Assembly (NCBI GenBank): GCA_043801165.1
Contig: JAZDMG010000007.1
Location: 70,155-134,154 of the forward strand
From: an archaeon
GTDB taxonomy: Archaea; Nanobdellota; Nanobdellia; Woesearchaeales; SM23-78
Reading direction: 5' to 3'
Length of the DNA: 64,000 bases
Shown here: positions 1 to 64,000 of the stretch, in pieces
Layout: every line of letters starts with the position of its first letter
Position numbering within the stretch: position 1 is the first letter of the stretch
Notes under the pieces: generated by a model
Database searches by the model: none
The model's input: only the letters and a program-made list of their open reading frames with translations
What the model was told of the DNA's origin: nothing
Translations under genes and position numbers: made by a program

Positions 1-2
1 CC

Positions 3-1040
3 ATAAAACCAAGCTCTTACACGCTGCTGAAAATCGAATCTGCAAAGAAAGAGTTCAGCAAAGAGAACTATGAAGAAGCAGCCCAGATAATCGAGTCTGC
101 AAGAAAAGAGATAATACTGACCATAAAAGCAAAGTTCATCTATCTCAATGAATCAATCATCTCAATAGGAACAAAGATTGACAGCCTGGGCCTGAGCAGG
201 TCACGGCTGGTTTTCCTTGAGGATTCACTGGCGATGCGCCTTGAAAAAGGAGATATAGCAGGCATCAAGACCATGGCCGTGGAATTAGGGTATCTTAACA
301 GCACCATTATGTTATATCAAGAGGTCAATGATCTAATCCCAGGGCTCCTGGAGAGGAACATCTCTGCCAAGAGGATAAGCGACGGCCTGGCTGATGCAGA
401 ATCAGAGATAAACATGGCCAGCTACGAATCATCCGCCAGAAGGCTCGAAGGGCTAAAGAAGACCGCCTCAAAAGCCCTTCTTATCTCGGATAAGGCAAAG
501 CAGCTGGAAAGCCAGCTGAACGCACTAGTGAGCCATTACAGCAGCCTGGCGACAGATGAAAAATACATCGAGACCAGCGGGATCATAGGAAAGGCAAGCT
601 CTGAACTGATGCGAGGCAACTATGATGAGGCAGAGAGCAGCATCAACTCTGCCCAGGCAGACCTTGAGAGCCTAAAGGCCAAGCTTCTCATAGCAGAAGC
701 GCAGAATGAGAAGAAACAGACCCTGCAGGAGTACCTCAGGGCGAGCTGGAAATACCTGCTGCTGGCAGCCATAGTATCTCTCATCATCATCAAGCTCACG
801 CACAGGAGCATCTCAGCGCATATGCGAAAGCACAGGCTCAAGAGGCTAGAGCTGGAGCTGGCGGCATGCAAGAGCCAGGTCGGAGAGCTGCAGACAAAGT
901 ATTTCATAAGGAAGAAGATCTCTCGGCAGATGTACGATGAGGCCTATGAGAGCCTGCAGCGAAGGATAGTGAGATTGAACGAGAACATATCGCTGATGCA
1001 CAAAAAAACGCAACAGGCAGGCGTCAAGCAAAAGCATTAA
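3..1040 (+). CDS. Coiled-coil membrane protein, 5-prime end cut by the window edge
   Basis: The frame of ORF 234..1040 stays open back to nt 3 (my translation: IKPSSYTLLKIESAKKEFSKENYEEAAQIIESARKE...). It has repeated helical NY(E/D)EA motifs, one TM segment (WKYLLLAAIVSLIIIKL) and a basic coiled-coil tail. No family recognised. Confidence 0.6.
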   Translation: MKPSSYTLLKIESAKKEFSKENYEEAAQIIESARKEIILTIKAKFIYLNESIISIGTKIDSLGLSRSRLVFLEDSLAMRLEKGDIAGIKTMAVELGYLNSTIMLYQEVNDLIPGLLERNISAKRISDGLADAESEINMASYESSARRLEGLKKTASKALLISDKAKQLESQLNALVSHYSSLATDEKYIETSGIIGKASSELMRGNYDEAESSINSAQADLESLKAKLLIAEAQNEKKQTLQEYLRASWKYLLLAAIVSLIIIKLTHRSISAHMRKHRLKRLELELAACKSQVGELQTKYFIRKKISRQMYDEAYESLQRRIVRLNENISLMHKKTQQAGVKQKH

Positions 1041-1116
1041 AAAGGCAGGACATATTAAGAGCTGATTAGGCACGTAGAAGCCGATTGGATTAATCGGTAT
1101 GAACTGATGTGAACAC

Positions 1117-1644
1117 ATGGATCTGACTGAAGAGATAAGAAACAAGCAGATAGTGCTTGTAGTCTTCCCAAAGGCCAAGTATGTGCAGGAGATAAACAAC
1201 GTCATCAAAGCAGTATACGCGACCTCCAACAAGATATGCTATGTCTGCCTGAACAAGCCTTACCAGAACGTAATGAACAATCTCAAGGCAGGAGGATTGC
1301 CCATCGAGAAATACTTCTTCATCGATGTGCTTACAAGCACCGTGAAAACACCGGATGTGGTGGACAACTGTGAGTTCGTGGAGTCACCGAGCGCGATCAC
1401 AGACCTGGGCATGGCATTCACCAAGGCGATACAGGAGAAAGGATGCGACAACGCCCTGTTCGACACCATATCAACGCTCACCATCTACCACGACGTAGGA
1501 GAGATCATAAAATTCACTCAGAACCTGATGACCAAGGCAAGGGTGCGAAATGTCAGATCAGTCTACATCGCGCTGAAAGAGGACAGCGAAGAGCTGGTGA
1601 AAGACCTCACAATGTTCGTCGACGGGGTCATAGAGCTGAGCTAG
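1117..1644 (+). CDS. KaiC/RecA-superfamily-like small protein without a P-loop (paralog 1 of 3)
   Basis: 175 aa. The C-terminal half has a KaiC/RecA-like hydrophobic strand plus Asp (ALFDTISTL) and a terminal DGVIEL. Where GxxGxGK(S/T) is expected the sequence reads VVFPKAKYVQE. Paralogous to 1692..2240 and 2536..3075 (shared CYV.L.KP, FD.ISTL.IY, FT..L motifs). Confidence 0.7.
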   Translation: MDLTEEIRNKQIVLVVFPKAKYVQEINNVIKAVYATSNKICYVCLNKPYQNVMNNLKAGGLPIEKYFFIDVLTSTVKTPDVVDNCEFVESPSAITDLGMAFTKAIQEKGCDNALFDTISTLTIYHDVGEIIKFTQNLMTKARVRNVRSVYIALKEDSEELVKDLTMFVDGVIELS

Positions 1645-1691
1645 GGGTCAGAGAGCATACTTTTAGACTAATAAGAAAAAGAGGTAATAAG

Positions 1692-2240
1692 ATGATGATG
1701 CCGCGTCTAGAGAATTCTCAGAACATGCTTGCGTTGGTGCTGCTGCAAAACATGGGAAGGGACGGGCTTTACAGGATGATAAGGACTGCCAAAGAAAAAT
1801 GTAAAAATGTCTGCTACGTGTCTCTTTCCACCCCCCACACCAATCTCATCAATAATCTGAGAGTTGCTAATATAGAGTACAAAAATTTCGTTTTCGTGGA
1901 TGCGATGAGCAACACCGCCCATGAGGACATCGAACCCGGAGAGAAATGCATATCCATCTCCAGGCCAGATGACCTAGAAGAGATAAAAAGAGCAGTAAAG
2001 CATGCCGTGACCAGAAATGGGTGCACGATGACAATCTTCGATTCTATCTCGACATTGCTCATATACCACACTCCAGACACCATAGTGCGGTTCACCAACG
2101 ACCTCATAACGGATGATAAGAAGAACGCAATCAGAAAAATGTTCATCATGCTCAAATCAGACGGCCTTTATAAAGAAGAAAGCAGAAGGCTCGTGAATGA
2201 CCTCAACCTATTCGCCGACAAGGTAGTGAAGATAGAATAG
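1692..2240 (+). CDS. KaiC/RecA-superfamily-like small protein without a P-loop (paralog 2 of 3)
   Basis: The track ORF 1443..2240 starts inside the previous gene in another frame. The in-frame ATG at 1692 (MMMPRLEN...) follows GAGGT at 1681-1685, and from there the protein aligns with its two paralogs (CYVSLSTPH, TIFDSISTLLIYH, LFADKVVKIE). No Walker A. Confidence 0.7.
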   Translation: MMMPRLENSQNMLALVLLQNMGRDGLYRMIRTAKEKCKNVCYVSLSTPHTNLINNLRVANIEYKNFVFVDAMSNTAHEDIEPGEKCISISRPDDLEEIKRAVKHAVTRNGCTMTIFDSISTLLIYHTPDTIVRFTNDLITDDKKNAIRKMFIMLKSDGLYKEESRRLVNDLNLFADKVVKIE

Positions 2241-2410
2241 GTATCCTGCGCGACCAAACAACCATGTATCTGCGGAATGCAAAAAAGAGTAAAATATATA
2301 AACAAATAAGGAATATAGTCGGCAAGTGAGAAAGCCAGTTCGAAACAGTAAAATCTGCCTTTTTATTACACTTCCTATTACATGATTACTAAATCAGTAA
2401 GAAAGTATTC

Positions 2411-2433
2411 ATTGGCGAGCATATCTCGCCAAT
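2411..2433. promoter_or_regulatory. Perfect 9-bp inverted repeat ATTGGCGAG-CATAT-CTCGCCAAT
   Basis: Read directly, in the 295-nt gap between KaiC-like paralogs 2 and 3. It could be a terminator stem or an operator. Function unknown. Confidence 0.3.
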
Positions 2434-2535
2434 AAAGAAAAAGGATAAACATATAAATACTAATCATAATAGTAACTCTGAAAGAGGCAACAACGAAGAT
2501 TTTGACAATGCGGATAACGATTATGGTGAGGCATA

Positions 2536-3075
2536 ATGGAATTATTCTCTAGAACGAGTGAAAACAAATTCGTCCTTGTTTTTCTCCAAAATAAAAACTA
2601 CATGAAAGAGCTTGGCAAGATAGTGAAGCCTACAAAAAGTGGCGCTAGGATATGCTATGTATGCCTCTCAAAGCCTTACTCTAAAATGATGGACAATCTC
2701 AAGAGCGAGAAGGTTAACTATGAGAACTTTATCTTTATCGACACGATGAGCAGCCCACAATACAAGCTCAAACCTGTGAAAAATTGCATATTTGTATCAG
2801 GACCTGAAAATCTTGATGATATAAGAAAAGCCATCAGAAAAGCAACGCAGAAATACAACTGCGACACAATAATCTTTGACACCATATCCACCCTATTAAT
2901 ATACCAGCAAACGCACAAAATCGTAAGGTTTACTCACGAGCTAATAGCAGATAAGATCCAGAAAACCGTTAATAAAGTATATTTTGTGCTAAAAGAGACC
3001 GGTCTTTACAAGTCCGAAAGCGCAAAATTAATAAAGGACCTTAACTTATTTGCAGATAAGATAGTTAAGCTTTAA
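2536..3075 (+). CDS. KaiC/RecA-superfamily-like small protein without a P-loop (paralog 3 of 3)
   Basis: 179 aa. GGTGAGG lies 4 nt upstream of the ATG. Contains CYVCLSKPY, IIFDTISTLLIYQ and LFADKIVKL, most similar to paralog 2. No GxxGxGK(S/T). Confidence 0.75.
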   Translation: MELFSRTSENKFVLVFLQNKNYMKELGKIVKPTKSGARICYVCLSKPYSKMMDNLKSEKVNYENFIFIDTMSSPQYKLKPVKNCIFVSGPENLDDIRKAIRKATQKYNCDTIIFDTISTLLIYQQTHKIVRFTHELIADKIQKTVNKVYFVLKETGLYKSESAKLIKDLNLFADKIVKL

Positions 3076-3112
3076 TATTTGATAACAAGGATTTTGATAA
3101 CCCAAAAAAAAT

Positions 3113-3499
3113 ATGAGGAAATCTGATATGCCAGCCACCATAATGATAGTCGATGATGAGCCTCACATAGTAGAGCTTGAAAAAGCGATCCTGGAGGCGA
3201 GTGGGTTCAAGACCATGACCGCAGGCGGGGGCGCAGATGCACTAAAGCTCCTGGAGAAGAACAAGCCAGACCTTGTGATCCTTGACATGATGATGCCCGG
3301 AATGTCAGGCAGAGAGGTATGCGAGAAGATACGCAAGAATCCTAAGACCCAGAACCTGAAAGTAATATTTGTGACTGTTGCCAGATTCTCAGAAGTGGGC
3401 AAGCTGTCCCTAAAGGGCATGAACGTGCTTGACTACATCACAAAGCCATTCGACAACGAAGATTTCTTGAACAGGATCAAGAAGATAGTCTCTAAGTAA
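3113..3499 (+). CDS. Stand-alone CheY-like response regulator receiver
   Basis: Contains IMIVDDEP (acidic pocket), LVILDMMMPGMSG (phospho-acceptor Asp) and ITKPF (conserved Lys). No output domain. The ATG at 3128 (MPATIMIVDD), preceded by GAGGAA, may be the true start. Confidence 0.9.
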   Translation: MRKSDMPATIMIVDDEPHIVELEKAILEASGFKTMTAGGGADALKLLEKNKPDLVILDMMMPGMSGREVCEKIRKNPKTQNLKVIFVTVARFSEVGKLSLKGMNVLDYITKPFDNEDFLNRIKKIVSK

Positions 3500-3510
3500 G
3501 AAAGCCAGGA

Positions 3511-3879
3511 TTATTTCTGCAGTATCTGATCTACTTTGTCCAAGAGGTCTTCCTGCGGGAATGATTTTGTCAGGCAGTCGAGGACATTGAGCTTTTCCAT
3601 GAACTCTATGCCTATGTCATATTTCTGCATCACAGTCAAGAAAGCTATCTTCAGGTCTTTTGTCTCTGGATTTGCCCTTATCCTCCTGCAGACTTCCTTT
3701 CCGTCCATGCCAGGCATCATGACATCCAAGAGGATGAGATCTGGTTTCATCCTTTCCAGCCAATCAAGGCATTCCTGCCCGCTACGGGCTACTGTGACCT
3801 CGTATCCTTTCTGTTTCAGGACAGTCTTGATCAGCTCCAGAAGATGCGGATCATCATCAACCAATAATACTCTTTTCAT
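3511..3879 (-). CDS. Stand-alone CheY-like response regulator receiver
   Basis: Contains VLLVDDDP, LILLDVMMPGMDG and LTKSF. 122 aa with no output domain. Convergent with the other receiver. Confidence 0.9.
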   Translation of the reverse strand: MKRVLLVDDDPHLLELIKTVLKQKGYEVTVARSGQECLDWLERMKPDLILLDVMMPGMDGKEVCRRIRANPETKDLKIAFLTVMQKYDIGIEFMEKLNVLDCLTKSFPQEDLLDKVDQILQK

Positions 3880-4037
3880 TTTTCATCCTCAAGCCATATT
3901 CCCATAGCCCCATATATTCCTAGAGCTCTTCAATAAAACAATACGTTTATGTATTTAAAATAGCCGAAACAAAGCAGGTTCTGCTTGGCATAGCCCGCCC
4001 AATATCCCTACTTTTAATATAATCATCTCTTTATTTG

Positions 4038-7000
4038 TTATTTAGTTGCTCTTCTCTTCTTATGATCTTTGCTTACCTTGTCATTGGGATTGTCTTTATT
4101 CGCGGCCTTTTCCTCAACCCTATCATCAGTGACCACCTTATTCCAGCCGCTCTCTCCATTTTTAATCTGAGCCGTATCCAGATTCTTATTCTCTTTGTCC
4201 TTATCATCATCGGGCGCCTTGACGACGGAGAGGCTCTGCTCCTTGTCCAGCGCAACATCGCTTTTTATCGGCAGCGTGAAGAAGAATGTCGAGCCCTTGC
4301 CCTCCTCGCTCTTGAACCATATCTTCCCTCCAAGAGCCTCCACGATGCCCTTGCAGATGGACAGACCCAGACCGGATCCTCCTACCTTCCTTGTGAGCCA
4401 GGATTCGGCTTGGTAGAAGCGCTGGAATATCTTAGGCTGGTTCTTTCTAGGGATGCCTATGCCTGTGTCCTTGACTAAGAACAGGACTGATTTTCCATGC
4501 TTTTCTGCCTTGACGATTATCTTCCCGCCTTTTGTGATGTTGTATTTCACTGAGTTGCTGGTAAGGTTGACAAGCACCTGTGAGAGCCTGCTCTTGTCAG
4601 TTATTATGGCAGGGACATCGCTTGCTACGCTGACCTTGAGCGAGAGGCTATTCTTCGATGCGAGGACATACATCTCCTTCATCACTTCCTTGAAGATATC
4701 CTTGACATCCACCTTCTCAAAGACGAACTTCAATGTTCCGATGTCAAGCCTTGAGAGGTCAAGTATGTCCTCGATTAGCCTTTTCAGCCTGTCAGAGTCC
4801 TGCATTATGATGCTAAGATAGTTATCCCTCTGCTTGATATTGGCGACTATCTTCTTGTTCTGGAGAAGGTTCGCAAACCCGTGGATGGAGGCGAGCGGGG
4901 TCTTGAGCTCATGGGCAGTTATCGATATGAACTGGTTCTTGTAATAATCGGCCTTCTTCAGCTCTTCATTGGCTTTTTTCATCTTCTTGTTGATTCTGAC
5001 AAGCTCCTCCTTGGATTTCTCTATCTCATCCTTTGACAAGCTTACGTCCTCGAGCATGTTGAGGATTGCAATCCTTGCGTCCTGGAGCTCAGCGACCTTG
5101 TCATTCAGCTCTTTTGCCCTGGCATCAACTCTTGACTCAAGCTCTTTGTTGAGCTTCTCAAGCTCAGATGTCCTTTCTTGTATCTTCTCTTCCAAATTCG
5201 CGTTAATAGCTATAATCTCATTCGTCTTCTCATCCACCTTATGCCTAAGGTCGCGCATAATCATGAACCCGAATAATACTCCCCCTAAGAGTATAAACAC
5301 AATTGTAGACAAAGTGATCACCCACAGCTTATTTATACTCTCAGAGAGGATATCATCGATAGCAACTCGTGAATTCACAGTAATGACCCCCCAGTAACCA
5401 TCCAAGACTCGCACCGGCTCATAAAATAATATGAACTTCTGAAGAGGTACAACGCGCCATTTAGACTCGGATGCATTAACAAAGGTATTTTCAAACAATC
5501 CTCCATTTCCGGCGCGAATCTTTTTTTTCATATTGTCAAAAGTTGAATTTGACTGCACCAGATCCTCTAGTCTTGGACCGGATGTCCCGATGATTGCATC
5601 ACCAATAAGCAGGTAAACATTTCTGTTGCTGTTCTGATCATTCGGATTCTCTACGAGCGCCAGCATCTCGACAGCGCCAAATGAGACGACAAGCATTCCC
5701 TTGAATTCTGCGTTTTCATAGACCGGGGTAAAAAGGCTGATCATGTCGCGCGAATCCCTGCCTTTAAAGACATATGATATGGCAACTTGCCTATGCACAT
5801 AAGCCATGTTCATTGAAACTTCATTTAAGAATCCGGAATAGTCATCATAATTAGCAGAATTAGCCAGAGCTGGGAGATCGGCGTTTCCGTTGCCGATGGA
5901 AAAAAGCGTGGAGCTTTGATCAACTATGCGCTTATCATAATCAAAAAGCATCACATAATTATTTCCATATGAATAATATATATATTCGTTCAAATCATTG
6001 ATCACTGAACGCCTGGAGGAAGCATTGCCTGATAAAATCATCTTGTTTTTAGCGAAAAAAGAAACTGAGTTAACCAAATTATTCATAGAATTCTGTAAGA
6101 CTGCCGCGTCCTGCTTGATGATGACTGCTTGCGCCTCATCCGACACCTTCCTTGTGCCTTCATATATCCTTTCTGAGACGATGAACGTATTAAAGACAAA
6201 GAGACCGATAAGCACCAGGATGAAAACAACAATCACAAAAAGCGCCATATCACGCTTGATCCTAAGAAAGCCCTGCTTAAACAAAAGCGCCGCATAAACC
6301 GAAGCGACAGCAAAAGGTAAAATAAGGAGAATCAGCGGATTCCAGAATTCGGACAACCATGAATATATCCCCAAACCCAGAAACGCAGCCATAAAAGCAG
6401 AAAACAAAGCTAAAAGTTTAAAATCCCTCTTTTTTATGCAGATAGAAAATAGCAGCGCCAAGGTGCTGACAAAATATAATATGGCAAGGATAATAAAAAC
6501 GGAAAACAAAGGCCCTTGAACCAGATTTACTATGCCGTATTTCTGCATGATCTCAGAATCATATACTACTCCGCCAATAATAAGATTTGTAAACATCGTC
6601 AAAATCATTATCGTAAAATTAATCAGATGCAATAACAACAGAATAGTGAGATTGATTTTGACCCGAGCAACAGAAACCACCGAGAGAAAATAATAAAACA
6701 AGAAGCATCCGACTGAAAAGACAACAAGCCTCAGCATGAACCCGAGGATAACAGGATCCTGGACGTGAAGCCTTACAACATAAGAAACCGCCAACAAAAT
6801 CGCTGAGAGGATATAACTGATAAAATACATGCGAACATCCTTCTCTGAATCCTTGCTTATAGACACAATCAAAAAGAAGCAGATGATAGTTCCTATCACT
6901 CCAATAATCACATAAGTAAAGTTCAGATTAAACAGAATTGTAGACGAGGATGCGGCCGAAAGATTCGCCGCAACAGGCTTTTCTGCAGATGCATACTCAC

Positions 7001-8030
7001 TTAAATATGTTGTTGCCGCCACATTGAAACGGACGCCGTCAGCAGTGAGCGCATTGACAACTGCGATGTACATGTATTTTTGCGTTATCCTGCCATCAGC
7101 CTCTGCCCAATCATACACTCCCTCTGCTTCAAGGCCGCCCTTGGTCTTTGACATTACCTTCCAGAAGCCGGGAAGCTTGTCTGCGAGCGTGCTCAGGTCA
7201 AGGTTGGCGATTTTCGGGTTCTGATGGAACCTGTTGATGAGAGTGTCTGTGTCAGCAACAGCAGTGTATCCTGTCTTGCCGACCAGCTGGACTGCTATCT
7301 CTGAAAAATAAGAATCATTCTGAAGCTCAGCCACAGTCATCCCTGGCCGCGCCTTTATGTAGATCTCAAGCTGCTTAGCAACATCCACTGCTTTTTGCCT
7401 GATCGATTCCTGGGCAAAAGTTGAGAACTCTCCGACCTTATATGCGCTAAGATAATGAGAAGCGTTCATATCATCAAGGTAGGTAGTGGCGGCGACAAGC
7501 AGCGGTCTGCCATCAGCTGTCTTTTTGTCAACGCAAGCTAGGTACATATACTTCTGGCTTATGGAGCCGTCTGCCTCTTTCCAATCATAAAATCCGGATG
7601 ACTCCCGGCAGACCGGGCCGAGGGCCTTCTCGAAGATGGCCCAGAAAGTTGGCAGGGATGCGCTCAATTGGTGCGAATCTGTGTTGATAAGGCTTTTCTG
7701 TGGATGAAAATAAATTATTCCTGAGCTGGAGTCGACTAGGGCAGTATATCCTGTGGCTCCTACTTTCTGCACAGCCAGACTCCTGAAGAAAGAGTCGTTC
7801 TGGAGGGCAGCGATGGTCTTCTCAGGATGCTCCTGGAGATAGGAGCCGACCTGAGCTGCCAATTCCGAGGCCTTCAGCTTCACAGAGAGCTGCAAAAGGG
7901 ATTCTTTTGCAGCAACAGGTCCTTGTGAATCATCCTGAGCATGAACAAGCACAGGCAAGCACATAATCAAGGCAACAGCTAACACGATGAACGCTTTCCA
8001 AAAAAACGCTGTCATCATCTTATTATACAT
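4038..8030 (-). CDS. Multi-sensor polytopic histidine kinase (two N-terminal Cache/PDC-like repeats, ~8 TM, third extracytoplasmic domain, HisKA + HATPase_c)
   Basis: H-box FISITAHELKTPLASIHGF; N box LTSNSVKYN; G1 VKDTGIGIP; G2 GGSGLGLSICKGIV. Two ~170-aa internal repeats share LQNDS(F/Y)F..(L/I)AVQ.VG.TGYTA and YDW.EADG.I.QKYMY. A signal peptide follows MYNKMM. The track ORF starts at 8120, inside the upstream gene. Starts at 8030 (ATG overlapping the upstream TAA) or 8018 are more plausible. Confidence 0.9.
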   Translation of the reverse strand: MYNKMMTAFFWKAFIVLAVALIMCLPVLVHAQDDSQGPVAAKESLLQLSVKLKASELAAQVGSYLQEHPEKTIAALQNDSFFRSLAVQKVGATGYTALVDSSSGIIYFHPQKSLINTDSHQLSASLPTFWAIFEKALGPVCRESSGFYDWKEADGSISQKYMYLACVDKKTADGRPLLVAATTYLDDMNASHYLSAYKVGEFSTFAQESIRQKAVDVAKQLEIYIKARPGMTVAELQNDSYFSEIAVQLVGKTGYTAVADTDTLINRFHQNPKIANLDLSTLADKLPGFWKVMSKTKGGLEAEGVYDWAEADGRITQKYMYIAVVNALTADGVRFNVAATTYLSEYASAEKPVAANLSAASSSTILFNLNFTYVIIGVIGTIICFFLIVSISKDSEKDVRMYFISYILSAILLAVSYVVRLHVQDPVILGFMLRLVVFSVGCFLFYYFLSVVSVARVKINLTILLLLHLINFTIMILTMFTNLIIGGVVYDSEIMQKYGIVNLVQGPLFSVFIILAILYFVSTLALLFSICIKKRDFKLLALFSAFMAAFLGLGIYSWLSEFWNPLILLILPFAVASVYAALLFKQGFLRIKRDMALFVIVVFILVLIGLFVFNTFIVSERIYEGTRKVSDEAQAVIIKQDAAVLQNSMNNLVNSVSFFAKNKMILSGNASSRRSVINDLNEYIYYSYGNNYVMLFDYDKRIVDQSSTLFSIGNGNADLPALANSANYDDYSGFLNEVSMNMAYVHRQVAISYVFKGRDSRDMISLFTPVYENAEFKGMLVVSFGAVEMLALVENPNDQNSNRNVYLLIGDAIIGTSGPRLEDLVQSNSTFDNMKKKIRAGNGGLFENTFVNASESKWRVVPLQKFILFYEPVRVLDGYWGVITVNSRVAIDDILSESINKLWVITLSTIVFILLGGVLFGFMIMRDLRHKVDEKTNEIIAINANLEEKIQERTSELEKLNKELESRVDARAKELNDKVAELQDARIAILNMLEDVSLSKDEIEKSKEELVRINKKMKKANEELKKADYYKNQFISITAHELKTPLASIHGFANLLQNKKIVANIKQRDNYLSIIMQDSDRLKRLIEDILDLSRLDIGTLKFVFEKVDVKDIFKEVMKEMYVLASKNSLSLKVSVASDVPAIITDKSRLSQVLVNLTSNSVKYNITKGGKIIVKAEKHGKSVLFLVKDTGIGIPRKNQPKIFQRFYQAESWLTRKVGGSGLGLSICKGIVEALGGKIWFKSEEGKGSTFFFTLPIKSDVALDKEQSLSVVKAPDDDKDKENKNLDTAQIKNGESGWNKVVTDDRVEEKAANKDNPNDKVSKDHKKRRATK

Positions 8031-9024
8031 CCTTCTTATCTCCCTCTTTCTTATCTTCAACCTTACTATCTCTGGCCTTTTGTTTATTTCTTTCTTTTTG
8101 CGCATTCTTCCTGGCCGCATCGCGCTCCAGCTCAGCGATCCTCTTCTTCAGCTCGACCATCTTGAGCTCTCTTCTGACCATGAACTTATTGAGCTTCTCA
8201 AGAGTGCCTACTTTTCTGCCCAGTTCCTTTGTCCTATCGGCGACCTGAGATTCCAGCTCCTGCTGGTGCTTCTCAAGCAAGTTCTTTGAGATCAAAATCT
8301 CATTAGCCATTCCATTGAAAGAATCAGCCAACACGCCAAACTCATCCTTTGATTTCAACTTAACTTTATAATTAAGATTTCCATCTGAAATTGATTTCAC
8401 TCCTGCGTTAAGCTCACGGACCGGCACTAAAACAAACCATCTAATCAAAAGGAAAATCAGGATCAGCACAGCGATTGACAAGCAGACTGCTATTTTAACA
8501 TACTCCCTGATTGTTGCTTGAACCGCAGCCTCAATATCCTCCAGTATAAAAACTATCTCGAAAGTCCCACCTATCTTCCCCGACAGATGGATTGGCGAGA
8601 TAACCTTGAGAAGCATGCTGTTGCTGTTCTTGTCATTGAAAAATGTTGATGATGATAAGCCGGAAGTATAAACTTGAAGGTTCATGTCATCAGCAGCCTT
8701 CTTCACTTGCAAATAATTGTTAGACATATAGGTGACTAGTTCCCCATCTTCAGGAAGGTTGACGTTCAAGCTCAAAATATCTTCCTGGAGCCACATCATC
8801 TTCTGCATCTGAGATGATATTGCATTCTTATCTCCTAAAACCTCTTTTGTGCCAATTCCCGAATCAAGGGCATAAGCTATTGCCTGGACCTTGTCTAAAT
8901 AAGCGCTCATCATGTTTTTGCGGATGTTATCAGCCGAATAATATGTGAATAAGGAAAAGACTAGCACCAAGACTAAAAGAACAAATACAGATAACTTAAA
9001 GGCTAATCTTGACTTTGCAATCAT
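8023..9024 (-). CDS. Membrane sensor with HAMP domain and C-terminal coiled coil, no transmitter domain
   Basis: Two TM segments flank a ~150-aa extracytoplasmic region. HAMP: VPVRELNAGVKSISDGNLNYKVKLKSKDEFGVLADSFNGMANEI. Ends in the coiled coil LEKLNKFMVRRELKMVELKKRIAELERD. No H-box or ATPase motifs. Confidence 0.8.
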   Translation of the reverse strand: MIAKSRLAFKLSVFVLLVLVLVFSLFTYYSADNIRKNMMSAYLDKVQAIAYALDSGIGTKEVLGDKNAISSQMQKMMWLQEDILSLNVNLPEDGELVTYMSNNYLQVKKAADDMNLQVYTSGLSSSTFFNDKNSNSMLLKVISPIHLSGKIGGTFEIVFILEDIEAAVQATIREYVKIAVCLSIAVLILIFLLIRWFVLVPVRELNAGVKSISDGNLNYKVKLKSKDEFGVLADSFNGMANEILISKNLLEKHQQELESQVADRTKELGRKVGTLEKLNKFMVRRELKMVELKKRIAELERDAARKNAQKERNKQKARDSKVEDKKEGDKKDV

Positions 9025-9076
9025 AGTTCAATACCAAACATATTCCGTGCATTCAAGCTGATTCAATCATCTCAAC

Positions 9077-9934
9077 TCATTTAGTCCATTTTGACTTAAT
9101 CTCATCCAGCCTGCCATTTCTTTTCATATTCCTCAATACCGCGTCTATCTCGCTCATCAAGGCAGCGTTGCCAAGCTTTGTCGCAATCCCATAATATTCC
9201 TGGGTAAAAGGCTCTCCTACAATCTTAAATCCTGGCTCTATCTTCAGGATGTCAACTGCAGCCACATAGTCTATGACTATGGCATCAATATTCCTGTTCT
9301 TCAGGTCGTAGATCATCCCTGATTCAGGATTGGCCTCATCGGGAAAGCATGTGACATAAAGGCTTATCTGGGTAGAGTTTATGTATTTCTTAAGCTCAAT
9401 CTCCCCTGTCGTGTCTTCCTGAACTCCCATTTTCCTGCCTTGAAAATCTTCGAGAGAAGCAATATCCTGTGTCTCGCCTCTCACAATAATAACCTGCCCG
9501 CCATCAAAATAAGGAATGCTAAATAGCATAGTTTCAGACCTTTCCTGAGTTATTGTTATTGCTGAGATCACAATATCAAATGTTCCATTATCAATTGCAA
9601 CAAACAACTCGTCCCAAGCATAATCCTGGAATTCAAGTGAGACTCCGAGCCCAGACGCGATTTCTCTCGCTATATCCACATCGATACCAACAGGGTTATT
9701 GTTTTCATCAAAAAATTCCATAATCCCATAGGGAATATCTGCGCCGACAACAAGCTTTCCCCTCTCCTTGACTTTCAAAAGAGAATCATCCTTCACGATG
9801 TTTACGCCATTATTAGTCTGGACAGAGCTGCAGCCAGCCAACAAAATACAGCATAACAAGGCCGAAACTAATAATATTTTTGAAAGAATTGTATAATTCA
9901 CATCGTTTATTTTTCTCATTTTATCACGCTCCAT
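9077..9934 (-). CDS. Family-3 (PBPb/amino-acid type) solute-binding protein with lipobox
   Basis: The signal peptide ends LLAGCSS (lipobox-like). Contains ERGKLVVGADIPYG..E, FDIVISAITIT.ER, FSIPY and DAIVIDY, as in SBP_bac_3. No permease or ATPase genes nearby. Confidence 0.85.
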   Translation of the reverse strand: MERDKMRKINDVNYTILSKILLVSALLCCILLAGCSSVQTNNGVNIVKDDSLLKVKERGKLVVGADIPYGIMEFFDENNNPVGIDVDIAREIASGLGVSLEFQDYAWDELFVAIDNGTFDIVISAITITQERSETMLFSIPYFDGGQVIIVRGETQDIASLEDFQGRKMGVQEDTTGEIELKKYINSTQISLYVTCFPDEANPESGMIYDLKNRNIDAIVIDYVAAVDILKIEPGFKIVGEPFTQEYYGIATKLGNAALMSEIDAVLRNMKRNGRLDEIKSKWTK

Positions 9935-10786
9935 TCAATTATTCTTAGCCCATTTATTAACCATGCTATCCAACGTTCCATCTTGCCTCATCTCTCTTAA
10001 GATAGCATTAATCTCGTTCATCAAAGCATCATTTCCTTTCTTAGTGGCAATGCCATAGAACTCTTCTGTCAGTTTAAAGTCCAATATTTTAAGCTCAGGA
10101 TTGCTCTTGACAATGCTTAAAGCCACAATATAATCAACAATCATTGCGTCAGCATCCTTATTTTTGAGGTGATCAGTCGAAATATCCTGGCTTTCATACT
10201 TCAATAAGAGCGCCTGATCCACATATTCCTGCGCAGCCTCATCACCAGTAGTATCCTTGAGAACCGCCACTTTCCTGCCTTTTAAATCATCTAATTCCTT
10301 AATATTATCGTTCTCCCGCCTAATAACAATTGCCTGGCCGCCATCCATGTAAGGATTGCTAAAAAGCATCTCTTCCATTCTCCGCGGATTTATCGTTATG
10401 GTATCAATGATGACATCAAACCTCCCTGATTTCACATCATCAAATAAGCCATCCCAAGGCACATCCTGAATCTCCACACCAACACCTAGTTCAGAGGCTA
10501 TCTTAGTTATAATATCTATATCAAAACCGACTATTTTTCCTGTTTCATCATAGTATTCCATCGGTGCATAAGGCAAGTTGGTCCCGACAAGAAGCTTCCC
10601 ACGCTCTTTAACTTTCATCAGCGAATCATCACTTACGCCATTATTCGTCTGAACTGAGCTGCAGCCAGACAGAATTGATAATAGGGCTGTCGCTGCTAAA
10701 CATACTGCCATGATCGCCATGATCGCCATGCTCCTCATCAACCATGTGTTTTTTGACATTTTGCTTCCTCCCTTATTTTTTTCCAA
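9935..10786 (-). CDS. Family-3 (PBPb/amino-acid type) solute-binding protein with lipobox (tandem paralog)
   Basis: The signal peptide ends ILSGCSS and is followed by the same SVQTNNGV as its neighbour. Contains ERGKLLVGTNLPYAPME, FDVIIDTITINPRR, FSNPY and DAMIVDY. The stop abuts the start of the downstream paralog. Confidence 0.85.
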   Translation of the reverse strand: MEKNKGGSKMSKNTWLMRSMAIMAIMAVCLAATALLSILSGCSSVQTNNGVSDDSLMKVKERGKLLVGTNLPYAPMEYYDETGKIVGFDIDIITKIASELGVGVEIQDVPWDGLFDDVKSGRFDVIIDTITINPRRMEEMLFSNPYMDGGQAIVIRRENDNIKELDDLKGRKVAVLKDTTGDEAAQEYVDQALLLKYESQDISTDHLKNKDADAMIVDYIVALSIVKSNPELKILDFKLTEEFYGIATKKGNDALMNEINAILREMRQDGTLDSMVNKWAKNN

Positions 10787-10816
10787 TCCTAACGCCGAAC
10801 CTTAATCGAATCCGAA

Positions 10817-11488
10817 TCAAACCTTAAAAAATGTGTATCCGACATCCTTGGCTGCGGCGCCGTATTTTGTCGCGCTTATAATATCCAAGACCTTATCCTC
10901 CACATGCTTGTATTGCTCTGGGAGAATCGTCATTGTCTTTTTCGCAGCAAACGCTTTATTGCCCAGGCTCAGCACTGCGTCCTCAGGAATATTGTAAACT
11001 CCCAGCCTGCACAAAGACCAGGCAGCGCTCAACAGAGCGCAGGTGTGCCTGTACATGAACTTGAACTCCTCCTCCAGGCTTATCTCCTCCTTGTCTTTCT
11101 CAAGCATAAGCACCTCCTTTCTCGGGTTGTTAAAATGCTCAAGCTTCAACAAGGGCTTCGGGATGTCCTGTATCAGCTGGTCGCCTACGACTCCCAGCTT
11201 TGACTCAAAGCCAATAAAATCAATGCTAACCCCCAGCTTATTGAGTTCTTCAACTATCCTCTGCTTGTCCAACCTAAAAATCGTCGGATGAAAATCATCA
11301 ACAAGCACTGAAACCACATAAGTCTTGCCCTCCAGCTCCAGCTTCTTGATGAACTCATTCAGGATGCTCACGCTCTTAACCTGCTCCTTGCTTAATTCCT
11401 TATCCGCATAGAAATGCGCGAATTCTATGTTATAATCTGTTTTGATATCAGCTTTACATTCAGTTTTATAATCAGTCTTATAACCCAT
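10817..11488 (-). CDS. Hypothetical cytoplasmic protein
   Basis: 223-aa ORF with balanced composition. Its start overlaps the stop of the upstream PAS gene by 11 nt (coupled). Low-complexity N-terminus (YKTDYKTECKADIKTDYN). No family recognised. Confidence 0.6.
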   Translation of the reverse strand: MGYKTDYKTECKADIKTDYNIEFAHFYADKELSKEQVKSVSILNEFIKKLELEGKTYVVSVLVDDFHPTIFRLDKQRIVEELNKLGVSIDFIGFESKLGVVGDQLIQDIPKPLLKLEHFNNPRKEVLMLEKDKEEISLEEEFKFMYRHTCALLSAAWSLCRLGVYNIPEDAVLSLGNKAFAAKKTMTILPEQYKHVEDKVLDIISATKYGAAAKDVGYTFFKV

Positions 11489-14486
11489 TTTTACCTCGTT
11501 TCACATCAAGCTTGCTCTCAAGCTCAGCAACCTTCTCTTTCAGCTCGACCATCTTGAGTTCCCTGCCAACTGATAGCTTGTTGAACTTCTCAAGCTCATC
11601 AGACCTGGACTTTAGCTCCTCCTGGGAAATAAGGCTGGCGATGGCAATGCCGGTCTCGCGGCTTATGAGCGCGAGAGTCTTCTTCTCATCCTCAGAGAAC
11701 GAATAATGCTTTGTGGTTGCTATATTGATACAACCAATGATTTTTTCCTTTGACAATAAAGGCATGCTAGCCAAGGCATGCATCTTGGATTCTTTTGCTA
11801 AAGAAGGGTGTATCAATGAATATTCATCTGTGATTACAGGCTTTCCTTCCTTCAGGACAATAGAGAAAGGTTTCTTGTCAATATTTACTCTCAGAATATG
11901 CTTTTTAACAAAAGCATCACTAAATCCTTTCCAGCACTTGAGCTCTGCGAAATGGGTGCGCTCATCAATAATGTATATGCCTCCTTTCTCAAAGCCGATG
12001 AAGTCGAGAATGACCAATAAGATTGACTGAAGAAAATCTGGAAGGTTTTCAGCCGCATTAGCTGCGCTCATGATAAGATTGATAGTCTCGCTCTCGCGCG
12101 TCCTTAAACGCATGAACTCCTCTGACTTCTTTTTCTCAGTGACATCATCATAGACCGCTATTACCTCTCCCGAAGGAAGCTTATACACATAATTTTCTCG
12201 CCAATTGGCAATATGGTCATCCTTATACAATGAGATGGGGTGGTTCTCTGGCTTGCCGGTCTTCCAGACCCTCCTGAAAACATCCAGCAGGCCGAACTCT
12301 CGCACGCCAGGAAAAACGACGGTGACTTTCTTGCCAATGACATCCTCTTTCTTTATTTTCTCAGTCTTCTCAGCAGAAGGGTTGCACTCCCTGATAATAA
12401 AATCTTTTCCACCATCAACTGCCTCATATACTGCGACAGCGCTATTTATCTTGTTAACAAGCTCGCGATATCTAGACTCATTCTCCAGCAGGACGCTGTT
12501 TGCCATCTCCTGCTCGCTGACATCACGCATCGCCCCAAGCATACGATAAGGCTTGTCGCTCTTGTCCTTCAGGAACACTCCTTCCTCATGTATGAATACA
12601 TAATGCCCGCTCTTAGAGCGAAACCTGTACTGAACAAAATATTTGTCTCCTTTCACACGAGCCTTATCGAGCAGATCAACTGCCAGCTTCCTGTCATCAG
12701 AATGTATCATCTCTTCCCAACGCCGGATATCAACTTTCTCGAATTCTTTCTCAGAATAGCCTGTGATTGATTCGATAGCCCCTGACCAGATTATCTTTCC
12801 GGAAGCGAGGTCATAGTCATAAATCAGCTGGCCGGTCTGCTTGGAGACAAGTTCGTAGCGCTCCTCAGAGGATTTAAGGCTTTCTTCAGCTTTCTTTCGA
12901 TTAGCTATGTCTCGGCAGAGCGATATGATGCGTATCGACTCACCCGAGCCTACAACGGATGCATTAATCTCAACGGGTGTGATTTCGCCCTTTTCATCAA
13001 CATAATCGAGGACAAGATCCTTAATAAAGCCGTCTTTGATACATTGGGCCACAGCAACCGAGTTTTTTTGCTTCTCATAATCAGCAGTCCACTCAATCAC
13101 ACTCTTCCCAAGGATATCGCTGAGCCTACGGCGGCCTGTCAACCGCACGTATTCTGCGTTCGCATCTATAACTTTGCCTTTCCAATCAAGAATCAGAAAT
13201 CCTGTATCTGTCGCCTCTACAAGAGCTCGATATTTCTCCTCACTCTCGCGCAAAGCAGCATCGGCCTCCTTCATCTTGGTTATGTCCTCCACAAAAAGCA
13301 TTACTTTCTCTACTTTGCCTGCTTCATCAAGCATAGGCATACCTGTGAAGTTGCGAACCGTCTTCTTCTTGCTGAAATGCGAAACATATTCAAGAGAGCC
13401 TACAAAGAAAGACTTACCATTAAAACAGGATCTTATCTTCACAGCCAATCCAAGTCTGACATAAGTCGGAAGCTTGAAGACATTCATCTGCTTGAAGTTC
13501 GCTTTTGAATCACCCGAAATCCTTAGCAGGGCAGGGTTAACATAATCAACAGAGCCATCTCTCATAATAGTCATGATGCCAAAGGGAGCGTTCTCAACCA
13601 GCGCAGAATTAAGACTGTTTATTCTCAAAAAGGATTCCTCTGCTTTCTTGCGCTTAGTGATGTCAAATACCCTCGCTTGAAGCACACCCTTACCATGCAG
13701 CACAATCTTATCAAGCAGCACCTCGGCAGGGAAATCAGTACCGTCCAAACGCCTATGTACATGCTCAAACCGCGCACTGCCTTCCTTTAGGGCGCGTGTA
13801 ATATTATTTCTGGCATAACGCCTCGAATCAGTGCCATCCGGCTGGGTCGGAGGAGAGAAATCTGCAGGATGCCTGCTGCAAAACTCCTCTTTGGTGGCAC
13901 AACCGAAAAGCCGCAGCGTTGCCTTATTGCAATCAAAAAAGCCTTTCTCATCAAGAAGCATTATCGCGTCACTTGATGAGTCGTATAGAAGCTGGAGCTT
14001 AATTTTACTCTCAAGCAGCGCCTCCTCCGACTTCTTCCGTTCGGTGATGTCTCGTATTATGCTCAGAAAGTGGGGACCGCTCTTAAGCTTGATTATGCCT
14101 CCTGAGATGAGTGCGGGAAAGATCTTTCCGGACCTGTCGCGGAATGAAGTCTCAAAATCAACAGCCCTGCCTTTGCGCCTGATGATCGCGATGTAGCGGT
14201 CCCTGTCGCCACGGTCAGCCCATAATCTTAGCTTAGAAGTGGTATTGCCTATCACCTCTCCTCTTGAGTATCCGCTGAGAAGAAGAGCGCTCTCATTCAC
14301 CTCGGCTATACGCCCATCGGGGACTGTCAACAGCATAAATGCGTCAGGGCTATAATGGAAGACAGCTGAGAATTTTTCCTCGCTCTCGCGCAAAGCCTCA
14401 TCCGTCATTTTCATGGCGGAAATATCATTGCTTTGAGCAGCACCATTCCTTTTTCTCGTTCTTGCTTTGCCAGAAATCCTTCTCAC
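11478..14486 (-). CDS. Cytoplasmic six-PAS + GAF sensor protein ending in a coiled coil, no transmitter domain
   Basis: Six S-box-type PAS units, each opened by a linker such as ALRESEEKFSAVF, ALRESEEKYRALVE, SSEERYELVS or LENESRYRELVN and closed by DIT.(R/K)K.(A/S)EE. A GAF-like segment follows (LQSILLVILDFIGFEKGGIYIIDE...). The C-terminus reads LEKFNKLSVGRELKMVELKEKVAELESKL. No H-box or ATPase. Confidence 0.85.
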   Translation of the reverse strand: MRRISGKARTRKRNGAAQSNDISAMKMTDEALRESEEKFSAVFHYSPDAFMLLTVPDGRIAEVNESALLLSGYSRGEVIGNTTSKLRLWADRGDRDRYIAIIRRKGRAVDFETSFRDRSGKIFPALISGGIIKLKSGPHFLSIIRDITERKKSEEALLESKIKLQLLYDSSSDAIMLLDEKGFFDCNKATLRLFGCATKEEFCSRHPADFSPPTQPDGTDSRRYARNNITRALKEGSARFEHVHRRLDGTDFPAEVLLDKIVLHGKGVLQARVFDITKRKKAEESFLRINSLNSALVENAPFGIMTIMRDGSVDYVNPALLRISGDSKANFKQMNVFKLPTYVRLGLAVKIRSCFNGKSFFVGSLEYVSHFSKKKTVRNFTGMPMLDEAGKVEKVMLFVEDITKMKEADAALRESEEKYRALVEATDTGFLILDWKGKVIDANAEYVRLTGRRRLSDILGKSVIEWTADYEKQKNSVAVAQCIKDGFIKDLVLDYVDEKGEITPVEINASVVGSGESIRIISLCRDIANRKKAEESLKSSEERYELVSKQTGQLIYDYDLASGKIIWSGAIESITGYSEKEFEKVDIRRWEEMIHSDDRKLAVDLLDKARVKGDKYFVQYRFRSKSGHYVFIHEEGVFLKDKSDKPYRMLGAMRDVSEQEMANSVLLENESRYRELVNKINSAVAVYEAVDGGKDFIIRECNPSAEKTEKIKKEDVIGKKVTVVFPGVREFGLLDVFRRVWKTGKPENHPISLYKDDHIANWRENYVYKLPSGEVIAVYDDVTEKKKSEEFMRLRTRESETINLIMSAANAAENLPDFLQSILLVILDFIGFEKGGIYIIDERTHFAELKCWKGFSDAFVKKHILRVNIDKKPFSIVLKEGKPVITDEYSLIHPSLAKESKMHALASMPLLSKEKIIGCINIATTKHYSFSEDEKKTLALISRETGIAIASLISQEELKSRSDELEKFNKLSVGRELKMVELKEKVAELESKLDVKRGKNGL

Positions 14487-14540
14487 AAAAATACCCTCTT
14501 TTTACGCAATTCCCTTTAACAACCTACCCTCATTCAATAG

Positions 14541-14555
14541 TATATTAATGTTTCG
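14541..14555 (-). promoter_or_regulatory. BRE/TATA-like promoter for the PAS/GAF gene
   Basis: The plus strand reads TATATTAATGTTTCG, so the minus strand reads CGAAACA-TTAATATA, ~55 nt upstream of the ATG at 14486. Confidence 0.5.
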
Positions 14556-14726
14556 CTAAACAATCGGGTGACCGCTTCAACGGCAGCATCGGCCTGATGG
14601 ACGCCATCGGATCAACATAGCAAAGTTTTTAAACCTGCGCAACCAATGAAAAAGACAGAGGGTGGGTGAGCATTCAATTTGCTCTCCGAATGACGTTAAT
14701 CAGTACAGGTTCCACGCTGAGCAAGA

Positions 14727-17700
14727 ATGGCAAATAAGCTATTTTATTCGTACACTAAATATTATAATATACCCGGCATATCACTAGGCATAGCTATTTC
14801 TGACCAAAAGCGAGCAAAGAGCCCGGTCTCAGACAATCCAAGGAATCACGTTCTTTTAGGGGAGGGTTGCGCCAAGAGCTCAGCGTGGAAGCAAAAGCAT
14901 CCAGGCGCAGCCCTCTTTTTTTACCTATTCACGCTGATAGCCATAATTCTCCAGGCAGTCCTGTGCAGCGCCCAAGGACAGATAGCATTGGACAAATCTC
15001 AGTATGGCGTCGGGGAGACTGTCAAGATAAAACTGATGAACGCAAGCCAGGACTTCGCACTCAATATAATCTCAGATAACGATGTCTTCAGGTATTCTGG
15101 TGAGCTCAAGGCAGAGATGGACTTCTACCCGACAAAGGAGGGGCAATACACGGTGCGCCTGAATGATCCTGGCAATAATATCCTGCTTGATGAGAAAACA
15201 TTCAGCGTCTCATACGATTACACGATAAGCAAGCCGGCTCTACTCTACACAGACAAGAAAGAATATCTCCTGGATGAGGCAGTGCAGATATTCGTGAACA
15301 CAAGCAGCGGAGGAGAATCAGCGGCTGAGCAGGAGCTCAGGATAGTATCAGACAAGGAATCGCTGAAATACCTCGGCGCCATAGACAGCCCGATCTCGTT
15401 CCTGCCACGCTATGCCGGCGCATACCAGCTCAAATTGATAAATCGATTCGTGCCTGTGGCCACCGCAGAATTCCTTGTGCTGAACCAGAGCATCAACGAA
15501 GCTGCCGCAGAGATCCCTGAGCAGCCAGAGACCCAGGCAACGGATAACAGGAGCTTTGAGAAGAACCAGACAGAGACAGGCATGGTCGGCATAGGCGTCC
15601 TGGACCAACAATCGACAGCCCAGAAACAGCAGGATGTTGGACTAGGAGCGATAGTAATCGACGACCAGCTGCTGCTGGCAGAGGACCAAGAGCTGGAGCT
15701 GCAGGCACCGAGAGGATTGAACATCACGCTGCCTTTCAGGTTAGAGCTCAGGGCAAGGCGCGGAGCCACGGCGAATGAAGACATAAGGAACAGCATAAGC
15801 ATCCTGAGAGCAGAAGGGACAAGATACGACGTCGAATACCTGCCTAGAAAAGCAAACATAAAAAGCATAGTTTTCAACAATCTCAAGCTGGACAGCGACA
15901 GGAGCTTTGATTTCGACGAGGTCACCCTCAAGAAAGAAGAATCCAAAAAAGAGCTGAGGGACAAGAAGATAGTCAAATCATTCTTCATAGACACAGCCCA
16001 GCTGAACTACACCAACGGCACAATAACAGCGATAGCGCTGGGCAAAGAGCTCTGGAAATGCAAAGAATGGAACTCCACCAGGGAGATATGCCTCGGCAAC
16101 TGGACTAAGGTACAGGACCTAACCCCTGGGAAGGAATACGAGATCATAATCACACCAGAAGACCCTGCCTACGCAGAGACCGGAGTGGCCAGCATAAACA
16201 CCAAGAAGCCAATATACCATCCGAACGAGACTGCAGAGATGATAATGGTTGTCCTGAACACAAAAGGACGCCTTGTCTCTAACGCGCAGGTGACGTTGTC
16301 AATTACAGCGCCTGACAGCACAACAACGACGCTAACCACAGCCAGCCAGGGCATAAAAGAGAGCAGCAGGGGGATATATGAGGCAGCCTACAGCAAGACA
16401 GGGCTGGAAGGCGAGTATTCGATGTTCGTCACAGCAACAGGATGGAACGTCAACTACAGCATGCAGTCGAGCTTTGAGGTGAGAGAGTTCTATGAGTTCG
16501 ACATCATAAGGGATACGCCTGTGACAATAGACCCCTGGCAGGGACCGTTCCAATCACGCATACAGCTGATGCCATACATCAACGTAACAAGCTATGATTT
16601 CACAGAAATCCTCCCCTCAGAGTTCGTTGTCACAGACAGCGGAGGAGCGCAGCAGAGGACAATAAACAACCAGACTTTCTTGACCTGGACAAACCTGAGC
16701 AGTGTAGAAACAGTTGGATACGAAGCCAACGCCCCACTGATAACACCGAACCTCTATGCGCTGGGCAGGTCATTCATAACCTATTTCGCCCAGGGAACAA
16801 ACATGCTGTTCACAGAAGCAAGGAACTGGTTCCTGGCTATAGATCCGCTGCAAAACCTCTTCTTCGATGATTTCGAGTCTTGGGGATGCAGGACAACAGG
16901 AGCGCCTATAGCAGGAAACAACTGCTTATACAGCGCAAATTGGGGACAGTTCACCAATTGCAACACTCCATCGACAGCAAGGTTCTGCACATCGGACGAT
17001 GGAAAAGAAGGGAATCACACCGCCAACTCCTATGCTATACAGATGACCAACTGGGTGATGGACTCAAGTGCAGGCCTATGGTTCACGCTAGATCCAAGCA
17101 TATACGACGACATAAACGTGAACGGATACATCTACGGAGCAAGCCTAGACAACGTCAGAGAATACTGCGCGATATGGGCAAGAGACTCAAACTCGATAGC
17201 ACCGATATACAACTGCACAAACACAATATGCACCGGAACAGACACAACCCCGCAGACAGATCTATACATCTATTTCAATATAAACCTGAGCAGCCTGAGC
17301 GGGATAAACCTTAGCGAAAGCAACATATCAGTGCACATAGGAGGAGCGCACTCAAACACAGCAGACTACTGCTTCTTCGACAGGATAAACATAACAGGGA
17401 TAGCATACCCGCCGAACATAACAAACCTGACCAACCCGCCAAACAACACCGTAACAAACCTGACAACAATCCAGTTCAACTTCACTGTCAACGCGACAAA
17501 AGACCTGGTGCTACCTAACTGCACGCTGTGGACAGACATGAACGGAAGCTGGATGGAAAACAGCACAATTTACAACGTGAGCAGGAACAGCATAACCAAC
17601 ATAACATTAGCAGACCTGCCAGACGGGACATTCAAATGGAATGTGATATGCTACACAAGGACAGGGCTCTACGACTGGTACGACAGCAACTACACATTGA

Positions 17701-20700
17701 CCATAGACGCCAGGCCTCCGATAAAGACAATCACAAGCATAGACAAGGACACCAGCGAGCCATGGAACACAACAAACAGAAACCCAGTGATAAACATAAC
17801 ACTCAACAAGAACGGGACATGCAGACTAAGCACGACAGATTCAAACTTCACAAGCATACCAAGCTATTACAATTGCACTGGAGCAAAAACAGCCAACATA
17901 AGCTGCACATACACAGGAACACAGCTAAACATAGGAACAAATTACCTATACGTAATATGCAATGACACATCAGGCCACAACGATAACACGACCTCGAACC
18001 TTGACATAACCTTCGAGGTCCTATGCGACGCACACAGCGACTGCGACAGCACATCATACTGCGACTACACCCAATACTGCCACTCTGATGAGCTAGCAGG
18101 CTATCCCTGCAACACACAAGCGCACACAGGGCTCGCATGGAATGATGTCTGCGGCAACGGCATCAATAGGTACTGCGTCAACGACAGCAGCTACAGCTAC
18201 ACAGGATGGTACTGCACAGGATCAGCAACAGACTGCGTATATAATGACCAGGGAAAAAGCTATGCGCTGGGCGAGACACTGTGCATCTCAGGAGTGAACG
18301 ATTACAGGAATTGCAGCAACAGCAACCTCTGGAGCAGCCAGGTCGACTGCGCTGAACAATTTGACGCGCATAACCAGTCTGCGACATACCATCCAGGCCT
18401 ATACTGCGGATACTATGGAACAGACCAAAGCTGCGTAAATGGTACATCCGGAGGATGCTCAGGAGCATCGACAGCATGCAATCCCTATATCTACAACCAG
18501 ACCATCACCGCATGCGGAAGCACACTAGAGGAATGCGACTGGGGATGCGGAGCAGGATGCGATGCCGGCAACAGCACAGCACCCGGGATAGCCAGCGGAA
18601 CATGCTACTACAACAAGAACTGCAATATCAACTGTTTATGGAGTCAGAGCTCAGAGGGAGCGCCTTCTTTCTGCATCAACGACAACGACGGAGGATCATG
18701 CGCATACAGCAACAGGACAGACCCGACGACATCAGACACATGCTACTGGAACGCCAGCTGCCAGAACACAGTTGGAGCGACCCTGAACAATAACAGCATA
18801 TTAATGGCAGACTACTGCGACTATTGCAACCAATACGGAAACCAAACAGGACAATACTCACCTGCACCAAACACGAGCTGCAGCTCAAACTGCGCAAATA
18901 GCGGAACCATCTATTATGATTCGGGTGGAACACCAGCGGACAGGAGCAATGACTGCAGCAACGGAATAACAATCATGCTGGGCGACACATTGACCCTTGG
19001 CGACATATGGAACGGAAGCGCACCGGCGCAATGCGACGCGGCAGAATGCAACCTAGACTGCGGAACAATGATAGGGACCTGCAGCGCAGGGATATGCAAC
19101 TGCACAGATCAGGACAATCCGCAATTGATATTGATCTGGCCAGACAACCTGACCTGGACCAACAACGCAAGCGTACAGTTCAGGTACAATGTCACAGACA
19201 TAAGCTCACAGATAAAGAACTGCTCATTAATCATAAACAATGTGGTGAACAGGACCAACACAAGCATCAACAAGAGCGTGGCAGAGCAGAGATTCATCGC
19301 GAACATGACCAACGGAACCTCCAACTGGAGCATAAGATGCTATGACAACAGCAGCAGCTTCAACCTCAACCAGTCAGAGACAAGAATCCTCGGGATAGAT
19401 ACGACGATCCCGCCCCTATTAAACCCGAGGATAAACGGGACCAATTTCACCATAAACAAGAACATATGCCTGAACATAACAGCGAACGACACATACTCAG
19501 GCATAAAAGACATCATAGCAACAATAATACCGCCCGGCCAGCCGGCAGAGAACATAACCCTGTACGACAACGCGACCACAAGCTGCGACGGGGCCAATGG
19601 AAACGGAGTATACTCTGCAGTATACGCATTGATATTCTCAGGCACATACAACTGGAGCTCAGCCTACGCCATAGACGATGCAAACAACCAGAACCTGACC
19701 TATCCAAACCTGCGCTGGAACGTCACCACCGGAGGGATAGTCAATGTGAGCATGAATTACCCGACGGCCAACATCAAGATAAACGAATCAGAATACAATT
19801 ATTTCTACGTGCAGAATTGCACCGCAGCCTGCAGCAACTCAGGAAGCAGCAACTGCACCGATGTAACCGTATCGATAGAATACTACCTCGCAGGGAGCTA
19901 TGAAACAATCAACACCACAACGACAGATCTAATCAGCAACAAGACATCATACTCCTGCGGCAACGTGACCCGAGGCAGCAACTGCACAACGACATTCAAC
20001 GTCACCGCAGGGCCGGGCAACAAGAGCTGGCCTGTCAGGTGCCGGGCAGATGGCGTCAACAGCGCGACAGCATTCTCAATCTCAAGGAACGTGACGATAA
20101 ACGACCACCCGACAGCCGGGATACTATACCCGATAAGCAGCCAGTGGCTGAAAGGAATCACCTATATCAACGCAAGCATCAGCTTCGACAGCGACGGATT
20201 AATCATCAACTACACCTTCAGCTATGACAACAACACAGCATTCAGCTCCCCGTCAATGATATGCAACGGAACAAGCAACAACTGCACATGGAACACCACT
20301 GCGCAGAACCAATGCCAGAACAACAGCATGAGCTGCTATCTGAGAGTGACTGTGACAGACAACGACAGGCTAACCAATAGCACATACATAATAGTCGGAT
20401 TCGATACCCAAGGACCGACGACAATCATAGGCAACCCTCAGAACTTCACCAACATAACAACCAGCCAGTACACTGTGAACGCGACAGTGACCGACAATGA
20501 GATAGGTACTATCAATCTGGTGATTTTCGAATACAGGGAAAACAGTACCGCATCATGGAAACAGGCATGCAACGACTCAGACCGGACAGCGCCATATGAA
20601 TGCAGCTGGAACACAACATCCCTGCTCGACGGAAAGACCTACGAAGTCAGAGCATATTCCACAGACGGGCTGAACAACACAGGAGCTGCGGACACAAGAA

Positions 20701-23700
20701 CCAACATAACAATAGACCGGAATGGGCCCACAATCAACCTTGAAAGGCCATCAAATAACTCATACAACACAGGAAACCAGACATTCTACTTCAATGTAAC
20801 AGACATCGCATCGAACATCAACAACTGCAGCATAATGCTTGACGGATCAATAAATCAGACCACATACAACCCTCAACAGAACATCTCCCTCAATTTCACG
20901 ATAAACGACAACACAGTAGGAAGCCACACATGGAGGATTGACTGCACCGATGGTGTAGGAAACGTGAACAGCAGCGAGACACGGACATTCACAGTGGACT
21001 TGACAGGGCCCGTAACCATCCTCAACAGGCCGCCGGCAGCAGACCCGAAGATGTACGGAATATACATTGTGAATGCCTCGGCGACAGACAGCGGAGTAGG
21101 AAACATCAGCACGGTGGCATTCGAATACAGGGAAAACAGCACCGCGGAATGGATATCAATATGCAACGCGACGCAGGGGCCAGCATATAACTGCAGCCTG
21201 GACACGACAGCGCTGGCCGACGGGACAACATACGAAGTAAGAGCATACGCGACGGATATATTGAACAACACAGGTTCCCCAAGCGTAAGATACTCTGTAA
21301 CCATAGATAACAACGGGCCAGCAATCGACGGCCTAAGCCCAGACCCAGGCTCCATAGACAACGACGGCAACGTGACATTCAGCTACCTAGTGGATGACAT
21401 AGGAAGTGGAGTAGCCAACTGCAGCCTGATGATAAACGGGTCTATCAACCAGACCAGCTTCGCTGTGCCAGAAGGAAGCGAACAATACTTCTACCTATAC
21501 AACCAGAACGACACCACCCTCAACTGGAGCATAAAATGCTGGGACGACTTCACAGCACAACCACACATGGCACAGACAAACCCGAGAACGCTCTACATAC
21601 TCATACTATACGTGCTTAAAAGCAACGTCACAACAGACAAGAAGACCTACGAGACAGGAAACCAGCAGTCAGACAGCATCAACATAACAACCACCACCAT
21701 CGACTACTCAAACCAGAGCATAGAAGCATCAGCAATCACAGACATAATCAAGACATCGGGCGAAAGCAGGAACATCTGGTGGAACACCACCTGGAGATAC
21801 AGGCTGAGGAACACGCTCACAGAGACAAGCAACAAAACAAGGAAAGACCAATGGGTCCACCTGTCATTCATGCTAGACCCTGACTGCAGCAACCTAGCGC
21901 ACAAGAACAGCCTGAGGCTGATACAGGACCCGGGAACGAACGTAGGCTTCAACCAATGGAACATAACCTACTGCACAGACACAAACTACATCAAGAGCCT
22001 GTGGGTGAGCTTCAGGCTGAACCTGACAGCAAACAGCAACACAAACATATACCTATACTACGACAATGCAAGCACAATCACAAAGACATCAAAAGACCAG
22101 GGTCCGATGAGGATGATCTGGGTGAGCGCAGGAGGGACAGGAAACGCACCCCTGCAGAACACAATAAAAACAGACCTTAACAGCGCGCTCTCGGCGCTGG
22201 GATTAGACCCAGGCACCTTCTATGACAACCTGAACACAACCGCGGCAAGCGCTGATTTCACGCTCACCAACATGCAGAATTACTCCATAGTATACTATGA
22301 CAGCGCAGCAAAATACAGCTCAAGCTGGTATACTACAGAAGCCAACGCAATGTTCCAATTCGTAAACCAATCAGGAAACCTATTCCTGACAGGACAGGAG
22401 CTAGGATACCAGGCAAACGCCGATGGATGGCTATACAATGGAGTATTCACAAACCTGACCCACGCAAGCGCAGGATACGTAGACAACGCGAACCCAACAA
22501 CATTCACAGTGGCAGCAAACCACCCGACGACAAAATACCTGGGTATGGGAACAACGGTGAGCGTGGCAGGGGATTACGAAGACGGATACACAACACTGGC
22601 AGGAAGCACCTCGGTCAGAATACTCAACTGGACAGGAAGCGCCACTCCGACAGCAGGAACAGCCAACGACGGGCTGAATGATCCCAGCTGCACAGGATTC
22701 TGCGGAAAGACGGTGTACTACTCAGGCCTGTTCTATATCTCAGCCACACAGGGAATACAGAACGTGACAGCAAGAAGCAGATTACTACAAGGGACAATAG
22801 AATGGTTCCTGAACAACAGCCTTGCAGAATCAAGGGGGCAGCAGGAGCAATGGATAGCAAGGAACACGACCGACACAACAGGAGCGCAAGGGCTATGGTC
22901 ATGGATACACCCTGCCGCAAGCATGAACGGAAGCTACCAGGCAGTGAGCCAAGCATCAAAAACAAAATACAACGACGCGACCAACTGGACTGGATTCAAC
23001 GTGACCATGGACAGGACGCCGCCAAACATCACGCTGAACGGGCCGCAAAATGAAAGCGAAGCCAACAGCTCAGTAACATTCTCATACTACGTTAATGACA
23101 CCCTCAGCACAGTACTGAACTGCACACTATTCATAGACGGCAATAAAGAAGACTCAGACCCGACAATACAGGAAGGGGTCATACAGTACTTCTACCCGAG
23201 AATCCCGACAGGAGGCTGGCATAATTGGAGCGTCAACTGCACAGACTACTACGGAAACATAGGTGCATCAGAGACATGGACAGTGTTCATCAAACCACCA
23301 GACCTCACAGTCACCAGCAGCGGCATAGCATTCAACAACACAACGCCGAGGGAAGGAGACAACATCACGATAATAGCCACTGTGCACAACACAGGAGGAT
23401 CAGACGCAGAGAACGTCAAGATGCAGTTCTACCTAAGAGACCCAGACACCGACGGAGTGCAGATAAACGGAAACTTCACAGCCAACATAACAGACATAAA
23501 TGGGGCACAGCCAAACGCGACATTCAACGTAAGCTGGGTGACAACAGGACCAGGACCGTTCAGCATATACGTTATAGTTGACCCTCCGACAGCCACCAAC
23601 GGAACGATTTTCGAATCAAACGAGACCAACAACAAGGCATACAACACCCTGAACGTGCCAGCATACAACCAATTCTACGGCCTGGTGAAGAACAATGTAT

Positions 23701-24224
23701 ACCTGAGCGACGAAAACAACAACTCGCTCTTCTATTACCTGAACATAACAAACGTCACTGGGAATATCTTCGCCATAGATGGAAGAAGCACGGTAGACTT
23801 CTCGGCGCTGCAATCGATGGGAAGAGATATCAACAACAACACCGCAGCCAATGACTTCAACGATACAGACACAGCACTCAACATGACCAGCTACAATGAT
23901 TCCATCAGAAGGACTTACACCGCAGGCACAGACACTCCCCTGACAACAAAAACATTCACATTTTACACCAAGACAACGCAAAACACTCCAATAATCAACA
24001 GCACCAACACAACCAGCTTTGTCACAGGAATACTATGGGACACAAGCGACGGAGGAACACAATACAACGGAACCCAGGACATCGCATTCATAACAGAGAT
24101 TAGCCAGAACAAGACAGGATCCTACGGCACATACGACTATGAGATAAAGGTACCGGTGAACCTGAAGAACTACGAAGGCCCAGGAAGCAGCGTCGCACTC
24201 TACTGGGAGATAAAAGAGCCATGA
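14727..24224 (+). CDS. Giant secreted/surface glycoprotein 1 (3165 aa)
   Basis: Single uninterrupted 9.5-kb ORF. Hydrophobic signal/anchor at aa 61-80. Very dense N-x-S/T sequons. Contains a jelly-roll-like module, a 38-Cys module, tandem Ig-like modules, a DUF2341-like opening (WWNTTWRYR), CARDB and a family-A-like C-terminal domain. No C-terminal TM or sorting tag (ends ALYWEIKEP). Start uncertain (60-aa leader before the signal). Confidence 0.9.
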   Translation: MANKLFYSYTKYYNIPGISLGIAISDQKRAKSPVSDNPRNHVLLGEGCAKSSAWKQKHPGAALFFYLFTLIAIILQAVLCSAQGQIALDKSQYGVGETVKIKLMNASQDFALNIISDNDVFRYSGELKAEMDFYPTKEGQYTVRLNDPGNNILLDEKTFSVSYDYTISKPALLYTDKKEYLLDEAVQIFVNTSSGGESAAEQELRIVSDKESLKYLGAIDSPISFLPRYAGAYQLKLINRFVPVATAEFLVLNQSINEAAAEIPEQPETQATDNRSFEKNQTETGMVGIGVLDQQSTAQKQQDVGLGAIVIDDQLLLAEDQELELQAPRGLNITLPFRLELRARRGATANEDIRNSISILRAEGTRYDVEYLPRKANIKSIVFNNLKLDSDRSFDFDEVTLKKEESKKELRDKKIVKSFFIDTAQLNYTNGTITAIALGKELWKCKEWNSTREICLGNWTKVQDLTPGKEYEIIITPEDPAYAETGVASINTKKPIYHPNETAEMIMVVLNTKGRLVSNAQVTLSITAPDSTTTTLTTASQGIKESSRGIYEAAYSKTGLEGEYSMFVTATGWNVNYSMQSSFEVREFYEFDIIRDTPVTIDPWQGPFQSRIQLMPYINVTSYDFTEILPSEFVVTDSGGAQQRTINNQTFLTWTNLSSVETVGYEANAPLITPNLYALGRSFITYFAQGTNMLFTEARNWFLAIDPLQNLFFDDFESWGCRTTGAPIAGNNCLYSANWGQFTNCNTPSTARFCTSDDGKEGNHTANSYAIQMTNWVMDSSAGLWFTLDPSIYDDINVNGYIYGASLDNVREYCAIWARDSNSIAPIYNCTNTICTGTDTTPQTDLYIYFNINLSSLSGINLSESNISVHIGGAHSNTADYCFFDRINITGIAYPPNITNLTNPPNNTVTNLTTIQFNFTVNATKDLVLPNCTLWTDMNGSWMENSTIYNVSRNSITNITLADLPDGTFKWNVICYTRTGLYDWYDSNYTLTIDARPPIKTITSIDKDTSEPWNTTNRNPVINITLNKNGTCRLSTTDSNFTSIPSYYNCTGAKTANISCTYTGTQLNIGTNYLYVICNDTSGHNDNTTSNLDITFEVLCDAHSDCDSTSYCDYTQYCHSDELAGYPCNTQAHTGLAWNDVCGNGINRYCVNDSSYSYTGWYCTGSATDCVYNDQGKSYALGETLCISGVNDYRNCSNSNLWSSQVDCAEQFDAHNQSATYHPGLYCGYYGTDQSCVNGTSGGCSGASTACNPYIYNQTITACGSTLEECDWGCGAGCDAGNSTAPGIASGTCYYNKNCNINCLWSQSSEGAPSFCINDNDGGSCAYSNRTDPTTSDTCYWNASCQNTVGATLNNNSILMADYCDYCNQYGNQTGQYSPAPNTSCSSNCANSGTIYYDSGGTPADRSNDCSNGITIMLGDTLTLGDIWNGSAPAQCDAAECNLDCGTMIGTCSAGICNCTDQDNPQLILIWPDNLTWTNNASVQFRYNVTDISSQIKNCSLIINNVVNRTNTSINKSVAEQRFIANMTNGTSNWSIRCYDNSSSFNLNQSETRILGIDTTIPPLLNPRINGTNFTINKNICLNITANDTYSGIKDIIATIIPPGQPAENITLYDNATTSCDGANGNGVYSAVYALIFSGTYNWSSAYAIDDANNQNLTYPNLRWNVTTGGIVNVSMNYPTANIKINESEYNYFYVQNCTAACSNSGSSNCTDVTVSIEYYLAGSYETINTTTTDLISNKTSYSCGNVTRGSNCTTTFNVTAGPGNKSWPVRCRADGVNSATAFSISRNVTINDHPTAGILYPISSQWLKGITYINASISFDSDGLIINYTFSYDNNTAFSSPSMICNGTSNNCTWNTTAQNQCQNNSMSCYLRVTVTDNDRLTNSTYIIVGFDTQGPTTIIGNPQNFTNITTSQYTVNATVTDNEIGTINLVIFEYRENSTASWKQACNDSDRTAPYECSWNTTSLLDGKTYEVRAYSTDGLNNTGAADTRTNITIDRNGPTINLERPSNNSYNTGNQTFYFNVTDIASNINNCSIMLDGSINQTTYNPQQNISLNFTINDNTVGSHTWRIDCTDGVGNVNSSETRTFTVDLTGPVTILNRPPAADPKMYGIYIVNASATDSGVGNISTVAFEYRENSTAEWISICNATQGPAYNCSLDTTALADGTTYEVRAYATDILNNTGSPSVRYSVTIDNNGPAIDGLSPDPGSIDNDGNVTFSYLVDDIGSGVANCSLMINGSINQTSFAVPEGSEQYFYLYNQNDTTLNWSIKCWDDFTAQPHMAQTNPRTLYILILYVLKSNVTTDKKTYETGNQQSDSINITTTTIDYSNQSIEASAITDIIKTSGESRNIWWNTTWRYRLRNTLTETSNKTRKDQWVHLSFMLDPDCSNLAHKNSLRLIQDPGTNVGFNQWNITYCTDTNYIKSLWVSFRLNLTANSNTNIYLYYDNASTITKTSKDQGPMRMIWVSAGGTGNAPLQNTIKTDLNSALSALGLDPGTFYDNLNTTAASADFTLTNMQNYSIVYYDSAAKYSSSWYTTEANAMFQFVNQSGNLFLTGQELGYQANADGWLYNGVFTNLTHASAGYVDNANPTTFTVAANHPTTKYLGMGTTVSVAGDYEDGYTTLAGSTSVRILNWTGSATPTAGTANDGLNDPSCTGFCGKTVYYSGLFYISATQGIQNVTARSRLLQGTIEWFLNNSLAESRGQQEQWIARNTTDTTGAQGLWSWIHPAASMNGSYQAVSQASKTKYNDATNWTGFNVTMDRTPPNITLNGPQNESEANSSVTFSYYVNDTLSTVLNCTLFIDGNKEDSDPTIQEGVIQYFYPRIPTGGWHNWSVNCTDYYGNIGASETWTVFIKPPDLTVTSSGIAFNNTTPREGDNITIIATVHNTGGSDAENVKMQFYLRDPDTDGVQINGNFTANITDINGAQPNATFNVSWVTTGPGPFSIYVIVDPPTATNGTIFESNETNNKAYNTLNVPAYNQFYGLVKNNVYLSDENNNSLFYYLNITNVTGNIFAIDGRSTVDFSALQSMGRDINNNTAANDFNDTDTALNMTSYNDSIRRTYTAGTDTPLTTKTFTFYTKTTQNTPIINSTNTTSFVTGILWDTSDGGTQYNGTQDIAFITEISQNKTGSYGTYDYEIKVPVNLKNYEGPGSSVALYWEIKEP
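16826..17410 (+). other. Giant 1: conserved jelly-roll-like (ConA/MAM-like) module
   Basis: Opens FLAIDPLQNLFFDDFESWG and closes ADYCFFDRINITGIAYPP. The FDDFE...W ... F(F/Y)(D/E)xI pattern resembles lectin/MAM-type beta-sandwiches (inference from the pattern only). Near-identical at nucleotide level to 44931-45512. Confidence 0.5.
18024..19103 (+). other. Giant 1: Cys-rich module (38 Cys in ~360 aa by my count)
   Basis: Runs from CDAHSDCDSTSYCDYTQYCHSDE to CGTMIGTCSAGICNC. The Cys pattern is conserved in giant 2 at 46126-47211. Confidence 0.8.
19121..21600 (+). repeat. Giant 1: tandem array of two alternating Ig-like module types (approximate bounds)
   Basis: Type 1: ...F.(Y/F)NV.D..S.I.NCS(L/I)...G..NQT ... 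W.I.C.D..GN.N.SE.R. Type 2: ...V.A(T/S).TD...G.I..V.FEYREN(S)T..W..(A/I)CN....P(Y)(E/N)C.W(N/D)T..L.DG.TYEVRAY(S/A)TD..NNTG. Confidence 0.7.
21777..22080 (+). other. Giant 1: DUF2341-like segment
   Basis: Opens WWNTTWRYRLRNTL and ends IYLYYDNAS. The W-x-N/D-x-x-W-x-Y/Q-R opening and the ...YYxN ending are my recollection of DUF2341. Not verified by search. Confidence 0.45.
23295..23657 (+). other. Giant 1: CARDB domain
   Basis: PPDLTVTSSGIAFNNTTPREGDNITIIATVHNTGGSDAENVKMQFY...IYVIVDPP...IFESNETNNKAYNTLNV is the canonical CARDB pattern (PDL...G....I...V.N.G...A..V.V ... D....V.E.NE.NN). Confidence 0.8.
23664..24221 (+). other. Giant 1: C-terminal family-A-like domain (186 aa)
   Basis: YNQFYGLVKNNVYLSDENNNSLFYYLNITNVTGNIFAIDGRSTVDFSAL aligns with A3 WKAYVGNVSGSFVLQNVNNRSIYEWPSVSVASGKLFISRNASVNFSGV. 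The C-terminal YDYEIKVP...ALYWEIKEP aligns with YDFQAIIAE...YYFYVELD. It is more divergent than the free copies, and the two family Cys are absent. Confidence 0.6.
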
Positions 24225-24300
24225 TGAGGGGCATGATAGAACACACGATAAAACATAAAGTTTAAATATCAAATCAGGACTAAAAAGATAAAAAGGAGAG

Positions 24301-25302
24301 GTGGGTGACATTCTAGGCAAAGCGAAAGATAAGTTCAGAGAATTCTTTCATCAGAGCAAGAAACTAGTCCAACCGCCAAAAGAACTGCCAAGCATAATCA
24401 CACAGAACCCGGCAAAACCGCCAGCAAACAAGGTATTGAGCCCTCCAGAACCGCCAAAAGAACAGATGATGATAAGGACAGACCTTCCCCAACAGCAGAG
24501 CCAATCCAAAAACCTCAATCTCCCGAAGATAGTGCTGCCAAGAGCTCTCGAAACCATACATGAGCAGAAGAAACAGCTGACCAGCTTCCACGATGATGAC
24601 CTGCGCCAGTTCGAAGACGCCATAAGCAACATAAAGATAGACGTAATAAACAATGAGACCCCTGCCTCACTCAGAGAGAACAGGAGCGAAGCAGAGGCTT
24701 TATACAGGCCGAAAGAGCTTGGGGAAGGATACTTCGCAGAGATACAACACTACCTCAAGAACAAGGACGTAAAGGAAATCATAGATGACATACTCACCAA
24801 GGACTTCTTGACCAACATGAAGGACTACCATGACACAAAAGCCCAAGGAAAACCATTCTATCTGCACGGACAGGACCTGAAGCAGAAGCTGGAAGAGAAG
24901 ATGACCAGGCTAAGGGAGCTTGAAGAGGACTGGCACGAACTAAAAGCCAAAGCAGAGGAGAAAGAACAAAGAAAACACCTCATAGAAAAGCAGATAGACG
25001 AAGAAAGCCAGGACCTAAAGAACCTATTCAAGCAGATAAAGGTAAACCAATGGATGGAAAAAGAAGCCCAGAAAGAGCACTATTTCAAGCTCAGGAACAA
25101 TCAGGAGCTCAAAAGCCTCAATGACCTAAGAAAAGCCCTGACCTACATGGCTGACGAAGAGTTCAACCACCATGTCAGCCCGGGAAGAAATGACTTTGCG
25201 AACTGGACAAAAGAGGCCCTGCAAAATCAGGAGATAGGCGAAAAGATAGGAACCGCAAAGACAAAGGAAGAGCTCCAGGAAATACTCAAGAAACCTTTCT
25301 AG
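24301..25302 (+). CDS. Hypothetical Pro-rich / coiled-coil protein
   Basis: GTG start preceded by AAAGGAGAG and by TTTAAATA at ~24260. Pro-rich N-terminus (PPKELPSIITQNPAKPPANKVLSPPEPP), a charged coiled coil, and a C-terminal F.L.N..EL.SL.DL..AL..M.DEEF.HHV...RNDFANW motif. I have seen similar motifs in other archaeal proteins but cannot name the family with confidence. Confidence 0.6.
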   Translation: MGDILGKAKDKFREFFHQSKKLVQPPKELPSIITQNPAKPPANKVLSPPEPPKEQMMIRTDLPQQQSQSKNLNLPKIVLPRALETIHEQKKQLTSFHDDDLRQFEDAISNIKIDVINNETPASLRENRSEAEALYRPKELGEGYFAEIQHYLKNKDVKEIIDDILTKDFLTNMKDYHDTKAQGKPFYLHGQDLKQKLEEKMTRLRELEEDWHELKAKAEEKEQRKHLIEKQIDEESQDLKNLFKQIKVNQWMEKEAQKEHYFKLRNNQELKSLNDLRKALTYMADEEFNHHVSPGRNDFANWTKEALQNQEIGEKIGTAKTKEELQEILKKPF

Positions 25303-25344
25303 AAAAAAAACGTAAAAAACAATCAAAAATAGCTTAAACCTTGC

Positions 25345-26109
25345 TTAGCCAGAGATTTCAGCGTAAAAGTAATAGGTATTACCAATACTTGCGCTCCTGT
25401 TCTCACCGACAATGAACTGGAAATCATACTCCTTTGTGATCGAAGCATTGTTATCAAAACCCATTGAGTTCTGATCAATGAAAGTCCCATAGACCAGGTT
25501 TGTGGTGTCTGTAAGCAGTATCTCCTGGAATGCGGCAGTATCCATACTTCCCTGCATAGAGCCGTTCACATAAGTGGCTGTGCTAGGGCAAGTGTTCGCG
25601 TTAACAGGAGAAATGCCGCCTGTAAAAGACATTGCCCTATGCCTAGTGAAATTGAAGGTGTTGTTCAGGTTATCAGCAGAAGAACCGCCCATGCTGAGCA
25701 CAAGCTGCTCATCCCAGATTATCGAGCTATTGGCGCATCTGATAAGGGTCCAATTGACACTACCATTCCTTGAAACGAAGATATAACCTGCAAGAGCAGA
25801 AGAGTTGATGTTCCACTCGTAGATGCTTATGCCGTTGACATTCCTCAAGACCATCTTACCAGTGATGTTTCCGACATAAGCCTTCCAGCTCTGGTCCTGG
25901 GAAACGACGTCAAGGGATAGAGTATTTATGGTCCCGCCAAGGTCAGCTCGACTTCCGGCATCAGTAGTAGGGCCGCTGTCAGAAGCTATAAAGCTAGGGA
26001 TTAAACCTGTCGGCACTGCCTTACTCAACCCGACCAGGGCGAAGTAAAGGGAGCAGCTCAAAACAGCAAGGAAAAAGACCAGCTTAGCCCTTTTACTAAC
26101 ATTAGTCAC
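25345..26109 (-). CDS. Secreted protein, paralog family A (A1)
   Basis: GTG start 7 nt after GAGGTG. Sec-type signal peptide. Family motifs WKAYVGNITG, IYEW, CANSS, NTF, FQEILLTD and YDFQFIVGE, with C-terminal YYFYAEISG. Confidence 0.85.
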   Translation of the reverse strand: MTNVSKRAKLVFFLAVLSCSLYFALVGLSKAVPTGLIPSFIASDSGPTTDAGSRADLGGTINTLSLDVVSQDQSWKAYVGNITGKMVLRNVNGISIYEWNINSSALAGYIFVSRNGSVNWTLIRCANSSIIWDEQLVLSMGGSSADNLNNTFNFTRHRAMSFTGGISPVNANTCPSTATYVNGSMQGSMDTAAFQEILLTDTTNLVYGTFIDQNSMGFDNNASITKEYDFQFIVGENRSASIGNTYYFYAEISG

Positions 26110-26165
26110 TAAAATTCACCTCAAATCATGAGTATCATGGTATTTGATTCTATTCTAACCTTGGT

Positions 26166-26214
26166 AAAAAAATAAAAAAAATAAAAAAATATGAAGCAGG
26201 GTTTGAAAACCCTG
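26166..26214 (-). terminator. Hairpin plus oligo-T terminator after A2
   Basis: CAGGGTTT..AAACCCTG (26197-26214). On the minus strand it is followed by a T-run (the reverse complement of AAAAAAATAAAAAAAATAAAAAAA, 26166-26189). Same design as the terminator after A4. Confidence 0.6.
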
Positions 26215-26226
26215 ACTGTGGCTTCC

Positions 26227-27024
26227 TTACTCTATCTCAGCCCAAAAGTAATATGTTGTGGGGGTGTCTTCGTAGCCGTTGTGGCCGTTCTCTGCCACCA
26301 ACATCTGAAAGTCGTGCTCCCTGTTGTCAAAGCCGAACATGTCAGTGTTGTTGTTGAACGCATTGTTCTCGATCATGGCAGTGTAAACAAGCTTGTCACC
26401 ATCTGTCAAGAGCACGTTCTCGAAGTCATCATCATTCTGCATCATGTCGTATCGGTATGTGTTGGTTGCGTGGCAGTCTGCAACATTGGTTGAAACTTCG
26501 GTTATGTTTCTTGAGCCGACGAAAAAGTTGCGATCAAGGGTGTAGTTGAAGGTCTCCCATATACCATCGGAAGCGTCATCTCCTATTCCGTACCAATCCT
26601 CAACATCCTGCTCGTCAAATGTCTGGCCTGATGCGCCTATTGAATAGTTAAAGCATCTTATGGTGGCCCAACTGATGGTGTCGTTTAATGATGCATAAAT
26701 CTCTCCCTTTGGCTCCTGGGTGGTCCAGTTGTAGAAGACATAACCATAGGAATCTTCCAATGTGATTATACCCGAGATGTTACCATAATAACCCTGCCAA
26801 GCTTGGGTGGTTGCGATTGTAATCAGGCTCAGTTCAGTAACGTTACCCGCCTCAGCCGTTATGTTTGGAACGGGATAGCTAGATACATTTGGCCTTGACG
26901 ACTGGATGTATGTTATTGAACGTACACCGTAAGGCACATCCGAATCAGCCAGGACGAAGGACGCTGCTGCCAAAACACACACTAAACCTATTATAAAACT
27001 AGTTTTATTTATTCTCTTTTCCAT
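26227..27024 (-). CDS. Secreted protein, paralog family A (A2)
   Basis: Signal peptide (FIIGLVCVLAAASFVLA). Motifs WQGYYGNISG, FYNW, ETF, FENVLLTD and HDFQMLVAE, with C-terminal YYFWAEIE. Has its own BRE/TATA at 27117-27131. Confidence 0.85.
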   Translation of the reverse strand: MEKRINKTSFIIGLVCVLAAASFVLADSDVPYGVRSITYIQSSRPNVSSYPVPNITAEAGNVTELSLITIATTQAWQGYYGNISGIITLEDSYGYVFYNWTTQEPKGEIYASLNDTISWATIRCFNYSIGASGQTFDEQDVEDWYGIGDDASDGIWETFNYTLDRNFFVGSRNITEVSTNVADCHATNTYRYDMMQNDDDFENVLLTDGDKLVYTAMIENNAFNNNTDMFGFDNREHDFQMLVAENGHNGYEDTPTTYYFWAEIE

Positions 27025-27091
27025 GATATCACCGTTGCAAGTTTATTCGCGATTAGTAGTTTCCCTGCCAAAGCCAGGTAAATACTACCCG

Positions 27092-27105
27092 ATTAGTATA
27101 CTAAT
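27092..27105. promoter_or_regulatory. Perfect 14-bp palindrome ATTAGTATACTAAT just downstream of the A2 TATA box
   Basis: ATTAGTATACTAAT equals its own reverse complement. It lies 12 nt from the TATA on the gene-proximal side. CGATTAGTA also occurs at 27050-27058 and 27090-27098. Confidence 0.5.
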
Positions 27106-27116
27106 AGATATACTCA

Positions 27117-27131
27117 TATATAAATGTTTCG
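27117..27131 (-). promoter_or_regulatory. BRE/TATA promoter for A2 (26227..27024)
   Basis: The minus strand reads CGAAACA-TTTATATA, matching the archaeal BRE (purine-rich) plus TATA consensus TTTAWATA. ~90 nt upstream of the ATG. Confidence 0.6.
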
Positions 27132-27179
27132 ATTCATCTAGCCTGCCGAATAACTAAAAAAAAGCCTAGAATAGCCTAA

Positions 27180-28136
27180 TTAAGCACCAGTCGCAGAAAA
27201 AACCACAGTACCGTTACAGATACCAAAAGGGTTGTCGGTTATATTAATATGCAGCCTCCAATAGGTGGAATTAACCATCAACACCGCAGGATCTATCTGC
27301 TTAGCAATGCTAACCCCGGGAACCATAGCTGCAGTACCTGTTATGCTGATCATAGAATCATAGCCAACATCGCTTCCCGAGTACCTTTCGTTTGAAATCG
27401 ATAGATTTCTCTGCTCACAGCGCATAGCAATCCCCGTACCGGTGGTCGCGTTATCCCCGCCAAAGCCATAAACAGTCACATTAATAGGAAGATTACCAAA
27501 ATTAGTCACATTAGCCTGGGTAGAATTAGACGTATCATCAACAGATAAGGTGCCGTAATCAATAACCTCAGTTACGTTCAAAGCCAAAAGCGCACCAATG
27601 GAAGCATTATTCGCGTTAAAACCACTTGTGTTATAATCATCCCAGGCAGTAGCATTAACCCTCCAAGACCCGTTGTTGGCATAATACCACACATCGAACA
27701 CACAGGTCCAATTCTGATAATAACCAGAATAGCTCCCGTTCACAGAGCAATTGCCAGTAGTATAATGGGTATTATTATCATCCGGATCAGAAGAATAGTT
27801 AAGGTAATAATAAAACGTAGCGTTTACATAAAAGATTGTGTTGCCACCATTGAAATCTCTTGTCTGAACTAAACAAGAAACAGCCTTTGTGGTACCTCCG
27901 TTGAGCACTACTGTGCTCCCATTATTACAGGTTATGTTAATAACCTCAGGATAGGCATTGGTGACGTTAACCGTGGCATGGACACTGTAGTTCCTGTAAT
28001 TCGGACCAGGACCCCAACTGACCGCAGATGGAATCCTAACGACAAGAAAAAAGATTAGCAGAGATATAAATATTAAGAAGGCTTTCCTTCCGAGAGACTC
28101 TGACATTTTACCAAATAAGAGACCATTCATAGTCAA
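27180..28136 (-). CDS. Secreted protein, paralog family B (B1)
   Basis: Signal peptide followed by the conserved SWGPGPNYRNYSV. Shares DPDDNNTHYT, WYYANNGSWR, ANVTNFGNLPINVTVYGFGG, NERYS, NSTYWR and PFGICNGTVVFSA with 37309..38262 and with the C-terminus of giant 2. Starts 14 nt after the A3 stop (likely co-transcribed). Confidence 0.85.
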   Translation of the reverse strand: MTMNGLLFGKMSESLGRKAFLIFISLLIFFLVVRIPSAVSWGPGPNYRNYSVHATVNVTNAYPEVINITCNNGSTVVLNGGTTKAVSCLVQTRDFNGGNTIFYVNATFYYYLNYSSDPDDNNTHYTTGNCSVNGSYSGYYQNWTCVFDVWYYANNGSWRVNATAWDDYNTSGFNANNASIGALLALNVTEVIDYGTLSVDDTSNSTQANVTNFGNLPINVTVYGFGGDNATTGTGIAMRCEQRNLSISNERYSGSDVGYDSMISITGTAAMVPGVSIAKQIDPAVLMVNSTYWRLHINITDNPFGICNGTVVFSATGA

Positions 28137-28150
28137 TAACTCATCTAAGT

Positions 28151-28918
28151 CTAAGTATTATCAAGTTCAACGTAAAAGTAATATGTGGTTGTGACTGAAG
28201 TGGTTCCGTTCTCTGCAATTATTGCCTGGAAATCGTATTGAGAAGAGTTATCATAGCCCCTTCGATTATCATTCAAAAGGGAAGTATAAACCATTGTACT
28301 CCCATCAAATAAGAGAACTTCCTGGAAATCAGCAGTTGAACTGGCTGCCTGGACAGTGTCATTCACCCAGGTGGCGATTGAGCTGCAGTTATTCTGAGCT
28401 ATAGGAATACCTCCGACATCAAATGACCTATGAGCCTTTGCAATGAAGGTGTTATTGATATTATCTGCATCAATGTTACCAAAACCCAACAAAAGCTGTT
28501 CGCTAACCACCTGAGCATTGTTCGCACAGCCAACTCCAGAGAAATTGACAGAAGCATTCCTGGATATGAACAATTTCCCGCTGGCAACAGACACAGACGG
28601 CCACTCATAGATACTCCTGTTGTTCACATTCTGTAAAACAAATGATCCCGAAACATTTCCAACATAAGCCTTCCAGTTAAGATCCTGTTGCTCAACTGAT
28701 AAAACAGCAGTTATTATGTTCCCACCAGAATCGTTCCTGCTGGCAGGAATCCTGACTGGACCCGTATCAACAGTCGGAGTACCAACTATGGTAGCACCAA
28801 AAGGCGCAGCATTGACCAAATAAAATGAAAAGCTACAGATTAGCACAATCACAGCTAAGAATATAAGCTGTTTTACGCGTCTTCCCATCATATGATCGTG
28901 TTTTGTCATTGTGTTCAC
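28151..28918 (-). CDS. Secreted protein, paralog family A (A3)
   Basis: Signal peptide. Motifs WKAYVGNVSG, IYEW, GCANN, NNTF, FQEVLLFD and YDFQAIIAE, with C-terminal YYFYVELDNT. Confidence 0.85.
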   Translation of the reverse strand: MNTMTKHDHMMGRRVKQLIFLAVIVLICSFSFYLVNAAPFGATIVGTPTVDTGPVRIPASRNDSGGNIITAVLSVEQQDLNWKAYVGNVSGSFVLQNVNNRSIYEWPSVSVASGKLFISRNASVNFSGVGCANNAQVVSEQLLLGFGNIDADNINNTFIAKAHRSFDVGGIPIAQNNCSSIATWVNDTVQAASSTADFQEVLLFDGSTMVYTSLLNDNRRGYDNSSQYDFQAIIAENGTTSVTTTYYFYVELDNT

Positions 28919-28931
28919 CTGTCATTTCATA

Positions 28932-28970
28932 ATAAAAAAAATAAAAAAACCCTGCTAATGCAGGGGTTTT
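28932..28970 (-). terminator. Hairpin plus oligo-T terminator after A4
   Basis: CCCTGC-TAAT-GCAGGG (28950-28965). On the minus strand it is followed by TTTTTTTATTTTTTTTAT. Archaeal termination at oligo-T tracts is established. Confidence 0.6.
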
Positions 28971-28985
28971 TATTAGTCTGCATCC

Positions 28986-29726
28986 TCAATCCAACTCTAT
29001 GTAAAAGTACATTGATGTTGATCCGGCACCATCAGATTCTCCCACAAGCAACTCGAAGTCATAGCTTGTTCCTGTGAAACTTGTGGCTGAATCATTTATC
29101 AAAGTCGTATAGACAGCTGTTCCGGCGGTGTCTACTAACAATATCTGATAATAGAGTGACGCCACTCTCCCAGTATCACTGTACGCATTAGTGCTGTTGC
29201 ACCCGCTCAAGGCCGCACTGCCAACCTGGAAGTTGGGATGAGTGTTCCCTGCGAATGTCTCGAAAACACCATCAGCATCCGCCGCAACTATACCTAGTGA
29301 AGTGTCAATTGCATCTATCAATGTTGAATTAGCGCAGCTTATCCCTGCCCATGCAACGTTGTTGATTGATGAAGCGAATATCTCTCCTGCAGGCACTCCC
29401 ACACCGGTCCAATCGTAGAACACTTTGCCATCGCTATCCTGCAAAGTCACGTTTCCAGAGATGTTTCCATAGAAACCAGCCCAGTGGGTTGTTATAGTAT
29501 CACCATATAAATCAAGCTGCGTTACGTTCCCAGCCATAGCATCAACAGCGACTGTTGATGTGTTGGTGAAACTAGCCCTGCTTGTCGCTCCGAGGGTGTA
29601 ATCTGTAGCGCCCTGAACAGCAAAAACCGATGTCACTCCCGTCAGGAACAATCCTAACGCCACTGCCAATATAAACACTGTCTTAAAAACTGCTTTCCTT
29701 TCCATTTTGTCTTTCCTCCATATCAT
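28986..29726 (-). CDS. Secreted protein, paralog family A (A4)
   Basis: Signal peptide (the ATG at 29705, MERKAVFK, is an alternative start). Motifs WAGFYGNISG, FYDW, SCANS, ETF, YQILLVD and YDFELLVGE, with C-terminal MYFYIELD. Followed by a hairpin plus T-run terminator. Confidence 0.85.
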   Translation of the reverse strand: MIWRKDKMERKAVFKTVFILAVALGLFLTGVTSVFAVQGATDYTLGATSRASFTNTSTVAVDAMAGNVTQLDLYGDTITTHWAGFYGNISGNVTLQDSDGKVFYDWTGVGVPAGEIFASSINNVAWAGISCANSTLIDAIDTSLGIVAADADGVFETFAGNTHPNFQVGSAALSGCNSTNAYSDTGRVASLYYQILLVDTAGTAVYTTLINDSATSFTGTSYDFELLVGESDGAGSTSMYFYIELD

Positions 29727-29768
29727 TTTATCCTTTCTTTTATCCTTTTGATAGCAATCCCTATCCTG

Positions 29769-30422
29769 CTAATCTGTCTTCGCCTCCTCACTAGTCTTGA
29801 TTCTCACTAGGTTTGAAGGATCGTAAAGCGCATAGAATCTTGCAGTTGAGGAAGCACTAATCATTCGCTTGGCCTCGCTCTGAGATTTAACATTGAATAG
29901 AATCGTTTTTGAAGTGCCGTCTCGCGCACGAATAAAGCTCTTCTTCAGTTCCCGCTTGAGATCAGGGTTCTCAGACACTATAAACATAGAGATTTCATCC
30001 GAATCTAGCTGGTTCAGGTTAATGAATATTGAATCTATAACCTTTATATGCTCATCTAATGACCAAAAGGCCTTCTCAAGGAAATAGTGAAGCTGGGGCT
30101 TGTCCAGGAACCATATCTTCAAAATCACCTTATTATACTCGCTCAGTTGAAGAAGCTTTTTCTCTACAAAATCACTGGCGCTGGTAATCAAGAATGACTG
30201 GTTCCCAACAAGAGAGTAGAGCAGCCTTGGCTGCCCTTTGTCTCTGTTGGAGATTCTTTTACATTGAACAAGTCCGGCCATCTCTAGAAGACGCAGTTGT
30301 TGGCTGATGTTTGCAACTGAGGTACTTGATAGCTTTGCCAACTGTAGCGGTGACTTGCTTCCTGAAGAGAGTATCTTCAGGATGTCCCATTTCGAGGCCG
30401 TAAATAGTGTTTCTTGTTCCAT
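29769..30422 (-). CDS. ArsR-like winged-HTH regulator with ~130-aa C-terminal domain of unknown function
   Basis: N-terminus WDILKILSSGSKSPLQLAKLSSTSVANISQQLRLLEMAGLVQCKR...RLLYSL has the ArsR/SmtB-type wHTH pattern. Lies 42 nt upstream of A4 on the same strand. Confidence 0.7.
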   Translation of the reverse strand: MEQETLFTASKWDILKILSSGSKSPLQLAKLSSTSVANISQQLRLLEMAGLVQCKRISNRDKGQPRLLYSLVGNQSFLITSASDFVEKKLLQLSEYNKVILKIWFLDKPQLHYFLEKAFWSLDEHIKVIDSIFINLNQLDSDEISMFIVSENPDLKRELKKSFIRARDGTSKTILFNVKSQSEAKRMISASSTARFYALYDPSNLVRIKTSEEAKTD

Positions 30423-30511
30423 TTTGCTTGCAACGGTATTTAATATGAAAACAGACCTACTGCCATTGCTTATGCGCTGTCAGTATCGTCCATTCAATCT
30501 TCATTATCGCG

Positions 30512-30530
30512 GTATACGTTTTAGTATAAC
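30512..30530. promoter_or_regulatory. 19-nt element GTATACGTTTTAGTATAAC
   Basis: Matches 34458-34476 (GTATACCTTTTAGTATACT) at 16 of 19 positions. Lies between the TATA box and the ArsR-like gene. Confidence 0.45.
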
Positions 30531-30550
30531 AAAATCCTAATAGCATCACT

Positions 30551-30568
30551 TATATTTAAATATTTCGG
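30551..30568 (-). promoter_or_regulatory. BRE/TATA promoter for the ArsR-like gene
   Basis: The minus strand reads CCGAAATA-TTTAAATATA, ~130 nt upstream of the ATG at 30422. Confidence 0.45.
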
Positions 30569-30678
30569 TTCATGATTAATTACTGCAATTAACTAACCAA
30601 TGAAATAATAAGTTAAATTAGTTAATTAAACAGTTAAACAGATGTTTCTCCGACGGAAAAATAAAATTAAGAAGGGAC

Positions 30679-31431
30679 TCAACCCAGCTCAGCGTAGAAG
30701 AAGTAGGTTGTTGATATCTCACGCGGATCATCCGGAACAATAAACTGGAAATCATACACCCTTGTGTCAAAACCAACCTTCTTATTCTCTAATAACGTAA
30801 CAAACACAAGGTTCCTGGTGTCAGACAGCAACACTTCCTGGAATTGGGAAGTCTCGTTAAATGTTTGAGGCGCATCGTTAATATAAGTGGATATTGCATA
30901 ACAAGAGCTATTCTGAATGCTACCGACGCCACCGATAACAAATGACTTGTGAATCTTTTGCCTAAAGGTACTGTTAATGCTGTCATCGCTCAAAGAGGAT
31001 ATGTTGAGATAATTCTCCTCAGAGATTATCTGGCTGCCATTGGCACAACCCAATGAAGAGAAATTAATCGAATTATTCCTTGAGACATACACCTCTCCCT
31101 GAATCGAAGTCAGAGACCAATCGTATATGGACCTGTTACTGGAATCATCCAATGTAATCCTGCCCGTAACATTTCCTACATATGCCTTCCATTTACTCGT
31201 CTGAGATGTAACATTCAAACGGAGTGTCGTGAATGACCCTCCTTCCGCTGCATGTGAATCAGCAGGCCTAACGCTGGCATTTTCTGTGGTGCCGTATATT
31301 ATTGACACTCCCTGAGGGATGGCAATGGTTTCCACGGACATGAGCAGGAGAATAACAAGTATCAGGATTACTATTATCTTAGGCGTGATCCAGCCTATTC
31401 TACATCTTTTAACACAATCTATTTTTGCCAT
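30679..31431 (-). CDS. Secreted protein, paralog family A (A5)
   Basis: Long hydrophobic signal/anchor. Motifs WKAYVGNVTG, IYDW, GCANG, NSTF, FQEVLLSD and YDFQFIVPD, with C-terminal YFFYAELG. The start overlaps the stop of the upstream 2xHTH gene by 13 nt. Confidence 0.85.
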   Translation of the reverse strand: MAKIDCVKRCRIGWITPKIIVILILVILLLMSVETIAIPQGVSIIYGTTENASVRPADSHAAEGGSFTTLRLNVTSQTSKWKAYVGNVTGRITLDDSSNRSIYDWSLTSIQGEVYVSRNNSINFSSLGCANGSQIISEENYLNISSLSDDSINSTFRQKIHKSFVIGGVGSIQNSSCYAISTYINDAPQTFNETSQFQEVLLSDTRNLVFVTLLENKKVGFDTRVYDFQFIVPDDPREISTTYFFYAELG

Positions 31432-31934
31432 TTTTCAACTTTATTCTTGAACCTAGCGTGCACAGTCCAAACAGTCCGCTGGTCCCTCCCAATCATTCTC
31501 GCAATATCAGCATAGGTCAGGTTTGATTCTCTCAGAAACGACACAAGCGATTCAAGAATACTCAATTGCGAATTTTTAAATGCACTCAGAGGTATTGTAA
31601 GGCTGGTGTTTGCCAAAACGAGTGGCTTCTTGTTCTTCACCGCCGCATATGTACTCCAGATTGTCCTGACATCTCGATCAAGTAGATGGGCTATTTGCCT
31701 GTTTTGAAGTCCTTTGACCTCCTTCAAGTATTTAACTACCACTTGGAGTGGAGCTAGATTACTTTGAAATATTGAGATTGGAAGATAGAGCTCGTTCTCA
31801 TATTTTATAGTTAAATAAGAAACAGAAGGCAATTCCGACATGGTGCCTTCTTGCTCGAAGTTGGATTCGCCCAAATCTGCTTGCAGACCGTAGTCTAACA
31901 TATCGCGACTTACAAAAAAGTACTGTTTGGACAT
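31419..31934 (-). CDS. Small protein with two sigma-70-region-4/LuxR-like HTH repeats
   Basis: Internal duplication: LQVVVKYLKEVKGLQNRQIAHLLDRDVRTIWSTYAAVKNK and LESLVSFLRESNLTYADIARMIGRDQRTVWTVHARFKNK. TTTATAAA on the minus strand lies ~25 nt upstream of the ATG (leaderless-type spacing). Confidence 0.7.
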   Translation of the reverse strand: MSKQYFFVSRDMLDYGLQADLGESNFEQEGTMSELPSVSYLTIKYENELYLPISIFQSNLAPLQVVVKYLKEVKGLQNRQIAHLLDRDVRTIWSTYAAVKNKKPLVLANTSLTIPLSAFKNSQLSILESLVSFLRESNLTYADIARMIGRDQRTVWTVHARFKNKVEKWQK

Positions 31935-32125
31935 TTACAATCATATAATGTAAGTGTGTATTTATAAACATTTTGATTAAGACTGTTATCAAGTATGACC
32001 TGGTAAGTAATTTAATCATGTTATGTAAGTAATATCCCTATTGAATATTCTCGCAGGAAGAAGCACAAAACAAAAGGTTTAAATATGATAATCCAAGAAA
32101 AATAGGCTTGGGAGGGAAAAAATTC

Positions 32126-33901
32126 ATGAGGTACAAACTCAGAAGCATAGTGGCTGTGGCTTTATTCATATTCTGGCTCGCCAGCATCAGCAGTTTTGCT
32201 CTTGCAAAAACGGATGAAGTTGTATCGAACTCTGCAGACTGGCGAGATGTCTATTCATCAATAATCTACGCCAATCTCATCGGCGCCAGTAACCACTTTC
32301 TCACAAGCACGCCTCATGGCCCAATCCTGCTGTTCGAAATCCCAAAAAACAGAGAGGGCATACAGATAATTACCTCTGCAGACAAGCCATTCTACGTAGG
32401 TTATGAATCATTGATGACAAGCAAAGGTTACAGCAACGTCGAAGAACTGATCTTCTCGCAATCAAACCTTGAATTAGCCAAACGACTTCCCACTGAGATA
32501 GACCGTTTCATTGTCCTGGATGATGCATACGGATACAATGCGTTAGCCGTCGCTCCATTTGCCGCAAAGGCAAAATATTACGTGCTATTCGCTAACAGCA
32601 GAAATATTGGCGAAATAAGTGATTTCCTGTCAACAAAGACATTAAAAAGCATCATTCTATATGGCCAACTTGACCGAGAGGTGAAAGCAGCCCTGGCTAG
32701 GTATAACCCTGAGACAATAAACAGTGAAAGCGGGAGCCGTTTCGAGAACAATATGAAAATAGTTGACAAATACTCTGAGATTGGCAACATCAAGCAAGTC
32801 ATTCTCACTAATGGAGAGTTCATTGAGTCTAGCATGATGAGCGGTGATGAAGCCGTTATTTTCATAGGAAAAAACAATGTTCCTCAGGAGATAAAAGATT
32901 ACATCAACAGCAGGGGCGTAGATATTGGAGTTCTAATAGGAAACGAACTCATCGGCAGCGCGACAGATATCAGGCGGCAACTGGGAATAAGCGTCTTTGT
33001 GAAATTTGCCAGGGGGTCTAGAGTGCCTGGCGGCTCAATAAACCCTGTTGAGGATCTTGATCGGTTTCCAATGCCAAGCTATCAGCTAAGCTTGAGCATA
33101 GTATCTATATCGTATAACAAAGCGACCGGACTTCTGGAGGTCACATATAAAAATAATGTTGACCTAGCAGCCTACTTCAAATCAACAATAACAGTGAGAA
33201 ATGCGAATGGTGAGACCATTGTCACAGATGGAGATGCCGGCATCATATTTATAGATGGAGGAGAAACTAAAACAATCACCTACAATAGGACCAGAGGAAT
33301 AGACCCTGCGCAATTAAACGGCGAACTCACTGGCGAGATATACACCATCTACGGAGAGTCAAAAACATCTCTAGAAAATGTTCTGAGAGGGACATTCAAG
33401 ATTGAAATGATTGAAGTCATGGATAATACGGATATAGAAATAATAGACCTGGTCTATGACAAGAACAGAGGAATATTCTATGTCACTATTGAGAACACTG
33501 GAAAAGTAGATGCCTATGTCAGCGCTGAATTAATTGATCTATGGATTAATGGTGAATATGTCACTGTCGCTTCTGACGAAATATTCAAGATAGCTGTCGG
33601 ACAGAAAAAAGATATTCCAATCAAGATAGCGCTTGCAGAAGAGGATCTCCTGGACAAAAAGAACTCCGAGATAGATGTCCTGGCAAGGTTTGGTGAGAGG
33701 ATGCACGCTCTGATTAATAGCAAAACTAAATCATTCAGTCTCAAATTCAGAGAAGGCACGATGTGGTACTACGGGGTGCTGTTTGTCGTCATAATCTTGC
33801 TGTTGTTACTGCTCATAAGAAGACGGAAGAGATGTCCTAGGTGCAGAACAATGAACAAGAAAGATGCCACCATATGCAGAAAATGCGGGCATCAATTGTG
33901 A
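32126..33901 (+). CDS. Surface protein with three CWB2-like repeats, Ig/CARDB-like region, TM anchor and cytoplasmic zinc ribbon
   Basis: The ATG at 32126 follows GGGAGGG (the track start at 32108 is a TTG). After the signal peptide come three ~90-aa repeats resembling cell-wall-binding repeat 2 (e.g. YNALAVAPFAAKAKYYVLFA...SIILYGQLDREV). TM VLFVVIILLLLLLI, then RRRKRCPRCRTMNKKDATICRKCGHQL. Confidence 0.7.
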   Translation: MRYKLRSIVAVALFIFWLASISSFALAKTDEVVSNSADWRDVYSSIIYANLIGASNHFLTSTPHGPILLFEIPKNREGIQIITSADKPFYVGYESLMTSKGYSNVEELIFSQSNLELAKRLPTEIDRFIVLDDAYGYNALAVAPFAAKAKYYVLFANSRNIGEISDFLSTKTLKSIILYGQLDREVKAALARYNPETINSESGSRFENNMKIVDKYSEIGNIKQVILTNGEFIESSMMSGDEAVIFIGKNNVPQEIKDYINSRGVDIGVLIGNELIGSATDIRRQLGISVFVKFARGSRVPGGSINPVEDLDRFPMPSYQLSLSIVSISYNKATGLLEVTYKNNVDLAAYFKSTITVRNANGETIVTDGDAGIIFIDGGETKTITYNRTRGIDPAQLNGELTGEIYTIYGESKTSLENVLRGTFKIEMIEVMDNTDIEIIDLVYDKNRGIFYVTIENTGKVDAYVSAELIDLWINGEYVTVASDEIFKIAVGQKKDIPIKIALAEEDLLDKKNSEIDVLARFGERMHALINSKTKSFSLKFREGTMWYYGVLFVVIILLLLLLIRRRKRCPRCRTMNKKDATICRKCGHQL

Positions 33902-33996
33902 TTCTTAAAAAAAAAAGCTCCCGATGGTTTGAGGAAAAGGGGAGGGTGGTTGGTCTTAAGAATTGACCAAAGGGAGCCCTTCTTTTTTAACATGAG

Positions 33997-34416
33997 TTAC
34001 TTTTGTTTGAACATTAGCGGCCTGGGTGGTTTCCTGTATTCCTGCAACCACATTAGACCGATTCGCATCATGTTCTTGTTGAACTTTTCGCTGAGTTTGT
34101 AGGTCTTCTTGTACATGTCGTAATCAATCAAGCCCATAGTCTTCATTGGAGTGAGTATCCTGTCGTAAAATTGTCTCTTATTGTATGAAATCTTGACCTT
34201 CTTCTTTATTCCTAATCTTTCATCTGAAACAACCTCAACATCGATTCCGTCATGTAGTTGTGTCGCAAACATCGACATTTCTGTCTTCCCGATCTCACCT
34301 TGCTTAAGTTTCATCTCTTCGATGAGCATTTTTCCAACAATAACTTGTTGTTTTGTTGCGAAGATGATCTCGTATATGTTCTCCGGCAGGTTGTACTGAT
34401 CGAATAATATAACCAT
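33997..34416 (-). CDS. Hypothetical small protein, possible wHTH
   Basis: 139 aa. The minus-strand TATA (34439-34446) lies ~25 nt upstream of the ATG. The C-terminal FYDRILTPMKTMGLIDYDMYKKTYKLSEKF resembles a winged-helix recognition helix plus wing. Weak call. Confidence 0.5.
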   Translation of the reverse strand: MVILFDQYNLPENIYEIIFATKQQVIVGKMLIEEMKLKQGEIGKTEMSMFATQLHDGIDVEVVSDERLGIKKKVKISYNKRQFYDRILTPMKTMGLIDYDMYKKTYKLSEKFNKNMMRIGLMWLQEYRKPPRPLMFKQK

Positions 34417-34438
34417 ACAACATATAAAGCATAACTAG

Positions 34439-34453
34439 TATATAAATATTTCG
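34439..34453 (-). promoter_or_regulatory. BRE/TATA promoter for 33997..34416
   Basis: The minus strand reads CGAAATA-TTTATATA. The ATG at 34416 is ~25 nt downstream (leaderless-type). Confidence 0.55.
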
Positions 34454-34457
34454 TTTC

Positions 34458-34476
34458 GTATACCTTTTAGTATACT
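34458..34476. promoter_or_regulatory. 19-nt element GTATACCTTTTAGTATACT in the divergent promoter region
   Basis: Second copy of the element at 30512-30530. Contains two GTATAC cores (34458-34463 and 34470-34475). Confidence 0.45.
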
Positions 34477-34509
34477 GTCTGTGAGTAAATAAGTAAAAAA
34501 ATAAGTAGA

Positions 34510-34517
34510 TTTATAAA
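34510..34517 (+). promoter_or_regulatory. TATA box for the AbrB-like gene operon
   Basis: AGATTTATAAATTTT. The same 15-mer occurs at 41638-41652 upstream of 41703. Confidence 0.5.
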
Positions 34518-34539
34518 TTTTGAAGTATTTAAAAACAAC

Positions 34540-34722
34540 ATGGAGTTCAGACGAAAACTTTACACTCGTGGAAGCAGTTTTGAAACAACAATTCCGCGCC
34601 CACTCCTATTCTCAATCGACAAGCAAAAGAAATACGAAGTTGTGTTTGCTTTCGATTCTACTCTTAATAAATGGTTCATCGAAATAAAAGATAGAGAAAC
34701 AGAACATGAACAAGCAGAATAA
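34540..34722 (+). CDS. AbrB/SpoVT-like small DNA-binding protein
   Basis: 60 aa. RKLYTRGSSFETTIPRPLL matches the AbrB/MazE swapped-hairpin pattern (R/K-x-G-x-S-x-x-h-T-I-P-K/R). TTTATAAA at 34510-34517 lies 22 nt upstream of the ATG. Confidence 0.55.
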   Translation: MEFRRKLYTRGSSFETTIPRPLLFSIDKQKKYEVVFAFDSTLNKWFIEIKDRETEHEQAE

Positions 34723-35383
34723 ACAAATTGAGGAAATCGTGACAGTGATATGCGTCTCGCTATTACTGCTCACCACTATGATTGTATTCGAAAAAATGAT
34801 GAATGTTCCATTCGAAAACGTGACTGGAGAAGTGTTAACAACAGTCCGTATCATTGAAACCCGCGTAGCCTACTGCAATTTCACCCTTGAGGAAGGACTT
34901 AATTTAGTCTCTTTTTTCTGCATAAGAAACGGTGCGCACAGAACTGAAGTAATTGAAAACATCACAAACCTAGAGTCTATCTTTGAGTACCAAGAGAATG
35001 CCCCTGACAGATGGAAGAGCTACAATCCTGCACTGCCTTGGTTTGTTGTCCAAGACCTAGAAGTGATGTACCGAACAGAGGGATATTGGATCAGAATGCG
35101 AGCTCAAGAAGATTTTCTCACAGGAGGAGGATTAAGATTGATTAATTACATCAACTTCGTTCCAGGCTGGAATCTGGCAGGTTATCCGACGAACAAGACA
35201 AAGCCTGTCAATGAATCATTTGCATCGATTGAGGGCAATTTCACCGAGGTAAGGGCGTATAACGTATCAACGCAGGTCTTCACGAACTACATTCCCGGTA
35301 TTGGTGGCGGTCTGACTGAAACTAATCCTAATCGCGGTTATTGGATCAACGTGAGCGTGAATGAGGTGTGGGTTGTTGATTAA
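34706..35383 (+). CDS. Membrane-anchored extracytoplasmic protein
   Basis: 225 aa. N-terminal anchor IVTVICVSLLLLTTMIVF. C-terminal GWNLAGYP ... NRGYWINV pattern, common in uncharacterised surface proteins. Overlaps the previous gene by 17 nt, and the next gene starts 2 nt after its stop. Confidence 0.65.
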   Translation: MNKQNKQIEEIVTVICVSLLLLTTMIVFEKMMNVPFENVTGEVLTTVRIIETRVAYCNFTLEEGLNLVSFFCIRNGAHRTEVIENITNLESIFEYQENAPDRWKSYNPALPWFVVQDLEVMYRTEGYWIRMRAQEDFLTGGGLRLINYINFVPGWNLAGYPTNKTKPVNESFASIEGNFTEVRAYNVSTQVFTNYIPGIGGGLTETNPNRGYWINVSVNEVWVVD

Positions 35384-35384
35384 G

Positions 35385-37289
35385 ATGGGTCAAGTTCGGA
35401 AAAGAGAGAACTCTGTTCTGGAAATATTCTTACCAATAGTTCTATGCCTGGTTATAGCGTTAATATCACTTGAAATAGTCATAGCACTCCCTCCTTTGCC
35501 TACTGAGTTCTACGGCAGAATCCGTGATTATAACAGCAACGCTACGCCAGGCGAGACAATTTATGCTTATGATAGCAGCGGCACTCTGTGCGGCTCTTTT
35601 ACCATTGTAAATACAGGATTCTATGGATCCCTAACCTGCCTAGGTGATGACCCCGAATCCAATTCTGATGAAGGCGCTGTCCCGAACGAAAACATAACCT
35701 TCAGATATAGAGGAGGGTATACCACTACATCAGGAGATGTCATCTGGGCGTTAGGTGTTTTCAAATATGTAAACCTGACCTATCCTGTGGTTTTCTGCGG
35801 TGACGCATTCTGTGATGCTGAATTTGAAAACAATTTTGTCTGTCCTTTTGATTGCCCACTTTACAATGCTTCCCAGAATATCACAATAAATGGGACTATG
35901 AATATCACCTCAAATGAGACTAACGCTTCTGCTGGAGGAGGAACAGGAACAGGTACAGGCGCAGGAGGCGGAGGGGGATCACAACCAAAGCAGATTAACA
36001 GAGAAACACCGGCTGGACTCCAAGGGCCTACTATCAATGCATCAGGAATGGAGGGTTATGGCCTGGAATGTAAAGAGTCCTGGAGCTGTTCTAATTGGTC
36101 AGTTTGCAGAATCAATGGGTACCATGACAGAATCTGCACTGATAGTAATAGATGCGGAAGCTTTGAAGAGAAGCCTGCTGAAGTCCAAAAATGCATCTAT
36201 ACTCCTACGTGTTCTGACGGGGTCAGGAATGGGCTTGAGGATGGCATTGACTGCGGGGGTCTTTGCCCCCCTTGTGTTGGCTGCTTTGATGCAATCCAGA
36301 ATTGTCACGACGGAAAATGCGAAGATGATATTGATTGTGGGGGACCTTGTCCTCCTTGCCCAACTTGCTTTGATGGCATGAGGAACTGCCATGAAGGATT
36401 GTGCGAAGAGGGTGTCGACTGTGGGGGACCATGTGATGCCAAATGCCCTGAAGTTGAGCTGCCAAGGCCTATCTTTGTCTGCAAGAAGGATGTCAATCCG
36501 TTCTCAAATGGCAGCATTCTGTTCTTCATAGTAATACTTTTGGTCATTCTTGGGAATATAACCTATTCTCAGCATAAGATCAAAGAATTGAGGAAAAACA
36601 AGGATCTTAAAGACATTCAACGCATCAAGGGTATCTTCTCAACCAGGAGGAAGATGTATCTTTTCATATTGATAACGGTGTTAATCGCTGTAATCCTTTA
36701 TTTGTATTACTATTTCTTTGTCATGTGCGAGACAGATTACAAGTTCATTTGGTGGCTGCTGCTCCTATTGTTAGCAACTCCTATAATAATCCATGAAGTA
36801 ATGAGATATCTTGAGTACAGCGAAAGCAAAAAGCTCAAGAAATTCGAAGACCTATTGAGCATGCATTACAAACAGATAGATTCACTCATAAAGATTGAGA
36901 ACGAGAATCTTGAGGAAATGGAGCAGGAATTATCAGCTCAGCTTAACATAGTATTGGATAGCCTGCGAGGCAATTCCAGTGATGAGTGCGTCTCGCTTTT
37001 GCGAGAGATATATGGGCTGTTGGATTCACTTTATCTCAAATACAAGAATCGTGAAAGTCCTTTTGAACAGGAGAAACTCCTTTGCGAAGACATATACCGC
37101 TTAATTGAAAATAAGAAGTACAGCGCATCAATAGAAGCAAATCCTACTATTAAAGGCATAGTTGACAAGCTCAGGATTCTGTACCTGCAATATGAGGAAA
37201 AGCAGGGGCTTTATGACGAGCTTGACAAAGTAGACGCATCAAGGAAGGAGCTTGGGTTAGAGTTAAACCACAGCGGCGAAAAGAAATAA
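35385..37289 (+). CDS. Cys-repeat surface protein with 3 TM segments and cytoplasmic coiled-coil tail
   Basis: The ATG at 35385 comes right after the upstream TAA (the track start at 35361 overlaps that gene). Signal anchor, Gly-rich linker (AGGGTGTGTGAGGGGGS), CKESWSCSNWSVC motif, three tandem C.DG.(R)N..E.G(I/V)DCGG.C..C repeats, TM segments, then ~190 aa of charged helical sequence. Confidence 0.8.
   Translation: MGQVRKRENSVLEIFLPIVLCLVIALISLEIVIALPPLPTEFYGRIRDYNSNATPGETIYAYDSSGTLCGSFTIVNTGFYGSLTCLGDDPESNSDEGAVPNENITFRYRGGYTTTSGDVIWALGVFKYVNLTYPVVFCGDAFCDAEFENNFVCPFDCPLYNASQNITINGTMNITSNETNASAGGGTGTGTGAGGGGGSQPKQINRETPAGLQGPTINASGMEGYGLECKESWSCSNWSVCRINGYHDRICTDSNRCGSFEEKPAEVQKCIYTPTCSDGVRNGLEDGIDCGGLCPPCVGCFDAIQNCHDGKCEDDIDCGGPCPPCPTCFDGMRNCHEGLCEEGVDCGGPCDAKCPEVELPRPIFVCKKDVNPFSNGSILFFIVILLVILGNITYSQHKIKELRKNKDLKDIQRIKGIFSTRRKMYLFILITVLIAVILYLYYYFFVMCETDYKFIWWLLLLLLATPIIIHEVMRYLEYSESKKLKKFEDLLSMHYKQIDSLIKIENENLEEMEQELSAQLNIVLDSLRGNSSDECVSLLREIYGLLDSLYLKYKNRESPFEQEKLLCEDIYRLIENKKYSASIEANPTIKGIVDKLRILYLQYEEKQGLYDELDKVDASRKELGLELNHSGEKK
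36210..36452 (+). repeat. Three tandem Cys-rich repeats C.DG.(R)N..E.G(I/V)DCGG.C..C
   Basis: CSDGVRNGLEDGIDCGGLCPPC / CFDAIQNCHDGKCEDDIDCGGPCPPC / CFDGMRNCHEGLCEEGVDCGGPCDAKC, read directly from the translation. Confidence 0.85.
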
Positions 37290-37308
37290 TAAATAGTTTA
37301 TCCTATTT

Positions 37309-38262
37309 CTACGGAGCTTCAGCTGAGAACACTACGGTTCCATTGCATACACCGAATGGGTTCATGGTCTCATTCACATAAATTCTCCAGTATGTTGTGT
37401 TTATCACTTGGTTGAGATCATCAATCTGCTGGGAGACAAGCAATCCGGCTATGTGTACTCTTGAACTTGTGATTGGAGTCATCGCGCCATAGGCTGTCGC
37501 AGAGCTTATCGAGTATCTCTCGTTTGGCAGTGTCAGGTTCCTTACTTCACAAATCATAGCATAGTTTGCGCCGGTTGTCGCGTTTTCTCCGCCGTATCCG
37601 TAGACACTGACGTTTATATTCATGTTCCCGAAGTTAGTCACGTTGGCTTGGGTAGGATCGACTAAGTCTCCTTCTCCGACAGCCAGGTCCCCGAAGTTTA
37701 TGACTGGGGTGACGTTAAGAGCATAAAGCGCTGATATCGTTGCGTTTCCTGTTCCATTGACAACAAAATGCCTGCTTGTGTTGTATGTTGAATTATCTCG
37801 CACTATCGCTGTCATTCTCCAAGTTCCGTTGTTTGCATAGTAAAGGACATCATAAACGCAGGTCCAGTTAGTATACCATCCGCTGGTTGTGTTCTCTGTG
37901 CAACTTTCATTGGTGTAGTGCGTGTTGTTGTCATCTGGATTTGAGGAATAGTTTTGGAAGTAGTAGAATGTGCCGTTCACTGTCCATATGGTGTTGCCTC
38001 CATTATAGTCCAGAATCTGGACAAGGCAAGAGACCGTCTGTGTCAAACCAGCAGTTAATGTTATTGATGATGTGACATTGATGCATGTTACATTGTAGAC
38101 TATTGGCATTGCGTCTGTGATGTTTACCGTGGTTCTGACGCTCACGTTCTTGTAGTTAGGGCCAGGACCCCAACTTATTACAGCAGGAAGAAGATTATAT
38201 ACATAAATGAGGAGAACTGTTGTCAATAGCAGTGTTAAAAGCAATCTGTTCTTAGTTTTCAT
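37309..38262 (-). CDS. Secreted protein, paralog family B (B2)
   Basis: Signal peptide then SWGPGPNYKNVSV. Shares NPDDNNTHYT, LYYANNGTWR, ANVTNFGNMNINVSVYGYGGEN, NERYS, NTTYWR and PFGVCNGTVVFSAEAP with B1. Has its own BRE/TATA at 38333-38347. Confidence 0.85.
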   Translation of the reverse strand: MKTKNRLLLTLLLTTVLLIYVYNLLPAVISWGPGPNYKNVSVRTTVNITDAMPIVYNVTCINVTSSITLTAGLTQTVSCLVQILDYNGGNTIWTVNGTFYYFQNYSSNPDDNNTHYTNESCTENTTSGWYTNWTCVYDVLYYANNGTWRMTAIVRDNSTYNTSRHFVVNGTGNATISALYALNVTPVINFGDLAVGEGDLVDPTQANVTNFGNMNINVSVYGYGGENATTGANYAMICEVRNLTLPNERYSISSATAYGAMTPITSSRVHIAGLLVSQQIDDLNQVINTTYWRIYVNETMNPFGVCNGTVVFSAEAP

Positions 38263-38295
38263 CTTACCATCTCAAAATTTACACCGTGTAACGCA

Positions 38296-38305
38296 ATTAG
38301 TATAC
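38296..38305. promoter_or_regulatory. ATTAGTATAC element downstream of the B2 TATA box
   Basis: Matches the left 10 nt of the 27092 palindrome and sits in the same orientation and on the same side of the TATA. Confidence 0.4.
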
Positions 38306-38332
38306 GATAATGTATATCAGTATCTATACAAG

Positions 38333-38347
38333 TATATAAATGTTTCG
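38333..38347 (-). promoter_or_regulatory. BRE/TATA promoter for B2 (37309..38262)
   Basis: The minus strand reads CGAAACA-TTTATATA, the same 15-mer as at 27117-27131, ~70 nt upstream of the ATG. Confidence 0.6.
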
Positions 38348-38421
38348 TTTTCTCATGGTTAATGATAACTATCTTTCTAAAATGCACCAACCCATTTTGC
38401 GCTTTAAATAACCATGAAAGT

Positions 38422-41217
38422 CTAGTTAAACTCTTCATTTCTGCTTACCTCAACAAACCGTTCATAAAATGAGTTCATCTGGAAGTTCAATTTTAGTTTC
38501 TCACGCGAAGTTAACCTTGTTCGGGAATAGGCCTCCAGGGCAAGGCAGTATTTTGAGCGCGCACCCTCAAAATCCTTGTTCTGTAGGCAGGCGTAAGCCT
38601 CCTGGATAAGCGAGGATATGCTGATGGAGGCACCGGCTGCGTTTTTAATGGAATTTTCATACTGCAAAGCTTGTAGCTCTGGTTCGTGATTAGCCATGCC
38701 CCCTCCCGGCTTATCTTTTCTGAACCATTCTTGTCCATACGCGCTCTCAGGTTTCAGGAAAATTAGGTAATAGACTAACAGAATCACTATAACCAACCCG
38801 ATCACGATTATGACAAGATTAATTAGCGACAGCAACGGCGCTCCCTGAGCAGTTACTTTGCCTGTCAATCCACTATCTGTCATATTCTCTTTAGCAATGG
38901 AGCTTAAAAGTGTTTCTAAATCAAAGAGCAAAACAGTCCTTATTAAAACCGGGCTCTTCAAGTCAAAAGGCATCTCAGTTTCATAAGTTATCTCTGAATC
39001 TGATAGCCTATCTAAGGACCAGATGGCTCCAAGGCTGTTCAATTCCAGAGGCTGTACCTTAAAGTTCAGGTCAGCTATCTTGATTGCAGGTTTCGGCAGC
39101 AATTCCTGCACCAGCACCCCTGCTTGTGCTGAAGGAAACAATATCTTCTCTTTCAGGCGGGTTATTGTCTTAGTCTGGCTGCTCTTGAAGGTTAACTTAT
39201 AGGTTGTGATCTCCTGTGTTACCCTAATCTTTTCCTGGAGCTGCTCTGTTGATTGGTAATAAATCTCTCTTTGAGCATCTGTTAGCGCTCTGTTTCTGAG
39301 ATATTCATTGATTGCGTCCTTCAGCACAGCAGCATCATGGGCTTGTTCATTGACCTTCTTGTCTTCTAGGCTCACCTCTGTGATGATGGTTGATTCAATC
39401 TCTTTGATCTTTGAATCAGCTAAGCGTATCCTTTCGTTTAGGTCTGAGAGAGTCATTCTTATCTCTCTATAGGTCTTGAACTCTCCTACGAGCTGTTTGA
39501 GATCATCTCTTGATTTCTCCATGCCGACCACAATATCGCGGTCTCTGATGAACTCTTCAAGATCAGGATCGTTTGCCTGTCCAAGCGCAGAGATCTCATC
39601 TTCGACAGAGCGTATCTTGCTTTCGAGTTCAGTTATCTTGCTGTTTATCCTGATTAGCAGGTCTGGATCCTGCTTGAATGGAGCTGAGGAATTTTCCTGT
39701 TCAGTCATCAGGAATATCTCATCAGATAGTGGACCTTCATTTCCTGCCTTGTCTACTGCGGTTACAACATAGAAGTATCCTATCTTATGAATCACATCCG
39801 CATCAGAATACTCCTCTGCGGCTGCGCTTGTCTTAAAGTTGGCCTTGTCTGTCTTTCCAGTGGTGGACCTGTATATATTGAAGTGGTCTGCCTCTTCTCC
39901 TTCATATGACCAAGACAGCTTAATCCTGCTGTTCTCATTCACGGCCTTGAGATAGATTATCTTTGGCGGCAGCTGAGTGTCGACGATTGCCAGTTTTCCT
40001 GATGTGATCTCAGTCCCTACCGTCCCTTTTGGATCAGTCCCTTGGAAGAAGAACTCTCCAACGCATTCTCCTGCTCCGTCAGGTATTATCAGGTATCCTT
40101 TCCAGGTTTGGCCACTTCCTTCTACTGGGATGTAGGTGCTTCTGCCGCAATAGATTATGGACAGCACAGGAGCCTGGTTCATGGCCTCTGATGTGGAAAG
40201 TGAGACCTCATAGGTTCCGTACGACATTGCTCTATAGCTCCCATTATGCTGCAGTCCTATTGCTGCCGTAGGAGGTGTGTTCAGTTCTATGTTGAGCGTC
40301 ACTGGCGCGTTGCTGTTCCCTGTCTGGTCCTGGCAGCTCAGGAAGTATGTGTTTATCCCTTCTGAAAGTGAGATTGGCTGTTCATGAATGACAGCTCCTG
40401 TTGTCTGGAAAACATTTGGTAGCTGGGCATATGGCTGGCTTGTCCTGCTCCATCTGCAGCTTGCTATTTCGTTCGTGTCTATCCTTATCGATGTCTGGGA
40501 TTTTGTTATTGTGCCTGTCGGCGATATGCTTATCATCTGCGGCGGATAGGTGTCGACCTTGAAGGTCATCTTTAAGCTGTCTCCGATGTTGTTGCTGTCA
40601 TCTTTGCATCTTGCGTACAGGGCGTATTCCCCATCGCTGAAGCTCCTCAGAAGGTTGTGGTTCGTTCCATTTCCAGCGAGGGAATAGTACATGGAGTCAT
40701 AGCTTACGTTCATCGTGTCGTATCTGCAGCTGCTGTTCTCATCGGTCACCATCTTTAGTTCTATCAGGTTATAGTTCAGCGCCCCTTGCGGGCTCGCTTC
40801 TAGTATCCTTGGTGGCGTGGTATCTTGTACTGTGAAGCTGTTGCTGTGTTCCTGGGAAAGGTTATCATCCTGCATCGTCAAGACAGTGTAGCTGTTGCTT
40901 CCTTTCTGTGTCGGCAACCAGGTGTAGGTATAATAGCTGTAATACTGTGAATCCCTCGTCATTGTGTGGTTCTGCTGGTCAAATATTATCAGGGCTTGTG
41001 TTATCGTCGCATTGGAGGTTATGTCCATTACTATGGCCTGTATCGCACCGTATTCCAGCGGGTTGGTTTGGCTCACCAACTGTATCTGCGCATAGGTATT
41101 AGCCGCGACTAGGCTCATGATTAGCAGGATTATGATAAGCCTGAGGCTGTGGCGCATCCTCTGCCTGCGTCTATTCTCTTCGTTCCATCCTGTTGTTTTC
41201 TTGTCGCTTGTTCTCAT
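38422..41217 (-). CDS. Large surface protein (Ig-like C-R-x modules, FN3, coiled coil, TM, cytoplasmic TPR-like tail)
   Basis: Signal peptide after MRHSL (alternative start 41157). Modules SSCRYDT...YALYARCKDDSNN and ASCRWSR...YFLSCQDQTGN resemble a module in both giants. FN3-like RIKLSWSYEGEEADHFNIYRS...YFYVVTAVDKAGNEG. TM LINLVIIVIGLVIVILLVYYLIFL. Tail with AYACLQNKDFEGARSKYCLALEAY. Confidence 0.8.
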   Translation of the reverse strand: MRTSDKKTTGWNEENRRRQRMRHSLRLIIILLIMSLVAANTYAQIQLVSQTNPLEYGAIQAIVMDITSNATITQALIIFDQQNHTMTRDSQYYSYYTYTWLPTQKGSNSYTVLTMQDDNLSQEHSNSFTVQDTTPPRILEASPQGALNYNLIELKMVTDENSSCRYDTMNVSYDSMYYSLAGNGTNHNLLRSFSDGEYALYARCKDDSNNIGDSLKMTFKVDTYPPQMISISPTGTITKSQTSIRIDTNEIASCRWSRTSQPYAQLPNVFQTTGAVIHEQPISLSEGINTYFLSCQDQTGNSNAPVTLNIELNTPPTAAIGLQHNGSYRAMSYGTYEVSLSTSEAMNQAPVLSIIYCGRSTYIPVEGSGQTWKGYLIIPDGAGECVGEFFFQGTDPKGTVGTEITSGKLAIVDTQLPPKIIYLKAVNENSRIKLSWSYEGEEADHFNIYRSTTGKTDKANFKTSAAAEEYSDADVIHKIGYFYVVTAVDKAGNEGPLSDEIFLMTEQENSSAPFKQDPDLLIRINSKITELESKIRSVEDEISALGQANDPDLEEFIRDRDIVVGMEKSRDDLKQLVGEFKTYREIRMTLSDLNERIRLADSKIKEIESTIITEVSLEDKKVNEQAHDAAVLKDAINEYLRNRALTDAQREIYYQSTEQLQEKIRVTQEITTYKLTFKSSQTKTITRLKEKILFPSAQAGVLVQELLPKPAIKIADLNFKVQPLELNSLGAIWSLDRLSDSEITYETEMPFDLKSPVLIRTVLLFDLETLLSSIAKENMTDSGLTGKVTAQGAPLLSLINLVIIVIGLVIVILLVYYLIFLKPESAYGQEWFRKDKPGGGMANHEPELQALQYENSIKNAAGASISISSLIQEAYACLQNKDFEGARSKYCLALEAYSRTRLTSREKLKLNFQMNSFYERFVEVSRNEEFN

Positions 41218-41280
41218 CTTGGTCTTTCATCTACCTGTGCCGCGTCCTGAAGTCCTTCACCTATCTCGTTATCTGTGATA

Positions 41281-41436
41281 CTATTCCTTCAGCTTGGTGA
41301 GCACTTCCTTGTCTTTCTCGACTGCCTTCTCTATTGCCTTGGCAAGGTAGTCGTTGAGGTTTATGCCCTTCAGAACGCTTATTATCTTGGCCTTCGTGTG
41401 CATTTCTTCACTTATCGCCACGTTGACTTTCTTCAT
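41281..41436 (-). CDS. Ribbon-helix-helix (CopG/Arc/MetJ-type) protein, 51 aa, absent from the ORF track
   Basis: My translation of the minus strand: MKKVNVAISEEMHTKAKIISVLKGINLNDYLAKAIEKAVEKDKEVLTKLKE*. This is a beta-strand/helix/helix pattern typical of RHH. GAGGAA lies 5 nt upstream of the ATG, and ATATTTAAA lies ~45 nt upstream. The 62-aa plus-strand ORF 41275..41463 is its antisense shadow. Confidence 0.7.
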   Translation of the reverse strand: MKKVNVAISEEMHTKAKIISVLKGINLNDYLAKAIEKAVEKDKEVLTKLKE

Positions 41437-41550
41437 AATATTCCTCTAGATAGATTAGCCTAACCATTGGAAGCAGGCTTTAAATATTTTTCTACTTTAA
41501 ACACAAAAATATTTGACTTAGTTATATAAGTTCACTAAGTTTAATAAGCT

Positions 41551-41590
41551 TGGATAAACCAGGATAATCTAGATAATCCAAGAATAATCC
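41551..41590. repeat. Four tandem 10-bp repeats (GGATAAACCA / GGATAATCTA / GATAATCCAA / GAATAATCCC)
   Basis: Read directly: tGGATAAACC aGGATAATCT aGATAATCCA aGAATAATCC. Period 10 bp. Located between the RHH gene and the promoter of 41703/giant 2. Confidence 0.6.
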
Positions 41591-41640
41591 CGAGCTCTGT
41601 AGGAGCCGAAGAATCGCGCGCCGACTCGTTTTCAGAAAGA

Positions 41641-41648
41641 TTTATAAA
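41641..41648 (+). promoter_or_regulatory. TATA box for the 41703 / giant 2 transcription unit
   Basis: AGATTTATAAATTTT lies ~55 nt upstream of the ATG at 41703, with AAGGGTGGG (SD-like) in between. Confidence 0.5.
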
Positions 41649-41702
41649 TTTTCAGACAAAGTAAGGCAGTAGTACAAGTTTTATTCAGTATAAGGGTGGG
41701 TT

Positions 41703-42935
41703 ATGGTTGATTTGATTGGCAGAGCATTCAGGCTCAGCGTTGTTTCGCTAGTATTCTTAGTGCTACTATTACTGGCTACGCTACCTGCTGAGGCCACAGT
41801 CATAGGCGCCAACAAGGCAGTGGCTGAGTTCAAGAATGTCCTTAAGAACGGCTATGCCCAGGAGCTGGTGACCCTGACAACAGACACTGACTTCAATCTC
41901 AGCGTAAACTATGAGTCTGAGGGCGATGTGGCTGGTTGGATCCGTTTTGAGCCAGTTCTCTCGCCTTTCTTCATAAGCAGGGATAATCCTTACACCATCG
42001 CCATGATAATAGAGCCTCCTGGAAATGTCAGGAATGATCGCTATACTGGTTCGGTTCGCTTCATAACTGGCTCTCTTGCCGGTCCTGAAGGTCAGTTCGG
42101 AACTGCTGTTCGCGCAGCCATCAATATAAGGATCGGCGTAGACATCACAGGCCAGGAAATTGTCAGCTGTCAGGCATCTGCATTCAGGATAGATGATGTC
42201 GAAGAGGGCTATCCCCTAGAGTTCTATGGCTCGTTCAGCAATAGCGGGAACGTGCGCATCAGGCCAGAGTTCATCCTGGAGTTCTGGAACCAGGACCAGA
42301 CCAAGCTCGTGGATACCTTGAGGTTCACAGCCAACAAGAGCATACTGCCCACGGTCCAGGAGCGCATCTTCGGCGTGATTAACCATAATCTCAGCCTAGG
42401 CCAGTACTGGGTCAAGATCAAGACTCCGCTCTGCGGCGATAGCGGCTATGGTTTTTTAACCATGAGCGTCATCGAAAGAGGCGGTGTGAGCGACCAGGGA
42501 GAGCTGGTCAACATAGAGAATAATCCCTGGGCCAAGGTCGGCGAGATAGTGCCCATAGATGCTGTCTTCAAGAACACAGGAACAAGAGTTGAGAGCGCCA
42601 AGTTCAAGGGCACCATCAGCTCGGGCAAGGATATATTCAAGATAATCGATACTGATCCTTTGGATGTTCTGCCTGGCCAAGCAGTCAAGATAAGGACCTA
42701 TTTCAATCCGGTCCAGGAGGGCCAGTACATGATAACAGGCCGTGTGCTCTACAACAAGAAGCTGACTTTTGAGAAAAGCTCTGTCCTGAATGTCAACCCT
42801 TCAGGCAAGCCAACTTCTGCAGGCTGGGGGATTGGCCCGACAGTCCTGATAATCATGCTGCTTGTGCTTATGGTGATAGTGCTGCTGATACTCATCAAGA
42901 GAAAGAAACATTCGTCTAATATTCGTAGATTGTAG
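41703..42935 (+). CDS. Secreted protein with C-terminal TM anchor
   Basis: Signal peptide (LVFLVLLLLATLPAEA), beta-rich body, C-terminal TM VLIIMLLVLMVIVLLILI plus KRKKHSSNIRRL. TTTATAAA at 41641-41648 and AAGGGTGGG before the ATG. Immediately upstream of giant 2 on the same strand. Confidence 0.8.
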   Translation: MVDLIGRAFRLSVVSLVFLVLLLLATLPAEATVIGANKAVAEFKNVLKNGYAQELVTLTTDTDFNLSVNYESEGDVAGWIRFEPVLSPFFISRDNPYTIAMIIEPPGNVRNDRYTGSVRFITGSLAGPEGQFGTAVRAAINIRIGVDITGQEIVSCQASAFRIDDVEEGYPLEFYGSFSNSGNVRIRPEFILEFWNQDQTKLVDTLRFTANKSILPTVQERIFGVINHNLSLGQYWVKIKTPLCGDSGYGFLTMSVIERGGVSDQGELVNIENNPWAKVGEIVPIDAVFKNTGTRVESAKFKGTISSGKDIFKIIDTDPLDVLPGQAVKIRTYFNPVQEGQYMITGRVLYNKKLTFEKSSVLNVNPSGKPTSAGWGIGPTVLIIMLLVLMVIVLLILIKRKKHSSNIRRL

Positions 42936-43005
42936 GGTAGTATGAAAACTTTTTAGTCAAGCGTAAGCAAGAAATTAATCATTGTTAAGGTAGGGTGAGC
43001 GGTAG

Positions 43006-46000
43006 ATGCGTAATTGCCTTTTGATAAATAGATTTATGATTATTCTAGCCTTAATCATGCTGCAGTTGGTGTCCGTGGCTATCGGCGCAGTATCAAGTCA
43101 TGATCCGATAACACTTGATAAGCAAAGCTATCTCATCGAGGATACTGCTGTCCTGAGCATCAACATCAATCCTTCTCAATATGACATTTATGAGCTAAGC
43201 ATCACTGATTCAAGTGGCAAGTACACCTTTAGAGGCACTTTTAATCCGGAAATGTTCTTCTACCCTACAGAGGAAGGCATCTATACCGCAGCCCTGGTTG
43301 AACGATCAACCGGGGCTATTTATTATTCTAAGTCATTCAATGTCAGCATTGATGAGAGCAAAGCCAGACGGCGGGTGATCGAGAACGGGATTGCCAGGGG
43401 GGCTGACAGCGTAATCAATGCGACGAATCTCTCTTCACCCGAAAGCAAGAATCAAAGCCATGGCCAGAATCAGGCATTGCCTATTCTTCCGGCAATCAGC
43501 CAGGACCAGGCGTATATCTCTCTGGAGAAGGATAGGTTTTTCCTCGAGGAAAAGATCAGAGTCATCTTAAAGAGCGATGTGGTCAGTAGACAGGATTCAT
43601 ACCATTTGTTCTACTCGTCCAATGGAGAGACCAAGCGTTACATGGGTGATTTGTCATTCATCGAGTTCACACCTTCAGGCATAGGGACGCATGAGCTCCT
43701 GCTGACAGATTCTGATGATAAGCTATTATATTCCAAGAGTTTCAGCGTCACAGCTACAGAAGATGATGAGGACTTCACCAATCCGGATACGAACCGAATA
43801 CTGATACGAGCTCATGGCGGAGCACGTCAAGAGAGCAAGATCATCATCCATGATGAATTTGGCAGGGAAATCAATCTCAGCAGCATCCCTAACAAAAAGT
43901 TATCTGCTTCTTCAGGTTTGACCAACAGATTCAGAGCTGAGGTAATGCCTAATCACGGTCTGAAGAGCATAATATTCAATGGCCTTGCTTTGGGCAATTC
44001 GAGTGATTTTGATCTTGGCTTTGAGGAAATTCCCCCTGAGAACATCCGTGTCAAAGACAGGAGAGCCATCAAATCTTTTGCTATCGATGCCTCTAAACTT
44101 AATTTCATCTCAGGGGCAGCCGTCGGCAGGGCTGTCGGGACCGAGCTTTGGAAGTGCAAGAACTGGTCTTTTGAATCTCAGCAATGCGACGGCACCTGGG
44201 TCAAGGTAATGGATCTCGTGCCTGGCAGGGAATATCAGATAGCGATAACGCCAGATGACCCTGGCTACACAGAGACAGGAGTCGCTGCGGTCAACTCTCT
44301 GAAGCCGATCTATCACCCTGGAGAGGTCGCTGTCCTGTGGATGGTCGTCCTGGATACGAAAGGCCACCTAGTCACAGGCGCAGACATCTCTCTCAATGTT
44401 ACTACGCCATTGAATAATACTATGATGCTGACAACCGCCAGCGGAGAAATAAATGAGATCATGAAAGGAGTCTATGGAGCGAACTTCTCAGATACGTATT
44501 CTGAGGGGAACTACACGCTCTTGATGAGTGCGAAATCATCTATGGTCGACAGCTCATTGTATTCAAATTTCGAGGTCAAGGAGGAATATGATTTCGACAT
44601 AATCAGGAATGCTCCGATAACAACAGACCCATTCACAGGCCCATTTGAATCTTCTCTCACGATAAGACCAGAAGATGTCAACAGCGAGATAGAAAATTAT
44701 AATTTCACAGAGATACTTCCGTTAGACTTCGATATAGTGTCGGCGCCCAATGCCCTGATCTCGCATGATGAAACAAAAAGATTCCTCTTCTGGAGCAATC
44801 TGAGTGGAGAATCAGTCGTCAGTTACATTGCCCAGCCTCCAAAGATTACGCCAAATCTTTTCATGCTGGGAAGATCGTTCATCGACTATGTCAGCGACGG
44901 AATCATCAGGCGGTTCATCGAGGCCAGGTTCTGGTTCCTGGCTATAGATCCGCTGCAAAACCTCTTCTTCGATGATTTCGAGTCTTGGGGATGCAGGACA
45001 ACAGGGGTACCTGCAGCAGGAAACAACTGCTCATACAGCGCAAATTGGGGAGAATTCACCAACTGCTACACCTTACCAGCAGCCAGATTCTGCACAACGG
45101 ACGATGGGCAGGAAGGAAACCACGCAACATACGCCATCCAGATGACCAACTGGAGGATGGACGCAAGCGCAGGGCTATGGTTCTCGCTAGATCCAAGCAT
45201 ATACGACGACATAAACGTGAACGGATACATCTACGCAGGAAGCCTAGACAACAACGCAGAATACTGCATGATATGGGCAAGAGACTCAAACTCAATAGCA
45301 GCAATTTACAACTGCACGAACGGAGCAGCATGCGACGGAACAACACAGACACCGAATATATCAAACTATGTGAAATACGACGTAAATCTGAGCGGCCTGA
45401 GCGGGATAGACCTAAGCGAAAGCAACATATCAGTGCACATAGGAGGAGCGCACTCAAACACAGCAGACTACTGCTTCTTCGACAGGATAAACATAACAGC
45501 AATAGCATATCCGCCGGATGTCACCAATCTCACCTATCCTGCCAATGGTACCACTGTCAATCTGACAACCTTCGACCTTAATTTCACTGTCAACGCCTCA
45601 AGAGACCTGGTCCTGCCCAACTGCACGCTATGGACCGACCTGAATGGGAGCTGGGCGGCAAACATCACAATATACAATGTCAGCAGGAACAACATAACCA
45701 ACATATCAGTGAACCCGATAATAGACGGGGCATACAACTGGAGCATAATATGCTACACGAGAACTGGCTTATATGATTGGTACGACAACAATTTCACATT
45801 CCTTGTCAATGCAAGGCCGCCAATCAAAAATGTCAGTAGCGTAGACGGCGACGTGAGCGCCCCCTGGAACACCACCAACAGGAACCCTGTGATAAACCTG
45901 AGCCTCAACAAGAACGGAAACTGCAGGTTCAGCTTCAGCAGCGAGTCATATGAAGATATGAGTGATGATTATGATTGTTCAGGGGATGGCACGGCATCAA

Positions 46001-49000
46001 TCAGCTGCACATATACAGGGGCTCAGCTAGACATAGCAACATATTCTTTATATTTTGCATGCAATGACACCTATGGCCACGCAGACAACGTCTCGACAAA
46101 CCTAAGGGTGGACATCGATGTGCTTTGTGACTCCCATTCAGACTGCCTGAGCAACGAATACTGCGATTACACCCAAAACTGCCACTCAGACGAACTGCCA
46201 GGATATCCATGCAACACACAAGCTCACACAGGACTTGCATGGAATGACGTATGTGGTAATGGAGCCGACAGGTACTGCGTCAACGACTCAACATACAGCT
46301 ACACAGGATGGTACTGCACAGGATCAGCAACAGACTGCGTATACAACGACCAAGGAAAAAGCTATGCGCTGACCTATAATCTTTGCATAGGCGGCACCAA
46401 CGACTATAAGACCTGTGATGCAGGAAACCAATGGGATGCGACGGTGGATTGCGCAGACCAATATGACCCATTCAACCAAAGCGCAACAACGCACAGCGGA
46501 GAATATTGCGCGTATTACCCTGACCAGCAGTCCTGCAGCAACGGGACTGCCGGAGGATGCTCAGGGATCTGGACTGGATGCGATTATCACATCTACAATC
46601 AGGCTATACAGACCTGTGGCAGCTCGATGGAGGACTGCGACCTTGGCTGTGGGGCAGGATGCGACAGCACGAACAGCACCGAGCCGACAATCATCTCAGG
46701 CACCTGCTATTATGATAGGAGCTGCAATGGCATATGCGCATGGAGCCAGAGCCAGGAAGAAGCTCCGCTATCCTGCATAAATGATGATGATGGAGGAGCA
46801 TGTGTATACAGCAATAGGACAGACCCAAGCATCCAAGGCATATGCTATTGGAACACGACATGCGAAAATACATTAGGAGCAACGCAAAACAACAACAGCA
46901 TACTCCGAGCAGACTACTGCGACTTCTGCATCTTATCTGGAAACAACAGCGGAGAATACTCGCCAGCTCCGAATACGAGCTGCAGCTCCGGTTGCGAAAA
47001 CAGCGGAACAATATACTATGATACAGGATCAACACCACTTAACCGATCAGATGACTGCAGCAATGGAATGACTATCATACTGAGCGACACACTTGCAACA
47101 GGAGACATATGGAACGGAAGCGCACCAGCAGTATGCGACGACACAGAATGCACAGATGACTGCGGAACATTATTCGGCGCATGCAACATCACCACGGGAA
47201 ACTGCGAATGCACAGACATGGACAACCCGATCCTGATTATTATATGGCCGGAGGATGGGATGTGGACCAACAATGCGAGCGTGAGATTCAGGTATAACAT
47301 CACAGATATAAGCTCAGGGATAAAGAACTGCTCGCTGATAGTGGATGGTGATATCGACCAGACCAATTCGACAATCGACGAGAGCCTCAATGAGCAGGAG
47401 TTCATGCAATCATTCGCCAACGGGACTATACTGTGGAGCATCAGCTGTTTCGACGATAGCACACAATATAATAATAACCGGTCAGACAACGGCATCCTGG
47501 GCATCGATACTGTGGCGCCGCCAGTATTATTCCCTAGCATCAACGGAAGCGATTTCAACATCAACCAGAAGATATGCCTTAACATAACAGCGAACGATAC
47601 CTACGCAGGGATAAAAGATATCATCGCGGAGATAAAACCTCCGGGCCAGCCAGCAGAAAATATAAGCTTGTATGACGATGCGATGACAAGCTGTGATGGA
47701 GTGAACGGTGACGGAGTGTTCTCTGCGTCTTACACATTGATATTCGCAGGTGTATATGATTGGATCACAGCCTATGCCATAGACTATGCTGACAACCAGA
47801 ACATCACAGACCCGGGATTTGACTGGAATGTCAGCGCTGGCGGCATACTGAACCTCACGATGCCGCTGCCATCGGGTGACATCAAGATAAATGAATCAGA
47901 ATCCAATAATTATTTCCTGCAGGAATGCAACGTCACCTGCTCAGACCAGGGAAATGCCTGTGACGATGTCATCCTTAGTGCAGAGTTCAATGATGGCTCA
48001 TCCTTCCTAGCCATCAACACTTCATCGACAGGATTGGTAAACGACCAGGATGATTATGCCTGCGGCAATCTTGCCATCGGCCAGAGCTGCGCCGCAACAT
48101 TCAACATAACCTCGGGAGCTGATTCTGGGAACAACACCTGGCCTGTGAGATGCAGGGCAGATGGCAGCACCAGCGCAACTACGTTCTCAGGAGCTAGAAA
48201 CATCACCATAAACAATCATCCTGACGTCAACATCAGCCATCCCCAGAACAGTGACTGGCTCAGTGGGGCGATGAATATCAACTCAAGCCTCAGCTTCGAC
48301 AGCGACGGCACAATCTCAAATTACCTGTTTGAATACGATGACAAAGCAGACTTCGACAGCCCCAGCACCATATGCGACGACGCAAGCAGCAGCTGCACAT
48401 GGAACACGACCACACAGGACCAGTGCCAGAACAACAGCATGGACTGCTATCTCAGGGTGACTGTGACAGACAATGATGGACTGAGCAACAGCACATACAT
48501 AACCATCGGGTTTGATACTGAGGGTCCTGTGACTAGCATAACCAATCCTGGGAACTTCGCTGCGACCGCATCTGATTTGATGACGCTTGAGGCGACTGCA
48601 ACAGATGACCAGATCGGAATAGTCAACCAGCTATCCTTTGAATACCGCCGGAACAACACAGACTCATGGAAGCCTGCCTGCAATGATACCACTGAGCCAT
48701 TCTCATGCAATTGGAACCTGGTCGCATTGGTTGACGACAGCACATATGAAGTGAGGGCCTTCGCGGAAGACTATTTCAACAACACAGGAAACATAGATGC
48801 CATCACCAACATTACCATAGACCGCTCGTCCCCGTTGACAAGCCTGGAGAGCCCCCAGCAGGGATTTGCGACCACAGAGCACAACATCACTTTCTATTAC
48901 AATGTATCTGACGCATTATCAGGCATACTGAACTGCGAGCTCATAATCGATGGGAATGTGGACCAGACCAACTCAAGCGTGCAAGAGGGCATCAGCCAGA

Positions 49001-52000
49001 GCTTCGCAGCCACATTGGTAGAAGGCAGCCATCTCTGGAGTGTAAACTGCACAGACCTGCTAGACAACAGGAACGCCTCTGAAGCAAGGAACATCACCAT
49101 CGATAACTCAGGGCCGACTGTGGTGCTCGATAGGCCTCCTGAGAATGAGAACATCTCTGACTCAGCAAGCTATGTCGTGAACGCCACGGTCACAGACGAG
49201 GGAGCCGGAAACATAAGCATGGTGACCTTTGAATACAGGAAAGGCTCTTCAGGGAACTGGACCTTTGCCTGCAATGATGATAGGCCTCCCCTATTCGACT
49301 GCTCCTGGAACCTTGTGGGGCTAGAGGATGGGGACGACTACGAAGTTATGGTTTGGGCGAACGATACGCTTGGGAACAACGGCACCAATGATACGCACAC
49401 AGGGATAAAGATCGACAATAATCCCCCTAACATCACCGTAATAAGCCCGGGCAACAACACCGTTGACGGAGACGGCGACCTCACTTTCAGCTATATCGTC
49501 AATGACTCAGGATCCGTGGTCTGGAACTGCAGTCTGATATGGAACAACACCATCAACCAGACCAATTCATCCATAATCGAGAACCAGGAGATGTCGTTCA
49601 GCCTGCTCAATATCTCCGACGGCAGGTACAACTGGAGCATCAACTGCACAGACCAGTTCAACCACAAAAGCACAATCGGGAGGATGAACCTCAGCGTCAA
49701 CAGGCAGAACAGGATCTTCATCAATGTCAGCACCGACAAGACGCTCTACCATAAAGGGAACCAGGCTGTCGAGAATGCGACAATCAACACCACCTCGAGA
49801 GATATATTCAACGGTTCTGTCAATGATGTGAACATAACGAATGACCTCATCAAGGTATACAACAGATCAGAGCCAGCAGGACCCTGGTGGAACACCAGCT
49901 GGGCGCAGAGGAAGCCGATCTTCATAAGCAGCAACTCTGCAGTAAACCAGACCAACATCACAGTAACAATCAATGTCACAGGCCTGAATGGCAACATAAC
50001 AAACTGCACCAAGGAGATCAGAGTCGCCAATGCCTACGGGGCGCTCAGCGAAGTCAATGTGATATCTGGAGATAATTCAGATTCCTGCTATATCGGGTTC
50101 AAGGCCAATGTGAGCGCCAATGCAGTAAACCAAAGCAATTATTATGTCTACTACAACAATTCAAACGCCGTCAATCCAGGGTATAATAATTTCGTGAATT
50201 TCAGCTATACGCTCTTCTTTGAGAATTTTGATGGAGCAGGATGGACCCAGATAGCCACGGTCTCCCCATCGACGACCTGTGCCGGAGGCTACGGATCCTT
50301 CACCAGCTGCCTCGCATACGCAACCGATAATGATTTCGCAGCCACCAGCAGTGGAACAGAGATAAGCGGGCTCTACAAGTTCGTGATGGACCAAAGCTAC
50401 CCTTGGGTTGCCAATAGGGGAGTATGGTTCAACACCAGCCCCACGACAGCCTGCGGAGGGAACAGCTGCGATGACATAAGGGTCACAGGATATGCAGCCA
50501 CCGGCTCCGTCGATACCGCCTCTGAATTCTGCAGGGTATGGGCAAGGAACACGACGACAACAGCATATGCGACCATATACGAATGTGTCGGGCCAACCCC
50601 CATATGTGAGTTCGCCAGGACAGATATCGCCCCCGCTGTAGCAGCTAACTATACCTTCTTCAATAAGACGCTTAAATCAGATCTCGGCCTCGGAATAGGG
50701 AATTATATAGCTGTGCACATAGGAGGCAATGGTACAGCTGCTGACGACAACTGTTTCTATGAAGACATCAGGGTGACAGGGATCAGGTACCAGGCTCTCA
50801 ACATCACTGCCGCGAGGATAGGTGACCCGCAGGAATGGATTGTGAGAAACACCAACAGGACAGATTCCAACGGCCTCTGGAGCTTCATCCTCGACATTGC
50901 AGGCATAGGCATTGGAAACTACTCTGCCGCATCATTGGGCCAGAAGACAGGATACGGCGATGCATATAACTTCACATATTTCGAAGTGACCCTTGACAAC
51001 ATAGGCCCGAACATAACTCTCACGAGCCCTGACAATGACACGAAGACAAAGGAGCAGATGGTGCCATTCAACTACATGGTCAACGACAGCCTGAGCGGGA
51101 TAAGCAACTGCTCATTGATCATCGACGGCAAGATAAACGACACAGACTCGTCGGTACAGGAGAGCATACCTAAGTACTTCGGACCGAAAAACATCTCAGA
51201 AGGATGGCATAACTGGAGCGTCAACTGCACCGATGACTACAACAACACAGGAGCTTCAGAGAGGAGGACTATCCTGGTTGACATCACTCCTCCGAACATC
51301 ACCATGGGCAGGCCTACCAACGGAACATGGGTAATAGCCCCTTACCAAGGATTCACCTATCTGGTCAATGCCAGCGCGCAGGATAATTATGGGATGGGCT
51401 TTGTGCAATTCATGTATCGCGTGAACAGCAGCGATTCGTGGAAGGATATCTGCAACGACACAGGAGCGCCTTACCAGTGCATCTGGAATCTCAGCGGGCT
51501 CAACAATGGAGCATACTACGAGGTGCTCGCCTACGCCAATGATAGCGTCGGGAACATAGGCATCAACAGCACCCACTTCAACATAACAGTCCGCACAAAA
51601 GTGATAAACGTGACATATCTGATTGCTGATGACAGCACCGCGATTCCCATCGATCAGATCGACCTGATAGCAGGATCTGTCAGATCAGCCTTCTGCAATC
51701 TCACCATAATATCAGGGGATGACTACACCAGCATAGAAAGCGTCAATGCAACTCTTTATTCTGCGACAACAACACTGGGCGCTGTAGATTCCAATAGGAC
51801 CCATTACACCAATTCAAGCTGCTCATTGGTCAGTGGAGGAGGAGATAGTGCAGATTATTTCTGCTCTTTTGACCTGTTTTACTACGCAATAAATGGTTCT
51901 TGGAGCTGCACAGCGTTCGCGAGAGATAACTATACCGCAAGCAACAGGAGCGACCAGACAACGGTCAACCAGCTATTCGCAATAAACATGACTAGCGATA

Positions 52001-52383
52001 TCATCAACTACAGCAGCCTGCAGCCAAACCAGGTATCGTCAGAAGTCACCATCGACATGGTCAATATAGGGAACATGCCGATGAACATAAGCGTCTTCGG
52101 ATTCGGCGGAGAGAATTACAGCATAGGAAAGAATCTCTCTATGATCTGCAGCATCAACAACATCAGCATAAGCTCTGAGAGATATTCTACATCAAGCATT
52201 AGCTATGACTCAAAGAGCAACCTGAGCTCGACGCCAAGGGATATCGGATTGACAATCCTTCCGACAAACGATACTCTCGGCCCTAATGTCAATACCACCT
52301 ACTGGCAGTTCATGGTGCCTGTGAGTTCGCATAGCCTTGGCCTATGCAACGGCAGCGTCGTCTTCATGGCTCAGTCTCCATGA
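43006..52383 (+). CDS. Giant secreted/surface glycoprotein 2 (3125 aa), paralog of 14727..24224
   Basis: Single 9.4-kb ORF with an N-terminal signal peptide (FMIILALIMLQLVSVAIGA). Same module order as giant 1 through the Ig-like array, with long tracts of nucleotide identity. It differs in the post-DUF2341 module and ends in a family-B domain (...LCNGSVVFMAQSP). No C-terminal TM or sorting tag. Confidence 0.9.
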   Translation: MRNCLLINRFMIILALIMLQLVSVAIGAVSSHDPITLDKQSYLIEDTAVLSININPSQYDIYELSITDSSGKYTFRGTFNPEMFFYPTEEGIYTAALVERSTGAIYYSKSFNVSIDESKARRRVIENGIARGADSVINATNLSSPESKNQSHGQNQALPILPAISQDQAYISLEKDRFFLEEKIRVILKSDVVSRQDSYHLFYSSNGETKRYMGDLSFIEFTPSGIGTHELLLTDSDDKLLYSKSFSVTATEDDEDFTNPDTNRILIRAHGGARQESKIIIHDEFGREINLSSIPNKKLSASSGLTNRFRAEVMPNHGLKSIIFNGLALGNSSDFDLGFEEIPPENIRVKDRRAIKSFAIDASKLNFISGAAVGRAVGTELWKCKNWSFESQQCDGTWVKVMDLVPGREYQIAITPDDPGYTETGVAAVNSLKPIYHPGEVAVLWMVVLDTKGHLVTGADISLNVTTPLNNTMMLTTASGEINEIMKGVYGANFSDTYSEGNYTLLMSAKSSMVDSSLYSNFEVKEEYDFDIIRNAPITTDPFTGPFESSLTIRPEDVNSEIENYNFTEILPLDFDIVSAPNALISHDETKRFLFWSNLSGESVVSYIAQPPKITPNLFMLGRSFIDYVSDGIIRRFIEARFWFLAIDPLQNLFFDDFESWGCRTTGVPAAGNNCSYSANWGEFTNCYTLPAARFCTTDDGQEGNHATYAIQMTNWRMDASAGLWFSLDPSIYDDINVNGYIYAGSLDNNAEYCMIWARDSNSIAAIYNCTNGAACDGTTQTPNISNYVKYDVNLSGLSGIDLSESNISVHIGGAHSNTADYCFFDRINITAIAYPPDVTNLTYPANGTTVNLTTFDLNFTVNASRDLVLPNCTLWTDLNGSWAANITIYNVSRNNITNISVNPIIDGAYNWSIICYTRTGLYDWYDNNFTFLVNARPPIKNVSSVDGDVSAPWNTTNRNPVINLSLNKNGNCRFSFSSESYEDMSDDYDCSGDGTASISCTYTGAQLDIATYSLYFACNDTYGHADNVSTNLRVDIDVLCDSHSDCLSNEYCDYTQNCHSDELPGYPCNTQAHTGLAWNDVCGNGADRYCVNDSTYSYTGWYCTGSATDCVYNDQGKSYALTYNLCIGGTNDYKTCDAGNQWDATVDCADQYDPFNQSATTHSGEYCAYYPDQQSCSNGTAGGCSGIWTGCDYHIYNQAIQTCGSSMEDCDLGCGAGCDSTNSTEPTIISGTCYYDRSCNGICAWSQSQEEAPLSCINDDDGGACVYSNRTDPSIQGICYWNTTCENTLGATQNNNSILRADYCDFCILSGNNSGEYSPAPNTSCSSGCENSGTIYYDTGSTPLNRSDDCSNGMTIILSDTLATGDIWNGSAPAVCDDTECTDDCGTLFGACNITTGNCECTDMDNPILIIIWPEDGMWTNNASVRFRYNITDISSGIKNCSLIVDGDIDQTNSTIDESLNEQEFMQSFANGTILWSISCFDDSTQYNNNRSDNGILGIDTVAPPVLFPSINGSDFNINQKICLNITANDTYAGIKDIIAEIKPPGQPAENISLYDDAMTSCDGVNGDGVFSASYTLIFAGVYDWITAYAIDYADNQNITDPGFDWNVSAGGILNLTMPLPSGDIKINESESNNYFLQECNVTCSDQGNACDDVILSAEFNDGSSFLAINTSSTGLVNDQDDYACGNLAIGQSCAATFNITSGADSGNNTWPVRCRADGSTSATTFSGARNITINNHPDVNISHPQNSDWLSGAMNINSSLSFDSDGTISNYLFEYDDKADFDSPSTICDDASSSCTWNTTTQDQCQNNSMDCYLRVTVTDNDGLSNSTYITIGFDTEGPVTSITNPGNFAATASDLMTLEATATDDQIGIVNQLSFEYRRNNTDSWKPACNDTTEPFSCNWNLVALVDDSTYEVRAFAEDYFNNTGNIDAITNITIDRSSPLTSLESPQQGFATTEHNITFYYNVSDALSGILNCELIIDGNVDQTNSSVQEGISQSFAATLVEGSHLWSVNCTDLLDNRNASEARNITIDNSGPTVVLDRPPENENISDSASYVVNATVTDEGAGNISMVTFEYRKGSSGNWTFACNDDRPPLFDCSWNLVGLEDGDDYEVMVWANDTLGNNGTNDTHTGIKIDNNPPNITVISPGNNTVDGDGDLTFSYIVNDSGSVVWNCSLIWNNTINQTNSSIIENQEMSFSLLNISDGRYNWSINCTDQFNHKSTIGRMNLSVNRQNRIFINVSTDKTLYHKGNQAVENATINTTSRDIFNGSVNDVNITNDLIKVYNRSEPAGPWWNTSWAQRKPIFISSNSAVNQTNITVTINVTGLNGNITNCTKEIRVANAYGALSEVNVISGDNSDSCYIGFKANVSANAVNQSNYYVYYNNSNAVNPGYNNFVNFSYTLFFENFDGAGWTQIATVSPSTTCAGGYGSFTSCLAYATDNDFAATSSGTEISGLYKFVMDQSYPWVANRGVWFNTSPTTACGGNSCDDIRVTGYAATGSVDTASEFCRVWARNTTTTAYATIYECVGPTPICEFARTDIAPAVAANYTFFNKTLKSDLGLGIGNYIAVHIGGNGTAADDNCFYEDIRVTGIRYQALNITAARIGDPQEWIVRNTNRTDSNGLWSFILDIAGIGIGNYSAASLGQKTGYGDAYNFTYFEVTLDNIGPNITLTSPDNDTKTKEQMVPFNYMVNDSLSGISNCSLIIDGKINDTDSSVQESIPKYFGPKNISEGWHNWSVNCTDDYNNTGASERRTILVDITPPNITMGRPTNGTWVIAPYQGFTYLVNASAQDNYGMGFVQFMYRVNSSDSWKDICNDTGAPYQCIWNLSGLNNGAYYEVLAYANDSVGNIGINSTHFNITVRTKVINVTYLIADDSTAIPIDQIDLIAGSVRSAFCNLTIISGDDYTSIESVNATLYSATTTLGAVDSNRTHYTNSSCSLVSGGGDSADYFCSFDLFYYAINGSWSCTAFARDNYTASNRSDQTTVNQLFAINMTSDIINYSSLQPNQVSSEVTIDMVNIGNMPMNISVFGFGGENYSIGKNLSMICSINNISISSERYSTSSISYDSKSNLSSTPRDIGLTILPTNDTLGPNVNTTYWQFMVPVSSHSLGLCNGSVVFMAQSP
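44931..45512 (+). other. Giant 2: conserved jelly-roll-like module (counterpart of 16826-17410)
   Basis: Runs from FLAIDPLQNLFFDDFESWG to ADYCFFDRINITAIAYPP. Includes 75-nt (44931-45005) and 85-nt (45415-45499) tracts identical to giant 1 by my reading. Confidence 0.5.
46126..47211 (+). other. Giant 2: Cys-rich module
   Basis: Runs from CDSHSDCLSNEYCDYTQNCHSDE to CGTLFGACNITTGNCEC. Collinear with giant 1 18024-19103 and highly similar at nucleotide level in places (e.g. 46296-46370 vs 18196-18270). Confidence 0.8.
47231..49700 (+). repeat. Giant 2: tandem array of alternating Ig-like modules (approximate bounds)
   Basis: Same two module types as giant 1, e.g. FEYRRNNTDSWKPACND..EPFSCNWNLVALVDDSTYEVRAFAEDYFNNTG and FEYRKGSSGNWTFACNDDRPPLFDCSWNLVGLEDGDDYEVMVWANDTLGNNG. 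Confidence 0.7.
49885..50165 (+). other. Giant 2: DUF2341-like segment
   Basis: Opens WWNTSWAQRKPIFISSNS and ends NYYVYYNNSNA. Same caveat as for giant 1. Confidence 0.45.
50212..50793 (+). other. Giant 2: second jelly-roll-like module, absent from giant 1
   Basis: LFFENFDGAGW ... CRVWARNTT ... AVHIGGNGTAADDNCFYEDIRVTGIRYQ parallels the first module (FFDDFESWG ... CAIWARDSN ... SVHIGGAHSNTADYCFFDRINITG). Confidence 0.55.
51580..52380 (+). other. Giant 2: C-terminal family-B domain (267 aa)
   Basis: Collinear with B1/B2 over the whole domain: NRTHYTNSSCS / DNNTHYTTGNCS; FYYAINGSWSC / WYYANNGSWRV; VNIGNMPMNISVFGFGGEN / VTNFGNLPINVTVYGFGGDN; SSERYS / SNERYS; NTTYWQF / NSTYWRL; LGLCNGSVVFMAQSP / FGICNGTVVFSATGA. 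Confidence 0.85.
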
Positions 52384-52418
52384 GATTCATCATATAATTG
52401 CTAAATAAGCTTTTGCCT

Positions 52419-54299
52419 CTAGCTTTTCTTGAAGAAATCCTCTATGAGCCTCTCGAACAGGAGTGTTATCTTTATGTCCCAGCTCGGCGGGAAGCACCTG
52501 AAATAGTTCTTCCAGGCGTATCTCTCGTCGATGAATATTATAACTCCTTTATCTGTCTCGCTCCTTATGCATCTTCCTGCGCTCTGGAGCGCCTTGTTGA
52601 ATGCAGGCAGGAGGTAGCCGTAGTCCCAGCCCTTCTTGAACTTGTCGTCGTAATATTTTATGAGTGCTTCGGTCTCTAGGTCAGGTCTCTGGAGCGGCAA
52701 CCCCACGATAAGGACTCCTTTCAGGTAATCTCCTGGTAGGTCTATCCCCTCTCCGAAGTTTCCCCCTATCACTCCCATCAGCACAGCGCCGACATTCTTA
52801 TAGCCTTTGAAGGACTCAAGGAAGTCTGTCTTCTCTTTCTTGGTCATCTTCTGCGTCTCCACGAATATGGTCTTGTTTGATAGCTTTGAGAAATGATTGT
52901 TCACCTCGTCCCGCAGGTAATAGCTTGGAAAGAATACTGCGCTGTTTCCCGGGATCTTGTTGGTCGCCTTGGCGACGATTTCAGCTATCTCCTTGTATTG
53001 CGCCTCGTTCCTAGTCTCATACTTGGTGCTTGTCTTGGGCACTATCAGGTTGAGCTTGTTCTTCTCAGGGAATGGGCTCTTATAGCTGACTTCCTCTGCA
53101 GAATCGAATCCCAGCACCTCCTTGTACATGCTTGTCGGGCTCAGAGTGCCTGACATCAAGACGGTGGAGTATGCCAGCCTTATTACTTCCCTTGTCATGA
53201 GAGAGGGATCAAGGCAGCGATAGTGGACGCTTATGATTTTTTCCCCTTTAAGGCTGATTCCCTTCGACAGTATCCTTGTGAATCCATTATCATCAAGAGT
53301 CCATGCTGCCAGGAATGACGCTATCGTCCCGAGGTATGACTGCTTCTGCTCCTCTCTCACCAGGTCTGCTAGCAAGCTCATCTCTGAGATCGCCTCATCA
53401 AAGTCATAGCTTTCCCTCATCTCCTTGATGAGATCATCCTTCTCTATGTAGCGCTCCTCATCAGGCATCTCTGCCAGCCTGTTTATGCTCTGTTCCAGCA
53501 CCTGGAGCATCCCGACTATCTCTGGCTTCTTGTATTTCCTTGCTTCATCCATAGCCCTCTTGAGTATGAATGTGTTCATCCTGTGGCTGGCGAGGTCTTT
53601 TATGCGCTCAGGCAGATTGTGGCCTTCGTCGATGATCACTATGATCTTGCTCAGCTCCTTGCCAGTCCTCTTGAGGAAGTTCTCCCTTATGCTGGGATGG
53701 AATATGTAATAATAATCGCCGATGATAACTCTCGCGTCCTTGGCTATCAGCAACGCTACTTCGTACGGGCATAGCTTACTCTCTTCGCTGGCCTTGATTA
53801 TGCTCTCGGTGTCTGTCTTGCCTTCGCTCTTCAGGTGCTTTGCCAGCTCAAGTGCTTTCTTTGATGGCTCTCCCTTCTCTCTCATGTGGGTATAGAACTC
53901 ACAGAGGTCATCCTCTTTCATGTTCTGGCAGTAGTCAGCAAAATCCCTCGGGAAAAGCTTTATGATTCCTGGCTGTAGGCAAAGCCATTTCTTGCCGATT
54001 ATATCGACGGCAGAGAAGTTCAGCTTGTACTTCTGCTTTATCATCCGCACAGTCTCCATGGCCAGCTTGTGCTGGGTGTGGCGCGATGTCAGGAAGAATA
54101 CAGTCAGGTCTTTCTTCAGGGCTTCCCTGATGCTTGGAGCCATGGCTGCGGCTGTCTTGCCAAGGCCTGTCGGAGCATGGGCTAACAGGTTCTGCTGGTT
54201 GGTTACAGCATGGTTTATCCTTCTTATGAGCTCCTCCTGCGTAGGCCTGACATCGTCATGCGGGAAAAGCATCTCCTTGAACTCGTCTGGAAGCGTCAT
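52419..54299 (-). CDS. xpd: XPD/Rad3-family 5-prime-to-3-prime DNA helicase with Fe-S cluster domain
   Basis: Motif I AHAPTGLGKT; motif II IIDEGHNLP. Four Cys after motif Ia (WLCLQ, DYCQN, DLCEF, KLCPYE), as in the XPD 4Fe-4S domain. C-terminal helicase motifs (SGTLSP, GEGIDLPG, QSAGRCIRS). Confidence 0.9.
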   Translation of the reverse strand: MTLPDEFKEMLFPHDDVRPTQEELIRRINHAVTNQQNLLAHAPTGLGKTAAAMAPSIREALKKDLTVFFLTSRHTQHKLAMETVRMIKQKYKLNFSAVDIIGKKWLCLQPGIIKLFPRDFADYCQNMKEDDLCEFYTHMREKGEPSKKALELAKHLKSEGKTDTESIIKASEESKLCPYEVALLIAKDARVIIGDYYYIFHPSIRENFLKRTGKELSKIIVIIDEGHNLPERIKDLASHRMNTFILKRAMDEARKYKKPEIVGMLQVLEQSINRLAEMPDEERYIEKDDLIKEMRESYDFDEAISEMSLLADLVREEQKQSYLGTIASFLAAWTLDDNGFTRILSKGISLKGEKIISVHYRCLDPSLMTREVIRLAYSTVLMSGTLSPTSMYKEVLGFDSAEEVSYKSPFPEKNKLNLIVPKTSTKYETRNEAQYKEIAEIVAKATNKIPGNSAVFFPSYYLRDEVNNHFSKLSNKTIFVETQKMTKKEKTDFLESFKGYKNVGAVLMGVIGGNFGEGIDLPGDYLKGVLIVGLPLQRPDLETEALIKYYDDKFKKGWDYGYLLPAFNKALQSAGRCIRSETDKGVIIFIDERYAWKNYFRCFPPSWDIKITLLFERLIEDFFKKS

Positions 54300-54377
54300 C
54301 TCAAGAGGAGCGAATGCGCATCGTTATATAAACGTTTAGAAACTGCCCTCAGCTCTCGACGGCAGCCCAGGCAGCTC

Positions 54378-55238
54378 TCATTTTATGTTTTCGATGGTCT
54401 CTATGTCGGCTATCCTTTTCTCTGCCTTTATGCTGGTCCTGAATATGTTCCAGAATACTTTCTGCACCCATTCCACCCAGTCAGAATCCCTTATCTCATA
54501 GAATATGTATGGCTGCTTGTTGTCATGGCTCTTCTTTTTCTTCTTCTCAGGCTGCTCCGTCACCCTTATCTCCTTGAACCTCGCTAGCTTGGTGTCTATG
54601 ACGAATGTCCTGAAGGGCTGCTCTGCGTGCCTTATCTCTATCATCTCCTTCTTTATCTTGTGGTTGATCTCAAGCATCATCCTGATCTTCTTGATGGACT
54701 CTATGTCAACCCTGCAGAGGATTTTTATGGGTATGCTTCTCTCTGCCAGCTCCTCAAAGACATCCATTATCTTGGTCTTGCCCTGGGATGCGTTGACCCA
54801 TGATAGGTTTCCTGAGAATATGAGCACCTGCTGCTCTGTGCTCCTCAGAGAGCCTATTAGGTTCTGCTTCGGAGAGATGACAGACTCTGATTGCTCCTCA
54901 AGAAAAGCATATCTCTTGTCATCATCAACATATTGGTAGATGTCGAATGGGCTGAAATCATCCTTGCCCTTGGAGGATTCTATCCTCTTGAAAAGCCTCT
55001 CCTGGAAGTCAGATGAATGAATCTTCTCGATGTTGCTCCAGAAGACTATCTTCAGCGCTCCCCTCGTCCCTTCCCTGAAGGTTCTTATCGACAGGATGCC
55101 CTGCTCCTTGATTATCCTTTCCACATATGCGTCTGCCGTACGCCAGTTCTTCTGCAGGTAGTGCGCAATCTCCTGCATGCTCCTGGGCTTCTGGTAGACA
55201 AAGTCGCTTATCTTCTTCACGGTCTGGGAATCAAGCAT
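54378..55238 (-). CDS. TrmB-like transcriptional regulator (wHTH + C-terminal domain), tentative
   Basis: Taken from the ATG at 55238 (MLDSQTVKKISDFVYQKPRSMQEIAHYLQKNWRTADAYVERIIKEQGIL), which gives an N-terminal wHTH. The C-terminal ~180 aa are of unclear family. The track start at 55295 adds 19 hydrophobic, atypical residues. Confidence 0.5.
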   Translation of the reverse strand: MLDSQTVKKISDFVYQKPRSMQEIAHYLQKNWRTADAYVERIIKEQGILSIRTFREGTRGALKIVFWSNIEKIHSSDFQERLFKRIESSKGKDDFSPFDIYQYVDDDKRYAFLEEQSESVISPKQNLIGSLRSTEQQVLIFSGNLSWVNASQGKTKIMDVFEELAERSIPIKILCRVDIESIKKIRMMLEINHKIKKEMIEIRHAEQPFRTFVIDTKLARFKEIRVTEQPEKKKKKSHDNKQPYIFYEIRDSDWVEWVQKVFWNIFRTSIKAEKRIADIETIENIK

Positions 55239-55380
55239 GGCATTGTGAAAAATGGCTCGATTTATAAATATTGCCAAAATACAACTATGATACATTTTTC
55301 TTTACAGAAACAATTAACTAAAATACAACTCTAAGTATAACCTAGCGTCCGCGAAGAATGTGGACATTGAGGTGATAGCT

Positions 55381-55446
55381 ATGATAAAGGACTTCTGGAC
55401 TGAAGAAGAGATGGAAGAAGAGCTGCTAAGGATAGAGAGAAAATAA
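55381..55446 (+). CDS. Possible 21-aa micro-ORF
   Basis: ATG preceded at 4 nt by GAGGTGAT. Encodes MIKDFWTEEEMEEELLRIERK*. Support comes only from the strong SD and its position ahead of the next SD-led ORF. Confidence 0.3.
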   Translation: MIKDFWTEEEMEEELLRIERK

Positions 55447-55463
55447 ACCGCAGGGGTGATCGC

Positions 55464-55694
55464 ATGAATATGTGCTTGAATAAGAAATCTGATTTGCTGC
55501 TCCTGCTTGAGAAGAGCAGCTACGGGGAGGGTTTGAGTTCAGATGAGGAGTCTGCTGCTTTCAAGCTGATAAGGAAGCCTGAGCAGATCGAAGGACTTTG
55601 CTGGATGTGCGGCTCAGCCAAGCATTCACCGGCAATATACGATACCGGCCTGTGCCGCGGCCATGCATTGTTCGCATTGGTCTCAACCAGATGA
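55464..55694 (+). CDS. Small Cys-containing hypothetical protein
   Basis: 76 aa. ATG preceded at 3 nt by GGGGTGAT. Contains CWMCGS...CRGH, a possible metal site. No family recognised. Confidence 0.45.
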   Translation: MNMCLNKKSDLLLLLEKSSYGEGLSSDEESAAFKLIRKPEQIEGLCWMCGSAKHSPAIYDTGLCRGHALFALVSTR

Positions 55695-55734
55695 GAAATA
55701 CGGTTGAGCAGAGGCTATAGAAAATATATTATCC

Positions 55735-56466
55735 CTATTTCTTTGGCTTGAGCTTATCGCCCAGCTTCTCCTTATACTCCTTGAGCAATGAGCCGCCCTC
55801 TTTGCTGATCTTCTCTGAAGTCTCCTTGGTCAATTCTTTTGTCTTCTCCTTAAAGCGGCCGAAGATGTTATAGGCCTGCGATATGCGCTTCTCCCATTCG
55901 ACTGAGAAGTCCCTGACCGCGAGGTGCATATGTTTTATCTTTCCTCCATACCTATTGAAATATGTTATGACATCAAGGTCCTTGACTATCCTGGTGTCTG
56001 GCTTCTCTGAAGGATAGCCAAAAGCAAGTATCGCCTGCGGCCTCACATTGGTTGGGATATCCAGCAATACCTTGATCTTATCTTCATCAAAAGCACCTAT
56101 CCATACTCCCCCAATATCCATTGCATGGGCTGCGAGGAGCATGTTCTCAATAGCTGCTGCGCAGTTCTGCACCAGATAGAGCCTTGATCCTCTGAGGCCG
56201 TAGTGTCGCTCTGTCTGCTCAGGGTCTCCGCATACGACGATGAGAAAGGCTGCGTTATGCACCGAGTCCTGGCCTAGGCTATGCTCGCTGAGCTTTTTCA
56301 TCAGGGGCTTGTCATCAACTACTATGAACCTCCAGTCCTGGACATTGCCGCTGCTGGGAGCAAGATGGCCTGCATCAATGATATCCATTATAGTCTCCTT
56401 GTCTATGGGCATATCAAGAAACCGTCTTATGCTCCTTCTCGAGGCAATGCATTCCAAAGCGTCCAT
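55735..56466 (-). CDS. Nitroreductase-family flavoprotein with charged C-terminal extension
   Basis: N-terminus ECIASRRSIRRFLDMPIDKETIMDIIDAGHLAPSSGNVQDWRFIVV matches the nitroreductase signature (RRS.R.F ... AP.S.N.Q.W.F). About 45 extra Lys/Glu-rich residues at the C-terminus. Confidence 0.85.
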   Translation of the reverse strand: MDALECIASRRSIRRFLDMPIDKETIMDIIDAGHLAPSSGNVQDWRFIVVDDKPLMKKLSEHSLGQDSVHNAAFLIVVCGDPEQTERHYGLRGSRLYLVQNCAAAIENMLLAAHAMDIGGVWIGAFDEDKIKVLLDIPTNVRPQAILAFGYPSEKPDTRIVKDLDVITYFNRYGGKIKHMHLAVRDFSVEWEKRISQAYNIFGRFKEKTKELTKETSEKISKEGGSLLKEYKEKLGDKLKPKK

Positions 56467-56553
56467 AATAGCTTAACCCTCTTTTTTGGTGTTTAAATAG
56501 TTTTCTGACAAAAACAGGAAAACATGCTGTGAAACTACCTTAGGCATCCTGGC

Positions 56554-57006
56554 TCATCGCTTCATCTTTGTCCCGCACTTCATGCAGAAGTCAGCATAGG
56601 AGTAATGCCTGGTGCTGCAATTAGGGCATGAGACTATTGAGGAGTCCTGGCGGCCCTGCCTCGGGTCAGGCTCTGATACATGATGCTGGCCCTGCATGTG
56701 CTGGAGCTCATGGGGATTGCCATCATTGTGGTGCTGCCTGAACTGTGATTGGCCCTGCGTGCCTTGGGTGCGTAGGTTGGTGCGCATCTGATTGCGGTGA
56801 TGAGCGACTTTCTTGTCTTTCTCCTCGCCACCCATCCCAAAGACATATCTCATTACGAGCTTGAACACTCCTATTATCACGAAGGCTATGCCCAGCCAGA
56901 AGAAGAGCTTGAACTGGCCTGGCTTGGTCTTGGCCTCCACCATCTTCGAAACCGCCGATATAGCCACTCCGACGATGATGTAGACCCAACCAGGTATCTT
57001 TGCCAT
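56554..57006 (-). CDS. Small membrane protein with His/Gln-rich linker and C-terminal zinc ribbon
   Basis: Two TM segments (WVYIIVGVAISAV; FFWLGIAFVIIGVF), an H/Q-rich stretch, then CPNCSTRHYSYADFCMKCG. Confidence 0.65.
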   Translation of the reverse strand: MAKIPGWVYIIVGVAISAVSKMVEAKTKPGQFKLFFWLGIAFVIIGVFKLVMRYVFGMGGEEKDKKVAHHRNQMRTNLRTQGTQGQSQFRQHHNDGNPHELQHMQGQHHVSEPDPRQGRQDSSIVSCPNCSTRHYSYADFCMKCGTKMKR

Positions 57007-57092
57007 GCAAATAGCCCTTGTTGGCTGTGTTTTAATATTTTTTGCTTGAGAAGATGAAAAGAAATTTATATATCCACGTATTACTCAGTGGC

Positions 57093-57260
57093 ATGGAGCT
57101 TGGAATCCCTAGAAAAAAGAGGAAGGATGAGCCGGGGCAGAGGCCTGATGGCGATGAAAGCCACGGGATGTTCGGAGAGCTTGACGTCGACCCTGACTCA
57201 GAGCTTCCTGTGCACGAGCAGTTCACGGACAACAAAAAGCTTAGAAAGATAAGGAAATAA
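57093..57260 (+). CDS. Possible small basic/acidic protein (55 aa)
   Basis: TTTATATA at 57065-57072 lies 20 nt before the ATG at 57093 (leaderless-type spacing). Encodes MELGIPRKKRKDEPGQRPDGDESHG.... The track ORF begins earlier, at 57042, upstream of the TATA. Confidence 0.35.
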   Translation: MELGIPRKKRKDEPGQRPDGDESHGMFGELDVDPDSELPVHEQFTDNKKLRKIRK

Positions 57261-57301
57261 CTGCGGCGGATTTTGTAATCAGAACTGATAAACAGACCTA
57301 T

Positions 57302-58129
57302 TCATTTATTTTTAAGAAACTCATGTATCTCTTTCTTCAGGCCATCAATCATTTGAGGATAGGTGTAGACTGGCAGATGTAACTCCTTTAATTTAGATTG
57401 ATCATCTGCAAAAACTGGAGTTTTATCTTGTTTATCCTCTGATGAGACTGTAATGCCAAATTCTGGCAAGACATCCTCTGCTATATCGTACCTTGTTTTT
57501 AGCTCTGGAACAGCAACAGGTATTATCTCATTCAGGATATCCCTTCTTATTACTTCTTCGATTACCTCTCGTATATGCCTTATCCATGTCGGCTGAAACT
57601 TCCAAGAGCTATCATATACCGCCGGCGTATGCTTCGTAATATTATTCAGCAACCTATTGAATGGCCTATCATTGATAGTATTCGGGCTGAAGCCTAACAC
57701 AAACGATGGCCGCAGTATAACATAACCCGCAGTCGCCTTTTTGGCATATTCCTCGCCCTGCAACTTGGTTTTTCCATAGAACTGCCCGACATTATCAACC
57801 ATGACTGATGATATCAATATTATCCTTGCTCCGACCTTGTTTGCCCCTTCCACAACATATTTTGTCCCAAGCTCATTAATAGCGACTGCCTGTTCCTGGT
57901 TTTTTTCACACCAGCCACCATTTGCATTGGCAGCGACATGGATGATGAATTGTGGCTTTGCAAGAGATATCAAACCTATGACTTCATCTCTCTTGGTTAT
58001 ATCAAGATGGGCGAGCTCCGGGAACAATTTATTAGAATTATATGTCCCGATAACATCATGCTTCATGCGCAAATCAGAATACAGCCTCGCACCGACATAA
58101 CTGCTCGCTCCAGTAATAAGGATTTTCAT
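57302..58129 (-). CDS. NAD(P)-dependent epimerase/reductase (extended SDR, RmlD-like)
   Basis: N-terminal Rossmann motif MKILITGASSYVGARL. 275 aa. The YGKTK motif is the catalytic YxxxK of SDRs. Confidence 0.8.
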   Translation of the reverse strand: MKILITGASSYVGARLYSDLRMKHDVIGTYNSNKLFPELAHLDITKRDEVIGLISLAKPQFIIHVAANANGGWCEKNQEQAVAINELGTKYVVEGANKVGARIILISSVMVDNVGQFYGKTKLQGEEYAKKATAGYVILRPSFVLGFSPNTINDRPFNRLLNNITKHTPAVYDSSWKFQPTWIRHIREVIEEVIRRDILNEIIPVAVPELKTRYDIAEDVLPEFGITVSSEDKQDKTPVFADDQSKLKELHLPVYTYPQMIDGLKKEIHEFLKNK

Positions 58130-58211
58130 ACGATTAGAACAAGATAACCCAATAAAAAGTTTGCTATTTTAGGATAGAAAGATGGCCTTGTCCAAGACCA
58201 GCGCGCCCGTC

Positions 58212-59492
58212 TCACTTCTTCTTGGCAATCTTCTTTATGCCCTGCATGTAAGGCACCAATGCTCGGGGGACTATGATGCTTCCGTCCTCGTTCTGGTAGT
58301 TCTCGAGTATCGCGACCATTATCCTTGATGTGGCCATGGCTGTGTTGTTCAGTGTATGGACCGCTTCTCTGCTTCCGTCCTTGCGCACAAGCCTTATGTT
58401 GAGGTCTCTTGCCTGGTAGTCTGTGCAGTTGCTCAATGACATGACCTCTCCGTACTCCTCAAGTGTCGGTCTCCATACCTCTATGTCTGCGCTCCTTGAT
58501 TTCCAGGCAGACAGGTCTCCTGTGCAGCACTCGACGATCCTGTAGGGCATCTCCAATGCGAGCATTATCTCTTCTGAGTTCTTTAGGAGCTCCTCGTAAT
58601 AGTCATATGATTCCTCTGGCCTGCAGAAGATGAACTGCTCCACCTTGTTGAACTGGTGCGTCCTCCAGAGGCCTTTCTCATTTATTCCGTGGCTGCCTAT
58701 CTCCTTCCTGAAGCACATGCTGTAGGAGAAGAGCTTCTTGGGAAGGTCCTGCTCCTGGAATGTGGCGTCGATGTAGCGTCCGAGCATCGAGTACTCGCTT
58801 GTACCTATGAGGCAGAGATTGTCATCTCCCTTGACAGAGTATATTGAGTCTGCGAATGCCTTTGTGTCAGTGGCTGCCGCCAGCACATCATGCTTTATCA
58901 TGAGAGGCGTCTCGATGTAGCGATAGCCTTTCCTGTGCATGAAGTCGATGGCGAACCTTATCAATGCCTGGTCCAGCAATGCCAGCTCTCCTTCGAGGAA
59001 GTAGAACCCGTTGCCGGAGGTCTTTGCGCTTGCCTCGAAGTCGGCTATGCCGAGCCCCTCTGCCAATTCGACGTGGTTTTTGACAGGGAATGGGAATTTC
59101 TTAGGATTGCCTATTGTCCTGATGACAGGGTTCTCGCTGGCATCCTTTCCATGCTTTACAGAATCATGCATCATGTTTGGTATCTTGGCGAGCAGTTCCT
59201 TTGATTGGGATTGGAGCTTCTCCTGCTGCTCCTCCAATGATTTTATCTCCTGGGGAATGTCCTTTGCCTTGGCTATCAGCGAAGCAACATCTTTTCCGCT
59301 CTTCTTTGCGCTGTTGATTTGCTCGCTAACCTTGTTGCGCTCATGCTTAAGGTCTTCTGCCTGCTTTGTGAGCTTGCGCCATCCTGCGTCTGCTGTGAGA
59401 AAATCATCTACTGTGCACGGGTCAAGGTCCTTCTTCTTCATGTTATCCTTGACCAGCTCTGCATTGTCCCGTATGAATTGCGCCGATAGCAT
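58212..59492 (-). CDS. serS: Seryl-tRNA synthetase (bacterial/common type)
   Basis: N-terminal coiled-coil tRNA-binding arm. Class II motifs (FRKEIGSHG; GTSEYS; NNTAMATSRIMVAILENYQ). The start is set at the ATG at 59492 (MLSAQFIRDN), typical of SerRS. The track ORF adds 14 aa. Confidence 0.9.
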   Translation of the reverse strand: MLSAQFIRDNAELVKDNMKKKDLDPCTVDDFLTADAGWRKLTKQAEDLKHERNKVSEQINSAKKSGKDVASLIAKAKDIPQEIKSLEEQQEKLQSQSKELLAKIPNMMHDSVKHGKDASENPVIRTIGNPKKFPFPVKNHVELAEGLGIADFEASAKTSGNGFYFLEGELALLDQALIRFAIDFMHRKGYRYIETPLMIKHDVLAAATDTKAFADSIYSVKGDDNLCLIGTSEYSMLGRYIDATFQEQDLPKKLFSYSMCFRKEIGSHGINEKGLWRTHQFNKVEQFIFCRPEESYDYYEELLKNSEEIMLALEMPYRIVECCTGDLSAWKSRSADIEVWRPTLEEYGEVMSLSNCTDYQARDLNIRLVRKDGSREAVHTLNNTAMATSRIMVAILENYQNEDGSIIVPRALVPYMQGIKKIAKKK

Positions 59493-59588
59493 TTTAAGAG
59501 AGAATTGGCTTGATGGTTTAAATATTTTGCTCAAAAAGATGAGAAATGAATTATTAAATATGAAAAAAAGAAAAAAATTTTGAACCTC

Positions 59589-61163
59589 TCACTTGACCCG
59601 GGTTGGCATCGGCTGCCTCTTTGTAGGCCTGGTTATCCTGTCGCAATAGGCGCACCTGAGCTCAGGTATCACCGGGTTGATGACATAGAACCTCTGCGGC
59701 ACATGCTCATTCTGCTCAGGATTGGTTATGCACCTCGGGTTGGCGCAGTAGGCTACATTTCCTATGCGTGATGGCAGCTCATAATCAAATTTCTTGTCGA
59801 TAGCCCCATCCTTGATATAGTTTATGGTGGCATGAGGCACGAATAGCTTTATCCTCGCCAAGGAGTCAGGGTCAAGGTTTGCGAGACCGTCGAATTTCAA
59901 GAGGTCTTTTTTCTTCATGGCCTGGCTTGGCATATCGCTACCGATATAGACTGGGAAACCCCTTATGTTCAGGAGTTGCACCAGCTTTATAGCCTGGCCT
60001 TCAGGGATGTGATCTATCACAACTCCATTGCCTTCAATCAAACCTACTTTCCTACGCCTCTCATCCGGGCTAGCTTCATCTCTTATCCTCTCCACCAGGT
60101 TTCCTAGGATGCTGAAGTCAAGCTTCTCATTGAACCCTTCCCTGAACTGGGTCTTGCCGTACTCTGAGCATATGAGCGCGAATGTCGCGGCCCTTGTGAA
60201 CGGGCCGAGGCTTTCCTGCTGGAAGTAGAAGCTCTGGGGCATTCTGTCGACTCCCATCGCAAGCTCAAGGTTGTTCTTGTTCCTTGGCAAAGGATGAAGT
60301 ATCATCGCATCATCCCTGACAAAGGCGTTCACGACATCAGGGGTGATAGACCATTCTGTCGTGAACATCTTCTGCTCCAGGTCGTTCATCCTCTCGAGTT
60401 GAGGCCGGAGCTGTATGAGTACGTCAACATTCTTCAATCCGTCCAATGAGTCATAAGTCTCGACATGTATTCCCCTGACTTTCAGCCTGTCCAAAGTGTC
60501 ATGGTCAGGGCCGAACCCTTCCGGGAATCCTAGGTGAAGAGTCGAGTCCTTGAGAAGCCTCATCGCAGAGAACCATGAGTTGGCGACCCTGCTGTTCTTT
60601 ATATCACCAAAAAATCCTATGTTGAGACCGTCAATTGTGCCTCTCCTCATCCTGATGACATAGGAATCTAGTATCACCTGCGTCGGATGCTGCTCTGCTC
60701 CGCTACCGCCGTTGACAATCACCACAGGGCTCCTGTCGACGTCCAACTTCTCAAGATCATCTTTGAGCGCAATATCAACAACGTCCGCAGCCCATCGCGC
60801 TGATCCTTCCCTCTCATGGCGCATGACTATTATGTTGTTACCGTAGCCAATCAGCATCCTGATTGTATCGTGCAATGACTCTCCTTTCTGCAGCGAAGTC
60901 CCTTCTGGGCCGTAGAACCCGTCTGAATTATCCACGCCAAGGTAATTGGCTGCCAACCTGTGGCTCAGCCTCGTCCTTGAGCTGTTCTCAAAGAAAGCAG
61001 ACGCGACGTTATGCTTGGAAAGCAGGCCATCCCACCTGCCGAAATGTCCTCTCAGGAGATCAGAACGAATTTCCTCTGAGACCATATGGATTAGATCAAG
61101 ATCTGCTCTTGTAAAATCTTCCATGGAAATAATATGTGTGCCGAACCAAGGCGTCTTACTCAT
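59589..61163 (-). CDS. pyrB: Fused aspartate carbamoyltransferase catalytic (PyrB) and regulatory (PyrI) chains
   Basis: N-terminal ~340 aa contain FFENSSRTR, HPTQ, LRPQLER and LHPLPR (ATCase motifs). C-terminal ~150 aa contain GVVIDHIPEG, KKDLLK and the zinc domain CANPRCITN...LRCAYCD (PyrI). One ORF with no stop between them. The ATG at 61163 lies 9 nt after GGAGGG. Confidence 0.85.
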   Translation of the reverse strand: MSKTPWFGTHIISMEDFTRADLDLIHMVSEEIRSDLLRGHFGRWDGLLSKHNVASAFFENSSRTRLSHRLAANYLGVDNSDGFYGPEGTSLQKGESLHDTIRMLIGYGNNIIVMRHEREGSARWAADVVDIALKDDLEKLDVDRSPVVIVNGGSGAEQHPTQVILDSYVIRMRRGTIDGLNIGFFGDIKNSRVANSWFSAMRLLKDSTLHLGFPEGFGPDHDTLDRLKVRGIHVETYDSLDGLKNVDVLIQLRPQLERMNDLEQKMFTTEWSITPDVVNAFVRDDAMILHPLPRNKNNLELAMGVDRMPQSFYFQQESLGPFTRAATFALICSEYGKTQFREGFNEKLDFSILGNLVERIRDEASPDERRRKVGLIEGNGVVIDHIPEGQAIKLVQLLNIRGFPVYIGSDMPSQAMKKKDLLKFDGLANLDPDSLARIKLFVPHATINYIKDGAIDKKFDYELPSRIGNVAYCANPRCITNPEQNEHVPQRFYVINPVIPELRCAYCDRITRPTKRQPMPTRVK

Positions 61164-61346
61164 CTGCACCACCCTCCAATCGCATTCCTATCTCTGCCCG
61201 CCTCTTCTTCTGCGAATGGGAACAAATATCTAGAACCCATAAATGTTTTCCTTCGTCCGACCATTGATCGCATTAAAAAAAAGAGAGTATGGAGATTCCT
61301 TTTTATAGATTTCTGTGATGCAAGACACACATCACGATATCTTACG

Positions 61347-61829
61347 TCAGAATCTTGGCAACAGGTGCTCAAGCCCAAGCTCTACTGCCCTGTTTCGGAC
61401 ATCATCAGGCACAGGCCTGCTAGCATCCTTGAGGTCATGCAACCTCATCACGAGCCTGGCCTTTTCCTTTTCAGTCTCAGAGTCTGCCTTTTCCTGCTTT
61501 CGATTCTTTGCCTCGGCAATCATGACCTTTCTCTGGGTCATGAATCTCTTATAATTCGGAGAGATATCATCCGCGTTTCTCCTGCTCATGAAACTGATTC
61601 CAGCATTAAATTGATCCTCTCGAGCATTGAGATAACCAGCCGCCTGCTTCTGGCTCATGCTCCTAGGTCCTGTTGCGAATGCATATTCAGGTCCGAGATT
61701 CTGCGGCCTTAATGACTCTAGAAAATCAACCATCCGATGGTATGTCTGCCTGACTGAACTTTCAAGCTGACCAACTGCTGTCGACATAGCTTCTCTTGCC
61801 CTGTAAATCCTTCCTTCATTCATCGTCAT
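61347..61829 (-). CDS. Hypothetical protein
   Basis: 160 aa with balanced composition and a minus-strand TATA-like box ~55 nt upstream. Preferred over the overlapping plus-strand ORF 61134..61712, which is S/L/R-rich and runs into the pyrB start. Confidence 0.5.
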   Translation of the reverse strand: MTMNEGRIYRAREAMSTAVGQLESSVRQTYHRMVDFLESLRPQNLGPEYAFATGPRSMSQKQAAGYLNAREDQFNAGISFMSRRNADDISPNYKRFMTQRKVMIAEAKNRKQEKADSETEKEKARLVMRLHDLKDASRPVPDDVRNRAVELGLEHLLPRF

Positions 61830-61946
61830 CCCCCGTTCTCATTATAGAGTGGTTTATTTTCTCAAGAGGATAAACATGAGGTTTATATAGCTTTCTCTTC
61901 TAGAAAAATGCTTTAAATGTAAGAAAAGGCTACAGAAGAATGCTGC

Positions 61947-63821
61947 TCATTCTCCCCTGATCTCAAGCTTCTCACCTGCATGTATCGTCTTCAGAATCGT
62001 TCGGCCTATGCCGTGCTGCTTGTTGATCTTGATCATGCTCTTCCTGGAAGCGGTCGCTGACAAGAGGAAAGAGTCTCCGAGGTAGATGTCTACTTCCTTG
62101 TTGGCGTCCTCTGGCCTCAGCGCCAGCAGTATGTTCTTCCCGTCAATCTTTATCTGGTAGGGAATCGTCCCCTGGCGCTCTTCGCGCCTGCCTGCGCGCT
62201 TCTCCTCTTCCTCGACAACATCGATGCTGAGGCCTAGCTTCTCCTCCAGCGACTGTATATTCTGGCCTTGGTGGCCTATGAGGCGCCCTTTCTCTCCAAC
62301 AGGAACTATGACTTTGCACCTGTTGTCAGATATCATCTCTATCTGCGCCTTGCTGACATGCTTCATCATCTCACGCCTTATGCTGTCCTCTGCGAGCCTG
62401 TGCACAGACGTCCTCTGCTCTGCCCTCACAGGAACGACAACGGTCTCCTCTCCGTAGCTGTAGATCTCGAACTCAAGGCGCCCTGAATTGAAATCGCTGA
62501 CCGTGACAACAGGCCTCGCAAGGTCTGCCTCCATCATGCCGCTGGGCACCTTTACTTGGAGGCTCACTGAGAATATCCTATTGATAGCTCCGTTCCTGAT
62601 GAAGATCACTGTGTCGATGACATGAGGGATGACTCCAAGCTCAATCCTGCCGATGAATCTCTGGATGGCATCGATTGGATTGGTGGCGTGGATGACTCCT
62701 ATCATTCCCACTCCGCTGAGGCGAAGGTCTGAGAAAAGCCTGAAGTCCTCTGTATTCCTCATCTCATCAAAGATCGTGTAATCTGGCCTGCTCAGGAGCA
62801 GTATGTCGTGTATCTCCTGGCTTGTGCCATAGTTCATCGAGTACTGGGTTATCTCATCGCCGAGCGAGAGGTCTCTCGGCGACTCAATGGTCTTGATGAC
62901 CTTCTTCTTGGCAAGGTAATGCTCTGCCAATGCCTGGGCAAATGTTGTCTTTCCGTGGCCAGGAGCCCCTGCTATGAGCACTCCCTCTGCGCTCTCATCG
63001 ATCCTGGCAAGGATCTTCTCGTTGAGCTGGTATTCTTTCAGGCTCAGCTTTTTTATGGGCCTCACCGCTGTTATCTCGTAGCCATCTGCGAATGGAGGCC
63101 TTGTTATGACAATCCTATAATTAGAAAGCTGGATTATGGTAGACCCTTTCCTGTCTGCCTCGATGAACCCATCGGTCCTTGAGCTTGCCTCCTCTGTTAT
63201 TGATTTTGCCAGTTCCTTGACAGCTTCCCTGTCAAGTATTCCAGGAGCGACCTCAACATATTCCCAATCGCCGGGCATTCCCTTCTTGGCCTTCACAGAG
63301 CATTTCTCACGTATGTGGACGCTCATGGTCCTGCTGTCAAAGAATTTTTCAAGCACAAGGGGAGACTCGTCCTCGTCCTCGAACTCGAAAAGTATGACGC
63401 TGATGCCTTTGCTCTCAGCCACAAGGGCCTGCACCTTGTCTGCTGTCACAAGGGTGGCTTTCTCATCTGATGCCAGCTTTCTTATGACGGAGTCTATCTC
63501 TCCTGTCTTGGCATGTTTTATCTCAAAATCAGTGGGCCTGCTGCCCTTGAATATCACCTCAAAGCCGTGCTTCAGACCCAGCTCCCTGAGCCTCTTGACC
63601 TCTTCCAATCCAAGGAAACCTGTCTCCTTGTTCTTGTTGGCCTGGCTCTCCAATTCTGCCATGACTGACTCATGGACTATGATCTGCTTTGGAGAGAGCT
63701 CTTTCTTCTCAATCTTCTTAGAGAGAATGCCTTCAATGGTTATGCTGGTGTCAGGCACCAGCCTTGTGGCTTTCGCCTGCGACAGTGTCTTGCTATCGTT
63801 TTCCTTTGTTTTCTTAGGCAT
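61947..63821 (-). CDS. PIN domain - PilT-like ATPase - KH domain protein (archaeal COG1855-type)
   Basis: N-terminal PIN-like segment (LVPDTSITIEG). Walker A GAPGHGKTTFAQAL; Walker B-like YTIFDEMR. C-terminal KH (GRLIGHQGQNIQSLEEKLGLSIDV). Confidence 0.85.
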   Translation of the reverse strand: MPKKTKENDSKTLSQAKATRLVPDTSITIEGILSKKIEKKELSPKQIIVHESVMAELESQANKNKETGFLGLEEVKRLRELGLKHGFEVIFKGSRPTDFEIKHAKTGEIDSVIRKLASDEKATLVTADKVQALVAESKGISVILFEFEDEDESPLVLEKFFDSRTMSVHIREKCSVKAKKGMPGDWEYVEVAPGILDREAVKELAKSITEEASSRTDGFIEADRKGSTIIQLSNYRIVITRPPFADGYEITAVRPIKKLSLKEYQLNEKILARIDESAEGVLIAGAPGHGKTTFAQALAEHYLAKKKVIKTIESPRDLSLGDEITQYSMNYGTSQEIHDILLLSRPDYTIFDEMRNTEDFRLFSDLRLSGVGMIGVIHATNPIDAIQRFIGRIELGVIPHVIDTVIFIRNGAINRIFSVSLQVKVPSGMMEADLARPVVTVSDFNSGRLEFEIYSYGEETVVVPVRAEQRTSVHRLAEDSIRREMMKHVSKAQIEMISDNRCKVIVPVGEKGRLIGHQGQNIQSLEEKLGLSIDVVEEEEKRAGRREERQGTIPYQIKIDGKNILLALRPEDANKEVDIYLGDSFLLSATASRKSMIKINKQHGIGRTILKTIHAGEKLEIRGE

Positions 63822-63846
63822 GATAAGAAGTATTCTTGAGGGTTAT

Positions 63847-64000
63847 TTAAATCTTGTTGAAGAGCTTCGAGAGCCAGATGCTCATCTTGCGATCCAGGAT
63901 GTTCATCCTTATGGTCAGGCGCTGGAAGAAAGTAGGATTGTTGAGAATTATGGAGAACTTGTTGTCAACCTGATAATTGTTCCCCTTGATATCCTGATAG
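63847..64000 (-). CDS. 3-prime end of an unidentified gene (runs off the window)
   Basis: The minus-strand frame is open from 64000 down to TAA at 63847-63849 (my translation ends ...RKMSIWLSKLFNKI*). Too short to identify. Confidence 0.35.
   Translation of the reverse strand, partial: YQDIKGNNYQVDNKFSIILNNPTFFQRLTIRMNILDRKMSIWLSKLFNKI

Follow-up and report, generated by a model that had tools for sequence, protein, structure and literature searches.

The gene cluster described here occupies about 38 kb (positions 14727-52383) of the window, i.e., of the whole 64,000-nucleotide stretch of archaeal DNA that was analysed. It encodes two paralogous giant proteins, five members of a small family A, two members of a second small family B, membrane-anchored proteins and five small putative DNA-binding proteins. 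All ORFs named in the first-pass annotation are present where it had placed them, and the paralogy it had proposed for the giants, for family A and for family B is far above chance according to BLAST identities and E-values. Two components had been overlooked: a sixth secreted protein, p225 (34706-35383), and the conserved, non-secreted cc333 (24301-25302). An ORF of 59 aa (38259-38438) was dropped as a member of the cluster; it is conserved in close relatives only. The GC content of the cluster is the same as that of its flanks.

The two giants and their C-terminal domains are:

giant1, 14727..24224, forward strand: 3165 aa, hydrophobic segment in the N-terminal part (residues 62-80), repeats of the Ig-like, MG2 and CARDB types
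C-terminal divergent family A domain of giant1, 23655..24221, forward strand: approximately residues 2977-3164, from profile comparisons
giant2, 43006..52383, forward strand: 3125 aa, paralog of giant1, Ig-like repeats, 162 sequons
C-terminal family B domain of giant2, 51523..52380, forward strand: approximately residues 2840-3125, BLAST E 1e-42, B HMM E 4.5e-92

The giants share 51% identity across about 2360 aa (E 0). In giant1 168 N-glycosylation sequons are present. A C-terminal TM segment is missing from giant1 as well as from giant2, and a hydrophobic segment is predicted solely at the N-terminus. The small secreted families comprise the following genes:

A1, 25345..26109, reverse strand: family A, 254 aa, secreted
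A2, 26227..27024, reverse strand: family A, 265 aa, of the type usually beside cc333
B1, 27180..28136, reverse strand: family B, 318 aa, secreted, 7.2 sequons per 100 aa
A3, 28151..28918, reverse strand: family A, 255 aa, the copy modelled with AlphaFold2
A4, 28986..29726, reverse strand: family A, 246 aa, of the type usually after wHTH217
A5, 30679..31431, reverse strand: family A, 250 aa, of the type always after HTH171, with an overlap of 13 nt between the start of A5 and the end of HTH171
B2, 37309..38262, reverse strand: family B, 317 aa, the copy modelled with AlphaFold2

Pairs of family A proteins are 28-46% identical (E 1e-16 to 1e-64). Family A consists of a single beta-rich domain of about 170 aa and an N-terminal extension of about 45 aa; the mature protein has about 220 aa. 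D152, H163, D205, D229 and E251 are invariant or near-invariant. B1 and B2 are 57% identical (E 1e-108), and mature B has about 290 aa. Family B forms 2154 representative clusters; the exact sequence of the B2 of the window is absent from the collection searched. Alignments with hhalign reveal no relation of A to B or of A to p225.

A, B and the giants have an N-terminal hydrophobic segment only, which is of the Sec type. The earlier statement that class III (prepilin) signal peptides are absent agrees with the sequences as read: there is no consistent [KR][GA] cleavage motif ahead of the hydrophobic segment, and family conservation begins downstream of this segment, unlike in prepilins, in which the mature protein retains a conserved hydrophobic helix at its N-terminus. 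Equally, PGF-CTERM and sortase tags are lacking in A, B and the giants, which have no C-terminal hydrophobic segment and stop 1-3 residues past the last strand. A, B and the giants have 3-7 sequons per 100 aa, the membrane-anchored and cytoplasmic proteins at most 1.

Searches of Pfam, NCBIfam, PHROGs and PDB sequences returned nothing usable for A, B, p139, p225, p410, p597, p642, p931 and cc333. Families A and B, which had not been recognised as any named family, thus have no match in these four collections, and A has no structural match either. Likeness to a known enzyme or lectin is seen for neither family by sequence or by fold. TasA, camelysin (peptidase M73) and AbpA are seen neither in Pfam (no match at E<=1) nor by PDB sequence nor among the Foldseek matches listed. 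Literature searches that covered surface proteins of Woesearchaeota, metaproteomics of DPANN archaea, cryo-ET and complete genomes of Nanobdellota turned up no description of these families.

The AlphaFold2 model of A3 (pLDDT 88) finds no Foldseek match at E<=0.001 in the PDB or in BFVD. Its best neighbour is CanA, a non-significant match (E 0.54, TM 0.11-0.13), and viral jelly-roll capsid proteins are among the other non-significant matches. For B2 the model (pLDDT 86) predicts two tandem Ig-like sandwiches of 7-8 strands each with no obviously missing strand. It matches best a CfaE-CfaB fusion (3f83; E 9e-5, TM 0.41), and antibody Fab fragments are nearly as good. Judged from the model, the likeness of B to CfaE is generic for two Ig domains.

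That each giant ends in a domain homologous to a small family had been claimed before; it is borne out for giant2 with family B and for giant1 with a divergent family A domain, the latter by profiles only. The C-terminus of giant2 and family B are 35% identical (BLAST E 1e-42). The link between the C-terminus of giant1 and family A is invisible to BLAST and to the family A HMM. It emerges when a 9-sequence profile of giant1-type C-termini is compared by hhalign with a 57-sequence A alignment (probability 98.3%, E 1.7e-14, 167 columns reaching the terminal YFYxEL strand); negative controls gave probabilities of 0.7-42%. Further, an HMM of giant1-type C-termini matches A5 (1.7e-9), A3 (2.4e-6) and A4 (3.2e-5), and a giant homolog in another locus (L033) is matched directly by the A HMM (1.7e-6).

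This sharing of domains holds for both families and recurs across the lineage. In all 77 of 77 fusion proteins examined (414-5014 aa) the B domain is located at the extreme C-terminus, with a median of 2 residues beyond it. The passenger regions consist of Ig-like and MG2 repeats only, without enzymes, and no B fusion that also bears an A domain was found. About half of the fusions retain the conserved strand at the N-terminus of B (NVSVRTTVNVT); thus it does not behave like a clean donor strand that tip proteins would be without. A-like domains are found in a second arrangement. In four loci (L014, L029, L045, L061) an A-like domain is fused via a TM segment to a cc333-type domain. Here, the A-like domain is N-terminal, and the C-terminal ~70 aa of cc333 recur in the cytoplasmic tail.

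The remaining secreted, membrane-anchored and cytoplasmic partners are:

cc333, 24301..25302, forward strand: charged, probably coiled-coil protein without signal peptide or TM, flanked in a conserved manner by the A-type giant and the A array, found in 21 loci
p597, 32108..33901, forward strand: signal peptide, large ectodomain, C-terminal TM, cytoplasmic zinc ribbon, few sequons, 34 loci
p225, 34706..35383, forward strand: secreted, with an internal duplication (GWNLV...GYWI)
p642, 35361..37289, forward strand: Cys-rich ectodomain, about three TM segments, cytoplasmic helical tail, 33 loci
p931, 38422..41217, reverse strand: signal peptide, Ig/FN3-like domains, long helical region, TM at 801-819, cytoplasmic tail of about 110 aa
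p410, 41703..42935, forward strand: signal peptide, beta-rich ectodomain, C-terminal TM, basic tail

Those of 931, 642, 597 and 410 aa had been listed as surface proteins, and rightly so: p597, p931 and p410 possess a signal peptide and a C-terminal TM, p642 has about four hydrophobic segments. The ectodomain of p642 contains 34 Cys and three CxDGxxNxxExxxDCGGxC repeats. A stretch of p597 weakly resembles ArlF/ArlG (E 8e-5), far under the curated cut-off. Profile comparisons detect no B-like or A-like domain in p931, p410, p597 and p225, and hhalign finds no relation of B to p410 or to p597.

Interspersed are five small genes which had been read as encoding DNA-binding proteins:

wHTH217, 29769..30422, reverse strand: ArsR/Lrs14-like winged helix inside the A array, Pfam HTH_5 at E 1e-5, NCBIfam ArsR and Lrs14 weak
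HTH171, 31419..31934, reverse strand: two HTH repeats (sigma-70 region 4 / homeodomain-like), Pfam HTH_23 at E 5e-7
p139, 33997..34416, reverse strand: basic cytoplasmic protein, the most conserved gene of the cluster, wHTH call by eye only
s60, 34540..34722, forward strand: 60 aa, directly upstream of p225 with 17 nt overlap, 26 loci by tblastn
s51, 41281..41436, reverse strand: ribbon-helix-helix-like, upstream of p931, 27 loci

The assignment stands for the ArsR-like protein (HTH_5) and for the protein with two HTH repeats (HTH_23). For the ribbon-helix-helix protein s51 the profiles are weak, i.e., ParG (3e-3) and ParD in Pfam, HicB/Arc in PHROG. The calls of a 'possible wHTH' for p139 and of an 'AbrB-like' protein for s60 find no profile support; s60 has no match in Pfam or PHROG, and its label goes back to a motif seen by eye. 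A small DNA-binding protein heads each sub-operon, which indicates that expression is probably regulated. It speaks against a structural scaffold that a constitutive envelope layer would not usually have five regulators embedded in its locus.

The same gene order is present in 73 loci from Woesearchaeota/Nanoarchaeota genomes, sometimes beside XPD. One to seven A copies accompany B in 49 of the 73. Adjacent genes on the same strand are most often A followed by A (57) or by B (54), wHTH217 followed by A (41), p225 by p642 (30) and HTH171 by A (28); less frequent are B followed by p410 (17), p931 by B (13), giant by cc333 (9) and p410 by giant (7). The five A paralogs, which we regard as ancient, hold their positions: copies of the A5 type come after HTH171 and those of the A4 type after wHTH217, and the A2 type is located by cc333. 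A-type giants adjoin A arrays, B-type giants adjoin B and p410. Homologs of A and B do co-occur with giants, and they do so in a conserved order. In distant genomes XPD, a PIN-KH ATPase and pyruvate kinase recur as chromosomal neighbours. The cluster is a conserved feature of the lineage and no one-off island. The earlier designation as an island, and as an adhesion or host-contact apparatus, is therefore doubtful: this is a core chromosomal feature with conserved neighbours such as XPD and pyruvate kinase, and family B and p139 are very widespread.

The median identity in distant loci is about 40% for A and B, 55% for XPD and 27% for p931. By this measure A and B diverge more slowly than might be expected of exposed proteins. 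The value is at least as compatible with a structural component of the envelope as with a variable adhesin system.

No dedicated export machinery accompanies these genes. Pfam and NCBIfam reveal no ATPase in any of the ORFs scanned in the interval (14727-52383), in agreement with the earlier reading. In the same scans, and among the recurrent ORFs of the 73 loci, there is no PilB/ArlI ATPase and no PilC/ArlJ platform protein. A secretion machine or ATPase is found neither in the window nor as a recurrent gene across the loci; the extra genes which do recur are housekeeping genes.

Taken together, the product of the cluster is probably a surface structure of a kind not described to date. We propose that A and B act as structural subunits which self-associate and are heavily N-glycosylated, and that their domains attach the giants and tether the structure to the membrane, an interpretation to which we assign an even chance of being correct. 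Free A and B, exported and unanchored, would associate with themselves and with one another, and an extracellular scaffold would result. The A and B domains would act as attachment modules, i.e., the giants would stay on the cell because the domain at their C-terminus, A or B, co-assembles with free A or free B. As membrane ties of the scaffold, the bitopic proteins p931, p410, p597 and p642, which are co-conserved, would come into play; for p931, p410 and p597 gene order suggests that they may have this tethering role. In some lineages, an additional tie could be provided by the protein that combines an A-like domain at its N-terminus with a single TM and, in the cytoplasm, a domain of the cc333 type. 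In more general terms, the locus would be the Woesearchaeal version of a Sec-dependent cell-surface assembly locus with a core gene set that lacks an ATPase.

With respect to geometry we lean slightly towards a polar fibre or fibril over other forms, since large passengers always have the A or B domain at their C-terminus and the membrane-anchored A-like protein has its domain at the N-terminus. In favour of the proposal as a whole, the best structural neighbours of both models, weak or non-significant as they are, are self-assembling fibre subunits, CanA for A and CfaE-CfaB for B. A far-reaching version would be a new archaeal appendage, free of ATPase and chaperone, in which the five A proteins and B form a head-to-tail polar heteropolymer, the giants nucleate or cap it via their C-terminal A or B domain, and proteins of the A-like-TM-cc333 type root it in the membrane. 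It would serve as an organ for contact with a host or substrate, and A would represent a new fibre-forming fold. This version is speculative, and we advance it as a tentative possibility which is somewhat unlikely in its entirety.

Several known systems invite comparison. The threads of Sulfolobus acidocaldarius (Saci_0406 with Saci_0405) are assembled from heavily N-glycosylated beta-sandwich subunits which have a Sec class I signal peptide and an N-terminal extension (PMC9715654). The thread gene cluster contains no ATPase, chaperone or usher, and a paralog from the same operon was proposed as a cap (PMC9715654). The Sec class I signal peptide, the dense N-glycosylation and the absence of an ATPase from the cluster are shared with the locus described here, in the sense of an analogy and not of an established membership. 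In contrast to the threads, A and B have no PDB profile match (E<=10), and no thread entry is among their top 50 Foldseek matches. Moreover, there are two unrelated subunit families, at least five conserved paralogs, giants with subunit domains, four co-conserved membrane proteins and five regulators. Chaperone-usher pili (FimH, CfaE) likewise have several small paralogous subunits per operon and a large adhesin with a subunit-like C-terminal domain. Yet in the present case Pfam detects no PapD or usher, the archaeon has no outer membrane, the passengers comprise up to 5000 aa of Ig-like repeats, and the B sandwiches are complete in the model.

The cannulae of Pyrodictium (CanA; 7uii, 9h8b) are also built from secreted, small, beta-rich subunits with several paralogs, and they polymerise without a chaperone (bioRxiv 10.1101/2024.12.30.630787). 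CanA is the top Foldseek match of A, but this match is non-significant, as given above, and no sequence relation to A was found. Finally, Makarova et al. described the arCOG01314 system as a predicted archaeal secretion neighbourhood (PMC5898192), and a DPANN-specific family, cls.004306/NEQ255, is characterised as a 'secreted protein next to S-layer-like arCOG02487' (PMC6393860). Common to these neighbourhoods and the present one are DPANN-wide uncharacterised secreted families beside Ig-like membrane or S-layer-like proteins. B, or p225, beside p410 would fit cls.004306/NEQ255 as judged from the published description. The hallmarks of the arCOG01314 system, i.e., arCOG01314 (DUF4350), a MoxR ATPase and vWA, are absent from the interval according to Pfam.

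Other explanations of the same facts deserve consideration. The A and B domains could dock without forming a polymer. They would then be monomeric anchor modules comparable to cohesin-dockerin or SLH modules, bound to a membrane receptor (p931, p410, p597 or p642), and free A and B would compete for, cap or regulate the same sites. The position of the B domain, always C-terminal on varied passengers, is indeed reminiscent of sorting or anchoring domains, B adjoins p931 and p410 in many loci, and the predicted sandwiches of B are complete with 7-8 strands. It is difficult to reconcile with docking that in each locus the genes for free A and B are far more numerous than those for fusions and that five A paralogs are kept in a fixed order, which would be wasteful for mere competitors. 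Further, the membrane-anchored protein itself bears an A-like domain, which argues for a homotypic A-A contact rather than for a separate receptor. We consider docking alone unlikely. Much the same estimate, rather improbable, applies to a classical two-dimensional S-layer in which the lattice would consist of B, with or without A, p931 would be a SlaB-like membrane stalk, and the giants would be occasionally inserted decorations. The archaeal S-layers known so far consist of one or two proteins; here, at least six conserved structural paralogs and five regulators would have to be accommodated, and the strict N- or C-terminal placement of A and B domains would be unneeded in a lattice. Several features do recall the SlaA/SlaB S-layers of the Sulfolobales, which pair a glycosylated outer protein that lacks an anchor with a bitopic stalk made of beta domains, a helical region and a C-terminal TM, and which have a core envelope function. 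The locus is a core one with housekeeping neighbours and with B and p139 very widespread, the glycosylation signal is heavy, A and B are unanchored, and p931 displays a signal peptide, beta domains, a long helical region and a TM. Nonetheless, no homology to SlaA/SlaB was detected, the components are far more numerous and include regulators, and the outer subunits are small, with their domains reused on giants. Nor is there any sequence likeness to a solved S-layer protein, and none is among the Foldseek matches listed for A and B.

A role of A and B as effectors or lectins, secreted in soluble form for host binding or nutrient scavenging, would account for A, B and giants that carry a signal peptide and no anchor, and the conserved Asp, Glu and His residues of A could form a ligand or metal site. 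The likeness of the giant C-termini would then reflect domain shuffling without a physical link. No enzyme or lectin likeness is seen by sequence or fold, and free effectors would be expected neither to obey a rule of domain position nor to be linked so tightly to membrane proteins across the lineage; we regard this reading as very unlikely. The probability of a mobile or viral island, in which the RHH, AbrB-like and wHTH genes would belong to an integrated element and A would be a capsid-like jelly-roll protein, is close to nil. Many small DNA-binding genes are present and jelly-roll capsid proteins do appear among the non-significant matches of A, but integrase, terminase, replication gene and a tRNA-flank signal are all absent, A and B have no PHROG match, A has no BFVD match, and the GC content is uniform with the flanks. 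The same gene order with the same neighbours (XPD, PIN-KH ATPase, pyruvate kinase) in distant genomes effectively refutes an island of this kind.

Few groups of uncultured archaea are as abundant and as diverse as the Woesearchaeota, which are tiny. To our knowledge, how these cells are constructed and how they contact partners is essentially unknown. The cluster is a concrete, lineage-wide parts list: two orphan structural families, candidate membrane anchors and candidate regulators. A proposed rule for the attachment of giant surface proteins would belong to the same list. If A and B polymerise, they would constitute one more Sec-only self-assembling surface system beside archaeal threads, cannulae and bundling pili, and this would explain how unanchored proteins of 3000-5000 aa are retained on a DPANN cell.

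ORF listing and translation reproduced all genes which the first-pass annotation had placed in 14727-52383: two giants of 3165 and 3125 aa, five family A proteins of 246-265 aa, two family B proteins of 318 and 317 aa, and four other surface proteins of 597, 642, 931 and 410 aa (p597, p642, p931, p410). Its gene list lacked two members:

34706-35383, forward strand: p225, secreted, 225 aa
24301-25302, forward strand: cc333, charged, non-secreted, 333 aa

In an all-against-all BLAST of the window proteins the giants share 51% identity over some 2360 residues; pairwise identity is 28-46% among the A proteins and 57% between B1 and B2. According to a hydropathy scan A, B and both giants possess a single N-terminal hydrophobic segment and none at the other end. 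p597, p931 and p410 combine a signal peptide with a C-terminal TM segment; p642 shows about four hydrophobic segments, plus a cytoplasmic tail. B, the giants and A are very rich in N-glycosylation sequons, with 7.2, 5.3 and 2.8-4.4 per 100 aa; sequons are scarce in p597, p410, p931 and cytoplasmic proteins. The sequences thus predict Sec-type export of A, B and the giants as sequon-rich proteins without an anchor. In giant1 the ATG at 14727 is the sole possible start, which puts 60 residues ahead of the hydrophobic segment (14727-14910); giant2, unlike giant1, begins right at its signal segment. Neighboring genes overlap: the two-HTH protein HTH171 and A5 by 13 nt (31419-31431), the 'AbrB-like' s60 and p225 by 17 nt (34706-34722), p225 and p642 by 23 nt (35361-35383). 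Such overlaps point to translational coupling between small DNA-binding proteins and exported ones.

Do the giants end in domains of the small families, as the first reading held? For giant2 the answer is straightforward: its last ~270 residues are 35% identical to B (BLAST, E 1e-42). The C-terminus of giant1 was matched to family A neither by BLAST nor by the family A HMM, and the homology is seen with profile methods. A giant1-type profile of nine C-termini from related loci, compared with an alignment of 57 A sequences, gave an hhalign probability of 98.3% (E 1.7e-14) over 167 columns, reaching the terminal YFYxEL strand; as a plain HMM it retrieved A5 (1.7e-9), A3 (2.4e-6) and A4 (3.2e-5). 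The unrelated pairs B/p410, B/p597, A/p225 and A/B reached only 0.7-42% in hhalign. Because of these tests and their low-scoring controls the claim holds for both giants.

Families A and B themselves have no match in Pfam, NCBIfam, PHROGs or PDB sequences, profile searches included. The AlphaFold2 model of A, built from the 57-sequence alignment (pLDDT 88, pTM 0.80), shows a beta-rich domain with two short helices and ~45 extended residues in front. Foldseek against PDB and BFVD returned nothing at E<=0.001; the top PDB match, non-significant, is the Pyrodictium cannula subunit CanA. Family B is modeled (pLDDT 86) as two tandem Ig-like sandwiches; its conserved N-terminal stretch SWGPGPNYxNVSVRTTVN is a low-confidence region. 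The best Foldseek matches are generic two-Ig proteins, first a CfaE-CfaB pilus fusion (E 9e-5, TM 0.41).

The relatives of family A number at least 182, all of ~240-250 aa and all 'hypothetical'; those with an organism name are from Woesearchaeota, Nanoarchaeota or unclassified archaeal MAGs. For family B there are 460 or more close relatives and, in an exhaustive search, 2154 representative clusters at E<=0.001. A one-genome-per-species scan yielded 252 B relatives, of which 73 loci were retained, titled Woesearchaeota, Nanoarchaeota, plain 'archaeon' or Methanosarcinales/Euryarchaeota. Their ORFs were called and labeled by comparison with the window proteins. The related loci share a single conserved gene set with the window, in two modules (brackets mark giants and a larger protein carrying a B domain, the B-fusion):

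Module 1: [A-type giant] - cc333 - A - A - (B) ... HTH171 - A - wHTH217 - A - A - B
Module 2: p597 / p139 / s60 - p225 - p642 / s51 - p931 - B - [B-fusion] - p410 - [B-type giant]

XPD follows module 2 in L017, L040, L044 and L071, as in the window. Between 1 and 7 A copies are present in 49 of the 73 B loci, and the A paralogs are positional orthologues: the copy after HTH171 is A5-like without exception, that after the winged-helix gene wHTH217 mostly A4-like, that next to cc333 mostly A2-like. The RHH-like s51 is kept in 27 loci, s60 in 26. The A/B set shows tight linkage to four membrane proteins, bitopic or polytopic, and to five small proteins that putatively bind DNA. The remaining recurrent genes are housekeeping genes, e.g., pyruvate kinase, aIF5B and Trm1. 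No ATPase or secretion machine is among the recurrent genes of the 73 loci; the system, which is lineage-wide, shows no energy-coupling component. The region had been called an island. Since it recurs throughout the lineage, has ordinary chromosomal genes on its flanks and an even GC content over the window, it belongs to the core chromosome of the lineage and is no strain-specific island.

In seven loci (L028, L056, L062, L064 and L065 included) a pyruvate kinase gene of ~480 aa lies within module 2, between p642 and p931, which places the cluster amid core genes. A Woesearchaeal-type cluster is also found in records labeled 'uncultured Methanosarcinales archaeon' or 'Euryarchaeota archaeon SM23-78' (L003, L004, L014, L020, L029, L033, L037, L050, L052, L055, L059; L002); these labels are probably wrong. 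No other gene of the cluster comes near p139 (33997-34416, reverse strand) in conservation: its identity is 67-90% across loci where XPD has ~55% and B ~41%. It comprises 4257 clusters at 90% identity, the named ones all 'hypothetical' from DPANN-type MAGs, with no match in PDB or any profile library searched. p642 (35361-37289, forward) has 34 cysteines and three CxDGxxNxxExxxDCGGxC repeats which match no Pfam family; p225 is internally duplicated, with motifs GWNLV(S/G)(F/Y) and GYWI. Residues 417-495 of p597 (32108-33901, forward) weakly match ArlF (E 8e-5) and ArlG (E 5e-4), stator proteins of the archaellum; both matches fall far short of the curated cut-offs, and a shared beta-sandwich fold may be all they reflect. 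Directly upstream of the cluster is a signaling block (3113-14486). It encodes a response regulator, a histidine kinase of 1360 aa, a HAMP protein, two family-3 solute-binding proteins and a multi-PAS/GAF protein of 1002 aa; in this last protein neither a kinase nor any other output domain was detected. Elsewhere in the window a single 527-aa ORF (59589-61172, reverse) carries catalytic (PyrB) and regulatory (PyrI) aspartate carbamoyltransferase domains.

Domains of A and B recur in giants and in a membrane protein, each time at a fixed terminus. Of the 150 best among the 2154 B representatives, roughly half stand alone at 300-330 aa; the others are fusions of 414-5014 aa. In 77 of 77 checked fusions the B domain ends <=10 residues from the C-terminus (median 2); ten sampled fusions have exclusively Ig-like or MG2 repeats upstream, and no A domain was found among them. 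B-terminated giants also lie amid unrelated genes (L011:3560-10843, 2427 aa; L026:3809-10843, 2344 aa) and are therefore not restricted to the locus. Four loci encode A-like-TM proteins of ~1150-1330 aa:

L029:1226-5098
L061:388-4371
L014:1638-5381
L045:1-3429

These begin with a signal peptide and an A-like domain, have a TM near residue 600 and close, on the cytoplasmic side, with the ~70-aa domain from the C-terminus of cc333, in one or two copies. This fusion ties family A to cc333. The A domain is found in three settings: free, at a giant C-terminus, and N-terminally in a membrane-rooted protein linked to the neighboring cytoplasmic gene.

The observation made at first reading stands, considerably widened, and its interpretation is borne out in part: the domain sharing with the giants is solid, as is, now in addition, its recurrence; the surface polymer proposed there is what we infer, and contact with a host would be a possible role. 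A and B would self-associate to an extracellular scaffold, into which matching domains would insert the giants and which matching domains would root in the membrane. The polarity is strict: passengers carry the domain at the C-terminus, the membrane-rooted A-like protein at its N-terminus. Exactly this would be needed if subunits joined head to tail into a fibre by means of N-terminal extensions, and we lean slightly to a fibre. A lattice is possible, as is a simple docking of A/B domains to a receptor.

The head-to-tail logic with N-terminal extensions is that of chaperone-usher tip adhesins and likewise of the archaeal threads, filaments of Sulfolobus acidocaldarius (PMC9715654). As to a donor strand, about half of the B fusions retain the N-terminal strand of B. 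In its working the locus would come closest to Sec-only, chaperone-free archaeal filaments (threads, cannulae, bundling pili) or a two-component S-layer. Compared on sequence, fold and accessory genes, it could be assigned to none of the known systems tested. In the literature on Woesearchaeota/DPANN surface proteins we found no description of these families. What comes nearest in print is cls.004306/NEQ255, a DPANN-specific family described as a 'secreted protein next to S-layer-like proteins' and counted among the priority unknowns (PMC6393860); the likeness is one of published description. The two orphan families A and B would be the building blocks of a putative self-assembling archaeal surface structure.

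Follow-up and report, generated by a model that had tools for sequence, protein, structure and literature searches.

Two giant genes of a small, uncultivated DPANN archaeon of the Woesearchaeota type, 28 kb apart and strongly diverged over most of their length, share stretches of DNA that are identical to the last letter, which raises the question of whether these stretches were copied from one gene to the other or were held alike by selection. The window, i.e., the whole stretch of 64,000 nucleotides that was analysed, contains the first giant, A0, at 14727..24224 (forward strand) and the second, B0, at 43006..52383 (forward strand), 28.1 kb downstream. Two alternatives had been put forward in the initial annotation, namely that the copies still convert each other or that an extreme constraint acts on the module, synonymous sites included. 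The synonymous profile and the comparison with orthologues support gene conversion: with a probability of roughly 0.87, the perfect tracts were left behind when ancient paralogues in direct orientation underwent ectopic (non-allelic) gene conversion, recently, repeatedly and in short tracts.

The gene A0 encodes a secreted, Cys-rich surface protein of 3165 amino acids with many N-glycosylation sequons, as judged from the open reading frame, Pfam domains, the sequon count and the syntenic orthologue A1, and B0 encodes its paralogue of 3125 amino acids, which shows 47% overall amino acid identity to A0 and has a syntenic orthologue of its own (B1). Both are complete ORFs with signal-peptide-like N-termini and contain the Pfam domains MG2, Big_7, Big_3_3 and CARDB, along with 84-97 cysteines and N-x-S/T sequons at a density of about 5 per 100 residues (168 sequons and 84 cysteines in A0). 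Named homologues belong, by their source names, to Woesearchaeota/Nanoarchaeota MAGs, and an archaeal XPD helicase and a fused PyrB-PyrI are among the proteins encoded nearby. The source genome (G000) is itself a MAG (1.44 Mb, 48 contigs, 92% complete), in which both giants lie on one contig of 237 kb, in an arrangement that is syntenic in a contig of a sister genome. The region that carries the tracts occurs as DNA only in A0 and B0, and no further donor copies were found in the 1.44-Mb genome beyond these two loci; a third giant on the same contig (6134 aa) has a single motif in common with them, at the protein level, namely the one that precedes the slot described below.

The sister genome (ENA ERZ27248074, contig k141_1232257) was found by protein search and possesses orthologues of both giants, A1 (83% amino acid identity to A0) and B1 (80% to B0). 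In the flanking XPD gene, G000 and the sister show 88% nucleotide identity, and the two genomes therefore represent different species. An independent JGI assembly contains the sequence of A1 at 100% identity over 6528 nt. Protein search also recovered B2, A3 and X4, three relatives at a greater distance; B2 (L017) and A3 (L018) derive from different species (65-69% nucleotide identity in a common flanking gene) and were used as outgroups only. The 14 genomes of congeneric species representatives contained giants with the slot motif but with other modules, and no orthologous tract was found in them. A0 and B0 are thus ancient paralogues, which arose by a duplication older than at least three sampled species other than G000. 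Timing and direction of the exchanges discussed below rest on the quartet A0, B0, A1 and B1, i.e., on a single sister genome with both orthologues, and the tracts of G000 rest on one metagenome assembly.

The two long identities that had been reported for this pair are exact: 16826-16900 equals 44931-45005 at 75/75 positions (tract 1, 16826..16900, forward strand), and 17313-17397 equals 45415-45499 at 85/85 positions (tract 3, 17313..17397, forward strand). A codon-aware alignment added two exact runs, one of 51 nt (17086-17136 = 45185-45235; tract 2, 17086..17136, forward strand) and one of 50 nt (18192-18241 = 46294-46343), the latter an older common tract in a Cys-rich region (18192..18241, forward strand) where the four genes are about equally alike. 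Tract ends fall where mismatches first cluster. Around tract 1 the concordant fragment reaches about 16946 and includes two indels confined to A0 and B0, a one-codon deletion (FES-WGC vs FESGWGC) and a one-codon insertion (YSANWG), both absent in A1, B1, B2, A3 and X4, and tract 2 belongs to a fragment of about 17078-17186 that has been homogenised in both genomes. Between tracts 2 and 3 lies an unconverted, paralogue-specific loop (17195..17312, forward strand), in which A0 and B0 are 56-64% identical and the signal of orthology is kept.

Other parts of the initial annotation required correction. The identity of about 90% given for 18196-18270 against 46296-46370 fails for the coordinates as written, which are out of register (18/75), but a shift by +2 (46298-46372) restores it at 71/75 (95%). 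The N-terminal ~650 amino acids, described as about 30% identical, are 36.5% identical over aligned residues (29% in the first 420 aa), in broad agreement with that description. The off-frame ORFs that were cited as confirmation of the DNA-level identity, 16880..17314 (forward strand, 144 aa, TTG start) and its twin at 44985-45581, are present and start with LGMQDNR, but they are by-products of the identity and provide no evidence of their own. We also rejected the off-frame ORF as an overlapping gene, the frame being interrupted in four of the five relatives, by 4, 6, 9 and 22 stops in A1, B2, A3 and X4, respectively.

Tracts 1 to 3 fall within, or overlap the start of, a single module of about 190 aa (about residues 706-896 of A0; 16842..17414, forward strand), whose counterpart in B0 is located at 44947..45516 (forward strand). 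It starts at the DP of a family-wide EARxWFLAIDP motif and ends before an Ig-like PPNITN domain. The two copies are 80% identical in amino acids and 84.5% in nucleotides. The AF2 model of the module is an all-beta sandwich (pLDDT 66, pTM 0.70; the N-terminal 60 residues are poorly modelled), and the top Foldseek matches were CBM4-2 (2y6j), LAST-MAM (8a28), CBM22/15/61 and meprin MAM (E ~2e-4, TM 0.4-0.48). A Pfam search gave no match for the module even at E<=10, and a sequence search of the PDB gave no meaningful match. We therefore assign it only tentatively, from the predicted fold, to a binding-type beta jelly-roll that is CBM/MAM-like, the structural resemblance to CBM/MAM being modest. 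The scaffold is conserved in both giants, and the module occupies a slot that has other contents in related proteins: after EARxWFLAIDP, other family members carry very different inserts, including a MAM domain. Homology between A and B jumps abruptly at the module start, and homology sufficient for recombination begins exactly at the module. Both paralogues of the sister, and two more distant species, already possess the module.

A profile of synonymous divergence (pS, Nei-Gojobori, windows of 40 codons) along the genes revealed the mosaic that the initial annotation had suspected. Between A0 and B0, pS is saturated (0.7-1.0) over nearly the whole gene and dips sharply to 0.08 at 16830, 0.09 at 17049, 0.15 at 17268 and 0.30 at 18156. 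The orthologues A0 and A1, by contrast, reach a pS of 0.56-0.61 at 16830-17049, which is above the usual orthologue pS of 0.2-0.45, and tracts 1 and 2 therefore do vary at synonymous sites. In these tracts the similarity between paralogues within a genome exceeds that between orthologues across genomes: at 16830-16950 the identity is 0.94 for A0-B0 but 0.79 each for A0-A1 and B0-B1, and at 17049-17170 it is 0.89 for A0-B0 and 0.85 for A1-B1, compared with 0.80-0.81 for the orthologues and 0.75-0.76 for the cross pairs. The tract at 18192 shows a pS of 0.30-0.39 for all pairs among the four genes. A longer nucleotide HSP between A and B, at about 16760-20447, has 71% identity and a pS somewhat under saturation. 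Codon bias was rejected as the cause of the perfect tracts: over the whole alignment of A0 and B0, identical amino acids are encoded by identical codons at a rate of 0.55, compared with 0.50 expected from codon usage, and if the identical amino acids are taken as given, the codon usage of the two genes would make every codon agree with a probability of only ~8e-9 (75-nt tract) or 1e-8 (85-nt tract), i.e., ~1e-8 per tract.

Site patterns in the quartet point in the same direction. Over the whole gene, 2077 informative sites support orthology, 107 group the genes by genome and 78 support the third split, which served as a control for homoplasy. By-genome sites exceed control sites in the tract region by 24:4 (D=0.71, binomial P=1.8e-4), and the corresponding ratios in four other parts of the gene are 12:16, 21:19, 30:21 and 20:18. 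A GENECONV-type permutation, a test that the initial annotation had recommended, identified runs of concordant sites between A0 and B0 of 19 sites (16835-16900), 10 sites (16929-16946), 13 sites (17087-17132) and 10 sites (17319-17397), and 0/5000 shuffles produced runs as long as those observed (P<2e-4). The result persists when the test is limited to codons whose residue is invariant across the quartet: the synonymous-only runs comprise 17 sites (16835-16946) and 13 sites, again with 0/5000 shuffles as long.

Topology tests (AU) gave conflicting trees along the module. For 17035-17140 the tree ((A0,B0),(A1,B1)) was best and orthology was rejected (p=0.022), whereas for the loop at 17195-17312 orthology was best and the by-genome tree was rejected (p=0.0017). 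For 16826-16950 the by-genome tree was preferred, with orthology not rejected at the 5% level (p=0.084), and 17313-17400 gave no decision between topologies. Support for one tree over all of 16800-17140 was low, this segment being a mosaic in its own right; its sub-segments provided the resolution.

Patches of about 50-110 nt of the module were thus copied between the paralogues after the split of G000 and the sister, and these short non-reciprocal exchanges occurred in both directions, repeatedly and in two lineages. In tract 3, B0 displays the A-type sequence ISVHIG (shared by A0, A1 and A3) vs ISIHIG in B1, B2 and X4, and it agrees with A1 at 9/11 sites where A1 and B1 differ; since B0 carries the A-type state, this transfer went from A to B. 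Tract 1 is a patchwork in donor polarity, with A-type, B-type and new states interleaved, which requires more than one event, or else events on both sides of the species split. The sister has A1-B1 tracts of its own at 18651-18689 and 18968-19004 (A0 coordinates; identity 0.95, pS 0.11), where G000 has none. The events also differ in age: the three youngest tracts, with 0 differences in 211 nt, are much younger than the species split, the tract at 18192 fits an event near or before that split, and an older, larger exchange probably took place over about 16.8-20.4 kb.

The main alternative is that purifying selection at the nucleotide level preserved the tracts with no exchange at all, whether it acted on synonymous sites, on an RNA or DNA element within the gene or on a gene that overlaps. 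Its best evidence comes from the comparison of codons between species, where within-genome conversion cannot act: positions 17328-17403 show the top excess of identical codons in the gene (0.76 vs a mean of 0.445 at invariant residues, permutation P=0.012), 16857-16960 ranks second, and the codons of TADYCFFDRINIT are all preferred ones, the 85-nt tract being built wholly of preferred codons. Tract 3 thus coincides with the peak of between-species synonymous conservation, and its identity may be partly retained rather than newly copied. Against this stand the high pS of the orthologues in tracts 1 and 2, for which constraint as the sole cause is refuted, and the by-genome sites, common derived indels and conflicting AU topologies, none of which constraint can yield. 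Between orthologues the module (89% and 71% amino acid identity) is no more conserved than the rest of the protein, and the off-frame ORF is broken in the relatives. A structured RNA or a known RNA family was rejected on the basis of fold z-scores of -0.8 to +0.6 and no Rfam match in the window. Constraint without exchange is accordingly quite improbable, and the extreme constraint put forward in the initial annotation survives in a weak form, for the 85-nt tract only.

Even less can be said for an assembly artefact, in which the assembler would have merged or cross-threaded the paralogues at common k-mers. G000 is a MAG, and the database has the protein on one contig only, which would be compatible with such an error. 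However, the tracts do not exceed 85 nt, which is below the usual read length and final k-mer length, such that single reads span a tract together with its unique flanks, and both loci are continuous in the 237-kb contig. The graded pattern, the common indels and the near-identical stretches with scattered differences also argue against merging, and the independently assembled sister shows the same kind of mosaic elsewhere, with A1 recovered exactly in a second assembly; we regard an artefact as highly improbable. Finally, a one-off recent transfer of the whole module between the paralogues, followed by uneven divergence, is hardly credible, since, although slot contents vary across the family (so that module replacement does occur) and the homology of A and B increases sharply where the module begins, the module is already in both sister paralogues and two more distant species, the loop at 17195-17312 strongly supports orthology, the tracts differ in age (0 differences in three, pS 0.3 at 18156), the sister lineage has independent tracts, dS is not uniform across the module, and the probable old exchange over about 16.8-20.4 kb leaves the perfect tracts unexplained.

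Recurrent gene conversion between A0 and B0 could proceed by RadA-mediated strand invasion with a non-crossover outcome. A RadA is present in the genome (434 bits, above the curated cut-off), as is NucS/EndoMS, and a search for MutS in this 92%-complete genome gave no match; conversion might perhaps be eased by the lack of MutS-type mismatch repair. Exchange would be seeded at stretches that are already near-identical, where conserved residues are encoded by preferred codons, and constraint probably seeds conversion in this way at the 85-nt tract. Crossovers between the two direct copies would delete 28 kb of intervening genes and would presumably be selected against; none were seen. The homogenisation itself may be neutral or may be favoured by selection, for instance if the module has to bind one partner on behalf of both giants. 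A bolder reading, which we consider unlikely, takes the codon-frozen edges of the module (after EARxWFLAIDP and before the PPN[IV]T Ig-like domain) as recombination handles, by means of which Woesearchaeal giants would trade entire binding modules at a fixed position, among paralogues and perhaps across species. This reading would fit the variable slot content and the conservation of the edges. If true, the giants would form a natural cassette-exchange system that alters the adhesion of probably host-dependent cells, and the perfect tracts would be its latest footprints.

The process supported here, in which duplicate genes repeatedly convert each other ectopically over short tracts, is known and expected, and it is the setting rather than the mechanism that is new. 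Well-known examples of concerted evolution in prokaryotes are tufA/tufB and the rRNA operons. Ectopic conversion of prokaryotic paralogues has also been described in Archaea, for the duplicated mtrA of methanogens (PMC4632066), and 26 cases of long-lasting concerted evolution among prokaryotic paralogues have been reported (PMC6053082). The giants resemble such cases in that paralogues are segmentally more similar than orthologues, phylogenies are incongruent along the gene and the pattern recurs in separate lineages. They differ in that patches of only about 50-110 nt in a gene of 9.5 kb are homogenised while the rest is saturated, and in that they are DPANN surface proteins and not proteins of core pathways. 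Our literature search found no report of conversion for DPANN giants.

Among surface proteins, programmed antigenic-variation cassettes are known from Neisseria (pilE/pilS), Borrelia (vlsE) and Mycoplasma genitalium (MgPa). They share with A0 and B0 the segmental, non-reciprocal transfer between related surface-protein sequences. However, A0 and B0 lack silent or truncated donors, being two complete ORFs and the sole DNA copies, it is their conserved edges that move, the variable loop (17195-17312) keeping its orthology, and no dedicated cis element was found. Among surface proteins, the case most resembles the Helicobacter pylori bab loci, where full-length adhesin-type paralogues (babA/babB/babC) at separate loci undergo RecA-type segment exchange that yields chimeric genes (PMC4552749, PMC5483490). 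The bab genes, however, swap the variable, ligand-binding middle, and the phenotype changes, whereas the giants exchange conserved module edges and retain a paralogue-specific variable loop. Apilactobacillus kunkeei, with a 1.5-Mb genome, carries the adjacent genes Giant1-5 for extracellular proteins of 3000-8000 aa, which also display a very uneven dS and many short intragenic recombination tracts (PMC12863079). In that species recombination was found between strains, and no conversion was found among the giants of one genome (PMC12863079), whereas here paralogues of the same genome exchange segments.

The conversion between A0 and B0 means that diverged repeats still undergo homologous recombination in the small genome of an uncultivated DPANN archaeon. 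It also means that the giant surface-protein genes of this archaeon evolve as mosaics, for which trees and orthology calls are needed domain by domain, and that assemblers and binners must handle genuine stretches of identity within giant paralogues. The putative jelly-roll module is the part that is kept alike in both giants and hence a candidate for a common binding function. A second, old copy of the module is located near the C-terminus of B0 (50197..50796, forward strand); it shows about 30-35% amino acid identity to the first copy and lies outside the conversion.

The giant surface-protein genes of this family share the motif EARxW[FY]LA[IV]DP, and a comparison with further loci and proteins (L006-L010 and P0008-P0012) placed a slot of differing content directly after it. 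In the window, motif (here EARNWFLAIDP) and slot extend from 16826 to 17414. In the genome studied and its close relatives, the slot is occupied by the jelly-roll module (about 190 aa, CBM/MAM-like, a tentative fold assignment). Congeners have an unrelated module there, about 160 aa long; P0009 has a MAM domain, and P0008 and P0010-P0012 have inserts measuring 400-600 aa. Whatever the content, the same Ig-like PPN[IV]T...NFTV domain follows in every case.

Across 19080-20170, the A gene of the window (A0, 14727-24224, + strand) is only 57-65% identical to its orthologue A1 in the syntenic sister species (L015), versus about 87% elsewhere; within this region, positions 19380-19700 of A0 are nearer to the paralogue B0 (43006-52383, + strand) and its orthologue B1 (74 and 71% identity, respectively), A1 clusters with A3, an A-type gene from a more distantly related species (100% bootstrap support), and A1 carries a 305-aa insertion after A0 position ~19974. 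This divergence reflects an older and larger replacement in a single lineage. The second module copy is also present in A3 (L018), and the C-terminal half of this gene is B-like, with 67% nucleotide identity to B0 versus 35-45% to A0 (window 21800-22700 compared with L018 17477-18100); large domains have thus been exchanged between the A and B types across species.

Between-species synonymous conservation across the entire 9.5-kb gene is highest at 17328-17403 (permutation P=0.012), where 11 consecutive invariant residues use identical preferred codons in six genes from four species; this may reflect selection for translational accuracy, interspecies exchange or a role at the DNA level. Two independent metagenome assemblies, each from a separate source (L020, JGI Ga0315276_10000706; L015, ENA ERZ27248074), contain the A gene of the sister species, and their sequences match at 100% identity over 6528 nt, so the sister organism recurs across samples.

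Elsewhere in the window, a single 527-aa ORF (59589-61172, - strand) encodes a PyrB-PyrI fusion, with OTCace_N/OTCace (aspartate carbamoyltransferase, catalytic) and PyrI and PyrI_C (regulatory chain) domains. A direct repeat of 81 nt with 77% identity (8122-8202 and 11514-11594) connects the start of the region of a 1360-aa histidine kinase gene with a 1002-aa PAS/GAF gene, and is probably a common segment coding for a coiled coil or linker.

Follow-up and report, generated by a model that had tools for sequence, protein, structure and literature searches.

FimH and PapG are two-domain tip adhesins of chaperone-usher pili; their N-terminal part faces the receptor, and their C-terminus is formed by a subunit-like domain. 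The T9SS CTD of Bacteroidota is an Ig-like domain of ~80-100 aa that guides its cargo across the outer membrane and is then removed by cleavage. The archaeal thread filament is made of Saci_0406, a Sec-exported, N-glycosylated subunit joined by chaperone-free donor-strand complementation, and Saci_0405, a neighboring paralog of this subunit, has been proposed as a chain-terminating cap (PMC9715654). Archaeal filaments that are built by donor-strand complementation without a chaperone, and that have caps paralogous to the subunit, provide a precedent for the assembly proposed below (PMC9715654; PMC12518558, PMC9245690). TasA/TapA fibres, the archaeal bundling pili (AbpA) and cannulae (CanA) consist of ~200-aa, beta-rich, Sec-secreted subunits that self-assemble via an N-terminal strand; the fibre is nucleated or anchored by an accessory protein that has a related segment, and in CanA acidic Ca-type sites are conserved (PMC10151520, PMC9245690, PMC12518558).

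The locus described here lies in a window of 64,000 nucleotides, the whole stretch of DNA that was analyzed. Giant 1 (14727..24224, forward strand) is an ORF of 3165 aa, found in the public set as the identical 3165-aa protein P0164. It begins with a signal-like hydrophobic N-terminus with a putative cleavage site between CSA and QG, followed by MG2, Ig-like domains (Big_7/Big_3_3/Big_13), a Cys-rich region, a CARDB domain and a C-terminal domain, here called CT. The CARDB domain (23298..23639, forward strand; aa 2858-2971) scored 37-38.9 bits against Pfam PF07705 (E 1e-9), above the gathering threshold of 22.7, and this part of the giant 1 model matched 2kl6/3idu in Foldseek (E 3e-5 to 5e-4, target TM 0.70-0.73). 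These are structures of PF1109, a CARDB protein of Pyrococcus furiosus; to our knowledge, no function has been assigned to CARDB itself. Both results bear out the initial annotation, which had placed a CARDB domain directly before the C-terminal domain of giant 1.

The CT domain (23643..24221, forward strand; aa 2973-3165, ~190 aa) has a divergent core of family A, the family of the small proteins encoded nearby, and the homology sets in at aa 2979. The initial annotation had located it at 23664-24221, and these coordinates are correct, 23664 being codon 2980 of the ORF 14727..24224 and 24221 its last sense base. An AF2 model of CARDB+CT (m288c2efbf1fd, single chain) reached a pLDDT of 93.5 and a pTM of 0.86. 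Inspection of the giant 1 C-terminus detected neither a TM segment nor a sorting tag. Since the signal also looks cleavable, CARDB+CT would be the only candidate element for retaining giant 1. An assembly or fusion artefact was ruled out by a syntenic 3462-aa ortholog with the same ending in two independent assemblies, and this reading is also contradicted by the many other giants that end alike.

Five free-standing family A paralogs are encoded downstream of giant 1 on the reverse strand, at 25345..26109 (254 aa), 26227..27024 (265 aa), 28151..28918 (A3, 255 aa), 28986..29726 (246 aa) and 30679..31431 (A5, 250 aa). A3 consists of a signal peptide (aa 1-37), an N-terminal segment of 43 residues (aa 38-80; 28679..28807, reverse strand) and a core (aa 81-254). 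In every homolog examined, the A domain comes after the signal peptide and runs to the end of the protein. The N-terminal segment carries a conserved mature N-terminus, xPxGA[ST][IV], and a strand-like stretch, R.D.GG.I.T..L...QQ. P39 and G41 are near-invariant and stand just after V/S/T-x-A, and C131 and C178 are (near-)invariant. In all five window proteins canonical small residues occupy positions -3/-1 before the conserved PxG, which argues, by the -3/-1 rule only, that the signal peptide is cleaved at this AxA-like site (V/S/T-x-A). The mature N-terminus is probably more than a mere linker, because a linker is not expected to be so conserved. In the AF2 monomer model of A3 (m3233729408fd, pLDDT 91.4), aa 38-81 are non-regular at a pLDDT of 86-93, save for a beta-bridge of two residues at aa 40-41.

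The A proteins were also considered as archaeal type IV pilins, and this was rejected, since their sites are of the SPase I type rather than class III: there is no consistent G/A at -1 ahead of the hydrophobic stretch, and V/S/T-x-A lies behind it. No pilus ATPase or platform was found near the A cluster; the sole T2SSE-like match in the window was a PIN-KH ATPase (61947..63821).

The relationship between CT and family A was analyzed by several independent comparisons. The profile-profile alignment that the initial annotation had proposed was performed with hhalign, and three runs comparing the CT and A families gave probabilities of 98.0/97.7/98.4% (E 1.5e-13/2.2e-12/7.6e-15) over 156-161 colinear columns, at a pairwise identity of ~19%; the scores of 31 column-shuffled or reversed controls were 10.5-21.2, compared with 90.6 for the real pair. 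An HMM of 72 A sequences scored CT at 21.6 bits, which none of 1000 shuffles reached (maximum 8.7). The A HMM directly matched intermediate members of the CT family (P0132 at 3e-17 and P0120 at 5e-13) and, in total, 29 of 136 CT-family representatives. The folds predicted independently by AF2 for A3 and CT also agreed: the DSSP class was the same at 130 of the 159 aligned positions, and the strands and the two helices all stood in register and in the same order. These results show that the CT of giant 1 and the A core belong to the same superfamily and have the same predicted fold, as had been claimed from the sequence of giant 1.

A smaller HMM, built from the five window A proteins (A1-A5) alone, had been expected to recognize the giant 1 C-terminus. 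This held for the isolated 186 aa, which scored 11.5 bits with a high bias term (a value reached by 1 of 1000 shuffles, other windows of giant 1 scoring at most 3.3 bits), and it did not hold when all window ORFs were searched, full-length giant 1 then failing to rise above background. Such a failure, together with the low identity and the biased fragment score, is what would be seen if the resemblance were a compositional coincidence between N/T/S-rich, beta-rich sequences. This explanation deserves almost no credence and is effectively refuted by the hhalign probabilities of 97.7-98.4% over ~160 colinear columns with controls at no more than 21.2, the shuffles of the 72-sequence HMM, the intermediates matched at 1e-13 to 3e-17, the shared order of every secondary-structure element, and the fact that the A and CT families are genomic neighbors.

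Four of the five anchor points by which the two sequences had first been aligned (FYG..., TGNIFA...VDFS, YDYEIKVP and ALYWEIKE) were recovered; the pairing of FNDT with NNTF was not, the true partner of the A motif DNINNTF in CT being DSIRRTY. The two absences described for the fused copy were confirmed. The alignment never reaches aa 38-80 of A3, a segment without a CT counterpart, and at that place CARDB abuts CT; a longer CARDB+CT profile did not extend the alignment to A into CARDB or the A N-terminal segment. The last 186 aa of giant 1 contain no Cys, so the C131/C178 pair is missing as well. Since CT has neither of the two hallmarks of family A, the PxG segment behind the signal peptide and the pair of Cys, it is considered a separate branch of the superfamily and not an A protein.

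An exhaustive search for CT-carrying proteins retrieved 791 clusters at E<=1e-3 and 636 at E<=1e-30, so the domain, described initially as a feature of a single giant, is a widespread C-terminal cassette. Close inspection was carried out on 136 newly listed representatives among the best 150 matches. CT ended 0-5 aa from the C-terminus in every one of them (136/136), CARDB stood directly before it in 120/136, and the carriers ranged from 153 to 5301 aa; CT was likewise C-terminal in the first 96 homologs. Free-standing proteins consisting of a signal, CARDB and CT measured about 322 aa. These data show that CARDB and CT form a conserved cassette, which makes up the very C-terminal end of hundreds of large Woese-/Nanoarchaeota (DPANN) surface proteins that are otherwise unrelated. 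The fixed pairing of CARDB and CT corresponds to no described architecture, as far as the searched libraries go. Strictly conserved motifs within CT are GILWDTSD and YDYEIKVP, and A and CT share conserved acidic and aromatic positions (DSI/D.IN.TF, F..(V/I)L(L/W)D, YD(F/Y)(Q/E)).

DPANN archaea rely on being attached to hosts. This dependence and the conserved acidic and aromatic residues would suit a lectin-like or Ca2+-dependent ligand-binding head, placed distally on the giant for attachment to a host or substrate, with the free A proteins, soluble or tethered, binding the same ligand. The weak, non-significant Foldseek neighbors, which are beta-sandwich/jelly-roll and CBM-type folds, point in the same direction. 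Such a head is nevertheless improbable. Adhesin heads are normally variable, whereas CT is the sole invariant part across 791 clusters with entirely different bodies; no lectin or CBM family matched A or CT; and in giant 1, with its cleavable-looking signal and no other anchor, a head at the C-terminus would leave the protein unattached.

The association between the two families was also evident in their gene neighborhoods. CT-ending proteins adjoin A gene clusters in eight of eight informative loci (the window, L006, L009, L010, L001, L003, L004 and L005). The arrangement A-A-B-A-A, in which B stands for a second family described below, lies beside a CARDB-CT-ending protein in the window (3165 aa), L006 (3462 aa), L009 (3206 aa) and L010 (1642 aa), and in the CT-centered loci L001, L003, L004 and L005 A or A-like genes are found no more than 10 kb away. 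Every cluster contains 3-5 tandem A paralogs. Within the window cluster, genes for an ArsR/MarR-type HTH regulator (29769..30422, reverse strand) and, at its head, an HTH_23-type regulator (31419..31934, reverse strand) are conserved in L006, L008 and L010. Between giant 1 and the A cluster, a 333-aa coiled-coil-like protein without signal peptide is encoded (24301..25302, forward strand), and syntenic genes of 333/338 aa keep this position in L006 and L010. A 931-aa protein (38422..41217, reverse strand) has orthologs directly upstream of CARDB-CT genes in other genomes.

A 597-aa type-I membrane protein (32108..33901, forward strand), with a signal, a C-terminal TM and a cytoplasmic Zn ribbon, has orthologs that adjoin CARDB-CT genes in L001-L005, where they are 32-36% identical, and likewise in L006, L009 and L010. 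It is a candidate membrane base or anchor. It could also be the receptor in a rather unlikely alternative, according to which A and CT are a shared docking domain for a common partner in the envelope (the 597-aa protein, a surface glycan or the S-layer), giants and small A proteins being clients of one anchor side by side, or A is anchored in the membrane by an uncleaved signal and holds the giant by heterodimerizing with CT. Docking of this kind would agree with the conservation of the 597-aa protein in every examined locus, with the extreme C-terminal position of CT on very diverse cargo, as in SLH, dockerin and T9SS-CTD anchors, with the strictly conserved CT motifs, which suggest one invariant partner, and with AF2 models of A and CT that look complete and confident. 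It leaves unexplained, however, why an anchor-only protein should occur as 3-5 tandem paralogs per cluster and why the mature N-terminus of A is conserved, and the residues at -3/-1 in all five A proteins argue against an uncleaved anchor. It also fails to explain why the same duality of free and fused copies recurs in an unrelated family.

This second family, B, is represented in the window by two free-standing proteins, one of 318 aa inside the A cluster (27180..28136, reverse strand) and one of 317 aa (37309..38262, reverse strand), and by the C-terminal domain of giant 2 (51580..52380, forward strand; aa 2859-3125 of the ORF 43006..52383). Giant 2 is a paralog of giant 1, 51% identical over 2300 aa, and its B-like end is 35% identical to the two free B proteins by BLASTP (E 1.8e-39 and 5e-42). 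Among the B-like domains of 78 genome loci, 58 were free-standing and 35 were C-terminal on larger ORFs. Family B was also considered as a further divergent A and this was rejected, the hhalign probability being 0.1-0.3%.

Families A and CT were compared with the described systems. Neither had a match in Pfam, searched with single sequences and all alignment members, or in NCBIfam, and their HMMs retrieved only chance nanobody matches among PDB sequences (E>=0.006). As modeled, the A/CT fold has no neighbor in PDB or BFVD by Foldseek, where the CT model matched through its CARDB part only and the A3 model retrieved nothing from PDB at E<=0.001. The A fold showed no Foldseek similarity to pilin, TasA, thread, AbpA or CanA structures, and the literature searched on DPANN and CARDB and on giant surface proteins of Woesearchaeota contained no description of these families.

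In layout, giant 1 resembles FimH/PapG. As in giant 1, their C-terminal subunit-like domain is devoid of the N-terminal extension borne by the free subunits, and the adhesin gene lies beside several paralogous subunit genes; the ~322-aa proteins made of signal, CARDB and CT are similar to FimH in size and layout. By contrast, the organism here is a single-membrane archaeon, the window encodes no chaperone or usher, the domain is of ~190 aa with two helices, and the cargo reaches 5,301 aa. There is no Foldseek likeness to the Ig-like pilins, SafA (2co3) appearing only at E 3.9, and donor-strand exchange is a property of FimH/PapG pili, whereas A and CT are known from sequence and monomer models. 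Among the window proteins no periplasmic chaperone or outer-membrane usher Pfam families and no recognizable assembly machinery were detected; archaeal donor-strand filaments likewise manage with neither chaperone nor usher (PMC9715654).

Neither sequence searches nor Foldseek linked the threads Saci_0406/Saci_0405 to A or CT. The cap Saci_0405 is a small protein that has the donor tail but no acceptor site, a polarity opposite to that of CT, which is the end of a giant. HMM searches of PDB sequences and Foldseek revealed no homology to TasA/TapA, AbpA or CanA; in none of these systems is a subunit domain joined to a giant protein, as CT is, and no adjacent SipW-type signal peptidase gene was found in the window. 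Like CT, the T9SS CTD is a conserved folded domain with which hundreds of otherwise unrelated surface proteins, often very large ones, end at their extreme C-terminus. Unlike CT, it has no free-standing paralogs, and the CT carriers are archaeal and have Sec signals; no T9SS CTD family in Pfam or NCBIfam matched CT, whose genomic context is archaeal.

The best explanation, to which we give about even chances, is that CARDB+CT is an attachment module that mimics a subunit. The A proteins, and B, would be exported by Sec, cleaved after the AxA-like site and assembled outside the cell, in the simplest case into a fibre that needs no chaperone. A giant with one C-terminal subunit-like domain would join this assembly as its terminal member, and its long, Ig-rich, adhesin-like body would in this way be retained and displayed; giant 1 would do so through an A-like end, and giant 2, its paralog, through a B-like one. 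More speculatively, the conserved mature N-terminal peptide of A could be the connector between subunits, that is, the donor, and CT, from which it is absent, could accept and not donate, so that the chain would end there as it does with FimH in type 1 pili.

A donor-strand mechanism of this kind, which the initial annotation had suggested as an analogy, fits the data and is speculative. The facts that fit are the invariable position of CT at the extreme C-terminus and of A after a signal peptide with a conserved mature N-terminus, the synteny of A and CT, and the end of giant 2, which is a copy of free-standing B. Against this, Foldseek relates the A fold to none of the donor-strand pilins, the window has no recognizable assembly machinery, and aa 38-81 of A3 form no textbook donor strand in the model and may simply pack in cis. 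Moreover, the pTM of the CARDB+CT model suggests a rigid CARDB-CT interface that could occupy the surface covered by the N-terminal segment in A, and there would then be no open acceptor site. The full proposal, in which Woese-/Nanoarchaeota build a chaperone-free surface fibre or lattice of an undescribed kind from the new-fold families A and B and load hundreds of different adhesin-like giants onto it through an acceptor-only C-terminal copy (CARDB+A-like, or B-like), is offered tentatively, as a possibility that leans toward the doubtful.

The DPANN archaea, tiny episymbionts that have for the most part not been cultured, hold onto hosts, and a large share of the coding capacity of their genomes consists of giant surface proteins without a recognized anchor. 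A single conserved and unannotated cassette, present on at least 791 clusters and tied to small secreted paralogs by homology and synteny, provides a concrete, testable model for the retention and display of these giants. It also supplies an annotation handle, in the form of two new domain families plus family B, and candidate subunits for structural work. If true, a fibre of A and B loaded with giants would amount to a modular archaeal counterpart of the way tip adhesins are incorporated, and would represent the long-sought physical basis of cell-to-host attachment in DPANN archaea.

To judge from its gene content, the DNA is archaeal in origin, since it encodes an XPD helicase, a PyrB-PyrI fusion, a PIN-KH ATPase and a SerRS; the nearest database relatives of the window proteins carry the labels Woesearchaeota, Nanoarchaeota or just "archaeon". 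In the fusion, the catalytic (PyrB) and regulatory (PyrI) parts of aspartate carbamoyltransferase share one 527-aa ORF (window 59589-61172, minus strand). The two large surface-protein ORFs, giant 1 (14727..24224, plus strand, 3165 aa) and giant 2 (43006..52383, plus strand, 3125 aa), are 51% identical across ~2300 aa and differ at their ends. If the first ATG is used, ~60 residues precede the hydrophobic signal of giant 1 (14727-14910), and because giant 2 from aa 14 onward aligns to giant 1 from aa 63 onward, the true start of giant 1 may lie downstream of 14727. A strong AT skew was observed on both coding strands (0.35-0.41 in 16000-24000, giant 1; 0.18-0.24 in 44000-52000, giant 2), which fits an Asn/Thr/Ser-rich composition with A-rich codons. 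Upstream of giant 1 lies a dense sensory block (1117-14486), with three KaiC-like/DUF7504 paralogs (1117-3075), a response regulator (3113-3499), a 1360-aa HisKA/HATPase protein (4038-8120), a HAMP protein (8023-9024), two SBP_bac_3 proteins (9077-10786) and a 1002-aa multi-PAS/GAF protein divergently oriented to giant 1 (11478-14486). The five small secreted paralogs of family A are encoded beside giant 1 on the minus strand (25345..26109, 26227..27024, A3 at 28151..28918, 28986..29726 and A5 at 30679..31431); embedded between them are two HTH regulators and one gene of a second free-standing family, B (27180..28136, minus strand, 318 aa).

The initial annotation had placed a divergent family A domain at the end of giant 1, directly after CARDB. 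In giant 1, window 23664 corresponds to codon 2980 and the final sense base is 24221; since the Pfam CARDB domain ends at aa 2971 (aa 2858-2971, 38.9 bits vs. a cut-off of 22.7), the ~190-aa tail, here called CT, indeed adjoins it. The proposed detection with an HMM from A1-A5 held for the tail taken alone (11.5 bits, colinear with the anchor motifs first noted), but full-length giant 1 did not rise above background among the 481 window ORFs. This score was reached by 1 of 1000 shuffles, and sixteen other 186-aa windows of giant 1 scored at most 3.3 bits.

The tail as query recovered 12 and then 96 homologs (the CT family), and A3 as query 67. With a 72-sequence A HMM the tail scored 21.6 bits, and none of 1000 shuffles reached this value (maximum 8.7). 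The comparison of both family alignments by hhalign gave 98.0% (E 1.5e-13, score 90.6, 161 columns), 97.7% and, with a deeper CARDB+CT alignment, 98.4% (E 7.6e-15), whereas reversed, column-shuffled and block-shuffled CT alignments scored 10.5-21.2. The A HMM also directly matched the CT-family intermediates P0132 (3e-17), P0120 and P0137 (both ~5e-13) and 29 of 136 further representatives, as low as 1e-14. The first strand of P0120, GWHHYYGNASGNIKL...NFLW, resembles the A signature NWKAYVGNVSG...SIYEW. With the larger alignments, the sequence signal for A-CT homology reads as unambiguous, and a resemblance by chance is hardly credible.

Four of the five anchors proposed between A and CT were recovered by alignment; the fifth, FNDT/NNTF, had been misplaced, the CT partner of the A motif DNINNTF being DSIRRTY. 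The absence from CT of the A N-terminal segment and of both family Cys was confirmed: A aa 38-80 have no CT counterpart, because the alignment begins every time at A3 aa 80-81, and the tail has no Cys, whereas A conserves C131 and C178. Additionally, a (near-)invariant N-x-T/S sequon was observed at an equivalent alignment position, VNDT in A (A3 N186, window ~28361-28363, minus strand) and NSTN in CT (INSTN in giant 1, ~23995-24009, plus strand), which suggests, from conservation, a conserved N-glycan or structural Asn; sequons are extremely abundant throughout the surrounding region.

AF2 models of A3 (pLDDT 91.4, pTM 0.83; mean pLDDT 75 to 91 across five models) and CARDB+CT (pLDDT 93.5, pTM 0.86) were built from disjoint alignments. 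Mapped through the hhalign alignment, they share the DSSP state at 130 of 159 positions, with all strands and both helices in register at the level of secondary structure. In Foldseek, the A3 model had no PDB or BFVD neighbour at E<=0.001 and the CARDB+CT model only CARDB-type matches (2kl6 and 3idu). The A and CT profiles had no meaningful match to PDB sequences, and no Pfam/NCBIfam family covered either domain, even when every alignment member was scanned.

When 1.84 billion representatives were searched exhaustively by HMMER with the profile of CT, 791 clusters passed E<=1e-3, and 636 passed E<=1e-30. Of the best 150 matches, 136 were new representatives: CT ended 0-5 residues from the C-terminus in all of them, and CARDB immediately preceded it in 120; carriers ranged from 153 to 5301 aa, about 45 exceeding 2000 aa. 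That CT would be a ligand-binding head is improbable. A free-standing signal+CARDB+CT protein of ~322 aa is a common minimal form. The A domain always follows the signal peptide, at the protein end, and now and then opens proteins of 630-730 aa. N-terminal A-like domains followed by unrelated C-terminal regions were seen on 364-730-aa proteins at four CT-centred loci (L003 12726-14612, L005 12738-14927, L001 12920-14845, L004 11004-12095); they keep the GGNVT.L strand, ~8 residues from the signal, and the PxG peptide is absent. The few CT/B homologs in Bacteroidota, Alphaproteobacteria or "Methanosarcinales" bins (P0115, L084 and several other locus records) look like mis-binned or mis-labelled contigs, because the distribution is otherwise uniformly Woese-/Nanoarchaeota.

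The last 267 aa of giant 2 (window 51580-52380, plus strand) are 35% identical to both free-standing B proteins (27180-28136 and 37309-38262, minus strand; E 1.8e-39 and 5e-42). The conserved mature N-terminus of free B, SWGPGPNY, is absent from this fused copy. A relationship of B to A was ruled out by hhalign. Thus, two unrelated small secreted families of one cluster both have copies fused to the ends of large surface proteins. In 78 genome loci retrieved with the B alignment (L011-L088), 58 B-like domains were free-standing and 35 formed the very C-terminal end of larger ORFs; A genes were also present in 41 of these loci.

An A3 ortholog, 90% identical, was found in each of two independent assemblies, in an identical gene order that includes a 3462-aa giant whose last 1415 aa, CARDB and CT included, are 87% identical to giant 1. 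Two more A-centred loci have the order regulator-A-regulator-A-A-B-A-A, a ~335-aa gene and then a CARDB-CT-ending protein (3206 and 1642 aa); a fourth is interrupted by the contig end. A or A-like genes lie within 10 kb at four CT-centred loci of other genomes. In clusters of other genomes the ~830-aa gene directly before the free-standing CARDB-CT gene is also CT-terminated (L001 7494-10001, L003 7435-9951, L002 5426-7864), giving two CT-terminated proteins in tandem. Moreover, a ~595-aa membrane protein recurs at all loci examined. In the window copy (32108..33901, plus strand, 597 aa), a signal peptide is combined with a C-terminal TM helix and a cytoplasmic zinc ribbon, and aa 417-495 are weakly ArlF/ArlG-like, below threshold. 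In L001-L005 the CARDB-CT genes are flanked by its orthologs (32-36% identity), and in the A-centred loci L006, L009 and L010 the equivalent position is occupied by genes of ~591-598 aa. The protein is a candidate for the membrane base of the system. L001-L005 and L006/L007 likewise share a ~930-1040-aa protein (window 38422..41217).

The data show that CT and A are homologous and equivalent in fold at the level of secondary structure, that CT is placed strictly at the C-terminus, and that the genes are syntenic. Since the signal of giant 1 looks cleavable (…CSA|QG) and the protein ends in neither a TM nor a sorting tag, it would require a retention device, expected in the CARDB-CT cassette as the sole part conserved over hundreds of differing bodies. 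The tandem A paralogs suggest building blocks over anchor-only proteins, as does the conserved mature N-terminus of A (a V/S/T-x-A site, near-invariant P39 and G41, a strand-prone stretch and R.D.GG.I.T..L...QQ). We give roughly even credence to CT being a subunit-mimicking incorporation module; that it is a shared docking domain which binds a common receptor is less likely.

In a donor-strand version of this module, the A N-terminal peptide would be the donor and CT an acceptor-only, FimH-like chain end. This matches the polarity rule (A after the signal, CT at the C-terminus) and, by analogy, the donor-strand filaments known from archaea, which assemble without chaperones and have paralogs of the subunit as proposed caps (PMC9715654; PMC12518558, PMC9245690). 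In the AF2 monomer, segment 42-81 of A3 has a confident placement but is non-regular apart from a single 2-residue bridge, lukewarm support for a donor strand; the high pTM of the CARDB+CT model may indicate a fixed interface, with the equivalent surface perhaps masked in cis, and the A3 fold matched no known pilin in Foldseek. Overall, true donor-strand exchange is a tentative possibility.

An adhesin bearing a subunit-like domain is a known principle of bacterial pili. In the libraries and literature searched, the A/CT fold, the DPANN archaeal setting for subunit-like ends, the CT-CARDB pairing, the scale (hundreds of cargo families, to 5.3 kaa) and the two-family A and B arrangement appear to be undescribed. 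In these archaea, the cassette would join large surface proteins to an assembly built from A (and B).
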